From Mobula birostris (lineage: Eukaryota), in the NCBI RefSeq assembly GCF_030028105.1, contig NC_092376.1, positions 53,306,935-53,370,934 of the forward strand: a stretch of DNA of 64,000 nucleotides, in the 5' to 3' direction. Shown piece after piece: positions 1 to 64,000 of the stretch. Made by a program: the position numbers and the translations under genes. The notes beneath the pieces are model-generated. The model was given only the letters and a program-made list of their open reading frames with translations. It did not search any database and had not been told where the DNA came from. How positions within the stretch are numbered: the first letter of the stretch is position 1; every line of letters begins with the position of its first letter.

Positions 1-578
1 AAGCATCAAGCAGCATAAAATGTAACTTCTGTAGAAACTGAAAGTTTATATTCAGCAGACAGTTTGTGTAGCAACTAGATCTCAGGAACACACAACAATG
101 GCTAGAAATCTTCATTTCAATAAATGACATCAAGTGTCAGAATAACATGGTTATGTAAGAACGCTCATCATTTAAAATTCTGTTCAGGACTCAAATCACA
201 TATTTTTAAATCTTACTTCATCATTAAACCCCTCCTTCTAAAATTAGAAATTACTTTTAAAACAAAATTACAACATTACAGATATTTTCAATCATATTTT
301 AGTATGTAATAAGCTTTTGAAATATAAAAGCACATAACTATTCCACACTATAGCAATATTTCATCACGCTACATTAATATTAAGATGGAAGGAGATATTA
401 GGAACAAGCAATTTCTTACTGTTTATCTGAATATAAATAGGATATTTTATCAAAACTTCTAACTTGTAGATACAGTATGAATAGGATTTCTTATTACAAA
501 TAAAAATTAACATCCAAACATAGATACAGTTCTATAAACTGTGTGTTTTAGCAAACTGCTGCTCTTTCTACACAGTAC

Positions 579-720
579 CTATGACATCTAGAAGATGGTG
601 CATGCGTGACTCCGGATAAAAATCATGCTCAGTTTGCCTCCATATATCATCTACAGTATCACGAGTAGTCTCAACCAAATCCACTACATCAGCCAAAGAA
701 AGTGCATCCAAATTGTTGTA
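579..720 (-). CDS. DYNC2H1: DYNC2H1 coding exon 5 (142 nt); gene continues left of the window
   Basis: taacag|YNNLDALSLADVVDLVETTRDTVDDIWRQTEHDFYPESRMHHLLDVI(G)|gtactg; exons 1-5 splice in frame and total 766 nt. Confidence 0.95.
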
Positions 721-1068
721 CTGTTAAGAAAACAAAATAAAGACATTAAAAGAATTTTAAAATAGTTTGAGATTTTAAGGGTCAATAGCATTACTAAATC
801 AGTGTCTAAAGAAGAGAGCTGCTTATGGGAAGAAATTTGTTGATCAGAAAACAGCTCATACAATTCAGCACAATTTGGAAAATTCAACTGGAAATAGACC
901 AGGGTTGGAAGGTCGAGGGTGACAGTTAAGGTTTTTTTTGAATGGGAGCCTGTGACCAGTGGTATGCAACAGGAATCAATACTGAGATCCTTGCTATTTC
1001 TATATATTAATGATCTGAATGCAAATGTAAGAGACATGATTCATAAATTTGCAATTGACACAAAAATG

Positions 1069-2033
1069 AGTGCATTGGTGCTGCTTCATGCACTCACAGA
1101 GCTTGTCAATTTATTCAACTTTGCCTCCAACTTCCACCCTGCCCTTAAATTCATTTGGTCCATTTCTGGCACCTCTTACCCCTTTCTTGATCTCTCTGTT
1201 TCCATCTACCGATATCTTTAATAAACTTACTGATTCCCACAACTATCTTGACTATACCGCTTCCTACCCTGTATCCTATAAAAATGCCTTTCCCTTTTCT
1301 CAGGTCTTTCGTCTCCACCTCATCTGTTCCCAGGTTGAAGTTTCCCTTTCCAGAACATCAAGAGATGTCATCCTTCTTCAAAGAACAGGGAACCACTGAC
1401 ACTGCCTTCACTCACATCTCCTTCATTTCCAGAGCATCTGCCCACACCCCATCCACCTTCCACCTTAACTGGGATAGAGTTCCACTTATCTTCAACAGCA
1501 ACCCATGAGCCTCTGCATCCAGTAGTTCATTCTCCACAACTTCCATGATTTTCAACAGGATCCTACCACTAACCACATCTTTACCTCCCCATCACATTCC
1601 GCTTTCTGCAAAGGTTGCTCTCTCCATTATTCCCTTGTCCATTTGTCTCTCCCCACTAATCTTCCTCCTGGCACTTAGCCCTGCAAGCGAAAGAAGTGCT
1701 ACACTTGCTTATTCACTTCCTCCCTGATCTCCAATCAGGGCTCCAAATGTCCTTCCAGGTGAGGTAACCTTCACCTGCGAATCTGTTGGGGTTGTCTGCT
1801 GTAGCCAGTGCTCTCGATGCAACTTCCTCTACATTGGTGAGACCTGATGTAGATTTGAAGACTGCTTTGTCAAGCATCTTTGCTCTATCTGCAGAAAGCA
1901 GAATTTCCCAGTGGCCAACCAATGTAATTCTAATCCCATTCCCATTCCAACATATTGGTCCATGGTCTCCTCTACTGCCATGATGAGACCAATCTCAGGC
2001 TGGAGGAGCACATCTCATATTCCGTCTTGGTAG
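1069..2033 (+). mobile_element. Penelope-like retroelement fragment (RT C-terminus and GIY-YIG region), decayed
   Basis: FHPALKFIWSIS...PFLDLSVSI / TDSHNYLDYTASYPVSYKNAFPFSQVFRLHLICS; truncated by an LTR at 2034. Confidence 0.8.
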
Positions 2034-5000
2034 TGTTACGACACACAACCAACTGCACCAGCTTCCGGGGTTTAGACACTATAACCCTCTGGAGTATGGA
2101 TAGCTAGCGCAACACCTTTAAAGATTCAGGACCATTCTGTTAACTGGCAATCGTGTTTTGGCACTGAGAATTGAGTACAGGTGTCCCCCGTTTTTTTGAG
2201 CGTTCGCTTTACGAAACCTCACTGTTACGAAAGACCTACATTAGTTACCTGTATTCACTAACAGAAGGTGTTTTCACTGTTACGAAAAAAGGCAGCGTGC
2301 GAAAAAAGCAGCGCGCGATAAAAGGCAGTGCGCAAGAAAAATCAGCGTGCGCCCCAAGCAGCCAAGCTCCTCACCCGGATTCAGAACTGCATTCTCGCCA
2401 GCATCGCTTAAACACGTGCCTGTGAGCAGCCGTTAGAAAGATGAGTTCTAAGGTATTGGAAAAGCCTAAAAGAGCTCATAAGGGAGTTACACTTAGCGTA
2501 AAACTAGACATAATCAAACGTTTCGATTGTGGTGAACGAAGCAAGGACAAAGTGAGTTTGGCTTGTGGAAATTGACGAAAATGATGTTGAAGATGTTTTG
2601 GCATCCCATGACCAAGAACTGATAGATGAAGAGCTGATGCAATTGGAAGAGGAAAGGTTAACAATCGAAACCCAATGCAGTAGCGAACAGACCGAAAGTG
2701 AAGTCATCCAGGAACTGAAAGTGAAGCAACTGCATGAGATTTTCGCTGCAATGATTGCAGAAAAGTACGACTTTAATTTTGAAAGGGTACGTCGGTTTAG
2801 GGCATATTTGCAGGATGATTTGAGTGCTTACAAAGAACTGTATGATAGAAAAATGCGCAAGGCTAAGCAGTCAAGCATACTATTGTTTTTCAAGCCTTCC
2901 ACATCAGCCACAGCAGACAACGAACATCGACCTTCGACATCGAGGCAGGCAGACATAGAAGAAGATGACCTGCCTGCCCTGATGGAAACAGACGATGATG
3001 AGATGACACCCCAGTATCCTACCACCCCAACCCCCAGGCTGCGGACCGATACATTGCCGCGGAGAAAGCAGCGGTAGTCAGGACGCACCCAGCACATCTT
3101 TAAGAAAAAAGCCAAAATAAACAAGCTAATTAATTAGGTGCCGCCCGGCACGTAGATGTCGGCCTAGATCAGAGGCGATTGCCGATTGCATCGCCTCTGA
3201 TCTGGGTCGACATTTACATGCCGGGTGGCACCTAATTAATTAGCTTGTTTATTTTGGCTTTTTTCTTAAAGATGTGCTGGGTGCGTCCCGGCTACCGCTG
3301 CATTCTCCACTGATCGGTATCGGTCGGCTGCCCGGAGGTTGGGGACCACTGCACCACCCCAACCTCCGACGACTCAGCGTAACACACCATCACCAGTGTG
3401 CTCAGTGCTGTCTTCCCAATTCCGGTAAGTGATACTACACTGTACATACATTATTTCTACTTTATATTGGCTATGTATTTTTCTGCGTTATTTGGTATGA
3501 TTTGGCAGCTTCATAGCTTAAAGGTTACTGGAGAGAGTGTTTCTGCTGAGAGCGCTTGCGTGAGATTTTCGCTACGGAGAACAGTGCGGCAATAATTGTA
3601 GAGAAGTATTTCTACTTTATATAGGCTGTGTATTTATCATATCATTCCGGCTTTTACTATACGTTACTGTTATTTTAGGTTTTATGTGTTATTTGGCATG
3701 ATTTGGTAGGTTATTTTTGGGTCTGCGAACGCTCACAAATTTTTCCCATATAAATAAATGGTAATTGCTTCTTCGCTTTATGACATTCCGGCTTACAAAC
3801 TGTTTCATAGGAAAGCTCTACCTTTGGATGGCGGGAGAAACCTGTAATTAAAGAGCACCTGAACGGAGCCTCATTGCTCAGTTGTAAGCCCTACTAGTGA
3901 TATCATCTCGTATTTGTATTGTGTTCAGTTCTTGATCCAGTTTGATACCATGTCTCAATCCTAGCCTCAGATACTCCAGCATTTGGGTCCCAGCCACCCT
4001 CATCAAAGACTCTCATCACAGTATGATTGAGCCAGTATGGACTGTGATAGCTATCAGAGTCTTTCACCCGCCATGGCCAGCCACAGCGAAAATATTTCCA
4101 GACAGAGCCTAGAGACTCACAACCTCCAGGTGGCCATTGGTCAACTTTTGCAAAGCAGAGGCCAGAGTCACTCCAGAGAGCCAGCCTGTCCCACTACGTA
4201 GCCAGTACATCTTCCAACCCCAGAGTGATTCAACAGTGATCAGGGCTCTTGCTGTGGCTTCCTCATTCAATGCTCATTAGTGTTCAAACTCCAGTTGTCC
4301 CAGTTTCCGATGCAGCATGGAAAGTTGGCCTTCATAATCTCTCTTCAGATTGGAACAGCTCTGGCCTGGGCCACCTTGCATTGGGAATGAAGGTTGGAGG
4401 TTTGCTCGGATTCAGAGGAATTCATAGCCAAAATGAGCAAGGTGTTCCATCACCCTGTCGGAGCCAGCCGAGGCTCTGATGAAGATTTAACAGGATGGAC
4501 TGTCACCAGACGACTTTGCTATTGAGTTTCAGACCTTAGCCCAAGAAGAAACTGAAGGATGCCTTTCCCTTGGGAAAGCCAGCAAAGGAGTTAGAGGTTC
4601 TGATCAATGAATCCGTCCATCTCAATAATCGTCTGGCAGAGCATAAGTGGGACTACATCAAGAGGTTGAAGAGGGCTATCCCAAACCCGGCCTCAATGCA
4701 TTGTCGTTCCACTCCCTGATCTTGGACCATGACCAGCCAGCTCTTGCTCAGGATCCTGTCGAGCCCATGCAAATTGGCCGCATAAGAATCCCTGCCAATA
4801 AGGCGTTCTGGTGTTGGAATCGAGGTTGCTCTATTACTGCAGGGAAGCAGAGACATTCACCTGCAGGTCGAATGTCCAAAGCTGCAGCTGTCAGGAGAAC
4901 TGTTAAGAACTGTCTGGTATCGGGAAGACTATGATGGTAGAAGCCACTACTCCTAGCCTCATGGATATTGGTATCACGCTAGGGGGTTGAGATATCCTGG

Positions 5001-5390
5001 GGGATGAGAGGTGAATGCTTTTTTGGACTTTGGGGCGGCTGGAAATTTCCTGTACTTGGGGACCACCCACAGGCTCAACGAGGAAGTTTAGCCAGCCCAT
5101 GCCCACAAATGTCTTGGACAATCACCCGCTTGTTTCCAGGCAGATCCGGCAGCAGACGCTGATGAGGGTAGAGGATCATGTAAAGGACATCAGTTTCTAT
5201 ATCACTGAGTTTCCTCACATACCCCTAATCCTCCGGCACCCTCAGCTGACCCAGCATAACCCTTCTGTTAACTGGAAGGAAGGCACTGTCCATTCACTGC
5301 AAGAGGGTATACTTTCGGCTCGGTGTTCCGACCTCCGGACTCTCCTGAGACCTGTACACAATGAGGGGGCTGAATTCTGTTCAGGGTAAC
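2034..5390 (+). mobile_element. Ty3/Gypsy (sushi-like) LTR retrotransposon fragment: LTR 2034-4020 (split by Tigger) plus decayed gag/protease
   Basis: TGTTACG...CATCACA LTR ends, then gtatgattgagccagtATG; gag-like GFLIQCSLVFKL...LAFIISL...ALAWAT, EPMQIG, and protease-adjacent HIPLILRHPQLTQHNPSVNWKEG. Confidence 0.7.
2178..3844 (+). mobile_element. Tigger1/TIGD1-like internally deleted DNA transposon
   Basis: TA+CAGGTGTCCCCCG...GGCGGGAGAAACCTG+TA; residual N-terminal (GVTLSVKLDIIKRFDCGE) and acidic C-terminal (2565-3077) transposase pieces. Confidence 0.85.
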
Positions 5391-5803
5391 CTGAAGCCTT
5401 CAGGAAACCCAGTGCTGCCTTCAAGGGCAGACAAGCCGACTGCAGCCAACAGGCTCATGCGAGCCCAACCCTGGTCAGTCAGGGGTATGCTAGGTCTAGT
5501 TTTGGAAGGGGTGCGAAGATTCATCAGAATGTTGTCTGAAATGCACTGTTTCAGCTATGAGGGAAAATGAGAGAGGCTGGATTTGTTTTCTTTGCAGCAG
5601 AGAAGGCTCATGGTAACCTGAATGAGGTATATCAAATTATGAAGAACATAAAATAGGCACATAATAAGAAACCTTTTCTTTTGGCATATGTGCCTACAAC
5701 TAAAGGCTTATGGTAAGGGGTTAGACAGTAGGAGCGTATCTAAAAAATAGAAAACATCTTAACTGATAGTTCAGCTTGTAAAATTTTGCATCAGTAAACA
5801 AAC

Positions 5804-5922
5804 CTGTGTAATTGGTTTAAATAGTTCTTGAAAAAGCTGAGCCCTTTCCCTTTTGGCTGTTTCACCACTGCTTGCAGCAACTTCTGCCCAGAACTGAAAT
5901 TCATCACTGGGTTCGAGAATTC
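5804..5922 (-). CDS. DYNC2H1: DYNC2H1 coding exon 4 (119 nt)
   Basis: gaaag|(G)ILEPSDEFQFWAEVAASSGETAKRERAQLFQELFKPITQ|gtttgt; phase 1/0. Confidence 0.95.
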
Positions 5923-6159
5923 CTTTCAAAACATAAATGTTTGCATGGTATTAATGGTCACATTTCACATGGGTTAAATAGACTAGAAACTGACACTAGG
6001 CTAGAGACTTTTAGACCATATAATTTTAACCACAAATAAATGTGAATTCATTTTTTGTGACTATGATTTTGTTTCATATTAATCCTAAATTTGAATTCAC
6101 CAACACGTTGGGCTCTCCTACATTGGAAAACCAATTTGTGGTTCTTCCCTGCAGACATA

Positions 6160-7040
6160 AGACCAAAGGAGAGGGCATACAATATAGCAAAAATTAGTGG
6201 AAAGTGATTAAAAGTCAACAGAAGGCAAATGAAAATGTAACTAAGAAAGAAAAGATGAATTGTGAAAATAAGTTAGCCAATAATATAAGAGGACGCCAAA
6301 AGATTTTTCAGACATATAAAGAGTAAAAGAGAGACAAGAGTAGACATCAGACCACTGGAAAATGATGCTGGAGAGATAGTAATGGGGAACAAAAAAATAC
6401 CGATGAACTGAGTAAGTCTCTTACGTCAGTCTTTACTGTGTAAAACACACCTGCAGCATGCCAGAAATCGAGACTATCAAGGGGAAGAAGTGAGAAGAGT
6501 TGCTATGAATAAGGAGAAAGTGCTTGGGAAGTTGAAAGGTCTGAAGGTAGATAAGTCACCTTCATCCCAGGGTTCTGAAAAAGGTAGTTTATGAGATTGT
6601 GGAGCCATCAGTAGTGATTTTTCAAGTCTCACTCGATTGTGGAGGACTGAAAAATTGCAATTTCACTCCACTCTTTAAGACGGAAGGGAGCCAAGAGACG
6701 GAAAATTAAAGGCCAGTGGTTGGTAAAATGGTGTTAAGAATGAGGTTTTGGGGTACTTGGAGGTATACGATAGAATAGTCGAAGTCAGCATGGGTTCCTA
6801 AAGTGCAAATGTTTCCTGACAAGTCTGTTGGAATCCTTTAAGGATGTAATAAGCAGGATTGACAAAGGCAAGTCAGTGGATGTTATTTGCTTGCATTTCC
6901 AGAAGGCCTTTGACAAGGTGTCGCATATGAGGCTTCTAAACAAGGTAAGAGCCCACAGTATTACAGGAAAGATGGTAGCATGGCAGAAGATAGGTTGAAA
7001 GCAAAGAGTGGGAATAATTAATGATGTGGATGATGGAATC
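6160..7040 (+). mobile_element. CR1/L2-clade LINE fragment (continues 7850-8120, 10300-11100, 13885-13940)
   Basis: Decayed RT motifs (QHGFL, VDVICLHFQKAFDKVSH) interrupted by Penelope, L1 and RTE-X insertions. Confidence 0.75.
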
Positions 7041-7044
7041 AACG

Positions 7045-7830
7045 AACACAAAATGCTGGAGTAACTCAGCAGGTTAGGGAGCATCTATGGAAATTTTTAA
7101 AACAGTCAATGTTTCAAGCCAAGACTCTTCTTCAGGACTGCAAGAAAGGATGAGAAGTCAGAGCAAGGTGGTGGGGTAGAGGAGGAAGGTGGCAGGTGAT
7201 AGGTGAAACCAGGAGAGGGGGAAGGGGTGAAGAACTGGGAAAGCGATAAAGGGCTGAAGGAGGGTAATCTGATAGGAGAGTACAGAAGACCATGAAAGAC
7301 AGGGAAGGAGGAGGAGCATGCAGGGAGGTCATGCGCAGGTAAGGAGAAAGGAGAAAGAAGGAAACAGGAATGGGGAATAGTGAAAGGGAGGGTGGCAATT
7401 ACTGGAAGTTCGAGAATTCAATATTCCTGCCATCAGGTTAGAGGCTACCTCGGCCGAATATAAAATGTTGCTCCTGTATTCTGAGTGTGGCCTCGTCGTG
7501 GCACTGGAGGAGGCCATGGACTGACAAATCCATGAAGTGAAATTGAAATGGGTGGCACCCGAGAGATCCCACTTTTTCTGGCAGAGCATGGGCGCTCAAT
7601 GAAGCAATCTCCCAATCTACATTGAGTCTCATTGACATACAGGAGCACAGCAGTGGAAGTAGATGACCCCAACAGACATAAGGTATCGCCTCACGTGGAA
7701 GGACTGTTTGGGGCCCTGAATGGTAGTGAGGGAGGAGGTGTAGGGCAAATGTGACACTTGTTCTGCTTGCAAGAATAAGTGCCAGGAGGGAGAAAAGTGG
7801 GGAGGGATGAATGGACAAAGGAATCAATGG
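7045..7830 (-). mobile_element. Penelope-like element 3' end (GIY-YIG remnant and terminal repeat)
   Basis: LLYVNETQCRLGDCFIE...HFMDLSVHGLLQCHDEATLRIQEQHFIFGRGSL. Confidence 0.8.
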
Positions 7831-8123
7831 CTTTGTGCTCATGTTTTGTATGATATAAAGATAGTGGAGAGGCAGGTAATGTTAAGGAAGCAGAGAGTCT
7901 GCAGAATGTGCCAAGAAGTGGCAGATGGAATACAGTATAAAGAAGTATATGGTCATGCACTTTGGTAGAACGAATAAAGGTGAACACTATTTTCTAAGTG
8001 CGTACGTATTCAGAAATCGAAAGTGCAAAGGGACTTTAGGCTCCTAGAGCAGGATCTCCTAAAACTTAAGTTGCAGGTCAAGTTGGTAGTAAGGAAGGCA
8101 AATATAACATTAGCATTCATTTC

Positions 8124-10295
8124 CTTGTTTTTCAATCTTTTTATTAGTTTCATAAAATATAGACATAATAGTACAAAGTTATTGGGAATACATTGTTATA
8201 CCTAACATGAGTAATTATAGAACCAAATAGTACATAATTGACAAAACTCCCAATCATATAGGATACCAATGAATAATACAGAACAAAAAAAATCTAGACA
8301 AAAATCATGAAGAAAGAAAAAAAAATAAAAATATATATATAACCCCCTCAAAAAAAACTAATCTAAACAGGATTAATCAACTAAACTAAAAAAAAGACCT
8401 GGGCTGTTTTAACATCGTAAAAAATGGGAAAAAGAAAACCTTAGTGTCATCGACTCCATTCCTCTCAACCAACACTACAGAGAAGGAAAGGAAGTTTAGA
8501 AATGGTCAAATTACATCATATGAAAATGCTGAATAAATGGCCTCCAAGTTTTTTCAAATTTAATGGAAGGGTCATAAACCACACTTCTAATTTTTTCCAA
8601 ATTTAAACACAACATAGTGAAAACTAGTGAAATATAGTAGAAGGGTTAATCTCTTTCCAATTCAGCAAAATGGATCTTCTAGTCATTAAAGTAAGAAATG
8701 CAATCATCCGACGAGCTGAAGAGGTTAAATGATTTGATTCTATCATTGGTAACCCAAAAATAGCAGTAATTGGGTGAAGTTGTAAGTCTATATTCAAAAC
8801 GGTTGAAATAATATCAAAAATATCTTTCCAATATTTTTCCAACAAAGGACATGACCAAAACATGTGAGTTAAAGAAGCTATCTCGGAATGACATCTATCA
8901 CATATAGGATTTATATAAGAGTAATAACGAGATAGTTTATCTTTGGACATATGAGCTCTGTGCACTACTTTAAACTGTATCAACACATGTTTAGCACATA
9001 TAGCAGATGAATTAACTAATTGAAGAATTTTTTCCCATTTTTCAATCGGTATAATAATCTTAAGTTCTCTTTCCCAATCAGTTTTAATTTTATTAGATAC
9101 ATCAGGACATAAACTCATAATATTATAAATAATTGCTACAACACTTTTCTGAGAGAGATTTAAATCTAAAATTTTTTCCAAAATATCCATTGGATATGAG
9201 TGTGGAAAATTAGGAGAAACAGTAATTAAAAAGTTTCTAACCTGTAGGTATCTAAAAAACCCTTGTAATTAATCACATTCAAGTTGCGGTTATGGAATGG
9301 AAGACATGATGAGATCCATCAGGAAGAGAAATTCTTAGGCGTGCAGGGTACAATAATGCCGGTTTGAAATTTTTTTGATAACATTCCGGCATCAGAGGTT
9401 TAAAAGTCAATTGCTCTTTCATCACTTCAGGACTGTAATCTTGAACTATTCTGAAGGAATGCTGACGATAATTGATCATCTCTTCCGACGAGCAGCCTGG
9501 AGAAGCTGTTCTTTAATATTAACATAATGGAAACGAAGAATAATTGGTCTTGGTTATGATTTGGCGGATGCTGACTTTGGCCGCGATATACGATGGGCGC
9601 GGTCCAGCAATGGAGGCTCGTTGGTAAATACTGAGTCGAACGTATCCTTTAAAAGTTGAGCAAAGAATATTAAAGGGTCTCCATCCTCAACATCCTCGGG
9701 TAGACCAATTATACGTAAGTTCTGTCTTCTCGATCGATTTTCAAGATCGATGACTTTGGATTTAAAATGTTGCATTTGTTTAATGGTCAAAGCTAAATTC
9801 TGCTCCAAGTTCTTGACCTTTGAATCCGTCTTCTGACATTTAATATCCAGTTCAGGGATTTTACTTCGACGTTCTTGAACTTCACAATCCAGAGATTTCA
9901 GAGTTTCCGTGATTGATTTTAGGTCTTCATTAAGACTTTGACGTTGTTGTTCAAATTTATCAGATAAACTTTCAGATAGATTTTGACATTGTTCCTCGAA
10001 TTTTTCCTCTTAAAAACTTCATCATAGTATCATAGGATAGCTTTGTTTGTTTAGAATCACCTTTTCTTTTTCCGCCGTTCCCGTCGGAATCTTTCCCGTC
10101 TTTGGCTTTGGATCTTGTACTCATTTCTTCAGATTCCACAGTTGCAGTTCAAGAAAAAATCAATAAGATAAAATAAATCTTCTGGTGTAGGTAAAAATTG
10201 GTTAAGTAAGGGAGATCATAAGTTAAAAAAAAGATAACGGGAATGGAGCAAAGCCAGAAGCGACCTCACTCCATGAGCGCTCCCTGCAGAATTCC
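8124..10295 (-). mobile_element. L1-clade LINE with 5' UTR, decayed ORF1 (ATG 10124) and ORF2 C-terminus; most of ORF2 deleted
   Basis: ORF1 DLENRSRRQNLRIIGLPE...LDRAHR, LLYPARLRI; ORF2 zinc knuckle CDRC...LTHMFWSC; TSD agcattca(t/c)ttc at 8112-8123 and 10296-10307 inside a CR1. Confidence 0.9.
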
Positions 10296-11100
10296 AGCAT
10301 TCACTTCAAGAGAATTAGAATATAAAAGCACTAATGTAATGCTGAGGCCACTGCTCTGACTGCATTTGGAGTACTAAGAGCAATTATGGGCCAAATATCT
10401 ATGAAAGGATTTATTTCTTTACCTTTATTTATTTAGAGATATAGCATGGAATAGGCCCCTCTGGTCCCTCAGGCATCACCACCCTGCAACCCCCAACAAC
10501 CCCAATTCAGCCCTAACCTAATCACTGGGCAATTTACAATGACCAATAAACCTACCTAATATGTCATTGAAGTGCGTAAGGAAACCAGAGAACCAGATAA
10601 GACCCGCACATTCCACGGGAAGGACATACAGAAACCTTACAAAGGATGCTGGGATTGAACTCTGAACTCTGCCACCCCAATCTGTAATAGCATCACCCTG
10701 ACCGCTATGCCAGCATGGGATCCACGTGATAGACTGGCATTTGAGAGGTCCCAGTGGAGGTTCACGAAAGTTATCCTGGGAATGAAAGGGTTAATGTCTG
10801 AGGAGCATTTGATGGCTCTGGGCCTATACTTGCTGTAACTTAGAAGAAATCTCATTGAAACCTACAGAATACTGAAATGTCTGGATAGAGTAGACATAGA
10901 GGGGATGTTTCCAGAAGTGGGAGACTCTGGGACCAAGTGGGACAGCCTTGGAATAGTACAACTTCCTCTTGAGAACAGAGATGAGGAGGAATTTCTGTAG
11001 CCGGAGGGTGGTGAATCTGTGGATTTCATTGATACAGATGGCCATGGAGGCCAAGTCATTGGCTATATTTGAAGTGAAGGTTAATAGGTTCTTCATTAGT

Positions 11101-13883
11101 CCATCCTGGGGATCCAAGAACACGGTCATGTACACCCTGACGAAGAGATAAGGTTCACAGAGGTAGAGGGGATGCACCTCATCACCTCGTCCGCAGGGAG
11201 AGAGCCGATGACGATGTCAGCACAAGGTGGAGTAGGGCTGATGTTGAACAGCAAGGCGAAGAAGGCACCGAGGGGTGTAGTCTCAGTTAGTGACAGAATC
11301 CTTACTGCAGAATTCGACGGAAACCCAGCGACCTCTGTCATCATCTGTTACTCCCCGCACAACTGCAGCGAGGAGAAGGAAGTGGAGGCCTTCTACAGTA
11401 AACTTCACGAAGCTGTCACTTCAATACTGGCACATAACTTCCTGGCCTTGCTCGGCAATCTTAATGCCCAGGTCAGACTAGAAGATGTTCCATACTCATA
11501 CCAAGACTTTACCAACAGAAATGGACAATATCTAGTTGATTTTATCCAGGAACACAGTCTCATTGCCGCCAACACACAATTCAAGTAGCGAGCTGGTAAA
11601 CTGTGGACATATGAAAACAGAACCTCCATCTACAGGAAACAGCTTGATTACATCCTCATAAGAACAAAATGGCGTAATTGTGTGATCGACACAGAAACCT
11701 ACAGCACCTTCAACTCAATCAGTTCTGACCACAGAGTAGTGTCAATGCAAGTGAGACTGAGCCTGCAGCAACCCAAAGCCACAGGTCCGAAGGAGAAGAT
11801 AGACTGGAAGGAATTCTCCTACAACCTATTCTTCAAGCCCAGTACACAGTGGAAGTGAGAAATCGCTTCGGCCCACTGGAAAGGGGGGAGGCAGGGAGGC
11901 TATCAACGGCTCATAGACGTGCACACAGATGCAACAAAGGGTTTGCCTTCTGTGAAGCGAACCAAGAAGAGTCGGATCTCAAAACATCCTGACGTCATCG
12001 CAGCAAGAAGTGTGGTCAATGCTTGTCATGCCGAACTTTGAAGGAGTGAAACAGAAGAGCTAAGAGACAAGTTCAAGACAGCAAAGAAGAATCTCTTTGC
12101 CACCTATGACCGACTGAAGAAAGAAGAACTAGCTGAGAGGATTAGAGAGATAGAAGCTGCTAATGAAGACATGCAGCATGGAGAAGCATGGCGCCTAGTC
12201 AATGAGATCCATAGACGGAAGTCTCCATCAGGTAAAATAAGTGGTAAAACAGCACAGGGCCGTGTCCTGACATGGTTTACCCACTTTAAGAACCTGCTGG
12301 GAAGCCCTCCAATGATCACAGAAGAAGAGGCGGACATACCCACTATACTAATGCAAGTCAACATCGATGACAGCCCATTCACCATTGAGGAACTGAAGAA
12401 GGCCAAATATGCACTCAAACGGGCTGGACCAGATGGGATACCACCAGATTTCCTGAAGAACTGCAACCTGGACGACATCTTGCTGGACATATGTAATACG
12501 GCACTGATGAAAGGCGACAAACTCTCAAACATTATCCCAGTCCCCAAGCCTGGATCCCTCACAAAGACAGATAACTACTGTGATATCAGCTTGACCTGCA
12601 TCTTAGCAAAGTTATACAATCGAATGATCTTGAACAGGATTCGCACTGCCATTGACCTTAAGCTAAGATTCAATCAGAATGGTTTTCCACAGAAGCGCAC
12701 AACAGCAATGCAAATACTTGCTCTCCATAGGATCATCGAGGAAGTCAAGAAGAACAACCTATCAGCCGTGATTACTTACATCGATTTTCGCAAAGCTTTT
12801 GACTCCATTCACCAAGGTAAAATGCTGAAGATCCTGAAAGCTTACAGAGTGCCAGACCATCTACTGAGAGCAATAGAGTCCAGCTATACCAAAACCATGG
12901 CGAAAGTTGTATCACCAGATGGAGAAACAGCAGTGTTTGAGCTCCTAGCTGGTGTGCTGCAAGGAGACACTCTGGCACCCTGAATCTTTATGATCGTCCT
13001 TGATTACGCTCTGTGTCAAGCTACCAAAGATCATGACAAGCTTGGTTTTACCATAAAACCAGGGTAAACCAAAAGGGTCAGACCAGTTACGCTCACAGAT
13101 CTCAATTTTGCAGACAACATAGTCCTGCTCTCTGACCAGATGGAGGATGCACAGCAGCTACTGACAAAAGTGGGAACTGAGTGCAATAAAGTTGGACTTC
13201 ACCTAAACACTAAAAAGACAGAGTACATGGCGTTTAACTGTGACGAAGGTACTCTCAAGACCATAGAGAATGATACCATTAAGAAAGACTTTGACTACAA
13301 GTACCTCAGGTCAAGAATGATGAGTTCAGAGAAGGACATAAAGATATGGAAGGCGCTGGTGTGAAAGGCTATGAACGACATGAAGAAAATCTGGAAGTCG
13401 AACCTGACCAGAGGGCTTAAAAAGAGGATTTTCATAGCAGTCATGGAGTCCATTCTCACGTATGGATGCGAGACGTGGACACTCACCAAGACGATGCTAA
13501 AGTCTCTAGATGGTTGCTATACATGAATGCTCCGGATGGCTCTTGACGTGAGTTGTCAACAGCACATGACGAACGTCAAGCTCTATAACAACCTACCGAT
13601 GCTCACCACTAAAATCGAGGCGAGAAGACTGCAACTAGTGGGGCACTTCTATGCCACCCTGAGCTACCTGCCAGCCTAGTCATCATATGGGAGCCCAAGC
13701 ACGGGAGAATGAACCCTGGGCGCCCTCCCAAGACAACGGTCAACACGCTCCTAGAAGACAGCGGTGCGGCTAATGTAGATGAACTGAACACACTGATGAG
13801 GGAGAGGGAGAAGTGGAGAGTTCGTCATCGTGCCTGATGCCGGCTCCCTAGGCCTGAGTCGATGTTGTAGTAGTAGTAGTAGT
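11101..13883 (+). mobile_element. RTE/RTE-X non-LTR retrotransposon, near full length, inactivated
   Basis: APE (GGVGLML...DRILTAEF...CYSPHN) and RT (IDFRKAFDSI, GVLQGDTLAP); (TAG)n tail; TSD attagt; splits a CR1 3' end. Confidence 0.85.
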
Positions 13884-15076
13884 GATTAGTAAGGACATCA
13901 AAAGTTACAAGAAGACAGGAGAATGGGGTTGAGTGGATGTTCCATCTGTCAGTAACACAGGGCTTCTGTGTCCTTCCAATGCATGGACTTAAACTTCCCA
14001 ATGCCATTCTCAACTCTCCATCTCTATGCTTATCCCACGAACAACACCTATTGCACCTTTTACAAGAATGTTTATTTTTTTACTTTTATGTAGAGATAGA
14101 GCGTGGAACAGGCCATTCTAGTCCAATGAGCCACACCACCCAGCAACCCACCTATTTAGCAATAGCCCACTCACAGGACAATTTACAATGACCAGTTAAC
14201 CTACATTTTTAAAGTACATCTTTGCACAGTGGGAGGAAACCAGGTTACCCAGAGGAACTACACATAGTCATGGGAGAACAGACAAACTACGTCATACAGT
14301 GCCAGAATTGAACTCTGAACTCTGGAATGCTCCAAGCAATAATAGCATCGCGCTAATCGCTAGGCTACTGTGGCATGCTGCCAGGACTAGAGGACTTAAG
14401 TTATTGGGAGAGGCTGAACAGTTGGTTTGTAGGAGAACAAGTGGCAACCTTAAAGAAGTGCACATACAATAATTATAAAAGTAAGATAAAGTGAATCCTA
14501 ACGAGTTTTTCCCCTGGATTAGAGATTCCAACACTAGTGTAGATAAGTTTAGGGTGAGAGGAAAATGAACTAAAATGGATCTGAGGGTCAATTTTTTCAT
14601 GAAGAGTGTGATCAGTATATGGAATGAGCTGCCAGAAAAAGTGACTGAGGCAGATGCAATAATATAATTTAAGCAGCACAGAGATAGGCACATGGAGGGA
14701 CGGGAAATGGAGAGATATGGGCTAAACAGTAGAAATTGGGACTAGGTGCATGGTCACCCAGGTCCTCATGGACTGGATGGGCTGAAGTGTCTGTATCCCT
14801 GCTGTATTGCTCTATGTCTCTAAATCACAAGGGAAATACACCTAACTAATTCAGTTAGCTAAGCTTAATCCATCCTGTGTGGATGAGATTAGAATTATAT
14901 ACAAGGAAATAGTCCAATTTCTATCCTGCTTAAATCAAGTTTTGAAACATTTAGAATATTAACAGCAATGATGTATATCTTAGTTCATGACACTAGAAAG
15001 ATCATAAATGAACTGGAAGGGAAAATAAGATGAAAAACTATTTAATTATAATGTACTCCAGCTTTAAATTTCAAAC

Positions 15077-15215
15077 CTGAAGTGTCCTCTTCCCCTCCAA
15101 ATCTTGTTCCATTGTGACTCTGATCTGAGTGCCTTACAATAGACCCCAAACCTGCTTCTAGTTGAGTCAACAAATTTTGAAGTTTAGGGTCAAAACTCTT
15201 ACTCCATTTCTCATC
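15077..15215 (-). CDS. DYNC2H1: DYNC2H1 coding exon 3 (139 nt)
   Basis: ttttag|DEKWSKSFDPKLQNLLTQLEAGLGSIVRHSDQSHNGTRFGGEEDTS(G)|gtttga; phase 0/1. Confidence 0.95.
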
Positions 15216-15904
15216 CTAAAAAGAAAAGCAGAAATTACATTAACCATATAAACTCTGCCATCAATTTGAAGTTCAAAACAAATATCATGTCCTAGCCATT
15301 CTCTCTCCTTTGGTTTTGTATTTCAAGTTCATTACAATTTAAAATCTATGATTTTGAGGCACGAATGATTATCAGATTCTCAACAAAATATTTAACCTAG
15401 GAGCACAACTTGTTTCAACGAGATGATGATAGTAGATTTTAAGATTGTTATTACTTCAGAAAATAGGGCCGAAAGTCAATATCCAAATAATTAGACTAGA
15501 TTAGATTAATATCATCCTAGTATCAAAAGGTAGCTTTCAGCTGATAACTGACACAACAGGGAAAATCTAAATTAAAAGCAAGCTTAACCTGCAACATAAA
15601 TAAGTTTAAATTACTTCAAAAACATGAATGCAATCAGTGTGATGCTGAATAATTAGCCATGCAATTTTCATATAAATATTAGGAGGGATTTAAATATTAC
15701 ACAACGTGGCAAAATTTCAGGTAATTTTGTAATATTCACAACAGCAGGACAATAGCAGATGATAAGATCCAGGAAAAATAGTAACATCTGGTTTAAATTT
15801 AACTATTATGTTCTGATTACTGAAGTGACCTTCAAACATTCTTCCTTTCTAAAAAAAAAGCAATCTATTTTTCTTCCTATAAATTATATGCTTTTAATTA
15901 AGTG

Positions 15905-16741
15905 CAATGGATTTTAATTAATTAGGGCACATCGGGACCAATTTTGGCCCAATTAAGCAGCTGCACAATTAGCCAAAGATTCATGGAAATAATGAAAAAG
16001 GCAAATAAAGAAAGACAAACTACCGTTTAAATGAGTAACAAATTGAGCATTTAAATAAAATACAAAATAAATCAGAAAACTACCAAAACTACTGTAGTAC
16101 TATAAAGCAGTGTATTAGTTCCTAATAGTTATCGAAGGAGAAATTCATCCAGTGTACACTGATGTGTTCTTTTGATTGACTGTAAATGACAATCAATGCA
16201 GACACCTAGTGCAGATAGCAGACTGCCTTCAAGCAGTGCTTTCAACGATGCATCCTCCAAATCTTTGTTATCACTGTAACATTCCAGATGATTGTTGAAG
16301 CTTTCAAATTCTTTGTAGTTCCTAACTCGTTGAAGTAGTAAAATCGTTTCATTTTCACTCCCAGCCATTTCTGGCATCTCCAAGCCTGAATGCTTAAAAC
16401 CACGTGAGCAAAACAGTTCTGAATTGTCTTATTTTTTTATTACTTGTCAACTATCAGTGACAATAAAACACTGTTCTTTGAATACAAACATGTAAGTTAT
16501 ACTACTTAAAAACTATTCCCTTTAAACATGGTGTATTGTCTAACCACCACACGATATGCACACAACTGATGCTAGTTAGATAATATTCAGCAACAGTCTC
16601 CTGTCCCAATTAAGAAGCATAATGTCCCAAATAAACAAAGGGAAACTGGCTATTTTCCTGATTTGCTTTTGCTCTTTAAGAGTTGTCCCAAATAAGCAGC
16701 TGACTTAAGTAACTGATAGCCCAATTATCCCGAATCCACTG
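15905..16741 (-). mobile_element. Non-autonomous Tigger derivative (same family) in a DYNC2H1 intron
   Basis: ORF 16129-16383 EMAGSENET...NNHLECY...LQSIKR...LDEFL matches the Tigger C-terminus; TIR ...cgaatccactg+TA. Confidence 0.85.
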
Positions 16742-16881
16742 TAATTGCGAAGTACATTTAATCGGGCACAGATAGACATAAAACTACAACAGCATAAACT
16801 TTCATAAAATATTTATCTTCTGAAAGTAAGGAACAGATAACAGATCAGTAAAGTTGTTTTTTGAAATGTTCACAAACTCAC

Positions 16882-17052
16882 CTTCAATAGCACTGGTGCA
16901 AATATTTGCCGTATTGCTTGATAAAAAGCACTTATGGGTGAACCCAGCATTGATGACACAAGTATATTTGTGTGCAAATTTTCTTCAGTAATAACATCTG
17001 GACGTATCTTAAAAAATACCAAAATTTTGTCCTTGATATCCCTCGATTGAAC
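16882..17052 (-). CDS. DYNC2H1: DYNC2H1 coding exon 2 (171 nt)
   Basis: ag|VQSRDIKDKILVFFKIRPDVITEENLHTNILVSSMLGSPISAFYQAIRQIFAPVLLK|gtgag; phase 0/0. Confidence 0.96.
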
Positions 17053-17929
17053 CTATCATTGAAAAAAACAAAATTCCAGAGTGACTACAAACCACCTGCA
17101 GCAATATTACCTTTTGAAACAGCTAATGAAACTTTATTTTGTTCTCACAATATGACCCTTTAAATCTTTCCATTTCTAGACCTACAAAAAAGGTTTACTG
17201 TCACTTATCACATAATAACAGGAATTCTAATTCTTATGTCCCTCGCCATCTTCCCTACAAAAGAAATAATATCTGTTCAGATAGCATTTTCAATTTAATA
17301 ATTGCCACTGGTAAGATGGTAGTGCACTCAGCCAACGGCCTAGCTGGGTCCAAATAAAGGCGTAATTGTTCTTTTACCTTTTTATGATCACAAGCCACTG
17401 CTGGATATTAAGAACATCAAAAACTGCAGATCTAACCCACTAGTGAGTTGCTCGATAATGGAGGAGCTGGAGTTGGTGCAGAGTGTGTTGCTGTCTGCTA
17501 CAAAAGGCGTCAGAGTTGGTGCGCGGAGACAGAGTGCAGTCTAAGAAAAACAGTGCAAGTGATTTTCTTGCGATCCTGCTGGATGCTGTTTCACAGGTGA
17601 GACAGATGGCGAGTTGTAGTGTAGACTAGACTCTCATGCTGCGGGGTTTCCTGTTGCAAATGCACAGGAGAGGAGATACTGGAGGCCATGTGGCGCACCT
17701 TCAATGCTGAGTTGGAGACTGGCCCCTCCCATCTGTGCTGCCCTGCACTGGTCGCTCGGTGGAAGACAAGCTGGAATGCACTGGTCTACATATTTCTGTG
17801 GGCTTGTTATTGCCGACAACAGCCATGCACCATGAATCTACAGGACTTGACACTCAGGGACTTGGGCTAGTTTTTTTGTATGACTGCATGGTTATTGCTA
17901 TCTATTATGTACTATCATAGTGGGCAACA

Positions 17930-19020
17930 GTAACCTGCCTTAACATCTACCGTCCAGTGGCACTGATATCAACAATAATGAAATGCTTTGAATAGCTGGT
18001 TATGGATCGCATTAAATTCCATCTTCCTGTTACACTAGACCATTTTCAATTTGCTTATCACTCAAATCAGTCCACTGACAATACCCCAGCCTCTGCCCTT
18101 CACTGTGTCCTGTCCCTCCTGGAAGATGGCATCACATACCCCAAGATGCTGTTTATCAACCTCAGATGAACATTTAATACAATCATCCCTCAGTCCCCAT
18201 CCTTGGGGGGTCTCAACAATCCGCTCTGTAATTGAACCGTGGATTTCTTGACAGAAAAACCACAGTCAGTTCATTGTGGCAGCAACATTTCTCGGTCCGC
18301 CACCCTGAGGCTGCGTGCTCAACCCACTGCTGTTCATGTGTCTGACGCATAACTGCACTGCTAGTTCCAGCTCAAATCGAATTATCAAGTTCGCTGACAA
18401 CACAAAAGCGGTGGGTTTCAGCAACGATGACAACAAGATAGCATAGAAAGAAAGAAGGGCTGCTTGTTGAATGGTGCAAGCACAACAGCTCAAGTCTCAA
18501 CGTGTACAGACCTAGAGAGCTGATTGTTGACTTTAGTATATAAACTGCTCATACATGAAGGGTTAGGAGCAACGATCTTCTGGGAGTGTACATGACAGAC
18601 GATCTCACCTGGTCCCCCAAAATCACTTCTTGAGTCAAGAAAACACAGCAGTGCTCTCCACTTCCTGAGGAGATTAGCAGAAGTGAGGCTCTCCACCTTC
18701 CCCCCACCATCACCCTAACCAATTTTTGCACAAGCACCATTGAGTCTACCCACCTGCTACAGGATTTGCAAGGCATCAGACCTCAAGACCCTGCAAAGGA
18801 TTGCGAGGACTGCTGAGAGGATCATTGGGTTTCTCTTCCACGTATCTGAGATATTTATCGGGATCATGCATACACAGGGCCCTTAGGACTGTCAAGGATC
18901 CTTCCATCCATCCCACAAATTTCTTTGACCCCTATCATCAGGCAGGAGGTACCAGAGCACTAGAATAAGAACTGTTAGGATGGGAAACATCTTCTTCCCC
19001 CAAACCATGAACCAATTGAA
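17930..19020 (+). mobile_element. Rex1/Babar-like LINE RT fragment
   Basis: YRPVALISTIMKCFE, PQGCVLNPLLF, IIKFADNT motifs with frameshifts. Confidence 0.75.
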
Positions 19021-22019
19021 CTCCCTGCCACCACCTATGTCTCATCACATGTAAAGCGTCAGCAGAGTTATACTGTCTATTTTTTAACTTGGGTCATAAA
19101 TACATCTTATGCTAACTGACAGTCCTCTGGACTATAAGTTCTTATTTGTTAATTTATTTGTGGTAATATTACTTTACCCTCTGTGAGTTATATGTACCAT
19201 GTTTTGCACCTTGGTCCAGAGCAACATTGTTTCATTTGGAAGTATACATAAATCATAAAACAGTACAGGTAAAAAGCATGTATAGGGTTGAACGATAACA
19301 AACTTGAACTTGAACCTGAGAATATTACAGTGATAATTTAGCAATGGTTGAGGAGGAAAGCTGCAAGGATTTTCCTTTGCAAGCAGTGTGGAGATTACTC
19401 TGTAGCTACTGCAATCAGGCATTTCCTTGAGTGTGACTCAGCAACTCCTTATTTATATTATTTTAGTCTTCTAATCCCAAAGCATTGGAAGCAACAAGAG
19501 AAAAGGAACAACTGTGCAGATGCCTGAAAGAGATGCAACAGAAAATCCATAACCTAAAGAACAGTGCAGGAGATCCAAAAATTCAGCAATTACCGTGATA
19601 CATGCAGGTTCTGTTGCACTACTATGATAAGAAGGTGCAAATATCTAAAGGCTCACAGAAAAGCCAGCAATGGTGGAAACAGCAGAGAAGCCACCAGCAC
19701 CATGCTGAAATACAGCTTTTCATTGTTAGCAATGATTTGTCTGGGTTGAGGTGACAAAACGAGTCTCATGGTGTCATACTAGTGAAGAGTAGTAAAAAAA
19801 AAATAGAATGAGTCAGTCAGTGGCTTTTCTTCCAAGGGGTATATTCCATTCTTTCTATTTCTCCATTTTAATTACAATTATTCTGACAACATCATCTTCC
19901 ATACCAATGCCTTCAATGTCTTCCTGTTTCCTTAAAAAAAAATCCCTTCCATTATTGTTGACGAAACGCCAATCATGCCTTCCACGCTTCCTGCGTATGT
20001 ATTCTTTCTCTCACTCTCTATAATGACTGGATTGGGTTCCCCTTGTCCTCATTTTCCACTCCGCCTGCTACCACATTTGACTAACACATTGTCATTTCAA
20101 CTCATCCAATGTAATGACACCACATTTCCTTTCTTCTTACCTTTTAGTATTCTGCAGTCTCTGGGACTGTACAGATTGCATCTCTATCCAGAATGACTTC
20201 CTTTCTCAGTAGACCTACATTTTTACTTCTTCCTGTCCTTTGCCCAGGATCCTAAACACACTCGTGTTTATGATGTAGCCTTTATGGGTACCATTCAACA
20301 CACCAACTCCATATAGGCACTCACAGAAATTCTATTCAGGTAATTTACAACAGAAAATTATTGAGATATAGCTGGAAACCAGAGCATCCAGGGGAAGCCC
20401 ATGTTATGTCTGGTACTACGTGTAATCTCCACATGTACATGGACAGCAAAGATCAGGGTCAAACTCAGGTTGATGGAGCTGTGCCTCTGTATAGATAAAA
20501 CAGCAATTTACTTACTCTTCTTCCAACCTGTCTAGTCTTTCTGCTGTTCTCATTGTGATCTCCTCTACAATGGACAATGAAAAGAATGTCTCCCTGTTCA
20601 TTCTGAAAGCTTGATCCAAAGATCAAGTGTCTTTTTAACTTACAGAGTACTACTCCCGCCCTGATCTTATGCTTTGGCTTCCTCCTGACTTCCAACAATG
20701 TTAGAGAAAAATACCTCATCTTCTCTGTATTTGCATTAAACTATTTCAAAATTTAACAGTTTCGGATACTGTTTCCTCTATTTAAATCTCACATTTGTAA
20801 GATTCATAATTTTCTTCATCGAGTAACTATTTTGTTTCTTCCATATAAACATCTTTCACTGAAATTTGTTCTATTTTGTATCTCTAACTTTTCCCAGTTC
20901 TGATGAAAGGTATGATGCTTGAGCATCAACTCTTTTTCATTCTTCAGAGATATTGCCTAATCAATTAAATACTTCCACCATCTTTGGTTTTTATACCACA
21001 CAGAACATTTCTATCAAATGGATCAGAACAGTTAAACATTCACCCCTCATTTGGTGGTCCAACATGTGTGCAGTAGCCATAACATAGAGTACTGCAGCAA
21101 CTCATCAAGGCTTTTTCAACAGCTTTTCCCAAATCACAACCTTTACAATGCAATTGGTCAATCTGGCCAATACAAAGAAAGCCTATTATCTTCACCTCAC
21201 ACGCTACTGTGGCTTCATAAAATCTTGCCATTTCTTCAGTGTTGCTGAGTCAAAATTCTATAATTCCCTACTTAGATGACAAGAACTGAATTAGTTCAGT
21301 GGTAACACTCACCACCACCTCAAAGAAAATCAAACACAAATAATAAATGTGTTATTGCCAGCGTCAGCAGTATTCTGAGAATAAGGCATTAAAAATTGAT
21401 GATTGCAGTATTAATAACTGCTTTTCAATAATAAATTTAATCGTCCATTATTATATTAAACCCACACATTCCTATCTTGCGTTCATCCACTGAGTACATT
21501 TTCCAGAGTTATAAAACACCACAGCCAGAAACAGGCCCTTCAACCCATCTAGTCCATGCCAAAATATTAATCTGCCTAGTTCCATTGCCTTGCACCTGGA
21601 CCATTGCCCTCTTTTCCCTCTCATTCATATATCCATTCAAATTTCTCTTAAATATTGAAATCAAACCTGAATCCACTACTTCCGCTGGCAGCTCATTCCA
21701 CACTCTCACCACCCTCTGAGTGAAGAAGACTCCCCTCAGGTTCCCCTTAAACATTTCACCTTTGTACTCTTAAAGCCTGATTTATACTTCTGTGTCAACT
21801 CGACGCCGTAAGTACTGTGTAACCACAAACCCTACACAGAGCCGACGCGGATCCCTACGCCAGAGCCTGAAGCACACCTCTCCCAAAATGTAACTGCATG
21901 TCGCAGCAATGCAGACCATAACAACCGTGATTGACCCACTTGGTAGCATCGCATTTCCTCCTACGTATTTCCAGTTGCGTATTCTCCGCCATTTCAGAAT
22001 TGAGAGAGAAGTTTGGAAA

Positions 22020-23249
22020 ATGGATCAAAGCGAGGAGAGGTTAATGGACGAAGTCCGAAAATATGTACATTTGTACGATTCCTTGTCACCATACTATAAA
22101 GACTGCCAAAAGGCATCAAATTCGTGGAATGAAATTTCCAAAAACATGGGTCTGGACATCACGGAATGCACAAAAAGATGGAAAAACTTAAGGGACAAGT
22201 ATGTCCAAGCCCAGAAAAAACTCACCAAGAAGAGCGGAGACCCAGCCGGAAAAAAAAACGGCATTTTATTTGCCGTTTTCTTGGCTGGCACCACATATTA
22301 AGCACCGGGAAACAGAGTCAAATTATGACGACAGCAAGGTAAATATAACATGTTCTTTGTATCATAAACCTTTCTGTTGTTGTGTTTAGGCTAGTTAGCA
22401 GCGAGTAGTACTGTCTAGTTGTAAACACGGCATATTGATTTGCGCATAGATAATTCTTCCGTGAAAGAGAAATGTAATATGTAATAGGCTTTAATTGTAT
22501 CTGGCTTGCTCATAAAGCAAACACAATAACCAGTATTCTGCCAATGTAGGCATATGCCATTTTCTCGTTTTCATAGCTCTGCCAATCCGTGTACAGACAC
22601 TGAATGCATATATTACCTGCATGTATAATAACAAAGACTAACTTAAACTATTTGCAATTTCTTTCATAATCACAGGATGGAAATGATTCAACCTCAGGGT
22701 TGTCCAGCTCCTCAGTTGCTGAGGAAAACCAACCACCAGACATTCCAACTTCAAGTGCAGAATCATCATCAAGTAGTGAGCCAACTCCTCTGCCCCCCGT
22801 GCCTGCTCCTCCGACCCCCGCGCCTGCTCCTCCGACCCCCGCGCCTGCTCCTCCGCCCCCCCGCGCCTGCTTCTCTGCCCCCCGCGCGCCAGTTCCTCCG
22901 ACCCCCGCGCCTGCTCCTCCGCCCCCCGCGCCTGCTCCTCTAACCCCGCGCCTGCTCCTCTGACCCCGCGCCTGCTCCTCTGCCCCCCGCGCCTGCTCCT
23001 CTGCCCCCCAACCCAAGGATAGCACAGAGGAAGAGGAAAGGACATGATGACTGGTTTCAGCAGCAGTTCGCCCAGTTGGATGAACGTAGGGTGGGACCAG
23101 AACAAAGACTGCTGAACGAAAATGATGAGGTCTCCAGGTTTGTGCAAGCACTTGCTGACATGCTGCGGAGGCTGCCGAAGGAGCACAGGGCACAGACAAT
23201 GTTCGATGTCTACAAAATGGTATTTGAGAGGCAGCAGCAGAAACAATAA
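22020..23249 (+). pseudogene. Harbinger MADF/Myb DNA-binding gene (exons 22020-22338 and 22676-23249), frameshifted
   Basis: LMDEVRKYVHLYD...WNEIS...CTKRWKNLRDKY; gt/ag intron; frameshifts in the A-run near 22250 and in the Pro-rich minisatellite. Confidence 0.85.
22790..23010 (+). repeat. GC-rich ~21-bp minisatellite (CCTGCTCCTCCGACCCCCGCG)n
   Basis: About 10 imperfect tandem units within Harbinger MADF exon 2. Confidence 0.9.
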
Positions 23250-23419
23250 ACAATTGCATAATCTATTACGTTATTTGTTTTCATGTAACACTTTGCACCT
23301 TGCATAATGTTGTGCACAGTACTGCAAATAAATAACTATTTGACTTTATAACAGGTCTTTTTTTTTATTCGAACAGCTACATTTTATTTATATGTTCATT
23401 TATTTTATGTCCTTACAAT

Positions 23420-24734
23420 TTACTGATTAAGTTGGCCATGACACACTACTTTGTTCTGCCATGGCAAAGATCCATGTGGTGATTGAAAGAAGGCCGTCAG
23501 GTCATTCCATACACCAAGAGCAGCTCTGGCGGAGCGGCGCCTTGAAAGGTAATGAGGATCTACAGGTGCCAAAAGATTCGCGTTCCCTGCTACCACTCTT
23601 CGCCACTCGCCTGGCTGAGGTGACCTTGCCACCAAAATGCCAAATGTGTTCTCAATCACCCACTTAGCTCCAGAGTGACAGTAGTTATACATCTTCTTTT
23701 CCATGGTCATATTCATCCCTATGTAGCAAAACATAAAAGATAAAACACAGTATTAATAAATATCAAATTATTATGTGCCAACGTAGCTGTGATCGCTACA
23801 AACAGTTAAGGATATGTATGTGTATATGTGTGTGTGTGTGTGTATATAAAATCACACAAAGCAAGTAGTATTACTAAAAATGAAATGAAATTAATTTTCA
23901 TGGAATTAAATATCTCTGACATACCTGGAAATGGTCGCATGAGATTGTTGTGTAGGGGGAAAGCAGCATCACCAACGATTACATGCGGGATTTTGACTCC
24001 TGTCCCTGGAAGATTGGCTGGTGGGGGCAGGTTCAGTTTGTGTTCAAGCAGCAAAGAACCAAATCTGCTCTCCCTGAAAATGCCCCCGTCACTTTCACGT
24101 CCGTATCCCCCTACATCCACCATGGTAAACCGATATCTGGTGTCGCAGACAGCCATCAGGACAATGAAGTGTGCACCCTTGTAGTTGTAGTAGTCACTCC
24201 CGGCGTGCGGCAGTGCCTTGATGTTCACATGTTTTCCGTCAAGACTGCTGACACAGTTCAAAAAGTTCCATAGTCGCCAAAAATCAGCTGCAATAGCTTC
24301 CCATTGGGCGACTGAAGGGCAGGGAAGGAACTCTGGCTGCAATGCTTTCCATAAAGCTGTACAGTCCTCCGAAATTATGGAGGACTTGCACCTGAAGCTA
24401 GAACTCAGAGGGTGATTGCCAGTCTCTGAGTAATGTCTATAGGCATACTGTGCGTACACTGATGTGAAATAAATGGTTGGAGACGATGAACCAAATTGTC
24501 AAACCTACCTACTGACATCTGAAAATATTTAAAATGCGTTTCCTCATCCATGTCTCTCAGTGAGTGGACAAGCACAGCAAATTCACCCTCCTTCTGTCTC
24601 AATCTGTTCAATGGTTGAACACACCATCTCCTCCGACGTCTTCTCCCTTTTCTGCGTTGCTGTAATTTCAATAAAAGTAACTCTTGTTTGACACTTATAA
24701 GCTCCAACTCCAACACAATGCGCTCAGTCGCCAT
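23420..24734 (-). pseudogene. Harbinger (HARBI1/DDE_Tnp_4-type) nuclease, disrupted
   Basis: [47 protein letters not shown]; stop at 24405, deletions, intron after MRPFP. Confidence 0.9.
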
Positions 24735-26624
24735 TTTGTTTCAACACGAAGAAACGCAACGCAGTGGCATAGAAACCCTACTGCCAACTAGCGGTTTGGC
24801 AGTGAATTGCAGAGCGAAACAGACACACCAACGCACAAGTATACATGCTCACAATGCGCGTAAAACACTTGCATAGGTTATGGCATCGCCTTGACGCAGA
24901 AGTATAAATCAGGCTTAACCCGTGACTTCTAGTTTCACCCGTCAGTGGAAAAAGCCTGCTTGCACTTTCCCTACCTATACTTCTCATAATTTTATATATC
25001 TCTATCAAATCTTCCCTCATTTTCCTATGCTCGAGGGAATAAAGTCCAAATTCCCTATAACTCAGGACCTCAAGTCCTGGCAACATCTTTGTAAATTTTC
25101 TCTGCACTCTTTCAATCTTATTGATAGCTTTCCTGTAGGTAGGCCACCAAAACTACACACAATGCTCCAAATTAGGCCTCAACAATGTCTAGCACAACAC
25201 AGAAAATCCCAACTCCTGTACTCAATACTTTAATTCATGAAGGCCAATGTTCTAAAAATTCTTTTTATGACCCATCTACTCGTGACACCACCCTCAATGA
25301 ACCATGTATTTGTATTCCCAGATCACTCTGTTCTACCACACCCTTCAGTGCCTTACCACTCACTCCGTAAGTTTTACCCTGGTTTGTCCTCCCAAAGTGT
25401 AACACCTCACACTTGCCTGCATTAAATTTCATCTGTAATTTTTCAACCTATTTTTCCAGCTAGTCCAGTTCCCACAAGTCTCGATAGCCTTAAATTTCTT
25501 TAATGAAATATAATTAAAAGGCATCACATACTTTGTATCAGAATACCTCCCAATCTTCACATTCTATTTTTCACGAGCAACAATGCTGCTGACAAAAGTC
25601 AAATTTATTCTGTGGCAATAATTTACTGTTTACAATGAGACTTCATTATTTGTTAGTTAAGAACTTTTAGCCAATATAATGTACTACATCCTATAGATGC
25701 AATACATTTAATGATTTAATAAATCCGTAAAACATAGGTTGAATAAATAAAAGTAAACTAGGTAAGATTATTACAATGAAATTGCAGCATCATCTTGGCA
25801 ATATCAATACAAACTTATGCGATGTTTGTTCTTATACAATAATGAAACATTGAATCTCTAATATTTTCCCACCAATAAGGAAGTGACAGAAAATACTGAT
25901 TAATTTCAAATACATAGCCAAACATTGAATGAAAAAACTTACGAGTTTCTGAAAAAGGGATTTTGATTTTGACGAGAGAAATACTGTCACCTGCCCCAGC
26001 CAATGGATTATTTGGTAATCATTATATAAACACAGATACAAACCATAAGGTTCATCCAATTTCACCATTAACAGAAAAATAACGGGATAAGAGATAAACT
26101 ACAGAGGCAAAGTCTTGCTTCTTATGTTGAGGACTGGCCTGCAGCTGGTGTTAGTTCAGCTCATGCAAACTGCAATGTTAACGTCCTGAACAATTAGTAC
26201 AGTATCATCTGATTCAGATCTGAAACAATATTTACAGCTTAAAAATTGTCAGCAATAACTAAATTGACGTTAATTAAAGTAAAAGATTATTTAAAATTTA
26301 TTTTATTTTGTTTTTAAAGAAATAAACATGGATTTATGTTGACAAGCTAAGGAACAGCACTGCAAGGGAACAGAGCATCCTTCACATTTGTAATCCAACA
26401 TAGGTATCAATCATTCCCTGAAGAAATGGGAGCTGGATAGTTAACATTTCCTAACATTAGGCTTTATTCAACCACTATAGTACACCATTGTACGATTTCC
26501 ATTAGAAGATGCATTTGAAACACAGGCTACCAACTATGCACTAAGTTAAATGACACTTATGTGTTGTGGACATATAGATTGAAACTCTAACTGCCATTGA
26601 GCACCAAGTAAAATAAAATGATAC

Positions 26625-26819
26625 CTTATTACACACAACGAGCTGGTCACCCAATTTCTGCAACGAAATAACAAACACATTGCCATCATCCAGAAAATTG
26701 TTCAATTCTTTCCTGTCTCCCAGTGATGAAATGAAAGAATCCGATGGGGCAATGCCAAAATAATTTCCTGCTGTTCTGAGGATGAAACATTTTCTTGTAT
26801 CTTCTAGATTTGCAGACAT
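26625..26819 (-). CDS. DYNC2H1: Cytoplasmic dynein 2 heavy chain 1, first coding exon (195 nt coding; exon extends to acceptor at 26829)
   Basis: MSANLEDTRKCFILRTAGNYFG...LNNFLDDGN...VVCNK resembles the DYNC2H1 N-terminus (recalled human MANGTADVRKLFIFTTTQNYFG...INNFLDDGN); donor AAG|gtatc at 26624; acceptor tttaag|GAAAGACAAC 10 nt before the ATG. Confidence 0.95.
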
Positions 26820-28149
26820 GTTGTCTTTCCTTAAATAGATATTTTAAAAAAATTTTAAGTGCCAAAGTACAAATTTTATTGCTTATAACACAATGCACAG
26901 AAAAATAAAAGATCAACCAGAATGCATACATCCTGAGTTTTCACTCCAACAGAAATACTTCAAAGACATGCTAATTTATTACAACCAGTACTATTCTTAT
27001 GCAAACAGAAATGAATTTCAGAATTGTGAAATGCAGGCCCAAGGTCAACAATAAAAGACCCTTAGAAATTAAACCTCAAGAGATCTTAATCAGTCATATT
27101 CAACAAGTTAGAAATAATATTGTATTCAAGGAACCACTAAATGCAAAAATATTACAATGAAGACCTCACTGCAGTTCTGCAGCATATAATTTATCCATAA
27201 CTAATCTTGAAGGAAATTAAATAATAAAATATCATATAGTAATAAATTTCAATTTCAATTCTTATTATATTTTAGCTGCAGAAGAGGCAAGTCATTTGAC
27301 CCCTCAAACTTGCTCTGTCATTTAGTAAAAGATCATAGCTGATCTTTTACCTCAGCATCATTTTCCTGTAAAAATCAACATGTCTTAATTCCTTTAACAT
27401 CCAAGAATCTATAAATGTTGGTCTGTGTTGCCCTCTGTGTTAAGAAGTTTCTTCTCATCTCAGTACAGAACGGCTGAACCTTTATTTTGAAACTGTGACC
27501 TAAGTCAGGGAGTACAATATCCCTGCATCAATATCACTGTCGAGTCTTGTCATTGTATACTTTGCATATTTCAATGAAATCATCTCCAATCCTTCCAACT
27601 ATGGAATGCAAGCTCAGTCTGCATATTTTCATCGTAGAACAAGCCTTCCCCCTTCATACTCTGAATCAATCTGATGAACTCTCACTACACTGAGATAGTA
27701 TTCTAAGTAGGGAAGACTAGGCCTGCACAAGTAATTAATTTTTTTTTGTTTTTAAATGAATTCCTACTTATATGGAAGTGACACATTTCTCTGCCCCCAC
27801 ACAATGTCAGACCTCCTGGACCATTTGTTTGTTGATGTATAAATTGGATTTGGTCAAAGTCAAAATTTCTGACAATACAGAAGTAGCAGATTTGGTAAAT
27901 AGCAAGGAAACTGAACACTAATACAAGTTAACAAAATGGAGAGAGAAGAGGTTGTTGTTTAATATGGATAACTTATGAGGAAAAATATTCTGGCAAAAAA
28001 AAATGGAAAAATACACCAAAGGGAAAAGCAAAAAAAAAATCATAAGAACAAGATCCCAAGAAATCTAGCTCTAGAAATGGAACCATTGAAATAAGAGCAA
28101 TAACAATAAAAAGTATGTAAATATGTACATATGGTTTGCGAATTTAATC

Positions 28150-30350
28150 AAAAACATATCAACCTCTGCTTTAAATACACCCAATGACCTAGCCTCAATA
28201 GACATTTGTTGCAAAGAATTTTATTGAAAACCACCTTCTGGCTAAAGACATTCCATCTCATCTCTGTTCTAAAGGGCTGTCTTTATCTTTTGGCTGTGCA
28301 CACTCATCCTAGACTCTCCTTCTGCTAGAAACATCCCCTTCATGTCCACTCTATCCAGGCCTTTCAATATTCAGTAAGTTTCAGTGAGATACCCCTCATT
28401 TTCCTTAGCCCCAGAGCCAACAAACTCTCCTCAGATGTTAATCCTTTAATCCTCAGGATCATTCTCGTATACCTCTTCTGGCCCCTCCCCAATACCAGCA
28501 TATCCTTTCTTAGATATGAAGCCCAAAACTGCACACAGTATTCCAGTTGTGGTCTGATGGACGGCTTATAAAGCCACATCATTACATTACTTTTATATTC
28601 AAATCCTCTTGAAATGAATGCAAGCATTGCATTTGCCTTCCTTACCACTGACTCAGCTTGCAAGTTAACCTTTAGGGAATCGTGCACCGGGACTCTCAAG
28701 TTCCTTTGCACCTATGATTTCTGAATTTTATCTCTCCATTTAGAAAATAGTCTACTCCTTTATCCCTTCTACCAAAGTGTATGACCATACACCTCCCTAA
28801 ACTGTATTACCTCTCTGCCTATTTAACCAATCTAACCAAGTCCTTTTTCAGACCCCCAATTCCTCAATGCAACCTGCCCCTCTGACTGACTTAGTATCAT
28901 CTGCAAACTTTCCCACAAAGCTATGAATTCCATCATCCAGATCATTAATATGTACTTGAAAAGTAGCAGGTCTAACACTGAACCCAGCAGAAAACCATCA
29001 GACACCAGCAGCCAAGGAGAAAAGGCCCCCTTTATTCCCACTCTTTGCCTTCTGCCAGTCAGCCAATTCTTTATCCATGCTAGTACCTATCCTGTAATAA
29101 CAAGGGCTCTTTCTTGTTGAATGTGGAGCCCTTGGTATTGCATGTGTCTCATGTACAGCATCTTGCCAAAGGCCTTCTGAAAATCCAAACAAACATCCAT
29201 TAACACTCCATTGTCTACGCTGGTCCTTATAATTCTACAAAAAGTATTGGATACTGCCCAGTCCATCACAGGTAAAGCCCTTCCCACCACTGAGCACATC
29301 TACACAAAGTGCTGTCGCAGCAAAGCAGCAGCTATCATCAGGGACCCCTCACAGTCCAGGTCATTCTCCCTTTTCACTGCTGCCATCGAGAAGGAGGTAC
29401 AGGAGCCTTAGGACTCACACTACCAGATCCAGGAACAGTTATTACTGCTCAACCATCAGGCTCTAGAACCAGTGTGGGTAACTTCATTCAGCTTCACTTG
29501 CCACATCATTGAAATATTCCTAGAACCTATGGACTTACTTTCAAGGACTCTTCATTTCATGTTCTCAATGGTTATTGCTTATTTATTTATCATTATTTTT
29601 TCTTTCTTTTTGTATTTGCAGTCTGTTGTCTTTTGCACACTGATTGAATGCCAAGTTGGTGCAATCTCTCATTGATTCTATTATGCTTATTATTCTATTA
29701 TAGATTTATTGAGAATGCCACAAGAAAATGAATCTCAGGGTTGTATGTGGTGACATATATATACTTAAGTAATAAATTTACTTTGAACTTTGAATTGTCT
29801 AGTAAAATCTCCCCTTAAAAAATCCATGCTAACTTCAGCTCACTACATCATGTGCTTCCAAAAAACTTAAATTCTTATCCTTAGTAATGAACCCTAAAAC
29901 CCTAACAACCACTGAAGTCAGACTAACGGGCCTATAATTTCCTGTCTTTTATCCCCTCCTTTCTTAAAGAGTAGAATGACATAGCGACTTTCCAGTGCAC
30001 TGCGACCATTCCCAACTCTAGTAATTCTTGATAAATCACTATTAATGGCTCCTAAATTTCGAGCTTCCTCTTTCAGAATCCTGGAGTATAGTTCATCTAA
30101 TCCAACTGAGTTATCCATCTTCAACCCTTTCAGTTTCCCAAGTACATTCTCTTTAATAATAGTGACTACGCTCATTTCTGCAACCACGCCCCCCCACACC
30201 ATGACTCGAATTTCTGGCATTTTGCTGGTGTCTCCCACAGAAAAGCAAAATACTCAATCAGTTTGTTTGCCATTTCTTTGTTCCCCATTGCTACAACACC
30301 AGTGCCATTTTACAGTGGTCCAATGTCCACTCTTGCCTCTCTTCTACTCT
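28150..30350 (-). mobile_element. CR1 LINE fragments with a nested Rex 3' end (~29230-29790)
   Basis: RPQLEYCVQFWASYLRKD, DFQKAFGK, LKGLKMDNSVGLDELYSRILKE. Confidence 0.75.
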
Positions 30351-30611
30351 TCCATTTCAATTTTTTACTAATTTCTCTGTGCAAGATGCTGAAGTTTGTA
30401 CCACTGTGTTGCAATAATGCAGTGTGAATACTTCAGTCTGAGAGGCAGAAGCTAAAGTCAGATATATTGGTATCACAGTTGAGTAAAGTTAAACCACATA
30501 TGCATGAGGGAGGAGCTGACCAATGTTAATTGGAAGAGGACCCTAGCACGGACGACAGCATCTTGTCATAGTACATTGCAGATTCAAAGTCATACAGCAT
30601 GGATGTTGACC

Positions 30612-33140
30612 TGTAGGAACCATATCTATTTTCTGTCTGTATTGCTTTTTGTGTTCATGTTTATTATGGGTAACTTGTCACATGGGTTGGAGTATGGTAG
30701 AAGCAAATGAGTATAGTTACATATTCACGCGTTTGTCAGTTAAATTTAGTTGAGAGGGAGTGAGCCAGGGCTGCTATCTTTTTGTTGACCACTAATTAAG
30801 TTTAGTTACACTTAATTATATTAATTTGAACACTTAGTTATGCTTATTTCACTACATTATTAATTTAGTTTCGTTAGTTTTTTAATCGTTAAAATATTGC
30901 TCATCTTTGCTGGTTTCATAATAAAGGATTGAACATACTTTTTTTCAAATTGGAACTCAGTGTCATATAGCATCACCTCCCATACTCAGTCTGAGTTTTC
31001 AAGTAACCACTATATTTCATCAACAAAAAAAATTATACTAAACAAACGAACACCAATCTACAGTAAAGGATTGCCTCAGACCTGTTGGGAAAACTGGATC
31101 AGTTTGCTGATTCATACTGTAAATTTGTGGTTTGAAGAGTCTTGAATGGTCAGCGCTGCCTGTCCATTGTGGACCATTGCTTGAATGCATGGTGTTTGCC
31201 TGAGGGTTCATCACTTTATTTTGTTGAAACATTGTCCTGCTTGCCAACACTTGAAATGAATGCTGTTTGTTTGGTCTGGTCTAAGCACTGTGGATTCATT
31301 GAACAGAATATCGCCAGTGAATGTGCTGCAGGGAACAATGAGTTAATTGCAAGCGGTGCAATAAGGACAGAGTAACATGAGTGAATTGAAGCAACGAATT
31401 AACATCAGCGACTCTGATGTTGGGGCTAGAAAAAAAGAAATTAAACTTGCTGTAAAAGCTTTAGCTGGTAGAATTGAAAGTCTTCAAAATAAGTATAAAA
31501 CAAATGTGAACAAAATTAAAGATTTAATACCATCAATTGAGGATTTTATCGAAAATAAGAAAACTATCTTACAAGTGCAATCTTGTCTTGAGGACATGAC
31601 TAATCTCTGTGAAGCTGTTGCTAAGCAACATCAAACGCTGTCTTCATTACTTCCAAAGGATAAATAGAGAAAACAGAAGGAATCTTTTACAAACATTGAT
31701 AGCTATAGTAGTGCACTTACAGGATGTGAAACAATGGTTGACTCAAACATGTTACATTGAAGGTCATGTTGCTGCAACAAATGAATATGCGTCTCACCTT
31801 TCAGCAGATGATGATTCTCAAATTCCAAGGCATGGCTTGACTACGCATATAGCAGGTGACCCACTGGATGACGTAAAACAAAAAGACAGTGCATCAAATA
31901 TCAGGGCTCAAAGTTCTGCTGCAGGAAGAAAATCTTCTGTATCTACTACATCCTCTGTAAAATAGAGGCTGATTTTGCAGCATTAATGGCACGTCAACTA
32001 TTACTGAAGGACAAATGTGCTCTAGAGGAGCGAGAGGAACAATTAATTGCTATGGAGCAATAGAAAAGGAAGGAACAGCTTAAGTTAGAGGGAAAAATAG
32101 CTGCACATATGGCTAAAGTTGATATGCTAAGGGCATCAATTGTGGCAAGTGCTAAAAGTTCTCCAACCAGACAGTCCTATGGTGTGAGTTCCTATATTGA
32201 AAAGTCACAGAGAAAAACAAAAACACGCAATGTTAATGTTGATTCATTTGTTCCTCAAGTGTCTGTGAAATATGAACAAGACTCCCAAGAGGTAGTTTAG
32301 GGGGCTACTCTCAGCCTGCACTAATGAGGCACTCTGAACCTATGTCATATCCAACAGCTCAAAGGGCTCTTGGGGACATTCACTTACAACATGGAGACAC
32401 TCTTGTTTCATACAGTAGAAGTCAAATCCATATTAATGATATTATTAAGAAGCAAAATGTTAAAATGTTATAGCACAAAATAACTTATTTAATCTTGGTC
32501 TAAGAGAAATTCAAGTTTTCAATAGCGATCTATTACAGTACCATGCATTCTGGAAGGCTTTTGAAAATAGTGTTGAAGGCAAGACTGAGAGCTATAGTGA
32601 CTGCCTCGATTACCTTGAATTAGGGGTTGCCCTAGCAAACTTGTCAGAAGCAGCCAGCACGTCAACTCTAAGAAAGGATATGTAAAAGCTAAGGCTTTAC
32701 TACAGGAACATTTTGGTTTGAACAGAAAATTGCCTACATGCAAAACGCTCTTTCTTGGGTACCTATCAAATCTGAAGACATGAAAGTTCTTCAAGACTAC
32801 AGTCTTTGGCTTAGAAGCTGTTGCATTGCAATGGAAGAAGTGCAGTACATGTGTGAGCTGGACATGACTGCCAATATGTCCATTGCCATAAAGAAATTGC
32901 CCTATTTGCTCAAGGATAAAGGAAGAACAGTGGTCTGTGAACTACAAGAAAGGCAAGGCCTTGAAAACTGTTACATGACGAGTGAAGAAGAAAAAGTATA
33001 TTTGCATAAATGCTAAGATGTTTATCATTGAAGATTTCATGTCTCCTATTTTAGTAGATACGTAGTTCCGATTATTACACTGTAATAATTAGGGGCTGGG
33101 AGGTATTTTCTGTCTGTCAATATTGTATTTTGTGTTGCAC
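30612..33140 (+). mobile_element. BEL/Pao LTR retrotransposon, decayed gag with pol deleted
   Basis: DDVKQKDSASN, KAFENSVE, KAKALLQEHFG, LQDYSLWLRSC, KKLPY; purine tract aggggctgggag followed by an LTR-start repeat tattttctgtctgt; absent from duplicate unit 2. Confidence 0.75.
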
Positions 33141-34689
33141 CCTTATTCCTGGTCTAATTTATCTTTTTCCGTAACTACTTACGACACTACTTCCGTAGAG
33201 ACTCATTCCACCGAGATGCAGCACAGAACGTCACAGGAAGTCATTCCTGCCTGTGGCCATCAAACTTTACGACTCCTCCCTCGGAGGGTCAGACACCCTG
33301 AGCCAATAGGCTGGACCTGGACTTATTTCATAATTTACTGGCATAATTTACATATTACTATTTAACTAGTTATTGTTCTATTACTATTTATTATTTATGG
33401 TGCAACTGTAACGAAAACCAATTTCCCCCAGGATCAATAAAGTATGAATATGAAATATATGGAGTTATGGTCACCATCTCCGTAATGCTCCCCCAAGACA
33501 ATCCCTTCAACTGACCTACTACATTCCCCCAAGACGGGGTCCAGTAATGTTCCATCCCTCATCGGTCTATCTACATGCAACTTCAAAAAATCTCTCCTGG
33601 AATTCACTTCCAAATCCCACTCTTTTATGCCAAGGCACTCACAGTTAGTACGAAGATTTTAATTTCTCAAATACTATATAACAATTTTAATCATATTTCT
33701 CTGTCTGTTCCTCACGTACCTGCTATGTATTAGCAACTCTGGTCAAAATTATTTTTATTTTTCATGTTGTATACTCTTTGGAAATATATATCCAGCTCTA
33801 AGCTCCCTCTGCTCCTAAGCATTTTCCAATGCCATTTCATTTCAACGTCACACAGAAATACATGTCCTGGCGCATCTCCAAGTTAAAGCTTTGCACGAAT
33901 TAAACTCTGCGTGCACACCTAAGACAAGTACTTGCAACAAAAAGTAGGATTGGTTGGACAAGTGCAAGAATAGACTGTAGCATCAGCAAAGTGTCGAAAT
34001 AGGCAAAAATATTCCTTCCTTGACCCACAGCGTTGTTTCCAGTAAAAAGAAAACGCGGATGGAATGGATCGATAGACAATACTGAGAAACATATTGTGAA
34101 AGATTAAAAAGCAATAAAATGCACAATTCTGAAAAGATACAAGGACCTCTGCAAGGATACAAAAACAAGAAAGTTATAATGAATGCTATACGACCCGGGA
34201 ATTGCATCAATACTGGGCACCACAGCTTAAACAAAACGATTTTAAAAGGACACAGAAGAGATTTACTAAATCGGTTTCAAGGACGGGGGGCGGGGGGTGG
34301 ATTTGTAGAAACACTGAACCAGTTCACCTTGGATCCGAAAAAGTTATGAGAGGGTCCAAAAGACTACTGATAAACAATGCAAAGTTTTGACAGACCAGAT
34401 CAATATAAAAGTTTCTCATTGGCAGAAGGGTCAAAATCTGGAAACATTGAATTAAAATGAAGGCAAAAGAACCACAAGTGTCAAGAGAAAAATTTTTTCT
34501 CTACATACAGCAAGTGCTCGTACAACGAAAGATTCAATCAAAATGTTCAAATCCGAAAGAAAAGTAGGACTATAGATATGGGCCACAGACCAGATTTTTC
34601 TTGCGTAAAACAGTTGAATCCATCCATGCTATAACTTTTCTGTGATTTAATTTAACATTATACTACTGAAAGGGACTGTAAAATATCCG

Positions 34690-36210
34690 GCATTAAAGCA
34701 CGTGAAGCGGATTCGCCTCCACTGAAGTTAACACAACAGCCCGTCACTAATCCCGGGAGAAAGGACCCCGTTGGATCGCTGAGCACAGTGGGTGAAGCTC
34801 CTTGAGCTCAGTGCTAACCTACCCCGCCGTTTCCATGACGTTCTGCGTCTCCACGGGGCAAATCTCCGCACTACCGCGTTATGGGTGGTAACTAACTCCA
34901 CAGCTCACCGAACTGGGAGGCAGGAGCTGGCGGGCCGGGCGATCAGCTCAAGCCCGCCCGGTTGGCAACAAACAGCGTCCACAGTTACCCCACACGGCAA
35001 CGGCCCAGCAGAGCGGAAGTGACGCATCGCCGAGAAAGGGAACGTCATTGCGCCGCGGTAAACTACGCGCTCTGTTGTCAGCGGCCGCGAGGGGAGTCGG
35101 CGACGGCGCTGCCCTCCCCTCCCCTCCCCGGCGAGCGAGATAAGGGACCGCGGGGCGCGATACGTGGTAACTACTCGCAGTCGCTCTGACGGGAGTGCTG
35201 CAGCCGTTGGTCAGCGCGTGTGGTGACGGTCAGATGTACAGAATAATATTGCTCTGGGCTCCAACTCCGCTCCTGTGGCGAAACCTGCGCTTGGCGGTGG
35301 CATCCCAGATGGGGAAATGTCTTCCCCTTGGGCAGTGATTTGTTTGCAGGGGGGTGACAATTACCAGCGGCCGCTCTCTGCTGCCGTGGGTTATTTCAGT
35401 CTACAGGGTCAATGCAGCCTATGTCAGGCCTGCCACTCAATGCGCTTGTCTCAGCAGCGCCCCGGTTGCAACCCTCGCTCCCCCTACAGTGCGCGCTGTC
35501 GGGCAGTGGCTGCGCCGACCTTGTCCCTCAGCCCCGGAAGTGATCGCAGTGTCGTTGTTGGAGTCGCCGAGACCGAACTGTAGAGGCAACGCGGGGAGCG
35601 GATAAACGCCGCGTGTTCCCGGCTGCCCGGAGCGGCGGGGTGACAGGTGCAGCCGCGATCTCACCGTCCGACCCACCGTTTGGCTGTCGCCCGCTATCCT
35701 TCCGTCGGCTGTTTTCCATGATTCCGGCCCGGATGTCCCCTCTGGGCTGATGAGTTAGTCGATGCTTCCCCCGAGGCGGCGGGTCGGGTTCTGACAGCAG
35801 AGCGTCTGGTTCGGAGCCTCGTCATGTCCTCTCACTGCCCGGCCCGGGCCAGCCCAGCCCGCCCTCTCACTCGGTGGTCTGCTCCGGGAGCCTATTGAGT
35901 GTTGGTTATGGGGGAGGGGTGTATCCGCTGCGCGATGGGATCACGTAGCGAAAAGGCGATTTCTTTGTCAGACCCGGCCCCAAACGCCCGAAACCCACTC
36001 CTTTCTTGTCCAGTATTAGAGTGGCCCGGTGGCTACTCGGAAGTTCGTGTCGGGGGTCGGTTATGTTGCCCAGTAACTACTGGAGCTTTAAGTCTTCAGT
36101 TAGACATCCTGGAAGCGATGCAGAGCGAAATCTTATTGGAACTTTGTTTTCCGATCTGAATCTAGGTCATGCACTCATTCAGGATGGCCGCCGAATGTGA
36201 AATAATTTAT
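34690..36210. promoter_or_regulatory. CpG-island, apparently bidirectional promoter, copy 1
   Basis: Abrupt GC/CpG-rich block; ETS-CRE composite CGGAAGTGACGCA at 35014-35026; second CCGGAAGTG near 35534; RFX X-box-like half sites GGCAAC/GTTACC at 34961-35001. Confidence 0.8.
34909..35000 (-). other. DYNC2H1: Probable non-coding first exon of DYNC2H1 (5' end uncertain)
   Basis: Minus-strand donor TCG|GTGAGC at 34908 inside the nearest CpG island; the ATG exon has its own acceptor, so an upstream exon is required. Confidence 0.6.
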
Positions 36211-36740
36211 CCTAAAACAACTTCCATTCTCAATCACACGGTAATTGTGAGGCATTGGAGTGGATACAGCTTGTCAAAGCTCCGTTCAGGCGGCAGCTCC
36301 TGGTGGGATCTAGTGCCTTCACTTCACCAATTACAAATTGTGCAGTTAATCGCTAAGCGTTTATCATAAGATTTAGTATTCTGGATATTGCTGGCGAAGC
36401 TTTCAGGGAATTTAATTTCTTGTCGAATTCAACCATTTTATTCGTGGCGTAGATAGTTTATATATGTAACAATATTAGTCGAAGAGTCCATGAGTTATCA
36501 TTTCAAAGGCAGTCAAATTAACCAGAGTCTTTTTTTAAACTAGTGTCATTTCCCTTCTGTCCTCTTTCTGCTTCTGCGCTCACGATTTGCTCTGCTGCAT
36601 TCGAAACGAAAACGTAACTAGGCCGGAGGTTATATAATGCATCTCTTATATCATTACATGCAGATGTTGTTAAATATTACAGGTGAGAATTTGTACACAA
36701 ATAACCGTGTTTAACGCCATTTCATTGTAATGTTTTCTAG

Positions 36741-36793
36741 TGAGACTGACTCATACTGGCAGACTATTAGATATCTCGCCATTCAATTGACCG
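36741..36793 (+). other. Small internal exon of the plus-strand transcript, copy 1 (53 nt)
   Basis: ttttctag|TGAGACTGACTCATAC...GACCG|gtaagt; both splice sites conserved in all three diverged copies. Confidence 0.7.
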
Positions 36794-37029
36794 GTAAGTG
36801 TTGGATTTGTGGTTAATTGGGCCACCGGTTAATCGGGGATCCGCTTATTTGGGACAATTCTAAAAGAACGAAAACTTATCGGAAAAATGGCTGGGATTTC
36901 CGTTGTTTATTTGGGGACTATGCCAGTAAATTCGGAGAGGAGACTAGTTTCTAACTAGCGTCAGTAGTGTGCAAGGGTGGATGTTAGACACTACACCGCG
37001 ACAGAGCAAACAGCTTTTTTTTTAAATAG

Positions 37030-37245
37030 AAACACTAGAAAATATACAGATGCTGGAAATCCAAAGGATCACACACAAAATGGTGGAGGAACTCAGCCAG
37101 CATGGCAGTCTCCATAGAGAAGAGTAAACGGTCGACATTTGGGGCCAAGACCTATCCTGATGAAGGGTCTCCTCCTGAAGCCTCGACTGTTTACTATTTT
37201 TTTCATCAGTGCTGCCTAGCCTGCTGAGTTCCTCCAGCGTTTTGA
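37030..37245. mobile_element. Palindromic Penelope-terminal-repeat-derived element in the Tigger 5' region (copy 1 only)
   Basis: caaaatggtggaggaactcagc...gctgagttcctccagcgttttg; same family as 7045-7140, 47925-48030 and 58885-59045. Confidence 0.7.
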
Positions 37246-37383
37246 GTTTTTAAATGGCTTCAATTGTATGGCCTGGCATTATGTTATCTATGTGGACTGA
37301 CAGACGTTGATTCAAAAACAGTGATTTTTTTTTTGATCATTTTGTTTGTTTAATGTCTAAAAAAATTTCAGACCCTTGCCAAG

Positions 37384-38901
37384 ATGCCAAGAAAAGATTT
37401 GACCCTGGCCGAAAAAATTACGGTACTGGACCAGATTAAAAGCCATCCGCCTAACACCACTCATCGTCAGCTGGCAGTGATAACTGGAGTGCCAAAATCT
37501 ACAATTGCACGCTTGATACAACAGCAAGATAAACTGCGAGAAGAATGGGCATTATGTGAGGGACAGCAGGGAACATCCCAAAAACGAAAGCGTGAAGGTA
37601 AGAATCCAGATGTTGAAAAGGCCCTCAATCAATGGTTTTCCGTGGTAACCGGACGAGGTGTGAGAGTCAGTGGACCAATGTTAAAAAACAAATCAGAGGA
37701 GTTGGCTAAGAAGCTGGGCCACAGAGATTTTAAAGCAACAGATGGTTGGTTATCTCGCTGGAAGTGTAGGCATCACATTCAATTCAAGAAAACACATGGA
37801 GAGAAAAGTGGTTCTGATGCTTTAAATGCAGAGGCATGGAAATCTACAAAACTGCCAGACTTGCTTCAAAAATTTTGTGCAGATGATATCTACAATGCTG
37901 ACGAAACGGGCCTTTTTTATCGTGCCATACTATCAGGTACAAAGAAAGCAATAGATCGCATAACGGTCTTGTGTTGTTCAAATATGTCGGGGACTGATAA
38001 AAAGAAACTGTTGGTTATTGGAAAAAGTGTTAAGCCTCGGTGCTTTAAGGGGCTAAGAATGGATAGTTTACCAATCGAATACTATGCTAATAAGAATGCG
38101 TGGATGACTTCTGACATTTTTAAGAATTGGCTGATGAGTTGGGATATGGAGCTACAGCGGAAATCAAGAAAAGTTCTTCTCCTTGTTGACAATTGTGCAG
38201 CATACCCTAATGTAGAATGTTTGAAAAACATTCAGCTGGAATTTCTGCCTGCCAGTAGAACATACTTGGTACAGCCAATGGACATGGGGATCATAAAAAA
38301 ATTAAAGACACTGTATCGCAGAAAATTGGTGAACCACATTCTTGAAGCAATTGAAGAAAATCTACTGACATCTTCTGCAACAGCCAAGGAAGTGTGTGCA
38401 AGGGTTAATCTTTTACATGCAATACAGTTTGTCACTGATAGTTGGCGAGAAATAAGCAGTAAAACAATTCAGAACTGTTTTGCTCTTTGCGGTTTCAAGC
38501 ATTCAGGCTTTGAGATGACAGAAATGGCCGGGAGTGAAAATGAAACGATTTCAGTACTTGAGCAAGTTGGAAACTGTGAAGAATTTGAAGGTATCAACAA
38601 TCATCTTGAATGTTACAATGAAAATGAAGATTTGGAGGATGCAATCGTTGAAAGCATTGTATCAATACACCAAGGCAGGAAATATGAAGATGAGGAAAGT
38701 GATCAAGATGACACATCTGAACCTGAGCTAGTGACTACACAGGATGCCAGGAAATTCATTGTGGGATTACAACGCTATTTCATGCAGGAAGGCAATGAAG
38801 GCAGTCCACTATCTGCACTAAGTGTCTGTGCTGATTTTGTTCACTTACAGTCAATCAAAAGAAAACGGCTGCGTACACTAGACGAATTTCTCCGTCGATG
38901 A
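37384..38901 (+). CDS. pogo/Tigger transposase-derived protein (TIGD4/6/CENP-B-like), copy 1, 505 aa
   Basis: Open ORF: N-terminal HTH (LTLAEKITVL...GVPKSTIARLI), CENP-B HTH (FKATDGWLSRWKCRH), DDE_1 domain NADETG / LVDN / QPMD (DD30D), acidic tail; acceptor tttcag at 37371 and gccaagATG context. Confidence 0.9.
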   Translation: MPRKDLTLAEKITVLDQIKSHPPNTTHRQLAVITGVPKSTIARLIQQQDKLREEWALCEGQQGTSQKRKREGKNPDVEKALNQWFSVVTGRGVRVSGPMLKNKSEELAKKLGHRDFKATDGWLSRWKCRHHIQFKKTHGEKSGSDALNAEAWKSTKLPDLLQKFCADDIYNADETGLFYRAILSGTKKAIDRITVLCCSNMSGTDKKKLLVIGKSVKPRCFKGLRMDSLPIEYYANKNAWMTSDIFKNWLMSWDMELQRKSRKVLLLVDNCAAYPNVECLKNIQLEFLPASRTYLVQPMDMGIIKKLKTLYRRKLVNHILEAIEENLLTSSATAKEVCARVNLLHAIQFVTDSWREISSKTIQNCFALCGFKHSGFEMTEMAGSENETISVLEQVGNCEEFEGINNHLECYNENEDLEDAIVESIVSIHQGRKYEDEESDQDDTSEPELVTTQDARKFIVGLQRYFMQEGNEGSPLSALSVCADFVHLQSIKRKRLRTLDEFLRR

Positions 38902-39535
38902 CTATTAGGAACTAATACAGTTTTATTGTACTGTAGTTGTATTGCTAGTGTTCTAATTTGTTCTGTATTTCATTTAAATACATAATTTGTTACTCAGTTA
39001 AAAAGTAGTTTGTCTTTTTATATCTTTTTAAATAGTTCCATGAAACTTCGGCATAATTGGGCCAAAATGTGCACCAATTGACCAGACTCCACTATATTAC
39101 CATTTTAATAGTTTGCCCACTGACTTAATTAGGTCAATAATTGTGAATAGTTGAAAATATTATAATGGAATATTCATTTAACACATTTTATAATTAGAGA
39201 CATTTCATTTTCTAGTGGTCTGCACAATTTTTGGATGGGTGAGAGTTGTTTCCTGAACACTGGTAATTCGACAAAAACAGAAGCTTAACTGAGGTGAGAT
39301 GTAGGAATCAAATATCTAGTGTCATTAGTCTGTTCCTGTATTATGTTAATTTTTTCAAATTTATTGCCTTAAGCATACCTACACAGGTATATTAGTTTTA
39401 TTTTGTGGCAGTAGCACTGTACATTACGATTAATATTTATGTTGTAGTGGAAGGTCCCAGTTAATTGTGTTTTATAGTAAAGCATACGTATACATAATTC
39501 GTGATCTATAATTTTACTGTGCTGTAAATATAGTA

Positions 39536-40302
39536 GACACTGCTCAATTTGGGCAGCACTTAAAGAACAAAAACTAATCAAGAAAATAGCTGGGATTTCC
39601 CTGCATTTATTTGGGACACTATACCACTTAATTAGCACAAGAGGCTGTTGCTGAATGGTTTCTAACTAGCATCAATCGCGTGTTATGTATGGCTGTTAGA
39701 CACTATACTGTGCTTAGAATAAAGTTGCGTGTGCTTGTGATCAAAAAGCAGTGATTTTTGGCGCTGATAGCTGGTGAGAAGTAAGCAGTAGGATAATTCA
39801 GAATTGTTTTGTTCACTACGATTTCAAGCATTCAGGCTTGAACGTGCCAGAAATGGCCAGCAGTTAAAGAGGAACAATATCTGGTCTTCAACGAGTTAGA
39901 AGCTACAAAGAATTCGGAGGTATCGACAATCATCTTGAACGTTACAATTAAAATGAAGATTTGTAGGATGCAATCGTCTAAAGCACTGTTTAAAGGCAAT
40001 CCATTATCTACATTGGGTATCTGTGTTGATTTTGTTCATTTGCAGTCAATCAAAAGAACTCGGCAGCGTGCACTCAATGAGTTCCTCTGTTGATTATTGG
40101 GAACTAGTATAGTTTTATAGTATCCTATTAGTATTTGTATTCTAATTTGTTCCATAATTCATTTAAATACATTATTTGTTACTCAGTTAAATGGTAGTTT
40201 GTTTTTATTTTGTACCTTTTTAACTCTATGAAACTTCAGCTAATTGGGACAACCACTAAATTGAGCAAAAATGTACTGGTCCCAATTAACTGGAATCCAC
40301 TG
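39536..40302 (+). mobile_element. Non-autonomous internal-deletion derivative of the same Tigger family
   Basis: Matches the 5' UTR and 3' ORF end of the Tigger gene; ends cccaattaactggaatccactg+TA; left end lost. Confidence 0.85.
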
Positions 40303-40360
40303 TATACAGATGTTGGTTGGGGGAAAGAAACAGGTTCATTTGAGGTTCCACAAGTTGTGA

Positions 40361-40438
40361 TTTCCCTTTTGTCTCTTTCACCACAGCTTGCAATAATTTC
40401 TTCCCAGAACTGAGATTCATCACTGGGTTTGCAAATTC
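40361..40438 (-). pseudogene. Truncated duplicate of DYNC2H1 coding exon 4, followed by a duplicate of the adjacent intron (to ~41520)
   Basis: ag|GICKPSDESQFWEEIIASCGERDKRE vs GILEPSDEFQFWAEVAASSGETAKRE; 40440-41520 aligns to ~5925-7020. Confidence 0.9.
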
Positions 40439-41596
40439 CTTCCAAAACATAAATAAAATGTATGGTATAATGCATGGTATTAAGTCACATTTCACATGTT
40501 CAAAAGAATCGAAACTGGCACAAAGCTGGAAACTTGCAGATTATATTATTTGAACCAAAAAACAAATGTGAATCAATCTTTTTGTGAACATAATTTTGTT
40601 TTGTATTAATCCTAAAGTTGAACTCATCTTCCTATTGGATCTCCTACATTTGAAAACCTCTTTGTAGTCTGTCCCTCCCCAGGCATAAGAGACATACAAT
40701 ATAGCAAATGGTTGTGGAAAGCTGGAGGATTTGGAAGCTATTAAAAGCCTACAGAAGGCAACTTAAAGCAATAAGCAAGGAATGGATGAAATGTGAAGGT
40801 AAGCTAGCCAATATAAGAGGACAATAAAAGATTTTTTAGGCGTATATGAAGAGTAAAAGTTATACAGGAGTGGACATCAGACTGCTGAAAAATGATGCAG
40901 GAGAGCTCGTAATGGGGAGCAAAGAAATAACAAACTGAATAAGTATTTTATGTCAGTCTTCACTGTGTAAGACTCCAGCAGTATGCCAAAAATTTGATAG
41001 AAGTAAGAAATCCTATTAATAAGGAGAAGGTGCTTGGGAAGCTGAAAGATCTGAAGTCACTTCAATCAGATGGACTACATTCCAGGGTTCTGAACAAGGT
41101 AGCTAAAGAGATTGTGGAGGTATTGGTAATGATCATTCAAAACTCACTAGATTTCTGGAGGACTGAAAATTGCAAATGTCACTCCACTCTAAGAAGAGGG
41201 CCAAAGCACAGTAATTTATAGCTCAGTGTTGGGTAAGATTGTTAGATTCTTTTATTACGAATGAGGTTCACATGTATTCTGAACACACAGTAAAACAGGC
41301 TGAAGTCAGCATGGGTTTCTTAAAGGGAAATCTTGCCTGACGAATCTGTTGGAGTTTTTTTGAGGAAATAATAGGCAGGGTTGACAAAGGAGAGTCAGAG
41401 GATGTTTGTATGGATTCTTAGAAGGCCTTTACAAGGTATCACATTTGAGGGTGTTAAATAAACCCATGGTTTACTGGAAAGATGGTAGCATGGTAGGAGA
41501 TTACCTAAAAACAAAGTGGGAATAAAAGGGGCCTTTTATGGTTGGCTGCTGGTGTTCCACAGCGATCACTGTTGTGTCCACTACCTTTCATGTGTA

Positions 41597-41663
41597 CAGT
41601 AATGTGCAAAAGTCTTAGGCACTGTAGCTATATCTATGTGCTTAAGACTTTTGCATAGTACTG
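41597..41663. mobile_element. Tiny Tc1-type MITE/hairpin
   Basis: cagtaatgtgcaaaagtcttaggcac ... gtgcttaagacttttgcatagtactg. Confidence 0.65.
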
Positions 41664-43639
41664 TCTTTATCAATATGGAATGGAGACAGTTTGTAAATCT
41701 GGCAGGAGCAAAGGATGTTGAGAATGATAAGGGAGGAGCACCACAGGTGTGGTGTGGGACAGGTTGCAGAGAAGGGGTTGGGGGGGGGGGTTGGTGTGGA
41801 TGCAGACACACCTATCCCTAGAACACCAGGCAAGGGCAGTTTTGGGCTGAATATGTAAGAAAGGGTGGACTGGCATTCAAGAAGATCGACCAGGAGGTTC
41901 ACAAGAATGAATCTGGAAATGAAAGGGTTAATATATGAGGTGTGTTGGATGGCTCTGAGCCTGTTCTTGCTGGAGTTGGGAAGAATGAAGGGAGATCTAA
42001 GTGACACCTACTGAGTATTGAAAGGCTTGGATGGAGAGGATGTTGCTAGTAGTGGGGGTGTCTAGGATACAGAAGGTACAGAGTCCTTGATAGTACATAT
42101 CTTGTGCATCATCTTGTCAAAAGCATTCTGAAAATCCAAACAAACAACATCTAGTAACTCTACATTGTCTACCCTGCTTGTTTCTTCCTACAAAAAGTGG
42201 TGGATACAGCTCAGTCCATTTAGGGTAAAGCCTACTCCATCATCGTTGCAGGAAGGCAGCAGCTATCATCAGGGACCCTCACTGCCTGGGTCACGCTCTC
42301 TTCACACTGCTGCCATCGGGACAGAGATACAAGAGCCTCAGGACTCACACCACCAGGTTCAGGAACAGTTATTACTGCTGAAGCATCAGGCTCTTCCCTC
42401 AACTTCATGTGCCACATCATTGAAATGTTTCCACAATCTAGGGCTCTTAATCTCATGTCCACAATTTATTATTTATTTATTATTATTATTTATTTTGTTT
42501 TGTATTTGCATAGTTTGTCTTTTGCACACTGGCTGAACACACAGGTTTGTGTGGTCTCTACTTGATTCTATTATGGTTATTATTCTATTATAGATTTATT
42601 GAGTATGCCACAAGAAAATGAAACTCGGTTGTGAATGGTGACAATAAATTTACTTGAACTTTGAATCATCTGGTGAGATCTCCCTTTAAGGAATCCATGC
42701 TTCTAAATAACTTGAACTCTCATCCTTAATAATGAACTCTGAAATCCTAACAACCACTGAAGTCAGACTAACTGGCCTATAATTTCCTGTCTTTTATCCC
42801 CTCCCTTCTTAAAAGACTGGAGGGACATGGTGACTTTCCAGTCCACTTTAACCATTTCTGACTCTAGTGATTCTCGATAAATCACTAATACTGGGTCCAG
42901 AATCTCTTTAGCTCCTTCTTTCAGAACCTTGGAGTGAAGTAAATCTAATCTAACTGGGTTATCCACCTTCAAACCTTGGAGCTTCCTAAGCATCTTCTCT
43001 GTAATAATTGACTACTCCTGACTCGACTTTCTGGCACGTTGCTAGTCTGTTCCACAGAAATGCAAAAAAAATTAATGTTTGTTTGCCATTTCTTTGTTCC
43101 CCTTTGCTGCAACGCTAGTGGCATTTTGCAGTGGTCCAAAGTCCTCTCTCGCCTCTCTCCTACTCTTCCATTTCAATTTCTTACTAATTTCTTTGTGTAG
43201 GATACTAAGGTTTATACCACTGTGGTGTAGCAAGTTGCAGTAGTGCAGTGTGAATACTTTTGTCTAATGTAGTTTGAGAGGGAGAAGCTAAAATTGGATG
43301 CATTGGTATTACAGGTAACAGCATATACATGAGAGGAGCTGACCAATGTAGATTGGAAGAGGACCCTAGCGAGGATGATAGCAGACCAGTAGTGGCAGGT
43401 CTACCTTCCACTAAATCTGTAAAAACCTCTGATCCTCTTTTATATTATTATCATAAGGACAGAAGTATTCACACTGCATTATCGCGACATACTATACTGT
43501 TGTGATACAACCCATAGCATCCCCTGCAGAGAAATTAGTAAAAAATTGAAATGGAAGAACATGCAAGACATTAAAAAATTAATATTGAAAAATCTAGTAT
43601 TACAGACAAGATTAACTGTCTTCTGTTTTGTAAGCATTG

Positions 43640-44680
43640 CTCATGATTTTATGCAACCTGCTTCAAGCAGGCTTTAATCATACCGTTGCCCAAGAAAAGT
43701 GTGGTTACCTGCCTCAATAACTGTCATCCAGTTGCACTTATATCCACAGTGATGGAAGTGTTTTGAGAGGCTGGTGATGAAATATATAAGCATACATCAG
43801 GATGCTCTTTATCAATTACAGCTCAGCATTAAATACCATCTTCCCTCAAAACCAATCAGTAAACTACCAAGACCTGGGTCTCAAATACCCCCTTGTGCAA
43901 ATGGTTTCTGGATTTCCTCACTTGCAAACCCCAGTCATTTTGGATTGGCAGAACTATCTCCTGCATAATCTCCATCAGCACAAGTGTACCACAGGGGTAT
44001 GTACTTAACCCCCTCCTCTACTCATTTTACACCTATGATTATGTGCCTAAATACAGCTCCAACACCATATTCATGTCTGCTGAGGACACCACTTGTGAGT
44101 AGTGTCATTATAACAGCCTCTCACTCAATGTCAGCAAGACCATAGTACTGATTGTAGACTTCAGGAGAAGGAACCAGAGGTCCATGAGCCAGCCTTCAGA
44201 GGTGGAGAGGGTCAGTAACTTTAAATTCCTGCATGTTACTATCTCAGAGGACCTGTCCTGGACTCATCATATAAGTGTAATTGCAAAGGAAGCATAACAG
44301 CACCTCTACTTCCTTTGGAGTCTGCGGAGATTTGGCATGACATCAAAAACTTCGACAAACTTATATAGATATGTAGTACAAAGTGTATTGACTAGCTGCA
44401 TTACTGCCTGGTATGGGAATACCAATGCCTTTGAACTGAAAATTGTACAAAAGGTGGTGCATTAGGCCCAGTACAACACAGGTAAAGCCATTGAGCACAT
44501 CTACATGAAACACTGTCATAGGAAAGCAGCATCCATCAAAGATCCTCGCCACCCAAGCCATGCTCTTTTCTCACTGCTGCCATCAGGTAGCAGGTACAAG
44601 TGCCTCAAGACTCGCATCACCAAGCTCATGGACAGTTACTACCCCTCAACCATCAGGTCTTGAACTAAAGAGAATAATTA
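43640..44680 (+). mobile_element. Rex1/Babar-like LINE fragment
   Basis: MLFINYSSALNTI, CKWFLDFLT, VPQGYVLNPLLYSFYTYDYV. Confidence 0.75.
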
Positions 44681-46546
44681 CTCTCATCTATTGAGATGTT
44701 CCCACAGCAGATAATTTCACTTTAAGGACTCTGTCTTGTTTTTTTGTATTCTCGTTTTTTTGTATTCTCATTATTTATTCCTATTTATTTATATTTGTAT
44801 TTTCACAGTTTTGTCTTCTATGCTGTACGTGATCTTTCATTGATCTTGTTTACAGTTACTATTATATAGCAGGAAAAAGAACTCAAGGTTGTATGCGGTA
44901 AATACCGATAATAAAATTTACTTTGAACTCAGAGGTTTTTTGTATGTCAGACATACAATTTTTTTCTTTACAGATAATCTTCATTGAGAATTTAAATTAT
45001 TTACCCCAATATAGATTCTCTTATATTTAATTTCACGCAACAACTTTAAACTGTAAATCTTCTCATTTCTCATCATTCAATAAGAATTTTAAATCCCTGT
45101 TCCTTGTCATTACGCTCTTAAACACATTCCCTTCTTTTTAAAACACTTAATAACTTTTACAATCATATTTCTTGTAATTTCCTCAGTTTTAGTGGAAATA
45201 TTTCAATGACCCAACTTTATCTTTAGAACTAAAGTTTCCCATTTTTAGCATTATCTTGTAGTATGTTGTAGATTCAAAATCATATAGCATGGATCTTGAC
45301 CCAAAAAGTCTAAATTCCATTTCCTCTACAGTACTGAGAGGCAGCAACTCTACCAACAGCTCAACTATGCCACTCATTACCCTTATTCCTAGTCTAATTT
45401 ATCTTTTTCCGTAACTACTTTGAAATATATGGAGTTATGGTCACTATATCCATAATGCTCCCCCAAGACAATCCCTTCAACTGACCTACTACATTCCCTG
45501 AGACAGGGCCCATTAATGTTCCATCCCTCATTGGTCTATCTGCATGCAGCTTCAAAAAATCTCTCCTGGAATTCACCTAAAAATTCCACTCTTTTATGCC
45601 AAGCCAATCACGGTTAGTACAAGGGGATTTTAATTTCTCAAATACCATAACAATTGTTAATCACATCTCTCTGCCAGTTGCTCACGTATCTGCAATGCGT
45701 TACCAGCTCATATATACAACTTCATAATAGAATTCTATTCAGTTCTTTTTTGGCGAGTGGCGGCATGGTCTAGGCCGCGAGGCTTTCGCAGTACGACACG
45801 CTGCTTTAGACAATTTAAATACCAGCGCAGACTGGGGACGAGAGCCGATTTCGCTCGCTCTCGGCGATCTTCACTCCTCTCTCCAGTGCGCGCAGCCTTC
45901 CACTGGTCCATTGTTGGGTCAACTTAAATGCCGGGCCAGACAGACTGAAAATACAGGGTGTTGGGACAAGAGTCGATTTCGCTCGTTCTCTGCAGTGGCC
46001 ATCTCCATGGCGCTGAAGCGATGAGGACTGCCCCAGCTGCTGTGCCCGCTAATATGATGAACTGATAAGCAAGAATCAGAGGACTCAATTTTGGTTCAGA
46101 ATGCTATTGTTCACTTCAATTGTTTGCGTAATTTTTTTTCCTTTAACTTATGCATTGAGTGTTTCTTTTTTTTCTTTAATTAGGTTGTTTAAGGTTTCTT
46201 GCTTTGGGGCTACATGTGAGCAAGCAAATCTCAAGGTTGTATAATTTATAAATTCATTGACAATAATTAAATCTTATGTATCCAGCTCCAAGCTCCCTCT
46301 GTTCCAAATCATTTTCCAATACCGTATCATTTAAACTTCACACACAAGTACATTTACACATCTCCAAGTTAAAGCTTCACAAGATCTAAGCACCTTAAAA
46401 CAAGTACTTGTAGCAAAAAGTAGGATTGGTAGGACAAGTTTCAGAGTAGACTGTACAACATTGTAGCGTCAGCTAAGTCTCTAAACAAGCAAAACTATAC
46501 CTTCCTTATGAGTTCACTATTACTGATCTAAGAGAGAAAATACGTA

Positions 46547-46702
46547 TGAGGGGTGATTGATAAGTTTGTGGCCTAAGGTAGAAGGAGATGAGTTATACAG
46601 CTGTCGTTACATGCACATGCAGGTCAACTCTAAGTGATTATGCAGAAAGTTCGAAGTTAATCATCTTCTACCTTAGGCCACGGACTTATCAATCACCCCT
46701 CG
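46547..46702. mobile_element. Mariner-type MITE
   Basis: ~38-bp TIRs gaggggtgattgataagtttgtggcctaaggtagaag / reverse complement; TA TSD. Confidence 0.85.
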
Positions 46703-47124
46703 TAGAATACAAAAACAAAAAAGTCACAATGTATGCCAGTGTCACAACAACCCGAGTATTGCATCAATACTGGGCACCACGGCTTTTTAAAAAGCGGTTC
46801 TAAAAGGATATAGAAGAGATTTACTAAAATTATTTTAAGACGGTGGGCGTGGATTTATGAGAAAAACTGAACCAGTTCACCTTGGATCCGAGGAAGTTAC
46901 AAAGGGATCCAAGAGCTATTTATAAAACATGCAAGGTATTGACAGACCAGATGAAAGCAATCAGAAGTGTCAAGAGGAAAACTATTTCTCTACATACAAG
47001 AAGCGTTCGTGCAACGAGGATTCATTCAACCGAACTGTTCAAATCCGAGCGAGGTAACTATGTGAAAGAAAAGCAAAGCTACAGATAATGGGCTTCAGAG
47101 CGGATTTTTGTTGCGTAAAACAAT

Positions 47125-47580
47125 AGAAAACCATAGGAAAACTACAGCACAGAAACAGGCCTTTTGGCCCTTCTTGGCTGTGCCGAACCATTTTCTGCCT
47201 AGTCCCACTGACCTGCACACGGACCATATCCCTCCATACACCTCCCATCCATGTATCTGTCCAATTTATTCTTAAATGTTGAAAAAGAACCCGCATTTGC
47301 CACCTCATCTGGCAGCTAATTCCATACTCCCACCACTCTCTGTGTGAAGAAGCCTCCCCTAACGTTCCCTTTAAACTTTTCCCCCCCTTACCCTTAACCC
47401 ATGTCCTCTGGTTTTTTTCTCCCCTTGCCTCAGTGGAAAAAGCCTGCTTGCATTCACTCTATCTATACCCATCATATTTTTATATACCTCTATCAAATCT
47501 CACTTCATTCTTCTACGCTCCAGGGAATAAAGTCCTAACCTATTCAACCCTTCTCTGTAACTGAGTTTCTCAAGTCCCGA
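47125..47580 (-). mobile_element. Young-looking CR1 3' end, present in unit 2 only
   Basis: Typical CR1 3' terminus; absent at the homologous position near 34610. Confidence 0.7.
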
Positions 47581-47689
47581 CAATGTTTTTCTTGCGATTC
47601 TTTTTCTTTGAACTTTGATTCATTTGAACGTTAAACTTCTAAAAAGGACAGCAAAATATTGGAATGAAATCCCAGCATCACTCCTTTCG

Positions 47690-49082
47690 GCATTAAAACA
47701 TTTGAAGTTTATCCGCCTCGGCATATGGTAACACAACGGCCCGTCACGGTTCAGCTTGACCCTGTTGGACCGGTGAGCACAGTGGGTGAAACTCACTTTG
47801 GCTCAGTTCAAACCTCGCCGTTTCCATTACGTTCCGCGTCTGGACGAGGAAAATCTCCACAACACCGCATTACAGGTGTAAATAAATTCAAAGCTCACAG
47901 AATTGGGAAACAGGGTTTAAAAACGCAAACAACAGGAATTCTGCAGATGCTGGAAATTCAAACACACATAAAAGTTGCTGGTGAATGCTGCCTGGCCTGC
48001 TGCGTTCACCAGCAACTTTTATGTGTGTTGCTGGGAAGCAGGGTTGGTCAGCGCGTCTGTAGCAGAAAAAAAACGACGGTTGGATGTACAGAATAATATC
48101 ATACTCACAGCGCTGGGCTCCAACTCCGCTCCTGTGGCGCGAGTTCAGCCCGAAACCTGCGCTTGGCGGTGGCATCCCAGATGGGGAAATGTCTTCCCCT
48201 TGGGCAGTGATTTGTTTGCAGGGGGGTGACAATTACCAGCGGCCGCTCTCTGCTGCCGTGGGTTATTTCAGTCTACAGGGTCAATGCAGCCTATGTCAGG
48301 CCTGCCACTCAATGCGCTTGTCTCAGCAGCGCCCCGGTTGCAACCCTCGCTCCCCCTACAGTGCGCGCTGTCGGGCAGTGGCTGCGCCGACCTTGTCCCT
48401 CAGCCCCGGAAGTGATCGCAGTGTCGTTGTTGGAGTCGCCGAGACCGAACTGTAGAGGCAACGCGGGGAGCGGATAAACGCCGCGTGTTCCCGGCTGCCC
48501 GGAGCGGCGGGGTGACAGGTGCAGCCGCGATCTCACCGTCCGACCCACCGTTTGGCTGTCGCCCGCTATCCTTCCGTCGGCTGTTTTCCATGATTCCGGC
48601 CCGGATGTCCCCTCTGGGCTGATGAGTTAGTCGATGCTTCCCCCGAGGCGGCGGGTCGGGTTCTGACAGCAGAGCGTCTGGTTCGGAGCCTCGTCATGTC
48701 CTCTCACTGCCCGGCCCGGGCCAGCCCAGCCCGCCCTCTCACTCGGTGGTCTGCTCCGGGAGCCTATTGAGTGTTGGTTATGGGGGAGGGGTGTATCCGC
48801 TGCGCGATGGGATCACGTAGCGAAAAGGCGATTTCTTTGTCAGACCCGGCCCCAAACGCCCGAAACCCACTCCTTTCTTGTCCAGTATTAGAGTGGCCCG
48901 GTGGCTACTCGGAAGTTCGTGTCGGGGGTCGGTTATGTTGCCCAGTAACTACTGGAGCTTTAAGTCTTCAGTTAGACATCCTGGAAGCGATGCAGAGCGA
49001 AATCTTATTGGAACTTTGTTTTCCGATCTGAATCTAGGTCATGCACTCATTCAGGATGGCCGCCGAATGTGAAATAATTTAT
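47690..49082. promoter_or_regulatory. CpG-island promoter, copy 2 (ETS-CRE core deleted)
   Basis: 48152-49082 matches 35280-36210 at constant offset 12872; the segment equivalent to ~34920-35205 is missing and replaced by a short palindromic repeat. Confidence 0.75.
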
Positions 49083-49616
49083 TCCAAAACGGTGCCCCTT
49101 CTCATTTGGAGCGGATGCAGCTTGTCAAAGGTCCGTTCAGGCGGCAGCTCCTGGTGGGATCTGGTGCCTTCTCTTCACCAATTACAAATTGTGCAGTTAG
49201 TCAACATCGTAGAGTTTATCATAAGATTGAACAGTATTTTGGGGATTGCTGATGAAGCTTTCAGAGAATTCATGTCGAATTCTACTGTTTTGTTTGTCGC
49301 GTTTATATATAAAAAGGAAAATATTGCTCTCAGGGTCTGTGAGTTATTATTTCAAAAGCAGTCAAATGAACCATTGCCTTATTCGCGAATCAATTTAAAT
49401 TCGTATTAGGTCTGTGTTATTTTTCTTGTTTCTTCTTTCTGCTTCTCCGCTCACGATTTGTTCTGCAGCATTCCGTACGAAAACGTAACTAGGCCAGAGT
49501 TTGTATAATACATTTTCTATTTTCGTTTAAGCATGTAGGTGTTGTTTCATAATTATAGGTAAGGGTTTGTACACAGATAGCCGTCTTTAACACTATCTCA
49601 TTGTAATGTTTTCTAG

Positions 49617-49668
49617 TGAGACTGACTCATACTGGAGGACTATCCGATATCTCACCAACAATTGACGG
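49617..49668 (+). other. Small internal exon, copy 2 (52 nt)
   Basis: ttttctag|TGAGACTGACTCATAC...GACGG|gtaaga. Confidence 0.65.
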
Positions 49669-49672
49669 GTAA

Positions 49673-51710
49673 GATTTCCAGTTATTTGGGCCATCGGTTA
49701 ATATCTGGGACAATAACAAAATCTAATCGAGAAATTAGCTGCAACTCTCTTCGTTTATTTGGGCACTATAGCAATTAATTGGGACAGGAGACAGATTGCC
49801 GAACAGTTTCTAACTAGCATCGGTTGCATTCAATGGTGGCTGTTAAGACACTACACCGTGCTTAGAGCGAATAGTTTTTAAATAGCTTCAGTTGTGTGCC
49901 CTTGCGTTATCTAAATGGGCCGACGGACGCTGATTCAAAAAGCAGTGATTTTTGATCATTTTCTTTGTTTAATGTCTAAAAAATTTCAGACCCGTGCCAA
50001 GATGCCAAGAAAAGATTTGACCCTGGCCGAAAAAATTACGGTACTGGACCAGATTAAAAGCCATCCGCCTAACACCACTCATCGTCAGCTGGCAGTGATA
50101 ACTGGAGTGCCAAAATCTACAATTGCACGCTTGATACAACAGCAAGATAAACTGCGAGAAGAATGGGCATTATGTGAGGGACAGCAGGGAACATCCCAAA
50201 AACGAAAGCGTGAAGGTAAGAATCCAGATGTTGAAAAGGCCCTCAATCAATGGTTTTCCGTGGTAACCGGACGAGGTGTGAGAGTCAGTGGACCAATGTT
50301 AAAAAACAAATCAGAGGAGTTGGCTAAGAAGCTGGGCCACAGAGATTTTAAAGCAACAGATGGTTGGTTATCTCGCTGGAAGTGTAGGCATCACATTCAA
50401 TTCAAGAAAACACATGGAGAGAAAAGTGGTTCTGATGCTTTAAATGCAGAGGCATGGAAATCTACAAAACTGCCAGACTTGCTTCAAAAATTTTGTGCAG
50501 ATGATATCTACAATGCTGACGAAACGGGCCTTTTTTATCGTGCCATACTATCAGGTACAAAGAAAGCAATAGATCGCATAACGGTCTTGTGTTGTTCAAA
50601 TATGTCGGGGACTGATAAAAAGAAACTGTTGGTTATTGGAAAAAGTGTTAAGCCTCGGTGCTTTAAGGGGCTAAGAATGGATAGTTTACCAATCGAATAC
50701 TATGCTAATAAGAATGCGTGGATGACTTCTGACATTTTTAAGAATTGGCTGATGAGTTGGGATATGGAGCTACAGCGGAAATCAAGAAAAGTTCTTCTCC
50801 TTGTTGACAATTGTGCAGCATACCCTAATGTAGAATGTTTGAAAAACATTCAGCTGGAATTTCTGCCTGCCAGTAGAACATACTTGGTACAGCCAATGGA
50901 CATGGGGATCATAAAAAAATTAAAGACACTGTATCGCAGAAAGTTGGTTAACCACATTCTTGAAGCAATTGAAGAAAATCTACTGACATCTTCTGCAACA
51001 GCCAAGGAAGTGTGTGCAAGGGTTAACCTTTTACAGGCAATACAGTTTGTCACTGATAGTTGGCGAGAAATAAGCAGTAAAACAATTCAGAACTGTTTTG
51101 CTCTTTGCGGTTTCAAGCATTCAGGCTTTGAGATGACAGAAATGGCCGGGAGTGAAAATGAAACGATTTCAGTCCTTCAGGTTGGGAACTACGACGAATT
51201 TGAAGTTATCGACAATCATCTTGAATGTTACAATGAAAACGAAGATTTGGAGGATGCAATCGTTGAAAGCATTGTATCAATAAACCAAGGTGGGAAATAT
51301 GAAGATGAGGAAAGTGATCAAGATGACACATCTGAACCTGAGCTAGTGACTACACAGGATGCCAGGAAATTCATTGTTGGATTACAACGCTATTTCATGC
51401 AGGAAGGCAATGAAGGCAGTCCACTATCTGCACTAAGTGTCTGTGCTGATTTTGTTCATTTACAGTCAATCAAAAGAAAACGGCTGCGTACACTGGACGA
51501 ATTTCTCCGTCGATGACTATTAGGAACTAATACAGTTTTATTGTACTGTAGTAGTATTGCTAGTGTTCTAATTTGTTCTGTATTTCATTTAAATATATAA
51601 TTAGTTATTCAGTTAAACAGTCATTCGCCTTTTTTATACCTTTTTAACTATTTCCATGAAACCAGCTTAATTTGTCTAACTGTACTGCCCCAATTAACCA
51701 GAATCCACTA
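49673..51710 (+). mobile_element. Full-length Tigger element with damaged TIRs, copy 2
   Basis: Right TIR cccaattaaccagaatccacta then TA; left terminus deleted. Confidence 0.85.
50002..51516 (+). CDS. pogo/Tigger transposase-derived protein, copy 2, 504 aa
   Basis: Same domains; identical to copy 1 for about the first 940 nt; acceptor tttcag at 49989. Confidence 0.9.
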   Translation: MPRKDLTLAEKITVLDQIKSHPPNTTHRQLAVITGVPKSTIARLIQQQDKLREEWALCEGQQGTSQKRKREGKNPDVEKALNQWFSVVTGRGVRVSGPMLKNKSEELAKKLGHRDFKATDGWLSRWKCRHHIQFKKTHGEKSGSDALNAEAWKSTKLPDLLQKFCADDIYNADETGLFYRAILSGTKKAIDRITVLCCSNMSGTDKKKLLVIGKSVKPRCFKGLRMDSLPIEYYANKNAWMTSDIFKNWLMSWDMELQRKSRKVLLLVDNCAAYPNVECLKNIQLEFLPASRTYLVQPMDMGIIKKLKTLYRRKLVNHILEAIEENLLTSSATAKEVCARVNLLQAIQFVTDSWREISSKTIQNCFALCGFKHSGFEMTEMAGSENETISVLQVGNYDEFEVIDNHLECYNENEDLEDAIVESIVSINQGGKYEDEESDQDDTSEPELVTTQDARKFIVGLQRYFMQEGNEGSPLSALSVCADFVHLQSIKRKRLRTLDEFLRR

Positions 51711-52182
51711 TATTGCCATTTTAATAGTTTGCCCCCTGACTTAATTAGGTCAATAATTGTTTATGGTTGAACACATTATAACAGAATATTCATTTACTAC
51801 ATTTTATAATTAGGAATGTTTCATTTTCTAGTGGTCTGCACAATTTTTGAATGGGTGAGGGTTATTTCCTGAATACAGCTAAAAAAAAAACAAGAAGCTT
51901 AGCTACGATAACTGATGTCATAAATCTGTACTTGTACTACGTTAAACTTTTCAAATTTACTGCTGTAAGGCACAGGGCATAAATGCTATGAACATTAGCT
52001 TTTTTGCAGCAGCAGCAGCAGCACCGTACAAGTAATAGTTATATTGTAAAGGAAGGTTCCAGGTAATTCTGAGGTTTGTAATGAACCAGTTAATATTGGC
52101 AGATATATTACTTGTGATCTATTATTGTACTGTGCTGAAGCAAATTGAGTTCCCAGTTCTGCCTGCACATCCATTGGGTATA

Positions 52183-52955
52183 CAGTGAATTTCAATTAAT
52201 CAGGTCATTGTTTAATCTGGCCAGCCACTTATTTGGGACAGCTCTTAAAGAACATTAACTAATCAAGAAAATAGCCAGGATTCCCTTTGTTTATTTGAGA
52301 TAGTATGCTGCTTAATTAACCCAGGAGACTGTTGATGAACAGTTTCCAATTAGCATCAGTCATGTGCACTTGTGTGGCCGTTAGACACTACACTGTGCTG
52401 AGAGCAAACAATTTTGAAATAGCTTCAGTTGCATGTATTTGTGTTCAAAAAGCAATGTTCTTTTGTCACTGGTAGTTGAAAACAAATAAGCAATAAGACA
52501 ATTCAGAACTGTTAAGCTCACTGCAAGTATTCAGGCTTGGAGATACCAAAAATAGCCCAGTGAAAATGAAACAATTAGAAACTATGAAGAATTTTGAAGG
52601 TATCGACAATCATCTTGAATGTTTCAATTAAAATGAAGATTTGGAAGATGTAATCATCAAAAGCACTGTTTAAAAGCAGTCCACTATCTGCACTAGGTGC
52701 CTGCATTCATTTTGTTCATTTATAGTCAATCAAAGAACATCAGTGAACACTGAATGAACTCCTCCGTTGATAACTATTAGCAACTAATACAGTTTTATAG
52801 TTCTCTAATAGTCTTGTTACTGTTCTAATTTATTCTGTATTCTATTTAAATACATAATTTGTTGCTTTTTAAACTATTTCCATAAAACTTTGGCTAATTG
52901 CAGCAGCTGCTTAATTGGACCAAAACGTACTTGTCCTGATGTGATGAGTGCACTG
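52183..52955 (+). mobile_element. Non-autonomous Tigger derivative at the site orthologous to 39536-40302
   Basis: TA+cagtg...cactg+TA; same right flank as the 40302 copy; empty site at 61817-61820. Confidence 0.85.
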
Positions 52956-52994
52956 TATATGGATGCTGTTTGGAAAAAAGATTCATTTGAGGTT

Positions 52995-53056
52995 CTCTTT
53001 TACTTGTTTCACCACTGCTTACAGCAACTTCTGCCCATCACTGAGTTGGAGAATTC
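52995..53056 (-). pseudogene. Second truncated duplicate of DYNC2H1 coding exon 4 with an internal deletion
   Basis: tgtttcaccactgcttacagcaacttctgccca...gagaattcctttcaaaacataaat aligns to ~5845-5940. Confidence 0.85.
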
Positions 53057-54649
53057 CTTTCAAAACATAAATAAAATGTTTGTATTGTATTATTGTTCAC
53101 ATTTCATGTGCTAAATGGAATAGAAATTAACACGATAGATATTTTCAGACTATATTGTTTTAATGAAAAAAACATATGAATCACTATTCATGAACATTTT
53201 TTTTATATTAATATATACTGTAGTAATATATTCTATATTTGAATTCACATTCAAAGTAAATTTATTATGGAAGTACATATGTCACTATAGATATGTTTTC
53301 TTGCAGGCATACTCAGTAAATACAAGAACCATAATAGAATCAATGAACAGGGTCCACAGGGTGGACAAACAACCAACATGCAAAGACAACAAATTGCAAA
53401 TACAAAAGAAAAACTGCTACTACTACTAATAGTAATAATAATAATAAGTAAATAAACAACAAATATTAAGAACATGAGATGAAGAGATTGAACTCTGAAC
53501 TCAGACGCCCTGAGCTTTGATAGTCTCGTGCTAACCGCTATGCTATCATGGTGCCCCATTTTGTATGCTTCAGTGAAATAAGCTCCAATTCTTCTCAACT
53601 CTAGAGAGAAGGCTGTATGCTTATTCTCCTCATAGGACTGAGTATCCCCCCTCAGTACTCAGAATCAATCTGGTGATCTTTCTCTGCACTGAGATAGTCT
53701 TCTAATGTAGGGAAAACTAGGCCTACACAAGTTATCCACTTTTCTGGTTTTTAAGTCAAGCCCTACTTATACGGAAGTGACATATTCCCCCGCCTCCACA
53801 CAATGTCAGACCTGGACTCATGCTTGTTCATGTATGGATTTAGAAAAGTCAAAATTTCTGACAAGACATAAGTATAAGGTTTGGTAAATAACAAAGAAAC
53901 TGAACACTATCTTACGAAGACTAATAGAATTTAGCAAAATGGAGAGAGAAGTGGTAGTTGTGTTTAAAGTGGATAACTAGTGAAATAATACATTCTGGCG
54001 ATAAAAGAACAAAAGAAAATACACCAAAGTGAAAGCCAAAAACATATAAGAACAAGATCCCTAGAATTCCAGACTCAAGAATAGGAATAATTGAGTTCAA
54101 TATTAGATCAGTTACAATGAATTAGGCAACCCACACAGATACTTGGATTAGGTTTCACCATAACAAAATGTAACCTTGTACTGACAGAGTGACCAGAGAG
54201 TGGATTCAATTAGATGATAAAGGCAGGGAACTGTGGCTCAGTATGAACAAGCATGGACAAACAAAGAGCTTGCAGTTTTACAGTCTTTCATAATTCAGGA
54301 TATCCTAAAGTACCCAAATGAAGTACTGTGGCAACTTAGGAAATACAGTGAATTTTATGGCTCATATCAACCTGTAAACAACCGATAAATAGTTTTAGTA
54401 CTAACAGCAATGCAATAAGCATCAGCTAGATCTCCAGGAAATAATTGTCTGAAAGAACTTCTATATCTGAGAGAATCAAGTGTTTGATATTTCTTATGAA
54501 AAATTAATAAATTCACTTCCATGAGTAATGTATGGCAGCGACATCCTAGATTTATTTCTGTGCTGAAAAGTCTACAACTTATCTAATCAATTTATAAATC
54601 AAAGTTAAGAGTACTACGAAATGAGCCATAGAAAACAAACTCCTTCATT

Positions 54650-55460
54650 TAGAACCAGAATCAAGTTTATTATCACCAGCATGTGTCGTGAAATTTGTTA
54701 ACTTAGCAGCAGTTGTTCAATGCAATACATAGTATAGAAGAAAAAAATAATAAATTACTGTATATGCAAATTGAATAAATTAGAAATTGTGCAAAAACAG
54801 AAATAATACACGTTAAAAAAAAGTGAGAGAGCGTTCATGGGATCAATGTCCATTTAGGAATCGGATGGCAGAGGGGAAGAAGTTGTTCCTGAATCACTGA
54901 GTGTGTGCCTTCAGGATTCTGTACTTCCTACCTGTTGGTAACAGTGAGAAAAGGGCATACTCTGGGTGCTGGGGGTCCCTAATAATGGACACTGCCTTGC
55001 TGAGACACCGCTCCTTGAAGATGTCCTGGGTACTTTGTAGACTAGTACCCAAGATGGAGCCGACTAAATTTACGACTCTCTGCAGCTTCCTTCAGTCCTG
55101 TGTAGAAGTCTCCCCCGCCCCATACCAGACACTGATGCAGCCTGTCAGAATACACTCCACAGTACATCTATAGAGGTTTTTGTTGACACACCAAATCTCT
55201 TCAAACTCCTAATGAAGTATAGCCACCATCTTGCCTTCCTTATAGCTGCATCGATAAGTTGGGATCAGATTAGGTCCAGAGATCTTGACAGCCAGGATCT
55301 TGAAACTGCTCACTCTCTCCACTTCTGATCCTTCTATGAGGATTGGTATGTGTTCCTTCGTCTTGCCCTTCCTAAAGTCCACAATCAGCTCTTTCATCTT
55401 ACTGACATCGAGCTCAAGGTTGTTGCTGTGACACCACTAGTTGGTATATCTCACTTCTGC
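54650..55460 (-). mobile_element. Rex1/Babar-like LINE 3' fragment
   Basis: KELIVDFRKG...IEGSEVERVSSFK. Confidence 0.7.
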
Positions 55461-56387
55461 TACAGTAAAAGAGACAACAGAGTTGATGGGGCAAGATAAT
55501 TTCTTCTGACTGAAATCAATCTCAAGCCATTATCAATGCATAAATATCACCAAAAACGTGATGAGAAATAAGATCATAAGACAGAGGAGAATTAAGCCAT
55601 ATTGCCCAACAAGCCTGCTCCGCCATTCAATCATGGCTGATTTTATTCCCTTTCAACACCATTCTCCTGTCTTCTCCCTTTATGCTTTGCCATCCTTACT
55701 AATCAGGAACATAGCAACCTCAGCTTTAAATATACCCAATGACTTGGCCTCCACAGCCATCTATAGCAATGAATTCCATAGATTCACCAGCTTCTGGCTA
55801 ATGAAATTTCATCTCATCTCTGTTCGAAAGAGACATCCTGTTATACAGAGGCTGTTCACACCTATCCAAGACTCTCCCTCTACTAGAAACATCCTCTCCA
55901 CGTCTACTCTATCCAGGCCTCTCAATATTTGGTAGGTTTCAATGAGACTGTCCTTGTCCTAAACCCAGATCCATCAAATGCTCCTCATATGTTAACCTTT
56001 TCAGCCTCAAGATCATTCTCATAAACCTCCTCTGGACCTTCTCCAATGCCAGCACATACTTTCATGGATTAAGGAGCCCAAAAACTGCTCAAAAAATTCC
56101 ACATGTAACCTTATGAAGATTTATCATTACATCCATGCTTCTATATTCTAGTCATTTCAAAAAGAATGCGAACATTGCATTTGCTTTGCTTACTACCAAC
56201 TCAGCCTGCAAGTTAACCTTCAGGGAGTCCTGCATGAGGACTCTCAAGTCCCTTTGTACCTCCACAGCACTCAATAGAACAGCCCATCACATTTCCCTAG
56301 GAGAAAGGATCTCATTGTACCAGTGGGCAGTGGGTGAAGCTTCCTTTGGCTCAGTTCAAGTTTTAATTGTCACTCACCATATACATA

Positions 56388-57988
56388 CAGTGATATGCAA
56401 AATTTTGGGCACCCCGGTCAAAATTTCTGTTACTGTGAATAGCTAAGCCTGTAAAAAATGAACTGATTTCTAAAAGACATAAGGTTAAAGATGACACATT
56501 TCTTTAATATTTTAAGCAAGAAAACTTTTTTATTTCCATCCTTTGCAGTTTCAAAATAACAAAAAAGGAAAAGGGCCTGAAGTAAAAGTTTGGGCACCTT
56601 GCATGGCAGTACTTAGTAAAACCCACTTTGGCAAGTATCACAGCTTGTAAATGCTTTTTGTAGCCAGCTAAGAGTCTTTCAATTCTTGTCTGGGGGATTT
56701 TCACCCATTCTTCCCTGCAAAAGGCTTCTAGTTCTGTGAGATTCTTGGGCCGTCTTGCACGCACTGCTCTTTTGAGGTCTATCCACAGATTCTCGAAGAT
56801 GTTTAGGTCAGGGGACTGTGAGGGCCATGGCAAAAACTTCAGCTTGCGCCTCTTGAGGTAGTCCATTGTGGATTTTGAGGTGTGTTTAGGATCATTATCC
56901 AGTTGTAGAAGCCATCCTCTTTCCATCTTCGGCTTTTTTACAGACAGTGTGATGTTTGCTTCCAGAATTTGCTGGTATTTAATTGAATTCATTCTTCTCT
57001 CTACCAGTAAATGTTCCCCGTGCCACTGGCTGCAACACAAGCCCAAAGCATGATTGATCCGCCCCTGTGCTTAACAGTTGGAGAGGGGTTCTTTTCATGA
57101 AATTCTGCACCCTTTTTTCTCCAAACTTTGCTTATTGCAGCCAAAAAGTTCTATTCAAAAGGTTCAGAGCAACATCTAAACAAGCCTGATGCATTTTGGA
57201 AACAAGTCCTGTGGACTGATGAAGTTAAAGTAGAAATTTTTGGCCGCAATGAGCAAAGGTATATTTGGAGAAAAAAGGGTGCAGAATTTCATGAAAAGAA
57301 CCTCTCACAGGAGTGGATCGATCATGCTTTGAGCTTGTGTTGCAGCCAGTGGCACGGGGAACATTTACTGGTAGAGGGAAGAATGAATTCAATTAAATAC
57401 CAGCAAATTCTGGAAGCCAACATCACACTGTCAGTAAAAAAGCCGAAGATGGAAAGAGGATGGCTTCTACAACAGGATAATGATCCTAAACACACCTCAA
57501 AATCCACAATGGACTACCACAAGAGGCGCAAGCTGAAGTTTTTGCCATGGCCCTCACAGTCCCCTGACGTAATCATCTTTGAGAATCTGTGGATAGACCT
57601 CAAAAGAGCAGTGCATGCAAGACGGCCCAAGTATCTCACAGAACTAGAAGCCTTTTGCAGGGAAAAATGGGCGAAAATCCCCCAAACAAGAATTAAAAGA
57701 CTCTTAGCTGGCTACAAAAAGCATCTACAAGCTGTGATACTTGCCAAAGTGGGTGTTACTAAGTACTGCCATGCAGGGTGCCCAAACTTTTGCTTCTGGC
57801 CCTTTTCCTGTTTTGTTATTTTGAAACTGCAAAGGATGGAAATAAAAATGTTTTCTTGCTTAAAATAGTAAAGAAATGTGTCATCTTTAACTTTATGCCT
57901 TTTGGGAATCAGTTCATCTTTTACTCACTTAGCTATTCACAGCAACAGAAATTTTGACCAGGGGTGCCCAAACTTTTGCATGCCACTG
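56388..57988. mobile_element. Tc1 (DD34E, IR/DR type) element rearranged into a palindrome
   Basis: TA+CAGTG...CACTG+TA; two inverted copies of the transposase C-terminal half (56504-57046 minus, 57128-57868 plus; WTDE, QDNDPKH, SPD....ENLW). Confidence 0.92.
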
Positions 57989-59228
57989 TATATATAGCGA
58001 TACATGAAATAGCATTGCTCCTGGGCCAAGTGCAAAATACAGTACATAATTCACACACAATACACATAGTAATAATAGTACATACAGTCACAAAAATATT
58101 AGCACGTCCCTGAGTGCATTGGCCTTAAGATTGATTATGCATGTGATGCTGTCCTGCAGCGATATTTCAGTGTCACATCAGTTCTTCATCTTGTGCCGTA
58201 AATCCAGCTTGCCTTCCAGGGAGCGAAGACTGCAGAGTAATACAAGCGGAAAAGTCATCCTGTAGGGGACCAGGCCCCAACCCAGCACAGATTTTCCCTG
58301 TAGAAGTGGGATGCAGAGGATTCGTTGCTACATCTATGACCAGGACCAGTCTATTGAAGAAGATGGGGGTGAGGGGTCACTCCCTCCAACAAGCTGTCAA
58401 ATGCAGCAGAAGAAAGCAGCAATTGGATTTGGATTAAAAGGAAAGACAACAACTGGGCTGCAAGATGAAGACAGGAGGGTATGGAACTGAGGGGGGTGTA
58501 TCTGGGACGCCAGGTAGCACCGTTGAGCCCTCTGGAGATGTCGTGGGCTTATCAACGAAACGTCAAAGGAGGGTGCCCACCTGATGACCCCGATGACGTA
58601 CCTACCCTCCCTCCTTGTCACCACTCCAAACCCACTGCCAACATCGAGAGTGCCAATTTACCATAGGGATTGAAACATCAAGTCCTAGTAGCTCTACTCT
58701 ACTTTCCCACAGCGCCTCCATCGCTGGATATCTGTAACAGGCACGAGGTCCTGTTCGCACAGGAACCAAAGCCATGCAGCTTCCTTGCAGTCGGTCTCCC
58801 CAACACACCCGATTTACAGTGTTTTAGATAACCACTGTCCAAAAAGACCTTGCGACCACAAGGAAAATATTTAAGACCCACGTCTAGCACAGACAAAATG
58901 CTGGAGGAACTCAGCAGGCCTGACAGCGTGTATGGAGAAGGGTTTCCAGCCGAGACTATTCAACAGCCCTGACATCGACTATTATCTCATTTTCACAGGT
59001 GCTGCCTGACCTGCTGAGCTCCTCCAGCATTTTGTGTGTGCTAGACGTGTGTCTTAAATATTTTTCTTTTGGTCGCAAGGCCTTTTTGGACAGTGGTAAT
59101 CTAAAACACTGTAAAGTTCCAACATCTGCAGATGTTCTCTTGTTCGTGATAAGACGCACATTTGCCTCAGGTGTTGGACCCAGAGAGGCAGCTGCGACCA
59201 AGCGCGCTACCATCTTACCGGACTTGTC

Positions 59229-60800
59229 CCGCCGTTTTCAACACGCTCCGCGTCCCCACGGGGCAAATCTCCGCACTACCGCGTTATGGGTGGTAACTAA
59301 CTGCAGAGCTCGCCGAACTGGGAGGCAGGAGCTGGCGGGCCGGGCGATCAGCTCAAGCCCGCCCGGTTGGCAACAAACAGCGTCCACAGTTACCCCACAC
59401 GGCAACGGCCCAGCAGAGCGGAAGTGACGCATCGCCGAGAAAGGGAACGTCATTGCGCCGTGGCTTAAAGCGGTAAACCACCATCTCCCGCCTAGACAAT
59501 ACCACAGAAAGCTGGCACAAGCGCGGGGCGGCGCTGTCCCCTTTAAGGAATTCGCCGGGTTGTTAGGTGGACGCCCTCGCACAAGTTGCACCGCCTCTGG
59601 AAGGACCGCGGGGCAGAAGCGGGGCGCGATGAACGGCGATGACTCGCAGTCGCTCTGAGGGGCACCGCCACTGACGGGAGTGCTGCAGCTGTTGGTCAGC
59701 GCGTGTGGTGACGGTCAGATGTACAGAATAATATTGCTCTGGGCTCCAACTCTGCTCCTGTGGCGAAACCTGCGCTTGGCGGCGGCATCCCAGATGGGGA
59801 AATGTCTTCCCCTTGGGCAGTGATTTGTTTGCAGGGGGGTGACAATTACCAGCGGCCGCTCTCTGCTGCCGTGGGTTATTTCAGTCTACAGGGTCAATGC
59901 AGCCTATGTCAGGCCTGCCACTCAATGCGCTTGTCTCAGCAGCGCCCCGGTTGCAACCCTCGCTCCCCCTACAGTGCGCGCTGTCGGGCAGTGGCTGCGC
60001 CGACCTTGTCCCTCAGCCCCGGAAGTGATCGCAGTGTCGTTGTTGGAGTCGCCGAGACCGAACTGTAGAGGCAACGCGGGGAGCGGATAAACGCCGCGTG
60101 TTCCCGGCTGCCCGGAGCGGCGGGGTGACAGGTGCAGCCGCGCTCTGATCCTCCACGACCCGTCCGCATTCCGCGCCGGCTCCCTTCTATACGTGCGATG
60201 TGTAAAGGGGGAGGGCGGGCGTCGGCTCCCGGGTCCGGCCCGGATGTCCCCTCAGGGCTGATGATTCTTCTCCTCCCGAGGCGGCGGGTTCCGACAGCAG
60301 AGCGTCTGCTTCGGAGCCTCTTCATGTCGTCTTCCTGCCCGGCGCGGGCCAGCCCGCCCTCTCCCTCGGTGACCGGCTTGTCTCCTACTGAGTGCTGCTT
60401 ATGGGGGAGGGGGTGGTGAGAGGGAGGGGTGTATCCGCTGCGCGAAAGGGCGATTTCTTTGTCAGACCCGATCCCAAATCCCCGAAACCCACACAATTTC
60501 CTGCCCGGTAGTAGAGGCGCCCGGTGGCCTTTCGGAAGTTGGTGTCGAGAGGTGGCTGGTGTGTGTTGCACAGCGCAGTAATCGTTAAGACCTTCAATTA
60601 GTCATCCTGTAAACGACGCAAAGAGAAATTTTATTGTAACTTTGTTTTTTGACCTGAATCTAGGTCGTTCACTCAGTCAAGGAAGGCCCCACCGAACGTA
60701 ATTAGCATTTCTTCTGAACGGCTTCCCCTCTAAATTGCACAGTAATTGCGAGGCATTGGAGCGGATGCTGCCTGTCAAAGCTCCGTTCTGGCGGCAGCTC
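59229..60800. promoter_or_regulatory. CpG-island promoter, copy 3
   Basis: 59257-59459 matches 34851-35054 including the ETS-CRE and X-box-like motifs; ~59677-60142 matches ~35192-35657. Confidence 0.8.
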
Positions 60801-61276
60801 CTTCTGGTGGGATCGAGGGCCTTTACCAATACAATTGCGCAGTTAGTCACCATCTTTGAAGAGACGTCAAGAGTTAATCATAAGATTTAATAGTATTTTG
60901 GGGTTTGCTTGTTAAGCTTTTAGAGAATTTATTTCTGGTTGATTTCTACCTTTTTATTTGTCGCCTAGGCCAGTTGGAAAACATTGGCCTAAAGGTCAGT
61001 GAAAGAGTTGTAATTTCAAAAGCAGTCAAATTAACCATCGCATTTTTCGTGGACCTATTTAAGATGCCATTAGCATTGTCTGTTATTTTTGTTATGTCCA
61101 GTCTGCTTCTGGTTCATGATTTGTTCTGCAGCGTTCAGAACGAAAACGTAACATTCCAGAGGTTTTTTTAATGCACTCTTTATTTCAGTTAAACGTGCAG
61201 ATGGTGTTTTGTCCTTGTAGTTAGGGATTTGTACACAAAACCGTGTTTAACACTCTCGTTGTAATTTTTTTTCTAG

Positions 61277-61330
61277 TGAGACTGACTCATACTGGCAGAC
61301 TATCCGATATCTCGAACGTTCAATCGACTG
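61277..61330 (+). other. Small internal exon, copy 3 (54 nt); host gene unidentified, probably continues right of the window
   Basis: tttttctag|TGAGACTGACTCATAC...GACTG|gtaagt, followed by an empty Tigger target site. Confidence 0.7.
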
Positions 61331-64000
61331 GTAAGTGTTGGAATATTGCCATCTTTAATCTCTTGCTCTCCGACTTAATTAGGTTAACGGTTGTTTATGG
61401 TTGAAAATATTATAACAGAATACATCTAATACATCTTGCAACTAGAAACCTTTCCTTTTTTAGCGGCCTGCACAATCTTTGAATGGGTATGGTTTGCTTC
61501 CTGAATGGTACTAATACAATGAAACTAGAAACTTTGCTACAGTGAGATGTAGAAATCAAATATCTGTTGTCATAAATCTGTCCCTGTATTGCATTATTTT
61601 TTCAGGTTCATCAATTTCAAATTATACCTATGAATACTTTGAAAATTACCTTTTTGTAGCAGCAGCACACTACATTGTAATTAATATTTGTATAGTAGTG
61701 GAAAAGCACAATTTTGTAGTGAACCAGTTAATCTTGGCAAATACATATTTTGCATTCTATCATTTTACTGTGCTGCAGGCAACAGCGTTCCCAGTTCTGC
61801 CTACCCATCCATTGGGTATAAATGCTGGCTGGAAAAAAAACAGGTTCATTTGAGGTTTCATTTGAAGTAACCATGATTAGGAAGTTTGTCATGCAGCTTT
61901 CGTATTGTTCCAAAGCTATTTTGCTGAAATATTATACATGAAACATGACACCTACTTGGGCAGGTCACAAAAAGTTAATCAAATCAGTGGCTTTAAGACT
62001 CTTATCTAAATGGTCAGAGAGCTGGTAAGTTTTGGAAAAGGAATCTTAGCAGTGGCCTATGACTTAGTGATTAAAATCAGCATGTACATGAGGCCAGAAT
62101 TACAAGACTGGAACTGTCCCAGTGTTTGAAAGCTGTAGGAGGTTATAGAGATTGCAAGTGGAAGGGTTTTCAAGGGGTTTGAAAACATGAATGCGAATAT
62201 TAAGGTCAAATAATTGCTGAACTGGAGGTCCAAATAGGTCATTGACCATCAAGGTAATAGTTTGATGGGGAGGAAAAAATTAGGATACAAACAAGTAGGT
62301 TGTATTATGCTTGTTTACAGGAAGTTGTGTGCAGATATCCAGAAGAGGGTGTAATAATTGAATCAAGATAACAAAGGCTGGGATGAGGGCATCTGCATCA
62401 GATCAGCTGTGGATAGATTTGAGAAACAAGAAATCAAGGAGGTAAAACTACTTTGCATTTGTAATGGAAAGTTGGCAATTATTGAGTAGAACATTTTTTA
62501 TAATTTAGAAATATAGGGGAAGCTGCTTCTTTAGCTGACTGTCAAATTTCAGTTAATTACAGAGGATAAATAACATTCGTACCATATTTGCAGTAGGTAA
62601 TTGCTAGCTTCAACAGAAAAGCCAACAACCTGACCTACCAACACTATCAGGATCCTTAGAGTTATAAGTAACCTTAGAGTTATAAGTAACCAGCACAATG
62701 TCTAGGTGACATAGGGTAGTTTAACTGACATCTCAAAATATCTTCGTCATGTAAACTATCTAAGTTGTCATGGTATTATCTGTATATATTTGTAGTAGCA
62801 CTTAAAGCACAAGATCAGAGACCATTTCACTCATTTTGTCTTTGTCTTTCTTCCCTCTCTTCACTCCTAATGTACTACAGCCCAATGTAATGGAACTACC
62901 TACAAGATGCACTGCTCCCACCCCCTCTTAATTGCATATTTAGACAACATCCCAAGTTCAGTACTCAAATAAAACCTGCCATTGTCTCCTCTGGACACAA
63001 GGGCAATCCCAATAGCAACTAGAGAGCAGGGTAAAACAAAATATGATGACATTACAGCTATTTGCACACATCAAGAATTGAGTTTGAATGCAAAAGTCTG
63101 TGAAGTCCATATCTTTCCCAAACTCTCTCCCATAGCTTGCACAACTGAGCTTTATTGGAACACAGAAATATTTCATCTCAGAAACAGCATACGTGGAGGT
63201 TTGTGGCCTGCTCAGTGCAATCCATGCTGCGACCTGCAGGTGGTCAGACCATTGTATGCACTTTGTAATGTGTATTCTGATTGCTTCTAGAAGAGCTACG
63301 ATCCCTGAGATTCCAGTATTATGGATTTCAAAGGGTAGCATAATTTGCTTTGAGAATAAAAATGGAAAGATTTTAACCCTTTTTGTGTTTTGCATAAAAA
63401 TGCTCATGAATGGACCATTGCAATGTGAATAAATTCAGATGTATAAATGCAGAGCAAGACTTAACACATGCTTTCTAGCCTGCATTATCAAGTTCCTTTC
63501 TGTGCAACTCTTTGAGGTGCAGAGTTTGCTTCTCAGTTAGCAGATGGACCAAAATTATGAAATTTACCATTAAAACGCAGTGAGTAATAACTACTAAGTA
63601 CTGAGTGAGGCATAAAGGCTGTAAAGTCTGAAGGAACTTGAAACCTATCAGTAGTTGGCCTGAAAGGAGTTTGCTGCGCTCAAAACTAAAGATGTCTTGA
63701 CTAAGTGAAGAGGAGAGTCTTGTGGCATCCAAATACAGTCTAGCTGTATCCAAGTGCATGTGCAACTAGAGACTAGTGAAATAAACTAAAAAAAGCTGGG
63801 GGTTGGAAAATAAAAATGGCCTTTGAAGGGAACCTTTCATGACATTTAAGAAAAGTATCTGAATCTGAACTTTTACGGTGATGTGCATTGAACACTTCTG
63901 TTGTAAAATGGAAAATATTAGATCTCAATTGGAATACAAGAATTTAATTCCCACTTGTTGTTGCAAAGGAAATGGCGAGATCTAGGCAGGAACGCAAGGG

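Follow-up and report, generated by a model that had tools for sequence, protein, structure and literature searches.

Introduction

Where can a new gene find a promoter if an existing bidirectional one already serves a gene on each side? The stretch of Mobula birostris DNA analysed here (64,000 nucleotides, hereafter the window; positions count from its first letter) raises this question: it holds the first exons of DYNC2H1 and DCUN1D5, more than one copy of the promoter region between them, and two open reading frames (ORFs) for Tigger/pogo transposases. In CSB-PGBD3 and SETMAR, an intronic transposon was captured as a terminal exon through an acceptor site before its ORF. Domesticated transposon genes at bidirectional CpG promoters are described for TIGD1-EIF4E2 in the portions of Kalitsis and Saffery (2009, PMC2777200) that we draw on, and the portions of Gao et al. 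(2020, PMC7386202) cited here give TIGD1-7, JRK, JRKL, CENPB, POGK and POGZ as vertebrate genes derived from pogo. We argue that the ray locus is probably a two-round repeat in which a Tigger was domesticated by way of a spare DCUN1D5 promoter and its 5'UTR exons, and in which functional stretches have been kept identical by conversion.

Results

Three copies of one promoter region

The DYNC2H1/DCUN1D5 promoter region is an old three-copy tandem repeat in this window (Table 1). Genome-wide, its core is present in exactly three places, each inside the window (three matches to the query 35200-35700), and 33400-34930 likewise has matches only here, a repeat tail of 54-75 nt aside. Single-copy blocks lie collinear and on the same strand in adjacent copies. 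Neutral DNA has diverged by 15-21% between the copies, and copy pairs form a patchwork of stretches with ~80% and ~100% identity. Note that 37% of the window is masked as repeat (the mask is flank-based) and that some blocks common to the copies are dispersed repeats, e.g. 40687-41554 and 55558-56264, which count as evidence by position only. The worry that shared blocks are nothing but dispersed repeats thus applies to several of them but not to the single-copy blocks, which match only inside the window. Depth in the DNA run is 24 in the three-copy core versus ~10-12, which we do not take as a copy number.

A preliminary description had proposed a tandem triplication of the DYNC2H1 5' end, with collinear copies of intron, promoter and first plus-strand exons in units 2 and 3. 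Three collinear copies, the breakpoint in exon 4 and shared blocks in both later units hold up, but copies 2 and 3 are not whole copies of one unit, and two sequential events, the junction of the first being inherited in the second, fit rather than one. The gaps are large: copy 2 skips from the equivalent of 7017 to that of 29149, copy 3 from 6083 to 27561 and again from 28713 to 34716 (equivalents), and DYNC2H1 coding exons 1-3, which are single-copy, have no tblastn match in either copy within the window.

Both junctions join an intron of DCUN1D5 to the middle of DYNC2H1 coding exon 4. At junction 1 a 17-mer, found at 40331-40347 and at 61841-61857, is followed by a 13-nt filler (40348-40360) and then by sequence matching exon 4 from 5845; at junction 2 the motif (52978-52994, a 15/17 match) meets the same exon-4 position without filler. 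The two share indels and are the same junction. Read mapping covered 34600-40700, and with it junction 1, which a read contig of the DNA run (40281-40700) bridges with no differences. The 17-mer placements and the match from 5845 bear out the fusion to mid-exon 4 first read at ~40347-40361 (~13 nt filler) and ~52994, while the junction sequences and collinear blocks agree with the proposal that a unit running from mid-exon 4 over the promoter into the partner's intron was duplicated.

Table 1. Features of the three-copy region, in order of position in the window.
Feature	Position	Strand	Basis
DYNC2H1 coding exon 5; gene extends left beyond window	580..723	-	tblastn P0001/P0002
DYNC2H1 coding exon 4, intact; breakpoint inside at 5845	5804..5923	-	tblastn Callorhinchus P0002; PDB match human DYNC2H1, E 4e-5
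DYNC2H1 coding exon 3, single copy	15072..15215	-	tblastn
DYNC2H1 coding exon 2, single copy	16882..17052	-	tblastn
DYNC2H1 coding exon 1, single copy; ATG 26819, AG acceptor 10 nt upstream	26619..26829	-	tblastn
Promoter copy 1, minus face; likely a 5'UTR exon of DYNC2H1	34823..35058	-	GTAGGT donor after 34823; 96% identical to 59228-59463
Exon u1 of copy 1, DCUN1D5-derived 5'UTR exon in CpG island, start approximate	35199..35646	+	GT..AG joint; CpG o/e 0.85-1.05
932-bp tract identical in copies 1 and 2, including 564 bp of intron	35279..36210	.	35299-35657 identical in all three copies
Exon u2 of copy 1 (53 nt)	36741..36793	+	splice joint, sequence comparison
Tigger/pogo element, copy 1	36806..39094	+	5' TIR truncated; 3' end CACTA instead of CACTG; TA 39095-39096
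Domesticated transposase ORF 1, 505 aa, acceptor 37372	37384..38901	+	HTH_Tnp_Tc5 + DDE_1; 37377-38324 identical to copy 2
Second Tigger-like element, internally deleted, dead	39547..40302	+	common to copy 2, missing from copy 3
Junction 1: motif from DCUN1D5 intron, filler of 13 nt, then decayed piece of exon 4 (40361-40439)	40331..40439	.	sequence, DNA contig
Left arm of copy 2	40361..41525	.	equivalent of 5845-7017, 21% diverged from copy 1
Middle of copy 2	42100..47914	.	equivalent of 29149-34924, 16.5% diverged from copy 1; skip between 41525 and 42100
Copy 2 promoter with exon u1 (donor after 48518); most of minus face deleted	48151..49082	+	sequence comparison
Exon u2 of copy 2 (52 nt)	49617..49668	+	sequence comparison
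Domesticated transposase ORF 2, 504 aa, acceptor 49990	50002..51516	+	Pfam domains HTH_Tnp_Tc5 + DDE_1
Second Tigger-like element, copy 2	52183..52955	+	TA at both sides
Junction 2 (no filler), exon-4 remnant, intron 3 start (left arm of copy 3)	52978..53212	.	sequence comparison
Single-copy block, copy 3 only	53560..54094	.	equivalent of 27561-28089
Orphan minus face, copy 3	59228..59463	-	96% identity with the likely DYNC2H1 UTR exon; its donor is gone
DCUN1D5 first exon (u1 of copy 3) with promoter core	59671..60142	+	donor after 60131
DCUN1D5 exon u2 (54 nt); coding exons beyond window, ATG at window-equivalent 67661	61277..61330	+	skate isoform match
Empty TA target site of domesticated Tigger	61344..61345	.	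copy 3
Empty TA target site of second Tigger-like element	61817..61820	.	copy 3
Original right end of duplicated unit; continues as unique DCUN1D5 intron	61841..61857	.	sequence comparison

Each gene has kept one copy

As first suggested, DYNC2H1 remains with copy 1; its coding exons 1-5 are mapped by tblastn. An exon-1-like DYNC2H1 peptide near 47670 was rejected, since tblastn puts exon 1 at 26819 only. The minus face of promoter copy 1 is likely a DYNC2H1 5'UTR exon, to judge from its sequence: the GTAGGT donor after 34823 is intact in copy 1 only. In the putative-RNA runs 34804-35007 is covered and 34600-34803 is bare, a weak hint of a leader exon. In copy 2 a high-copy repeat (47908-48036) lies at the largely deleted minus face.

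The partner was located by tblastn with a PF03556-bearing protein, 150 representative proteins serving solely as tblastn queries; a genome search with PF03556 itself gave one match, on another contig. By exon comparison, copy 3 belongs to the original partner, DCUN1D5, because its second exon (61277-61330) matches a skate DCUN1D5 isoform. Residues 17-35 of the skate protein (P0287) match 61279-61332, and the match continues into the first coding exon; by this protein, exon u2 is an ancestral DCUN1D5 exon.

Tigger ORFs behind the spare promoter faces

In copies 1 and 2 the transposase ORFs lie behind u1 and u2, and the idea that Tigger ORFs occupy spare plus-strand promoter faces finds support here. 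Characters of Tigger elements include DD29-36D spacing, duplication of a TA target and short TIRs, as set out in the sections of PMC9219625 and PMC7386202 used here. The ray elements have a single ORF of ~500 aa with HTH_Tnp_Tc5 and DDE_1, DD30D spacing (D269-D300), TA sites (the copy 2 element ends at 51710, with TA at 51711-51712) and remnants of TIRs. In both copies of the domesticated Tigger the 5' TIR is truncated and the 3' terminal base changed. In place of the intact TIRs and young dispersed copies of an active transposon, we find damaged TIRs and a best other match of 81% over 161 aa. Copy 3 has empty TA sites for both Tiggers of copies 1 and 2; the likely order is therefore duplication, Tigger insertion, second duplication.

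A GT..AG joint from 35646 to 36741 links u1 to u2 in 3/3 putative-RNA runs and in 0/1 DNA run; its sides span only 21-28 nt and are compatible with any copy. Note that the RNA status of runs X1, X7 and X9 is a guess, and that the higher read-contig depth of the ORF than of introns in these putative-RNA runs is not taken as expression. The joint from u2 to the ORF is not among the 15 joints listed (there are 908 further joints). We infer this splice from the splice sites and from a Hypanus gene model (P0124) in which u1, u2 and the ORF are translated as a single protein.

The ORFs evolve as domesticated genes

Judged by how their sequences have evolved, both Tigger ORFs are domesticated genes. 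Measured against the majority base of 20 dead copies, the ORF has a dN/dS of 0.22 and 0 stops; the dead copies, each of the 20, have 0.49-1.07 and 2-11 stops. Under neutrality the frame would survive in 0-0.15% of cases (3 simulations of 2000). Of the 116 other genomic matches listed, a lower bound, 109 contain stops and the remaining seven are pieces of at most 161 aa, and no further intact full-length ORF of the Tigger family is found among them. Both types have orthologues in Hypanus sabinus, and the 504-aa type (the translation of 50002-51513 is P0123) in Mobula hypostoma, at 95-98% protein identity.

In the proteins the DDD triad (D173, D269, D300) is intact. Eleven residues present in 66/69 measurable relatives are absent from all 5 ray proteins, and residue 274 is Y in all five and H in 87/88 relatives. 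The lost residues likely belong to the clamp loop, and the proteins are likely non-catalytic DNA binders. An AlphaFold model (pLDDT 78.5, pTM 0.63) and Foldseek (Mos1, E 4.9e-6, TM 0.23-0.33) confirm a mariner-type fold only and are silent on active-site function. The closest relatives outside are from scorpion, bee, bichir and fluke (61-67%). Judged by insertion site and family, neither ORF comes out as an orthologue of mammalian TIGD4 or TIGD6: the element has an insertion site to itself, vacant in copy 3, and its family consists of dead copies elsewhere in this genome. Where databases use 'TIGD4-like' and 'TIGD6-like', the names denote similarity.

Identical tracts and a pattern of concerted evolution

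Exact identity tracts of 932, 948 and 359 bp cover promoter, first exon and ORF, and a further tract measures 148 bp. These tracts are flanked on both sides by old divergence and include non-coding and synonymous sites. Read contigs of run X2 break at 35657 and 36210, where the copies diverge, and within 35654-36184 organism B shows differences at 11 listed positions at which copies 1 and 2 agree. In a protein-level count over the two species with both paralogues, 12 ORF sites group the paralogues by species, 6 (all within 393-429) by paralogue, 0 cross and 10 show other patterns; paralogues thus group by species while paralogue-specific marks predate speciation. The pattern is observed; the mechanism that likely homogenised promoter core, u1 and most of the ORF would be gene conversion. 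Neither the perfect-identity tracts nor the concerted evolution across species figured in the preliminary description.

Order of events

The following scenario would account for these observations. Tandem duplication of a unit from DYNC2H1 exon 4 (5845) to DCUN1D5 intron 2 (61857-equivalent), the junction of which is observed, may have come first. Both genes would have stayed whole, and each would have gained a promoter copy to itself along with a spare face leading nowhere. Two Tiggers would then have entered TA sites, observed empty in copy 3, of the spare DCUN1D5 intron in the DYNC2H1-side copy, one of them landing 12 nt past the donor of exon u2. The transposase ATG has an acceptor 12 nt ahead of it, which could make the ORF a terminal exon, with the u1-u2 splice observed and the u2-ORF splice presumed. 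A second duplication or unequal exchange would have copied promoter, Tigger gene and junction to give copy 2. Under purifying selection, which the ORF demonstrably experiences, the element ends would have been lost together with 11 residues from what is likely the clamp loop, yielding a predicted non-catalytic DNA-binding protein whose targets would most plausibly be the termini of the numerous dead Tiggers. Non-allelic gene conversion, presumably active also since a related species split off, would keep core, u1 and most of the ORF identical.

The distances complicate this order. Unconverted non-CpG distances between copies 1 and 2 are 0.153 in the middle, 0.162 in the right arm and 0.207 in the left arm; copy 3 is at 0.190 from copy 1 and 0.191 from copy 2. 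The second Tigger-like element (0.206) and the left arms of copies 2 and 3 (0.219 +/- 0.031, n 178) show the divergence of round 1, against ~0.155 predicted by a simple late unequal crossover, so that the timing of the second round is not clean. Imagine instead that both duplications happened early and close together with the Tiggers in between, and that a later conversion or exchange of ~10 kb reset 29149-39524 of copies 1 and 2. This history fits all distances (~0.21 for the left arms and the second element, ~0.155 for the middle and the right arm, ~0.19 for copy 3) and the three-way count in the left arm, where the class uniting copies 2 and 3 is smallest (11 vs 26 and 20). However, it requires an additional event of great length, the same spread could arise if short blocks (n 178-660) differed in rate, and the skip at 41525-42100 coincides with the distance change, as a single breakpoint predicts; we regard it as possible but rather unlikely.

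Considerably less probable is that the ORF is still selfish or simply lucky, transcribed from a CpG island and kept open by conversion between copies without a host function. An intact DDD triad would suit this model, as would the resemblance of the scorpion, bee, bichir and fluke relatives to a horizontally spread active family, and conversion between two copies can indeed remove a stop from one. Yet conversion cannot lower dN/dS relative to the ancestral element, both TIRs are damaged, the only two intact copies among the matches listed are these, and the proteins are conserved in two other ray genera. That mis-assembly, polishing or common repeats produced the copies or the identical tracts is hardly credible and largely refuted already. 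The repeat content of the window, with several shared blocks inside the mask, invites the suspicion; cross-polishing would yield perfect tracts, and run X2 may be the assembly's own sample. But flanks 15-21% different and blocks matching here only are difficult to obtain by artefact, X2 contigs break exactly where the copies part and one spans junction 1, and Hypanus carries both paralogues with the same mosaic.

Discussion

Each ingredient of the domestication that we favour is known separately, and the case appears to be a variation on the domestication of transposases at bidirectional CpG promoters. As far as the portions of PMC2777200 cited above describe it, TIGD1-EIF4E2 likewise has a Tigger transposase retained as a gene of the host, facing a housekeeping gene head-to-head at a CpG island, with a DDE/D core and a lost terminal repeat, and route (iii) of that paper, in which the new gene has an exon upstream and an intron that is spliced, fits the ray case. 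There, however, an existing promoter had its antisense side free, and the element made use of it; in the ray both sides were taken, and duplication gave a spare sense face with 5'UTR exons. Unlike TIGD1-EIF4E2, moreover, the new gene was duplicated again and its copies evolve in concert; 'gene conversion' as a term is absent from the main text of PMC2777200. Like the vertebrate genes covered in the excerpts of PMC7386202, the ray ORFs comprise a whole transposase (HTH_Tnp_Tc5 and DDE_1), have low Ka/Ks and are stationary; unlike them, they have their own TA site and, as nearest relatives, dead copies in the same genome and scorpion, bee and bichir transposases.

CSB-PGBD3 and SETMAR fuse to coding exons of a working gene, whereas the ray uses 5'UTR exons of a spare copy and leaves DCUN1D5 intact. 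A study of Leptodactylus ATP1A1 reportedly found that tandem duplicates evolve in concert through interlocus gene conversion. There, as in the ray, paralogues group by species except in a short paralogue-specific patch; the ray tracts differ in also covering a promoter core and a first exon that DCUN1D5 has in common with two transposase genes unrelated to it, and in including the likely DYNC2H1 UTR exon with its orphan copy. Among the titles listed in searches of open-licence papers, none concerns this locus; the supplementary tables of domesticated genes by species in PMC7386202 may bear on novelty.

The locus retains nearly the whole history of a transposase turned host gene: both breakpoints, the empty sites, the donor exons, orthologues in other rays, and dead relatives that serve as neutral control. 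It adds a ray-specific pogo domestication, labelled only TIGD4/6-like in databases, and likely conversion tracts that span promoter and first exon of unrelated genes. It also gives, in one case, an answer to the question of where a promoter comes from when both bidirectional sides are in use, namely by copying the promoter, a route unmatched in those parts of the literature with which we compared it. More speculatively, and as a conjecture that we hold only tentatively, DCUN1D5, two ray-specific transposase genes and DYNC2H1 may be yoked together by a converted promoter and first exon, the orphan minus face serving as template for the DYNC2H1 leader, and a dosage-doubled, clamp-loop-truncated binder may have silenced or co-opted its own Tigger family. 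If so, one regulatory mutation would spread to several unrelated genes, and promoter duplication followed by lasting conversion would be a route to gene birth.

Three tandem copies of the promoter region

The preliminary description had read three tandem copies of the DYNC2H1 5' end, and self-comparison of the window indeed links three copies through collinear blocks on the same strand (table). The 17-nt motif that marks the DCUN1D5-intron end of the duplicated unit occurs in exact form at 40331 and 61841, and 15 of its 17 positions match at 52978. Its two inner occurrences run, as described, into the middle of coding exon 4 of DYNC2H1 (position 5845), with a 13-nt filler at junction 1 (copies 1 and 2) and none at junction 2 (copies 2 and 3). 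Since small indels relative to exon 4 and its intron are common to both junction copies, these derive from one junction. The copies are not complete: coding exons 1-4 have one match each in a search of the 4.0-Gb genome, exon 4 recurring only as decayed halves (40439-40362 and near 53043), so that copies 2 and 3 lack coding exons 1-3.

Dispersed repeats or false duplication might also produce such a picture. Repeat masking based on 390 kb of DNA from the flanks hides 37% of the window, part of the shared blocks included; other shared blocks are unmasked, and genome-wide searches with these match the window copies only. Moreover, a contig of the DNA read run X2 (possibly the assembly's own sample) crosses junction 1 with 0 differences. 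Because of these single-locus blocks and this read-derived contig, both sources can be ruled out. The initial observation is therefore borne out in part, and its interpretation is supported, with refinements.

Coordinates of the tandem copies and of DYNC2H1 coding exons
Feature	Position	Strand	Remark
Copy 1	5845-40347	same as copies 2 and 3	self-comparison
Copy 2	40361-52994	same as copies 1 and 3	self-comparison
Copy 3	52993-61857	same as copies 1 and 2	self-comparison
DYNC2H1 coding exon 1	26819-26619	-	ATG exon
DYNC2H1 coding exon 2	17052-16882	-	
DYNC2H1 coding exon 3	15215-15072	-	
DYNC2H1 coding exon 4	5923-5804	-	
DYNC2H1 coding exon 5	723-580	-	

Flanking genes and other elements

An acceptor lies 10 nt upstream of the DYNC2H1 ATG, and of the three copies only copy 1 keeps the GTAGGT donor after 34823; from these splice sites a leader exon is predicted as likely at promoter 1. 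The plus-strand partner, named by protein matches, is DCUN1D5, with coding exons at window-equivalent 67661 to 86669. The skate isoform P0287 runs from 61279-61332 (5'UTR exon u2) into the first DCUN1D5 coding exon and matches copy 3 only, so that u2 is ancestral and the original head-to-head partner stays with copy 3, as had been proposed. The two genes are presumably head-to-head in human. In copy 3 the minus-strand promoter face is orphaned (59228-59463). It is 96% identical to the likely leader exon, a similarity that ends at the donor of that exon; copy 3 no longer has this donor. The orphan face may take part in conversion, or a transcript missing from the annotation may begin there.

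DYNC2H1 intron 1 holds a likely PIF/Harbinger-type element (21894-24498) with a DDE_Tnp_4 frame (23806-24498, minus strand), a GC-rich 21-nt tandem array (22785-23009) and a 135-aa plus-strand frame that is putatively Myb/SANT-like. Intron 2 carries an inverted, internally deleted copy of the domesticated ORFs' Tigger family (15904-16743), dispersed and outside the triplication. Inside copy 3 lies a young Tc1-like insertion (DDE_3; 56386-57994) whose two halves resemble each other; a copy some 65 kb to the left of the window is 91-93% identical to it. There are also a LINE at 11100-12983 (RVT_1 frame 12042-12983) and a dispersed repeat at 2176-3845, whose decayed transposase-like frame (2556-3077) has no Pfam match.

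Order of duplications

At two TA sites, 61344 and 61817, copy 3 is empty where copies 1 and 2 both carry a Tigger element. At non-CpG sites of unconverted DNA, copies 1 and 2 differ by 0.153 (n=2169) and 0.162 (n=840) from 42100 rightwards and by 0.207 (n=928) left of 41525; copy 3 is 0.190 (n=2265) from copy 1 and 0.191 (n=820) from copy 2. The empty sites and the distances suggest that a duplication would have been followed by the Tigger insertions and then by a second duplication with its breakpoint between 41525 and 42100. Two values fit a late second round poorly, since they indicate an age like that of the first: 0.206 (n=632) for a second Tigger-like element and 0.219 (n=178) between the left arms of copies 2 and 3. 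An early second round followed by a long conversion would account for the data just as well. There is good support for two rounds, under either date for the second.

Concerted evolution between copies

Parts of the copies have been homogenised, a feature missed by the preliminary description. Two exact runs are shared by copies 1 and 2, one of 932 bp at 35279-36210, which includes 564 bp of intron, and one of 948 bp at 37377-38324; 359 bp (35299-35657) are exact in all three, and copies 1 and 3 share 148 exact bp within a 96% block ending at the likely DYNC2H1 donor. At 16% background divergence, arithmetic puts the chance of the 932-bp run near 1e-70. The identical tracts are present in reads, since X2 contigs break exactly at 35657 and 36210.

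When this genome is compared with Hypanus, 12 paralogue sites group by species, 6 by paralogue (all within one patch, 393-429), 0 cross and 10 show other patterns, which argues that the paralogue pair existed before the two species parted and has been homogenised in each of them independently. Organism B, a second, related organism among the runs, differs at at least 11 positions of 35654-36184 where copies 1 and 2 agree, and at no fewer than 6 ORF positions that are identical between the two copies in the window; homogenisation in the window thus postdates that split. Codons 391-432 (38554-38680) form a patch, with a 1-codon indel and 5 residues, that is paralogue-specific across species and lies between homogenised flanks. 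Selection favouring two variants of the protein could explain it, as could a conversion barrier.

The Tigger ORFs

The products of the ORFs in copies 1 and 2 are 505 and 504 aa long, and each contains an HTH_Tnp_Tc5 and a DDE_1 domain. A strict search, and hence a lower bound, finds at least 116 other genomic matches, 109 with stops and 7 pieces of at most 161 aa. Measured against the majority base of 20 loci picked from the higher-scoring matches, the window ORFs have dS 0.25, dN 0.055, dN/dS 0.22 and 0 stops; the 20 dead copies have dN/dS 0.49-1.07 and 2-11 stops each. In simulations of neutral decay the open frame survives in 0-0.15% of cases. Both copies have a truncated 5' TIR and an altered 3' terminal base.

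A 90% cluster contains six sequences from three genomes: this one and Hypanus have both types, Mobula hypostoma has the 504-aa one, and the nearest named proteins are from Mobula hypostoma and Hypanus sabinus. Among the 120 matches listed (7995 candidates scored), the next relatives, at up to 67% identity, are from scorpion, bee, bichir and fluke, and none of the named proteins is from a skate or shark, which is weak evidence of absence. The nearest outside transposases listed (P0004-P0013, 61-67%) come from scorpion, bee, spider, bichir and liver fluke, a distribution that suggests entry into rays by horizontal transfer.

A splice acceptor lies 12 nt 5' of each ORF's ATG. The splice between the DCUN1D5-derived 5'UTR exons u1 and u2 occurs in 3 of 3 putative RNA runs (two organisms) and is absent from the DNA run, the joint not being specific to one copy; the u2-ORF joint is absent among the 15 joints listed of 923. 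In a gene model from Hypanus, u1, u2 and the ORF form a single translated chain. An in-frame ATG in u1 gives Hypanus isoform P0124 an 82-residue N-terminal extension (window 35440-35646), whose frame has a stop in M. birostris, so that the extension is not conserved.

A domesticated DNA-binding protein?

The ray protein retains the triad D173, D269, D300. A stretch of 11 residues after position 181, present in 66 of 69 measurable relatives (19 of 88 being not measurable), is missing from all five ray sequences, which also replace H274 (87/88 relatives), N291 (77/86), T292 (82/86) and S294 (71/86). The 60-nt ORF stretch around the deletion spans 87-107 nt in 16 of 20 dead copies, which places the origin of the deletion in the domesticated lineage. 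A predicted model places it between strands 169-180 and 191-200 of a mariner-type fold, the site of the clamp loop, which helps assemble the paired-end complex (PMC4820933). On this reading the ray transposase is probably a DNA-binding, non-cutting protein; its likeliest predicted target, which we propose tentatively, would be the Tigger family's own ends.

Among the titles listed by a search of the open-licence literature, none is on this locus. Domesticated transposon genes are reported as enriched at bidirectional CpG promoters, with TIGD1-EIF4E2 as the Tigger example (PMC2777200), and pogo transposases as repeatedly domesticated in vertebrates (PMC7386202). The ray case would work similarly but differs in being an independent insertion that probably gained its promoter via duplication.

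What the first reader, a model, noticed from the sequence alone, without database searches (positions are those of the whole stretch)
34690..51710. Two promoter-captured, immobilised Tigger transposase genes head-to-head with DYNC2H1 (candidate new TIGD-type domestication)
Seen: a Tigger inserted at a TA about 13 nt after the donor of a small plus-strand exon downstream of a CpG island. Both copies have lost the left terminus and share a G>A at the last base of the right TIR. Both keep an uninterrupted 504-505 aa ORF with a tttcag acceptor 12 nt before a good-context ATG, while the other autonomous-type TEs in the window are broken by stops, frameshifts or deletions. Differences between the two ORFs are confined to the 3' third, many are synonymous, and the one indel is 3 nt. 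Known: pogo/Tigger transposases were domesticated repeatedly (CENP-B, JRK, TIGD family), often as a single coding exon with spliced 5' UTR exons. Inference: CpG exon, then the 52-53 nt exon, then the Tigger ORF form a lineage-specific host gene pair probably co-regulated with DYNC2H1.
Basis: partly seen in the sequence, partly recalled or inferred. Interest (0 to 1): 0.85.

Follow-up and report, generated by a model that had tools for sequence, protein, structure and literature searches.

The report
Ray-specific domesticated Tigger transposase gene pair
Two neighbouring genes in this ray genome are a jumping-gene enzyme that lost its ability to move, was wired to a duplicated host promoter, and has been kept intact by selection in several ray species, which is a new example of a known way of making genes.

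Summary
Two intact Tigger (pogo) transposase ORFs, 505 and 504 aa, each lie 13 nt past the donor of a 52-53 nt exon downstream of a CpG island. Both lack the left terminus and share a G>A at the right terminus. A third tandem unit keeps the empty TA site.

The domestication reading is supported:
- The only proteins at 90% identity or more are the two window products and the products of two Hypanus sabinus genes and one Mobula hypostoma gene. The next relative is 67% identical, from a scorpion.
- Paralogue-specific residues are shared across species, so the duplication predates the split between stingrays and the window species.
- Contigs from three other coded organisms span the insertion junctions.
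- The two copies give dN/dS 0.15. All 7 ORF differences in one other organism are synonymous.
- A Hypanus RefSeq isoform joins CpG exon, small exon and ORF at exactly the predicted splice sites.

All ray proteins keep the DDD triad but share an 11-aa deletion and an H>Y change.

Co-regulation with DYNC2H1 is untested. This is a new member of a known kind. The scan's first readers also noted the gene conversion, the empty site and the triplication on this same window.

The parts
34800..36100 (.). CpG island of unit 1. It is the presumed bidirectional promoter, with DYNC2H1 to the left and Tigger-derived gene 1 to the right.
   Evidence: GC 0.62 and CpG o/e 0.94. 35186-35661 is 99% identical in all three units.
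35199..35646 (+). Non-coding exon 1 of gene 1. The 5' end is not determined. The donor gt is at 35647.
   Evidence: The N-terminal extension of Hypanus isoform P0122 maps here. Contig X2 record 17 ends exactly at 35646 and the next contig starts at 35617. The frame carries a stop in this species.
36741..36793 (+). 53-nt exon 2 of gene 1, the ancestral host exon
   Evidence: ag/gt borders. Matches P0122 residues 61-73. Homologues at 49617-49668 and 61277-61330.
36803..39094 (+). Immobilised Tigger copy 1. The left terminus is truncated and the right TIR ends in A instead of G. The TA is at 39095-39096.
   Evidence: Comparison with the empty site in unit 3 and with the ends of three deleted relatives.
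37018..37244 (.). High-copy hairpin (SINE/MITE-like) insertion in intron 2 of copy 1 only
   Evidence: Absent from copy 2. Depth spike. A contig of organism D runs into it (record 10).
37372..38901 (+). Exon 3 of gene 1. The acceptor cag ends at 37371. The CDS is 37384-38901 (505 aa). The 3' end of the transcript is not determined.
   Evidence: Contigs X10 record 2 and X19 record 11 stop matching at 37371, and X2 record 20 ends at 37400. Matches protein P0001.
48050..48950 (.). CpG island of unit 2. Exon 1 of gene 2 ends at 48518.
   Evidence: GC 0.61 and o/e 0.91. 100% identical to unit 1 over 35277-36163.
49617..49668 (+). 52-nt exon 2 of gene 2
   Evidence: Matches P0122 residues 61-76 at 87.5%.
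49674..51710 (+). Immobilised Tigger copy 2, with the same truncated left end and the same terminal G>A
49990..51516 (+). Exon 3 of gene 2. The CDS is 50002-51516 (504 aa, protein P0121).
59671..61345 (+). Unit 3. Its CpG island, exon 1 (donor after 60131) and exon 2 (61277-61330) are followed by the empty TA site at 61344-61345.
39547..40252 (+). Internally deleted, non-autonomous relative of the same Tigger family, shared by units 1 and 2 (second copy at 52196-52866) and absent from unit 3
15963..16738 (-). Another internally deleted relative, in a DYNC2H1 intron, used to define the family ends
26544..26843 (-). ATG-containing exon of DYNC2H1, with an ag acceptor 10 nt before the ATG. A non-coding first exon is therefore expected upstream.
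   Evidence: A neighbouring exon at 16873-17052 matches PDB 6rla at E 1e-21.

Best explanation
A lineage-specific (myliobatiform ray) domestication of a Tigger/pogo transposase, now present as two tandem paralogous host genes.

Shown:
- A tandem triplication copied a segment that runs from inside a DYNC2H1 coding exon, through the CpG-island promoter, to about 520 nt into intron 2 of the plus-strand neighbour.
- This left units 1 and 2 with a promoter and two non-coding 5' exons but no downstream exons.
- An autonomous Tigger sits at a TA 13 nt past the exon-2 donor in units 1 and 2 and not in unit 3.
- It lost the TSD and the first bases of its left TIR, and the last base of its right TIR is changed.
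- Both copies keep intact ORFs under purifying selection, and their 5' two-thirds are homogenised by gene conversion.

Inferred:
- The insertion happened in the common ancestor of units 1 and 2, before that unit was duplicated.
- Transcripts start in the CpG island and splice exon 1 to exon 2 to an acceptor 12 nt before the transposase ATG. The host promoter therefore drives an otherwise unchanged transposase protein.
- The protein keeps its CENP-B-like paired helix-turn-helix DNA-binding region and works as a sequence-specific DNA-binding factor. Its most likely targets are the many decayed family elements that still carry its binding sites. It probably does not work as a transposase, because all ray copies share an 11-aa deletion next to the first catalytic Asp and a His-to-Tyr change beside the second.
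For: Orthology and age
- The 90% cluster has 6 members: 2 from this genome, 3 from Hypanus sabinus (two genes) and 1 from Mobula hypostoma. The next best of 693 hits is 67% identical, from a scorpion.
- At the 8 sites (7 residues and one indel) where the two window proteins differ, Hypanus P0124 matches copy 2 at 8 of 8. P0125 matches copy 1 at 6 of 8.
- Contigs of organisms B, C and D span the right junction (records 31, 7, 15). A contig of organism D spans the left junction (record 10).

Selection
- Copy 1 versus copy 2, codons 312-505: Sd 12, Nd 7, dS 0.105, dN 0.015, omega 0.146, binomial p 8e-5.
- Organism C: 7 of 7 ORF differences in 1087 nt are synonymous.
- ORF versus neighbouring non-coding substitutions: organism C 0.6% versus 1.9-2.2%, organism D 3.7% versus 5.7-7.4%. 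There are 0 gaps in the ORF and 1-34 gaps in those non-coding pieces.

Splicing
- The N-terminal extension of P0122 maps to 35440-35622, then 36739-36777, then the 12 nt before the ATG.
- Contig ends fall at 35646, 37371 and 37400.

Immobility.

Protein
- DDE_1 and HTH_Tnp_Tc5 domains. Residues 3-129 match the CENP-B DNA-binding domain 1hlv at E 1e-10.
- The deletion is in 5 of 5 rays and 0 of 45 relatives. Tyr274 is in 5 of 5 rays, against His in 44 of 45 relatives.

Target pool
- Depth rises 20-90 fold over 38311-39095, with many internal-deletion joints, in all four runs. There are three such elements in this window alone.
Against: - No junction read or contig for 36793>37372 was listed. 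Only 15 of 430 joints were shown, and one unspliced contig (X2 record 20, 36764-37400) exists.
- The runs are only guessed to be RNA.
- The right TIR is still recognisable, so a strict no-TIR criterion for domestication is not met.
- The DDD triad is intact and AlphaFold still predicts the RNase H-like sheet. The deletion falls in a low-confidence hairpin loop at residues 183-189. Loss of catalysis is therefore not shown.
- Genomic copy number of the full ORF was not measured. Diverged copies (about 86-88% identical, with gaps) of the 5' ORF part exist in the runs (records 13, 21, 26, 27, 30).
- Organism B shows little contrast between ORF (1.6%) and flanks (1.7-2.3%).
- Cross-species dN/dS rests on partial lists, and on protein differences that assume organism D is Hypanus-like.
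Confidence: 0.8

Rival explanations
1. A young, still active Tigger family. On this reading the two intact ORFs are simply recent copies that have not had time to decay.
For: The ORFs are intact, the DDD triad is retained, and the family left many non-autonomous copies.
Against: - Both copies sit at the same site inside a duplicated flank that is only 70-87% identical.
- The same insertion junctions occur in three other organisms.
- Both paralogues occur in Hypanus.
- The termini are damaged.
- Other family members in the window are 67-84% identical.
- There is no other annotated protein between 67% and 90% identity.
Confidence: 0.03
2. Neutral relics. The ORFs stay open by chance, helped by gene conversion between the two copies, without any host function.
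For: Conversion tracts of 100% identity cover the promoter and the 5' two-thirds of the ORF. Elasmobranch substitution rates are low (recalled).
Against: - Outside the converted tract, synonymous changes exceed the neutral expectation (12 of 19, p 8e-5).
- 7 of 7 changes in organism C are synonymous.
- The ORF has no gaps in any of three other organisms, while the flanks carry 1-34 gaps.
- All six cluster proteins (five distinct genes) in three species are intact.
- Conversion cannot by itself remove disabling mutations from both copies in several lineages.
Confidence: 0.05
3. An immobile but catalytically active transposase. It would be kept because it still cuts DNA, either as the trans-acting source that moves the family's non-autonomous elements, or as a host-recruited nuclease or recombinase.
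For: D173, D269 and D300 are retained, with 30 residues between the last two, inside the Tigger range of 29-36 given by Gao et al. 2020. The RNase H-like fold is predicted and resembles Mos1 (Foldseek E 1e-6). Potential substrates are abundant.
Against: - The ray-specific 11-aa deletion lies next to the first Asp, and His274Tyr lies at a position with His in 44 of 45 relatives.
- The non-autonomous copies in the window are old, at 67-84% identity to the gene copies. No copy in the window points to recent mobilisation.
- A stationary copy gains nothing from moving other elements, so selection would have to act at host level.
Confidence: 0.1

Closest known systems
TIGD2-7, JRK, JRKL (Tigger-derived stationary genes of vertebrates; Gao et al. 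2020, PMC7386202, passages read)
   Same: - Derived from a whole Tigger transposase, with CENP-B-like/HTH_Tnp_Tc5 DNA-binding region plus DDE_1.
- About 500 aa in a single coding exon.
- Ka/Ks well below 1.
- A JRKL/TIGD2-like case of two paralogues from one domestication.
   Different: - Independent origin. The nearest relatives are transposase-like proteins of a scorpion, a bee, a bichir and a fluke at 61-67% identity. No named vertebrate TIGD is among the best 120 hits.
- Known so far only from myliobatiform rays.
- The right TIR is still visible.
- The triad is intact, whereas the paper calls it unrecognisable in TIGD3, TIGD4 and TIGD5.
- A pre-insertion paralogue survives next door.
SETMAR (primate capture of an Hsmar1 mariner transposase; recalled, and named as a domesticated gene in PMC7386202)
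   Same: - A transposon landed beside host exons and is expressed by splicing from them.
- One terminus was lost.
- Thousands of related non-autonomous elements remain in the genome as potential binding sites.
- The catalytic domain has a similar fold (3f2k).
   Different: - Here the captured exons are non-coding in this species, so the product is not a fusion protein.
- The source is pogo/Tigger, not mariner.
- The host part is an orphaned duplicate of a promoter, not a working gene.
CENP-B and the fission-yeast CENP-B homologues (PMC4231638, search listing only)
   Same: Pogo-like transposase recruited as a DNA-binding protein. Residues 3-129 align to the CENP-B DNA-binding domain (1hlv, E 1e-10).
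   Different: No added dimerisation domain. The triad is retained. No evidence of any centromere role.

Membership tests
pogo/Tigger transposase protein | DDE_1 catalytic domain with HTH_Tnp_Tc5 / CENP-B-like DNA-binding region | tested here: met
   DDE_1 E 1e-45 and HTH_Tnp_Tc5 E 6e-16. CENP-B DNA-binding domain 1hlv at E 1e-10.
pogo/Tigger transposase protein | D-D-D triad with 29-36 residues between the last two (range from PMC7386202) | tested here: met
   D173, D269 and D300 in 5 of 5 ray proteins, with 30 residues between the last two.
mobile Tigger element | Complete terminal inverted repeats flanked by a TA duplication | tested here: not met
   The left TSD and first four TIR bases are missing, and the right terminal G is A, in both copies.
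mobile Tigger element | Several near-identical dispersed copies | tested here: inconclusive
   No other annotated protein lies between 67% and 90% identity. Other copies seen are 67-88% identical and deleted or gapped. Genome-wide DNA copy number was not measured.
stationary domesticated transposase gene | Same locus retained in several species | tested here: met
   Junction-spanning contigs in organisms B, C and D. Paralogue-specific residues shared with Hypanus and Mobula. A Hypanus isoform uses the homologous 5' exons.
stationary domesticated transposase gene | Ka/Ks significantly below 1 | tested here: met
   Omega 0.146, p 8e-5 between paralogues. 7 of 7 differences synonymous in organism C.
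stationary domesticated transposase gene | No TIR or TSD on either side (screen rule of PMC7386202) | tested here: not met
   The right TIR and TA are still recognisable. By that paper's rule this locus would be scored as a transposon.
stationary domesticated transposase gene | Transcribed from a host promoter | tested here: inconclusive
   RefSeq isoform in Hypanus. Contig ends fall at the donor and acceptor, and ORF contigs are 5-6 times deeper than intron contigs in a run guessed to be RNA. No junction read was seen.
orthologue of TIGD1-7, JRK, JRKL or CENPB | Those genes are the nearest relatives and share the taxonomic range | tested here: not met
   The best 120 hits hold no named vertebrate TIGD. 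The rays nest with a scorpion protein, a bee protein and one Logan-derived protein of unnamed origin. The paper dates TIGD4 to the lobe-finned lineage and TIGD6/7 to mammals. A tree that includes the TIGD proteins themselves was not built.

The most novel reading that the evidence does not exclude
The pair is a host-kept, immobile but still catalytically competent transposase system. The two paralogues keep their C-terminal thirds distinct against ongoing gene conversion because they have divided a function. They would act on the thousands of decayed family elements, either as a genome-wide binding-site network or by cutting DNA there. That would make this an early-stage, still dissectable analogue of SETMAR, or of recombinase recruitment, in a cartilaginous fish.
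Probability: 0.15. Interest if true: 0.8.

Novelty: new member of a known kind. Interest (0 to 1): 0.6.

Why it matters
Domestication of pogo/Tigger transposases is well documented in mammals and other bony vertebrates. The systematic survey read here (PMC7386202, passages) reports only pseudogenes of the known genes in cartilaginous fishes.

This locus adds an independent domestication confined, as far as seen, to myliobatiform rays. It also preserves the whole sequence of events in one 64-kb window:
- the pre-insertion intron in unit 3;
- the insertion 13 nt past a donor;
- the damaged termini;
- the orphaned duplicated promoter that feeds the ORF;
- a later duplication with concerted evolution.

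It also shows a blind spot of screens that discard any candidate with a TIR on one side. The genes already carry automatic RefSeq names ('tigger transposable element-derived protein 4-like' or '6-like'). What is new is the evidence that they are selected host genes. No paper was found that says so. The searches 'Tigger + stingray' and 'domesticated transposase + elasmobranch' each returned 0 papers. 'Tigger + Chondrichthyes' returned 5 papers. One of these was read in passages and the other four were seen as listing and abstract only. None describes this locus there.

Tried and rejected
- Rfam at gathering thresholds found nothing in the window. The 99%-identical 476-nt block in the three CpG islands is therefore not a known RNA gene.
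- The long ORF from 49915 (533 aa) was set aside. Its extra 29 codons lie upstream of the acceptor, in the intron.
- The N-terminal extension of Hypanus isoform X1 is not a conserved coding region. The same frame has a stop in all three units here.
- No canonical polyadenylation signal lies close to either stop codon. The first AATAAA after copy 1 is at 39718. The 3' end stays open.
- The whole-protein tree groups the ray proteins by species, not by paralogue (quick tree only, because the careful search did not finish in time). This reflects conversion of the N-terminal two-thirds, so orthology was read from the C-terminal signature residues instead.
- Structure prediction did not settle whether catalysis is lost (mean pLDDT 76, deletion site below 50).
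- The search of earlier findings by sequence gave nothing.
- No DNA run was laid, so genomic copy number is unknown.
- Supplementary files of PMC7386202 (Table S2, Fig. S5) and PMC9219625 were not opened. They may list cartilaginous-fish sequences that bear on novelty.
- The divergence time of Dasyatidae and Myliobatidae, and the identity of the human head-to-head neighbour of DYNC2H1 (DCUN1D5), are recalled only and were not tested.

Full report
**1. What is in the sequence**

Between 34000 and 52500 there are only two ORFs of 150 aa or more:
- 37384-38901, 505 aa;
- 49915-51516, which is 504 aa when read from the homologous ATG at 50002.

Both carry DDE_1 (E 1e-45) and HTH_Tnp_Tc5 (E 6e-16). 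Residues 3-129 match the CENP-B DNA-binding domain at E 1e-10. The predicted fold resembles the Mos1, SETMAR and Sleeping Beauty transposases.

- Three CpG islands have GC 0.61-0.63 and CpG o/e 0.91-0.94.
- Each island is followed by a small exon with ag/gt borders: 36741-36793, 49617-49668 and 61277-61330.
- An acceptor cag ends 12 nt before an ATG that has A at -3.

**2. Insertion site and termini**

Unit 3 reads donor, 13 nt, TA, and then runs straight into the sequence that follows the element in units 1 and 2 (61331-61345). It is the empty site.

Three internally deleted relatives of the same family lie in the window: 15963-16738 on the minus strand, and 39547-40252 and 52196-52866 on the plus strand. 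They are 67-84% identical to the gene copies. Two of them show the family's left end and two show its right end, each beside a TA. One right end instead lies beside CA.

Measured against them and the empty site:
- copy 1 lacks 10 nt at the left junction, which is the duplicated TA plus the first four bases of the repeat;
- copy 2 lacks six further host bases;
- both copies end in A where the relatives have G.

Both ends that a cut-and-paste enzyme must recognise are therefore damaged, and identically so in both copies. The damage predates the duplication.

**3. Duplication structure**

Self-comparison shows three tandem units.

The unit starts inside a DYNC2H1 coding exon. 5845-7017 is colinear with 40361-41525 at 72.6%, and 5846-6083 with 52993-53212 at 72.8%. 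The unit ends about 520 nt into intron 2 of the plus-strand gene. Homology of unit 3 to units 1 and 2 stops near 61860, 40350 and 52994.

The consequences are:
- Only unit 1 is joined to the rest of DYNC2H1. Its exons lie on the minus strand at 26544-26843, 16873-17052, 15045-15215, 5774-5950 and 571-723. One of them matches PDB 6rla at E 1e-21.
- Only unit 3 can be joined to whatever lies downstream of exon 2.
- Units 1 and 2 carry an orphaned promoter and two orphaned 5' exons.

The Tigger and one deleted relative are shared by units 1 and 2 and absent from unit 3. Non-converted flanks are 70-75% identical in all three pairings, so both duplications are old.

**4. Gene conversion**

Copy 1 and copy 2 are 100% identical over 35277-36163 and over 37417-38316. 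They are 96-99% identical (92% in one 100-nt bin) over the rest of the ORF, and 70-91% identical elsewhere, including the element's own non-coding parts. The promoter and exon 1 (35186-35661) are 99% identical in all three units.

The two Hypanus paralogues show the same pattern at protein level:
- They share seven species-specific substitutions in the N-terminal two-thirds.
- They differ from each other there at only two residues.
- The C-terminal signature residues follow the paralogue, not the species.

An assembly artefact would not reproduce this pattern in another species.

**5. Orthologues**

The 505-aa protein is in the large protein collection. Its 90% cluster has six members:
- two from this genome (one contig of 190 Mb);
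- three from Hypanus sabinus, which are two genes, one of them with a 586-aa isoform;
- one from Mobula hypostoma.

Hypanus belongs to Dasyatidae and Mobula to Myliobatidae, both in Myliobatiformes.

Of 693 hits at E 1e-10 or better, the next best is 67% identical, from a scorpion. It is followed by a bee, a bichir, a spider and a fluke. In a quick tree of 50 sequences the five ray proteins form one clade with very short branches, next to the scorpion and bee proteins.

At the eight sites where the window's two products differ, Hypanus P0124 agrees with copy 2 at 8 of 8. Hypanus P0125 agrees with copy 1 at 6 of 8, including the one-codon indel. Both paralogues therefore existed before these lineages split.

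**6. Reads from other organisms**

One read-laying run was made. It used four runs kept as Logan contigs, one each from coded organisms A to D, with minimum likeness 85.

Junction-spanning contigs:
- Right junction (39094|39095): organisms B, C and D (records 31, 7, 15).
- Left junction: organism D (record 10).

The insertion is therefore orthologous in these organisms.

Differences over ORF positions 37371-38457 and in the neighbouring non-coding pieces:

| Organism | ORF differences | Non-coding substitutions (gaps) |
|---|---|---|
| C | 7 in 1087 | 9 in 410 (5); 8 in 432 (1) |
| B | 12 in 748 | 14 in 610 (9); 4 in 240 (0) |
| D | 41 in 1112 (two records, 25 nt overlap) | 43 in 578 (34); 20 in 348 (18); 39 in 573 (2) |

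There are no gaps in the ORF in any of the three organisms. The contrast is clear for C and D and weak for B.

All seven differences of organism C are listed, and all are synonymous. Of the 12 listed substitutions between 37434 and 38418, nine are synonymous. Of the three nonsynonymous ones, I182V matches the Mobula protein, K281R matches the Hypanus proteins, and H345Q is the copy-2 state.

If organism D is Hypanus-like, 41 nucleotide differences correspond to only 8-11 amino-acid differences over residues 1-358. That gives omega of roughly 0.1. This figure is an inference, not a measurement.

**7. Selection between the paralogues**

Codons 1-313 are identical. In alignment columns 312-506 (194 aligned codon pairs), Nei-Gojobori counts give Sd 12, Nd 7, dS 0.105, dN 0.015 and omega 0.146. 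The excess of synonymous changes has binomial p 8e-5. The single indel is one codon.

**8. Expression and splicing**

The 586-aa Hypanus isoform begins with 82 residues that map onto the window in three pieces:
- 35440-35622, continuing to the donor at 35646;
- 36739-36777;
- the 12 nt before the ATG.

That automatic gene model therefore uses exactly the predicted exon chain. In the window species this frame has a stop, so the 5' exons are non-coding here.

In run X2 (organism A), total contig length is 159 million letters, against 2.4-3.3 thousand million for that organism's DNA runs. A whole-genome DNA run is therefore unlikely. Exact-match ORF contigs have depth 186-231, against 32-52 for intron and promoter contigs.

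Contig ends fit a branch at the splice sites:
- Record 17 ends at 35646 and record 18 starts at 35617. The three units do not differ until 35658.
- The unspliced record 20 ends at 37400, which is 30 past 37370, not at 37406 as the paralogue difference at 37376 would give.
- Contigs of organisms C and D stop matching at 37371, with 131 and 29 further letters that do not continue into the intron.

This is indirect evidence. The junction itself was not among the 15 of 430 joints shown, and the runs are only guessed to be RNA.

**9. The family elsewhere**

Depth rises 20-90 fold over 38311-39095 in all four runs, with many joints that skip internal parts. The rise over 36898-37368 is mostly the unrelated hairpin insertion at 37018-37244. 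This fits the internally deleted relatives seen in the window.

A few contigs 86-88% identical, with gaps, cover the 5' ORF part (records 13, 21, 26, 27, 30). The family was once prolific and has decayed. The two genes are the exception.

**10. The protein**

In an alignment of 5 ray and 45 other sequences, the rays keep D173, D269 and D300. All five lack 11 residues just after the first Asp (0 of 45 others lack them). All five have Tyr at position 274, where 44 of 45 others have His.

AlphaFold (mean pLDDT 76) still builds the RNase H-like sheet. The deletion falls in a hairpin loop of low confidence. Loss of catalysis is plausible but not shown.

**11. Comparison with what is known**

Passages of Gao et al. 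2020 (PMC7386202) list twelve pogo-derived stationary genes in vertebrates. For cartilaginous fishes they report only pseudogenes of some of these. Their screen scores any candidate with a TIR on one side as a transposon, which would exclude this locus.

Passages of PMC9219625 mention Tigger in two sharks only, in the context of horizontal transfer.

The literature searches gave the following:
- 'Tigger + stingray' returned 0 papers.
- 'domesticated transposase + elasmobranch' returned 0 papers.
- 'Tigger + Chondrichthyes' returned 5 papers, none describing this locus as far as they were seen (one in passages, four as listing and abstract).
- A six-term search that required any two terms listed only ecology and physiology papers.

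**12. Verdict**

It is refined to 'a Tigger captured by an orphaned duplicate of a bidirectional promoter and two 5' exons, then duplicated, homogenised in part and kept by selection'.

Still untested:
- co-regulation with DYNC2H1;
- the biochemical role of the protein;
- the genome-wide copy number of the ORF;
- the 3' end of the transcript.

Supplementary files were not opened.

Noticed in passing
window 5845-61860: Tandem triplication of the DYNC2H1 5' region. Its left breakpoint lies inside a coding exon (5845/5846), and truncated exon copies sit at 40362-40454 and 52993-53084 on the minus strand. The other 5' exons were not detectable in units 2 and 3.
   Followed up: yes
window 35186-35661, 48151-48533, 59671-60146: Promoter plus exon 1 is 99% identical in all three units, while the surrounding sequence is 70-75% identical. 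Identity to unit 3 ends about 15 nt past the exon-1 donor. The cause is either conversion or strong constraint on a shared promoter and first exon.
   Followed up: partly
window 38325-38460 and Hypanus proteins P0124/P0125: Conversion tracts between the paralogues end near codons 313-345 in two species. This is just before the point (38428) where homology to the high-copy deleted relatives begins. The cause is unknown.
   Followed up: partly
window 37018-37244: A hairpin-forming, very high-copy short element is inserted in intron 2 of copy 1 only. Related pieces lie at 7045-7137 and 58888-59037. It gave the highest depth in all four runs.
   Followed up: no
window 56380-57996: Two inverted, 92% identical fragments of a Tc1-like transposase (DDE_3, open segments of 188 and 255 aa) face each other.
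   Followed up: partly
window 26810-26843 (minus strand): The ATG exon of DYNC2H1 has an ag acceptor 10 nt before the ATG and lies in AT-rich DNA 8 kb from the CpG island. This suggests a non-coding first exon in the island. It was not verified.
   Followed up: partly
one search hit list: The closest relatives of the ray genes are in a scorpion, a bee, spiders, aphids, a liver fluke and a bichir, at 50-67% identity. This patchy spread is typical of horizontally moving Tigger lineages.
   Followed up: no
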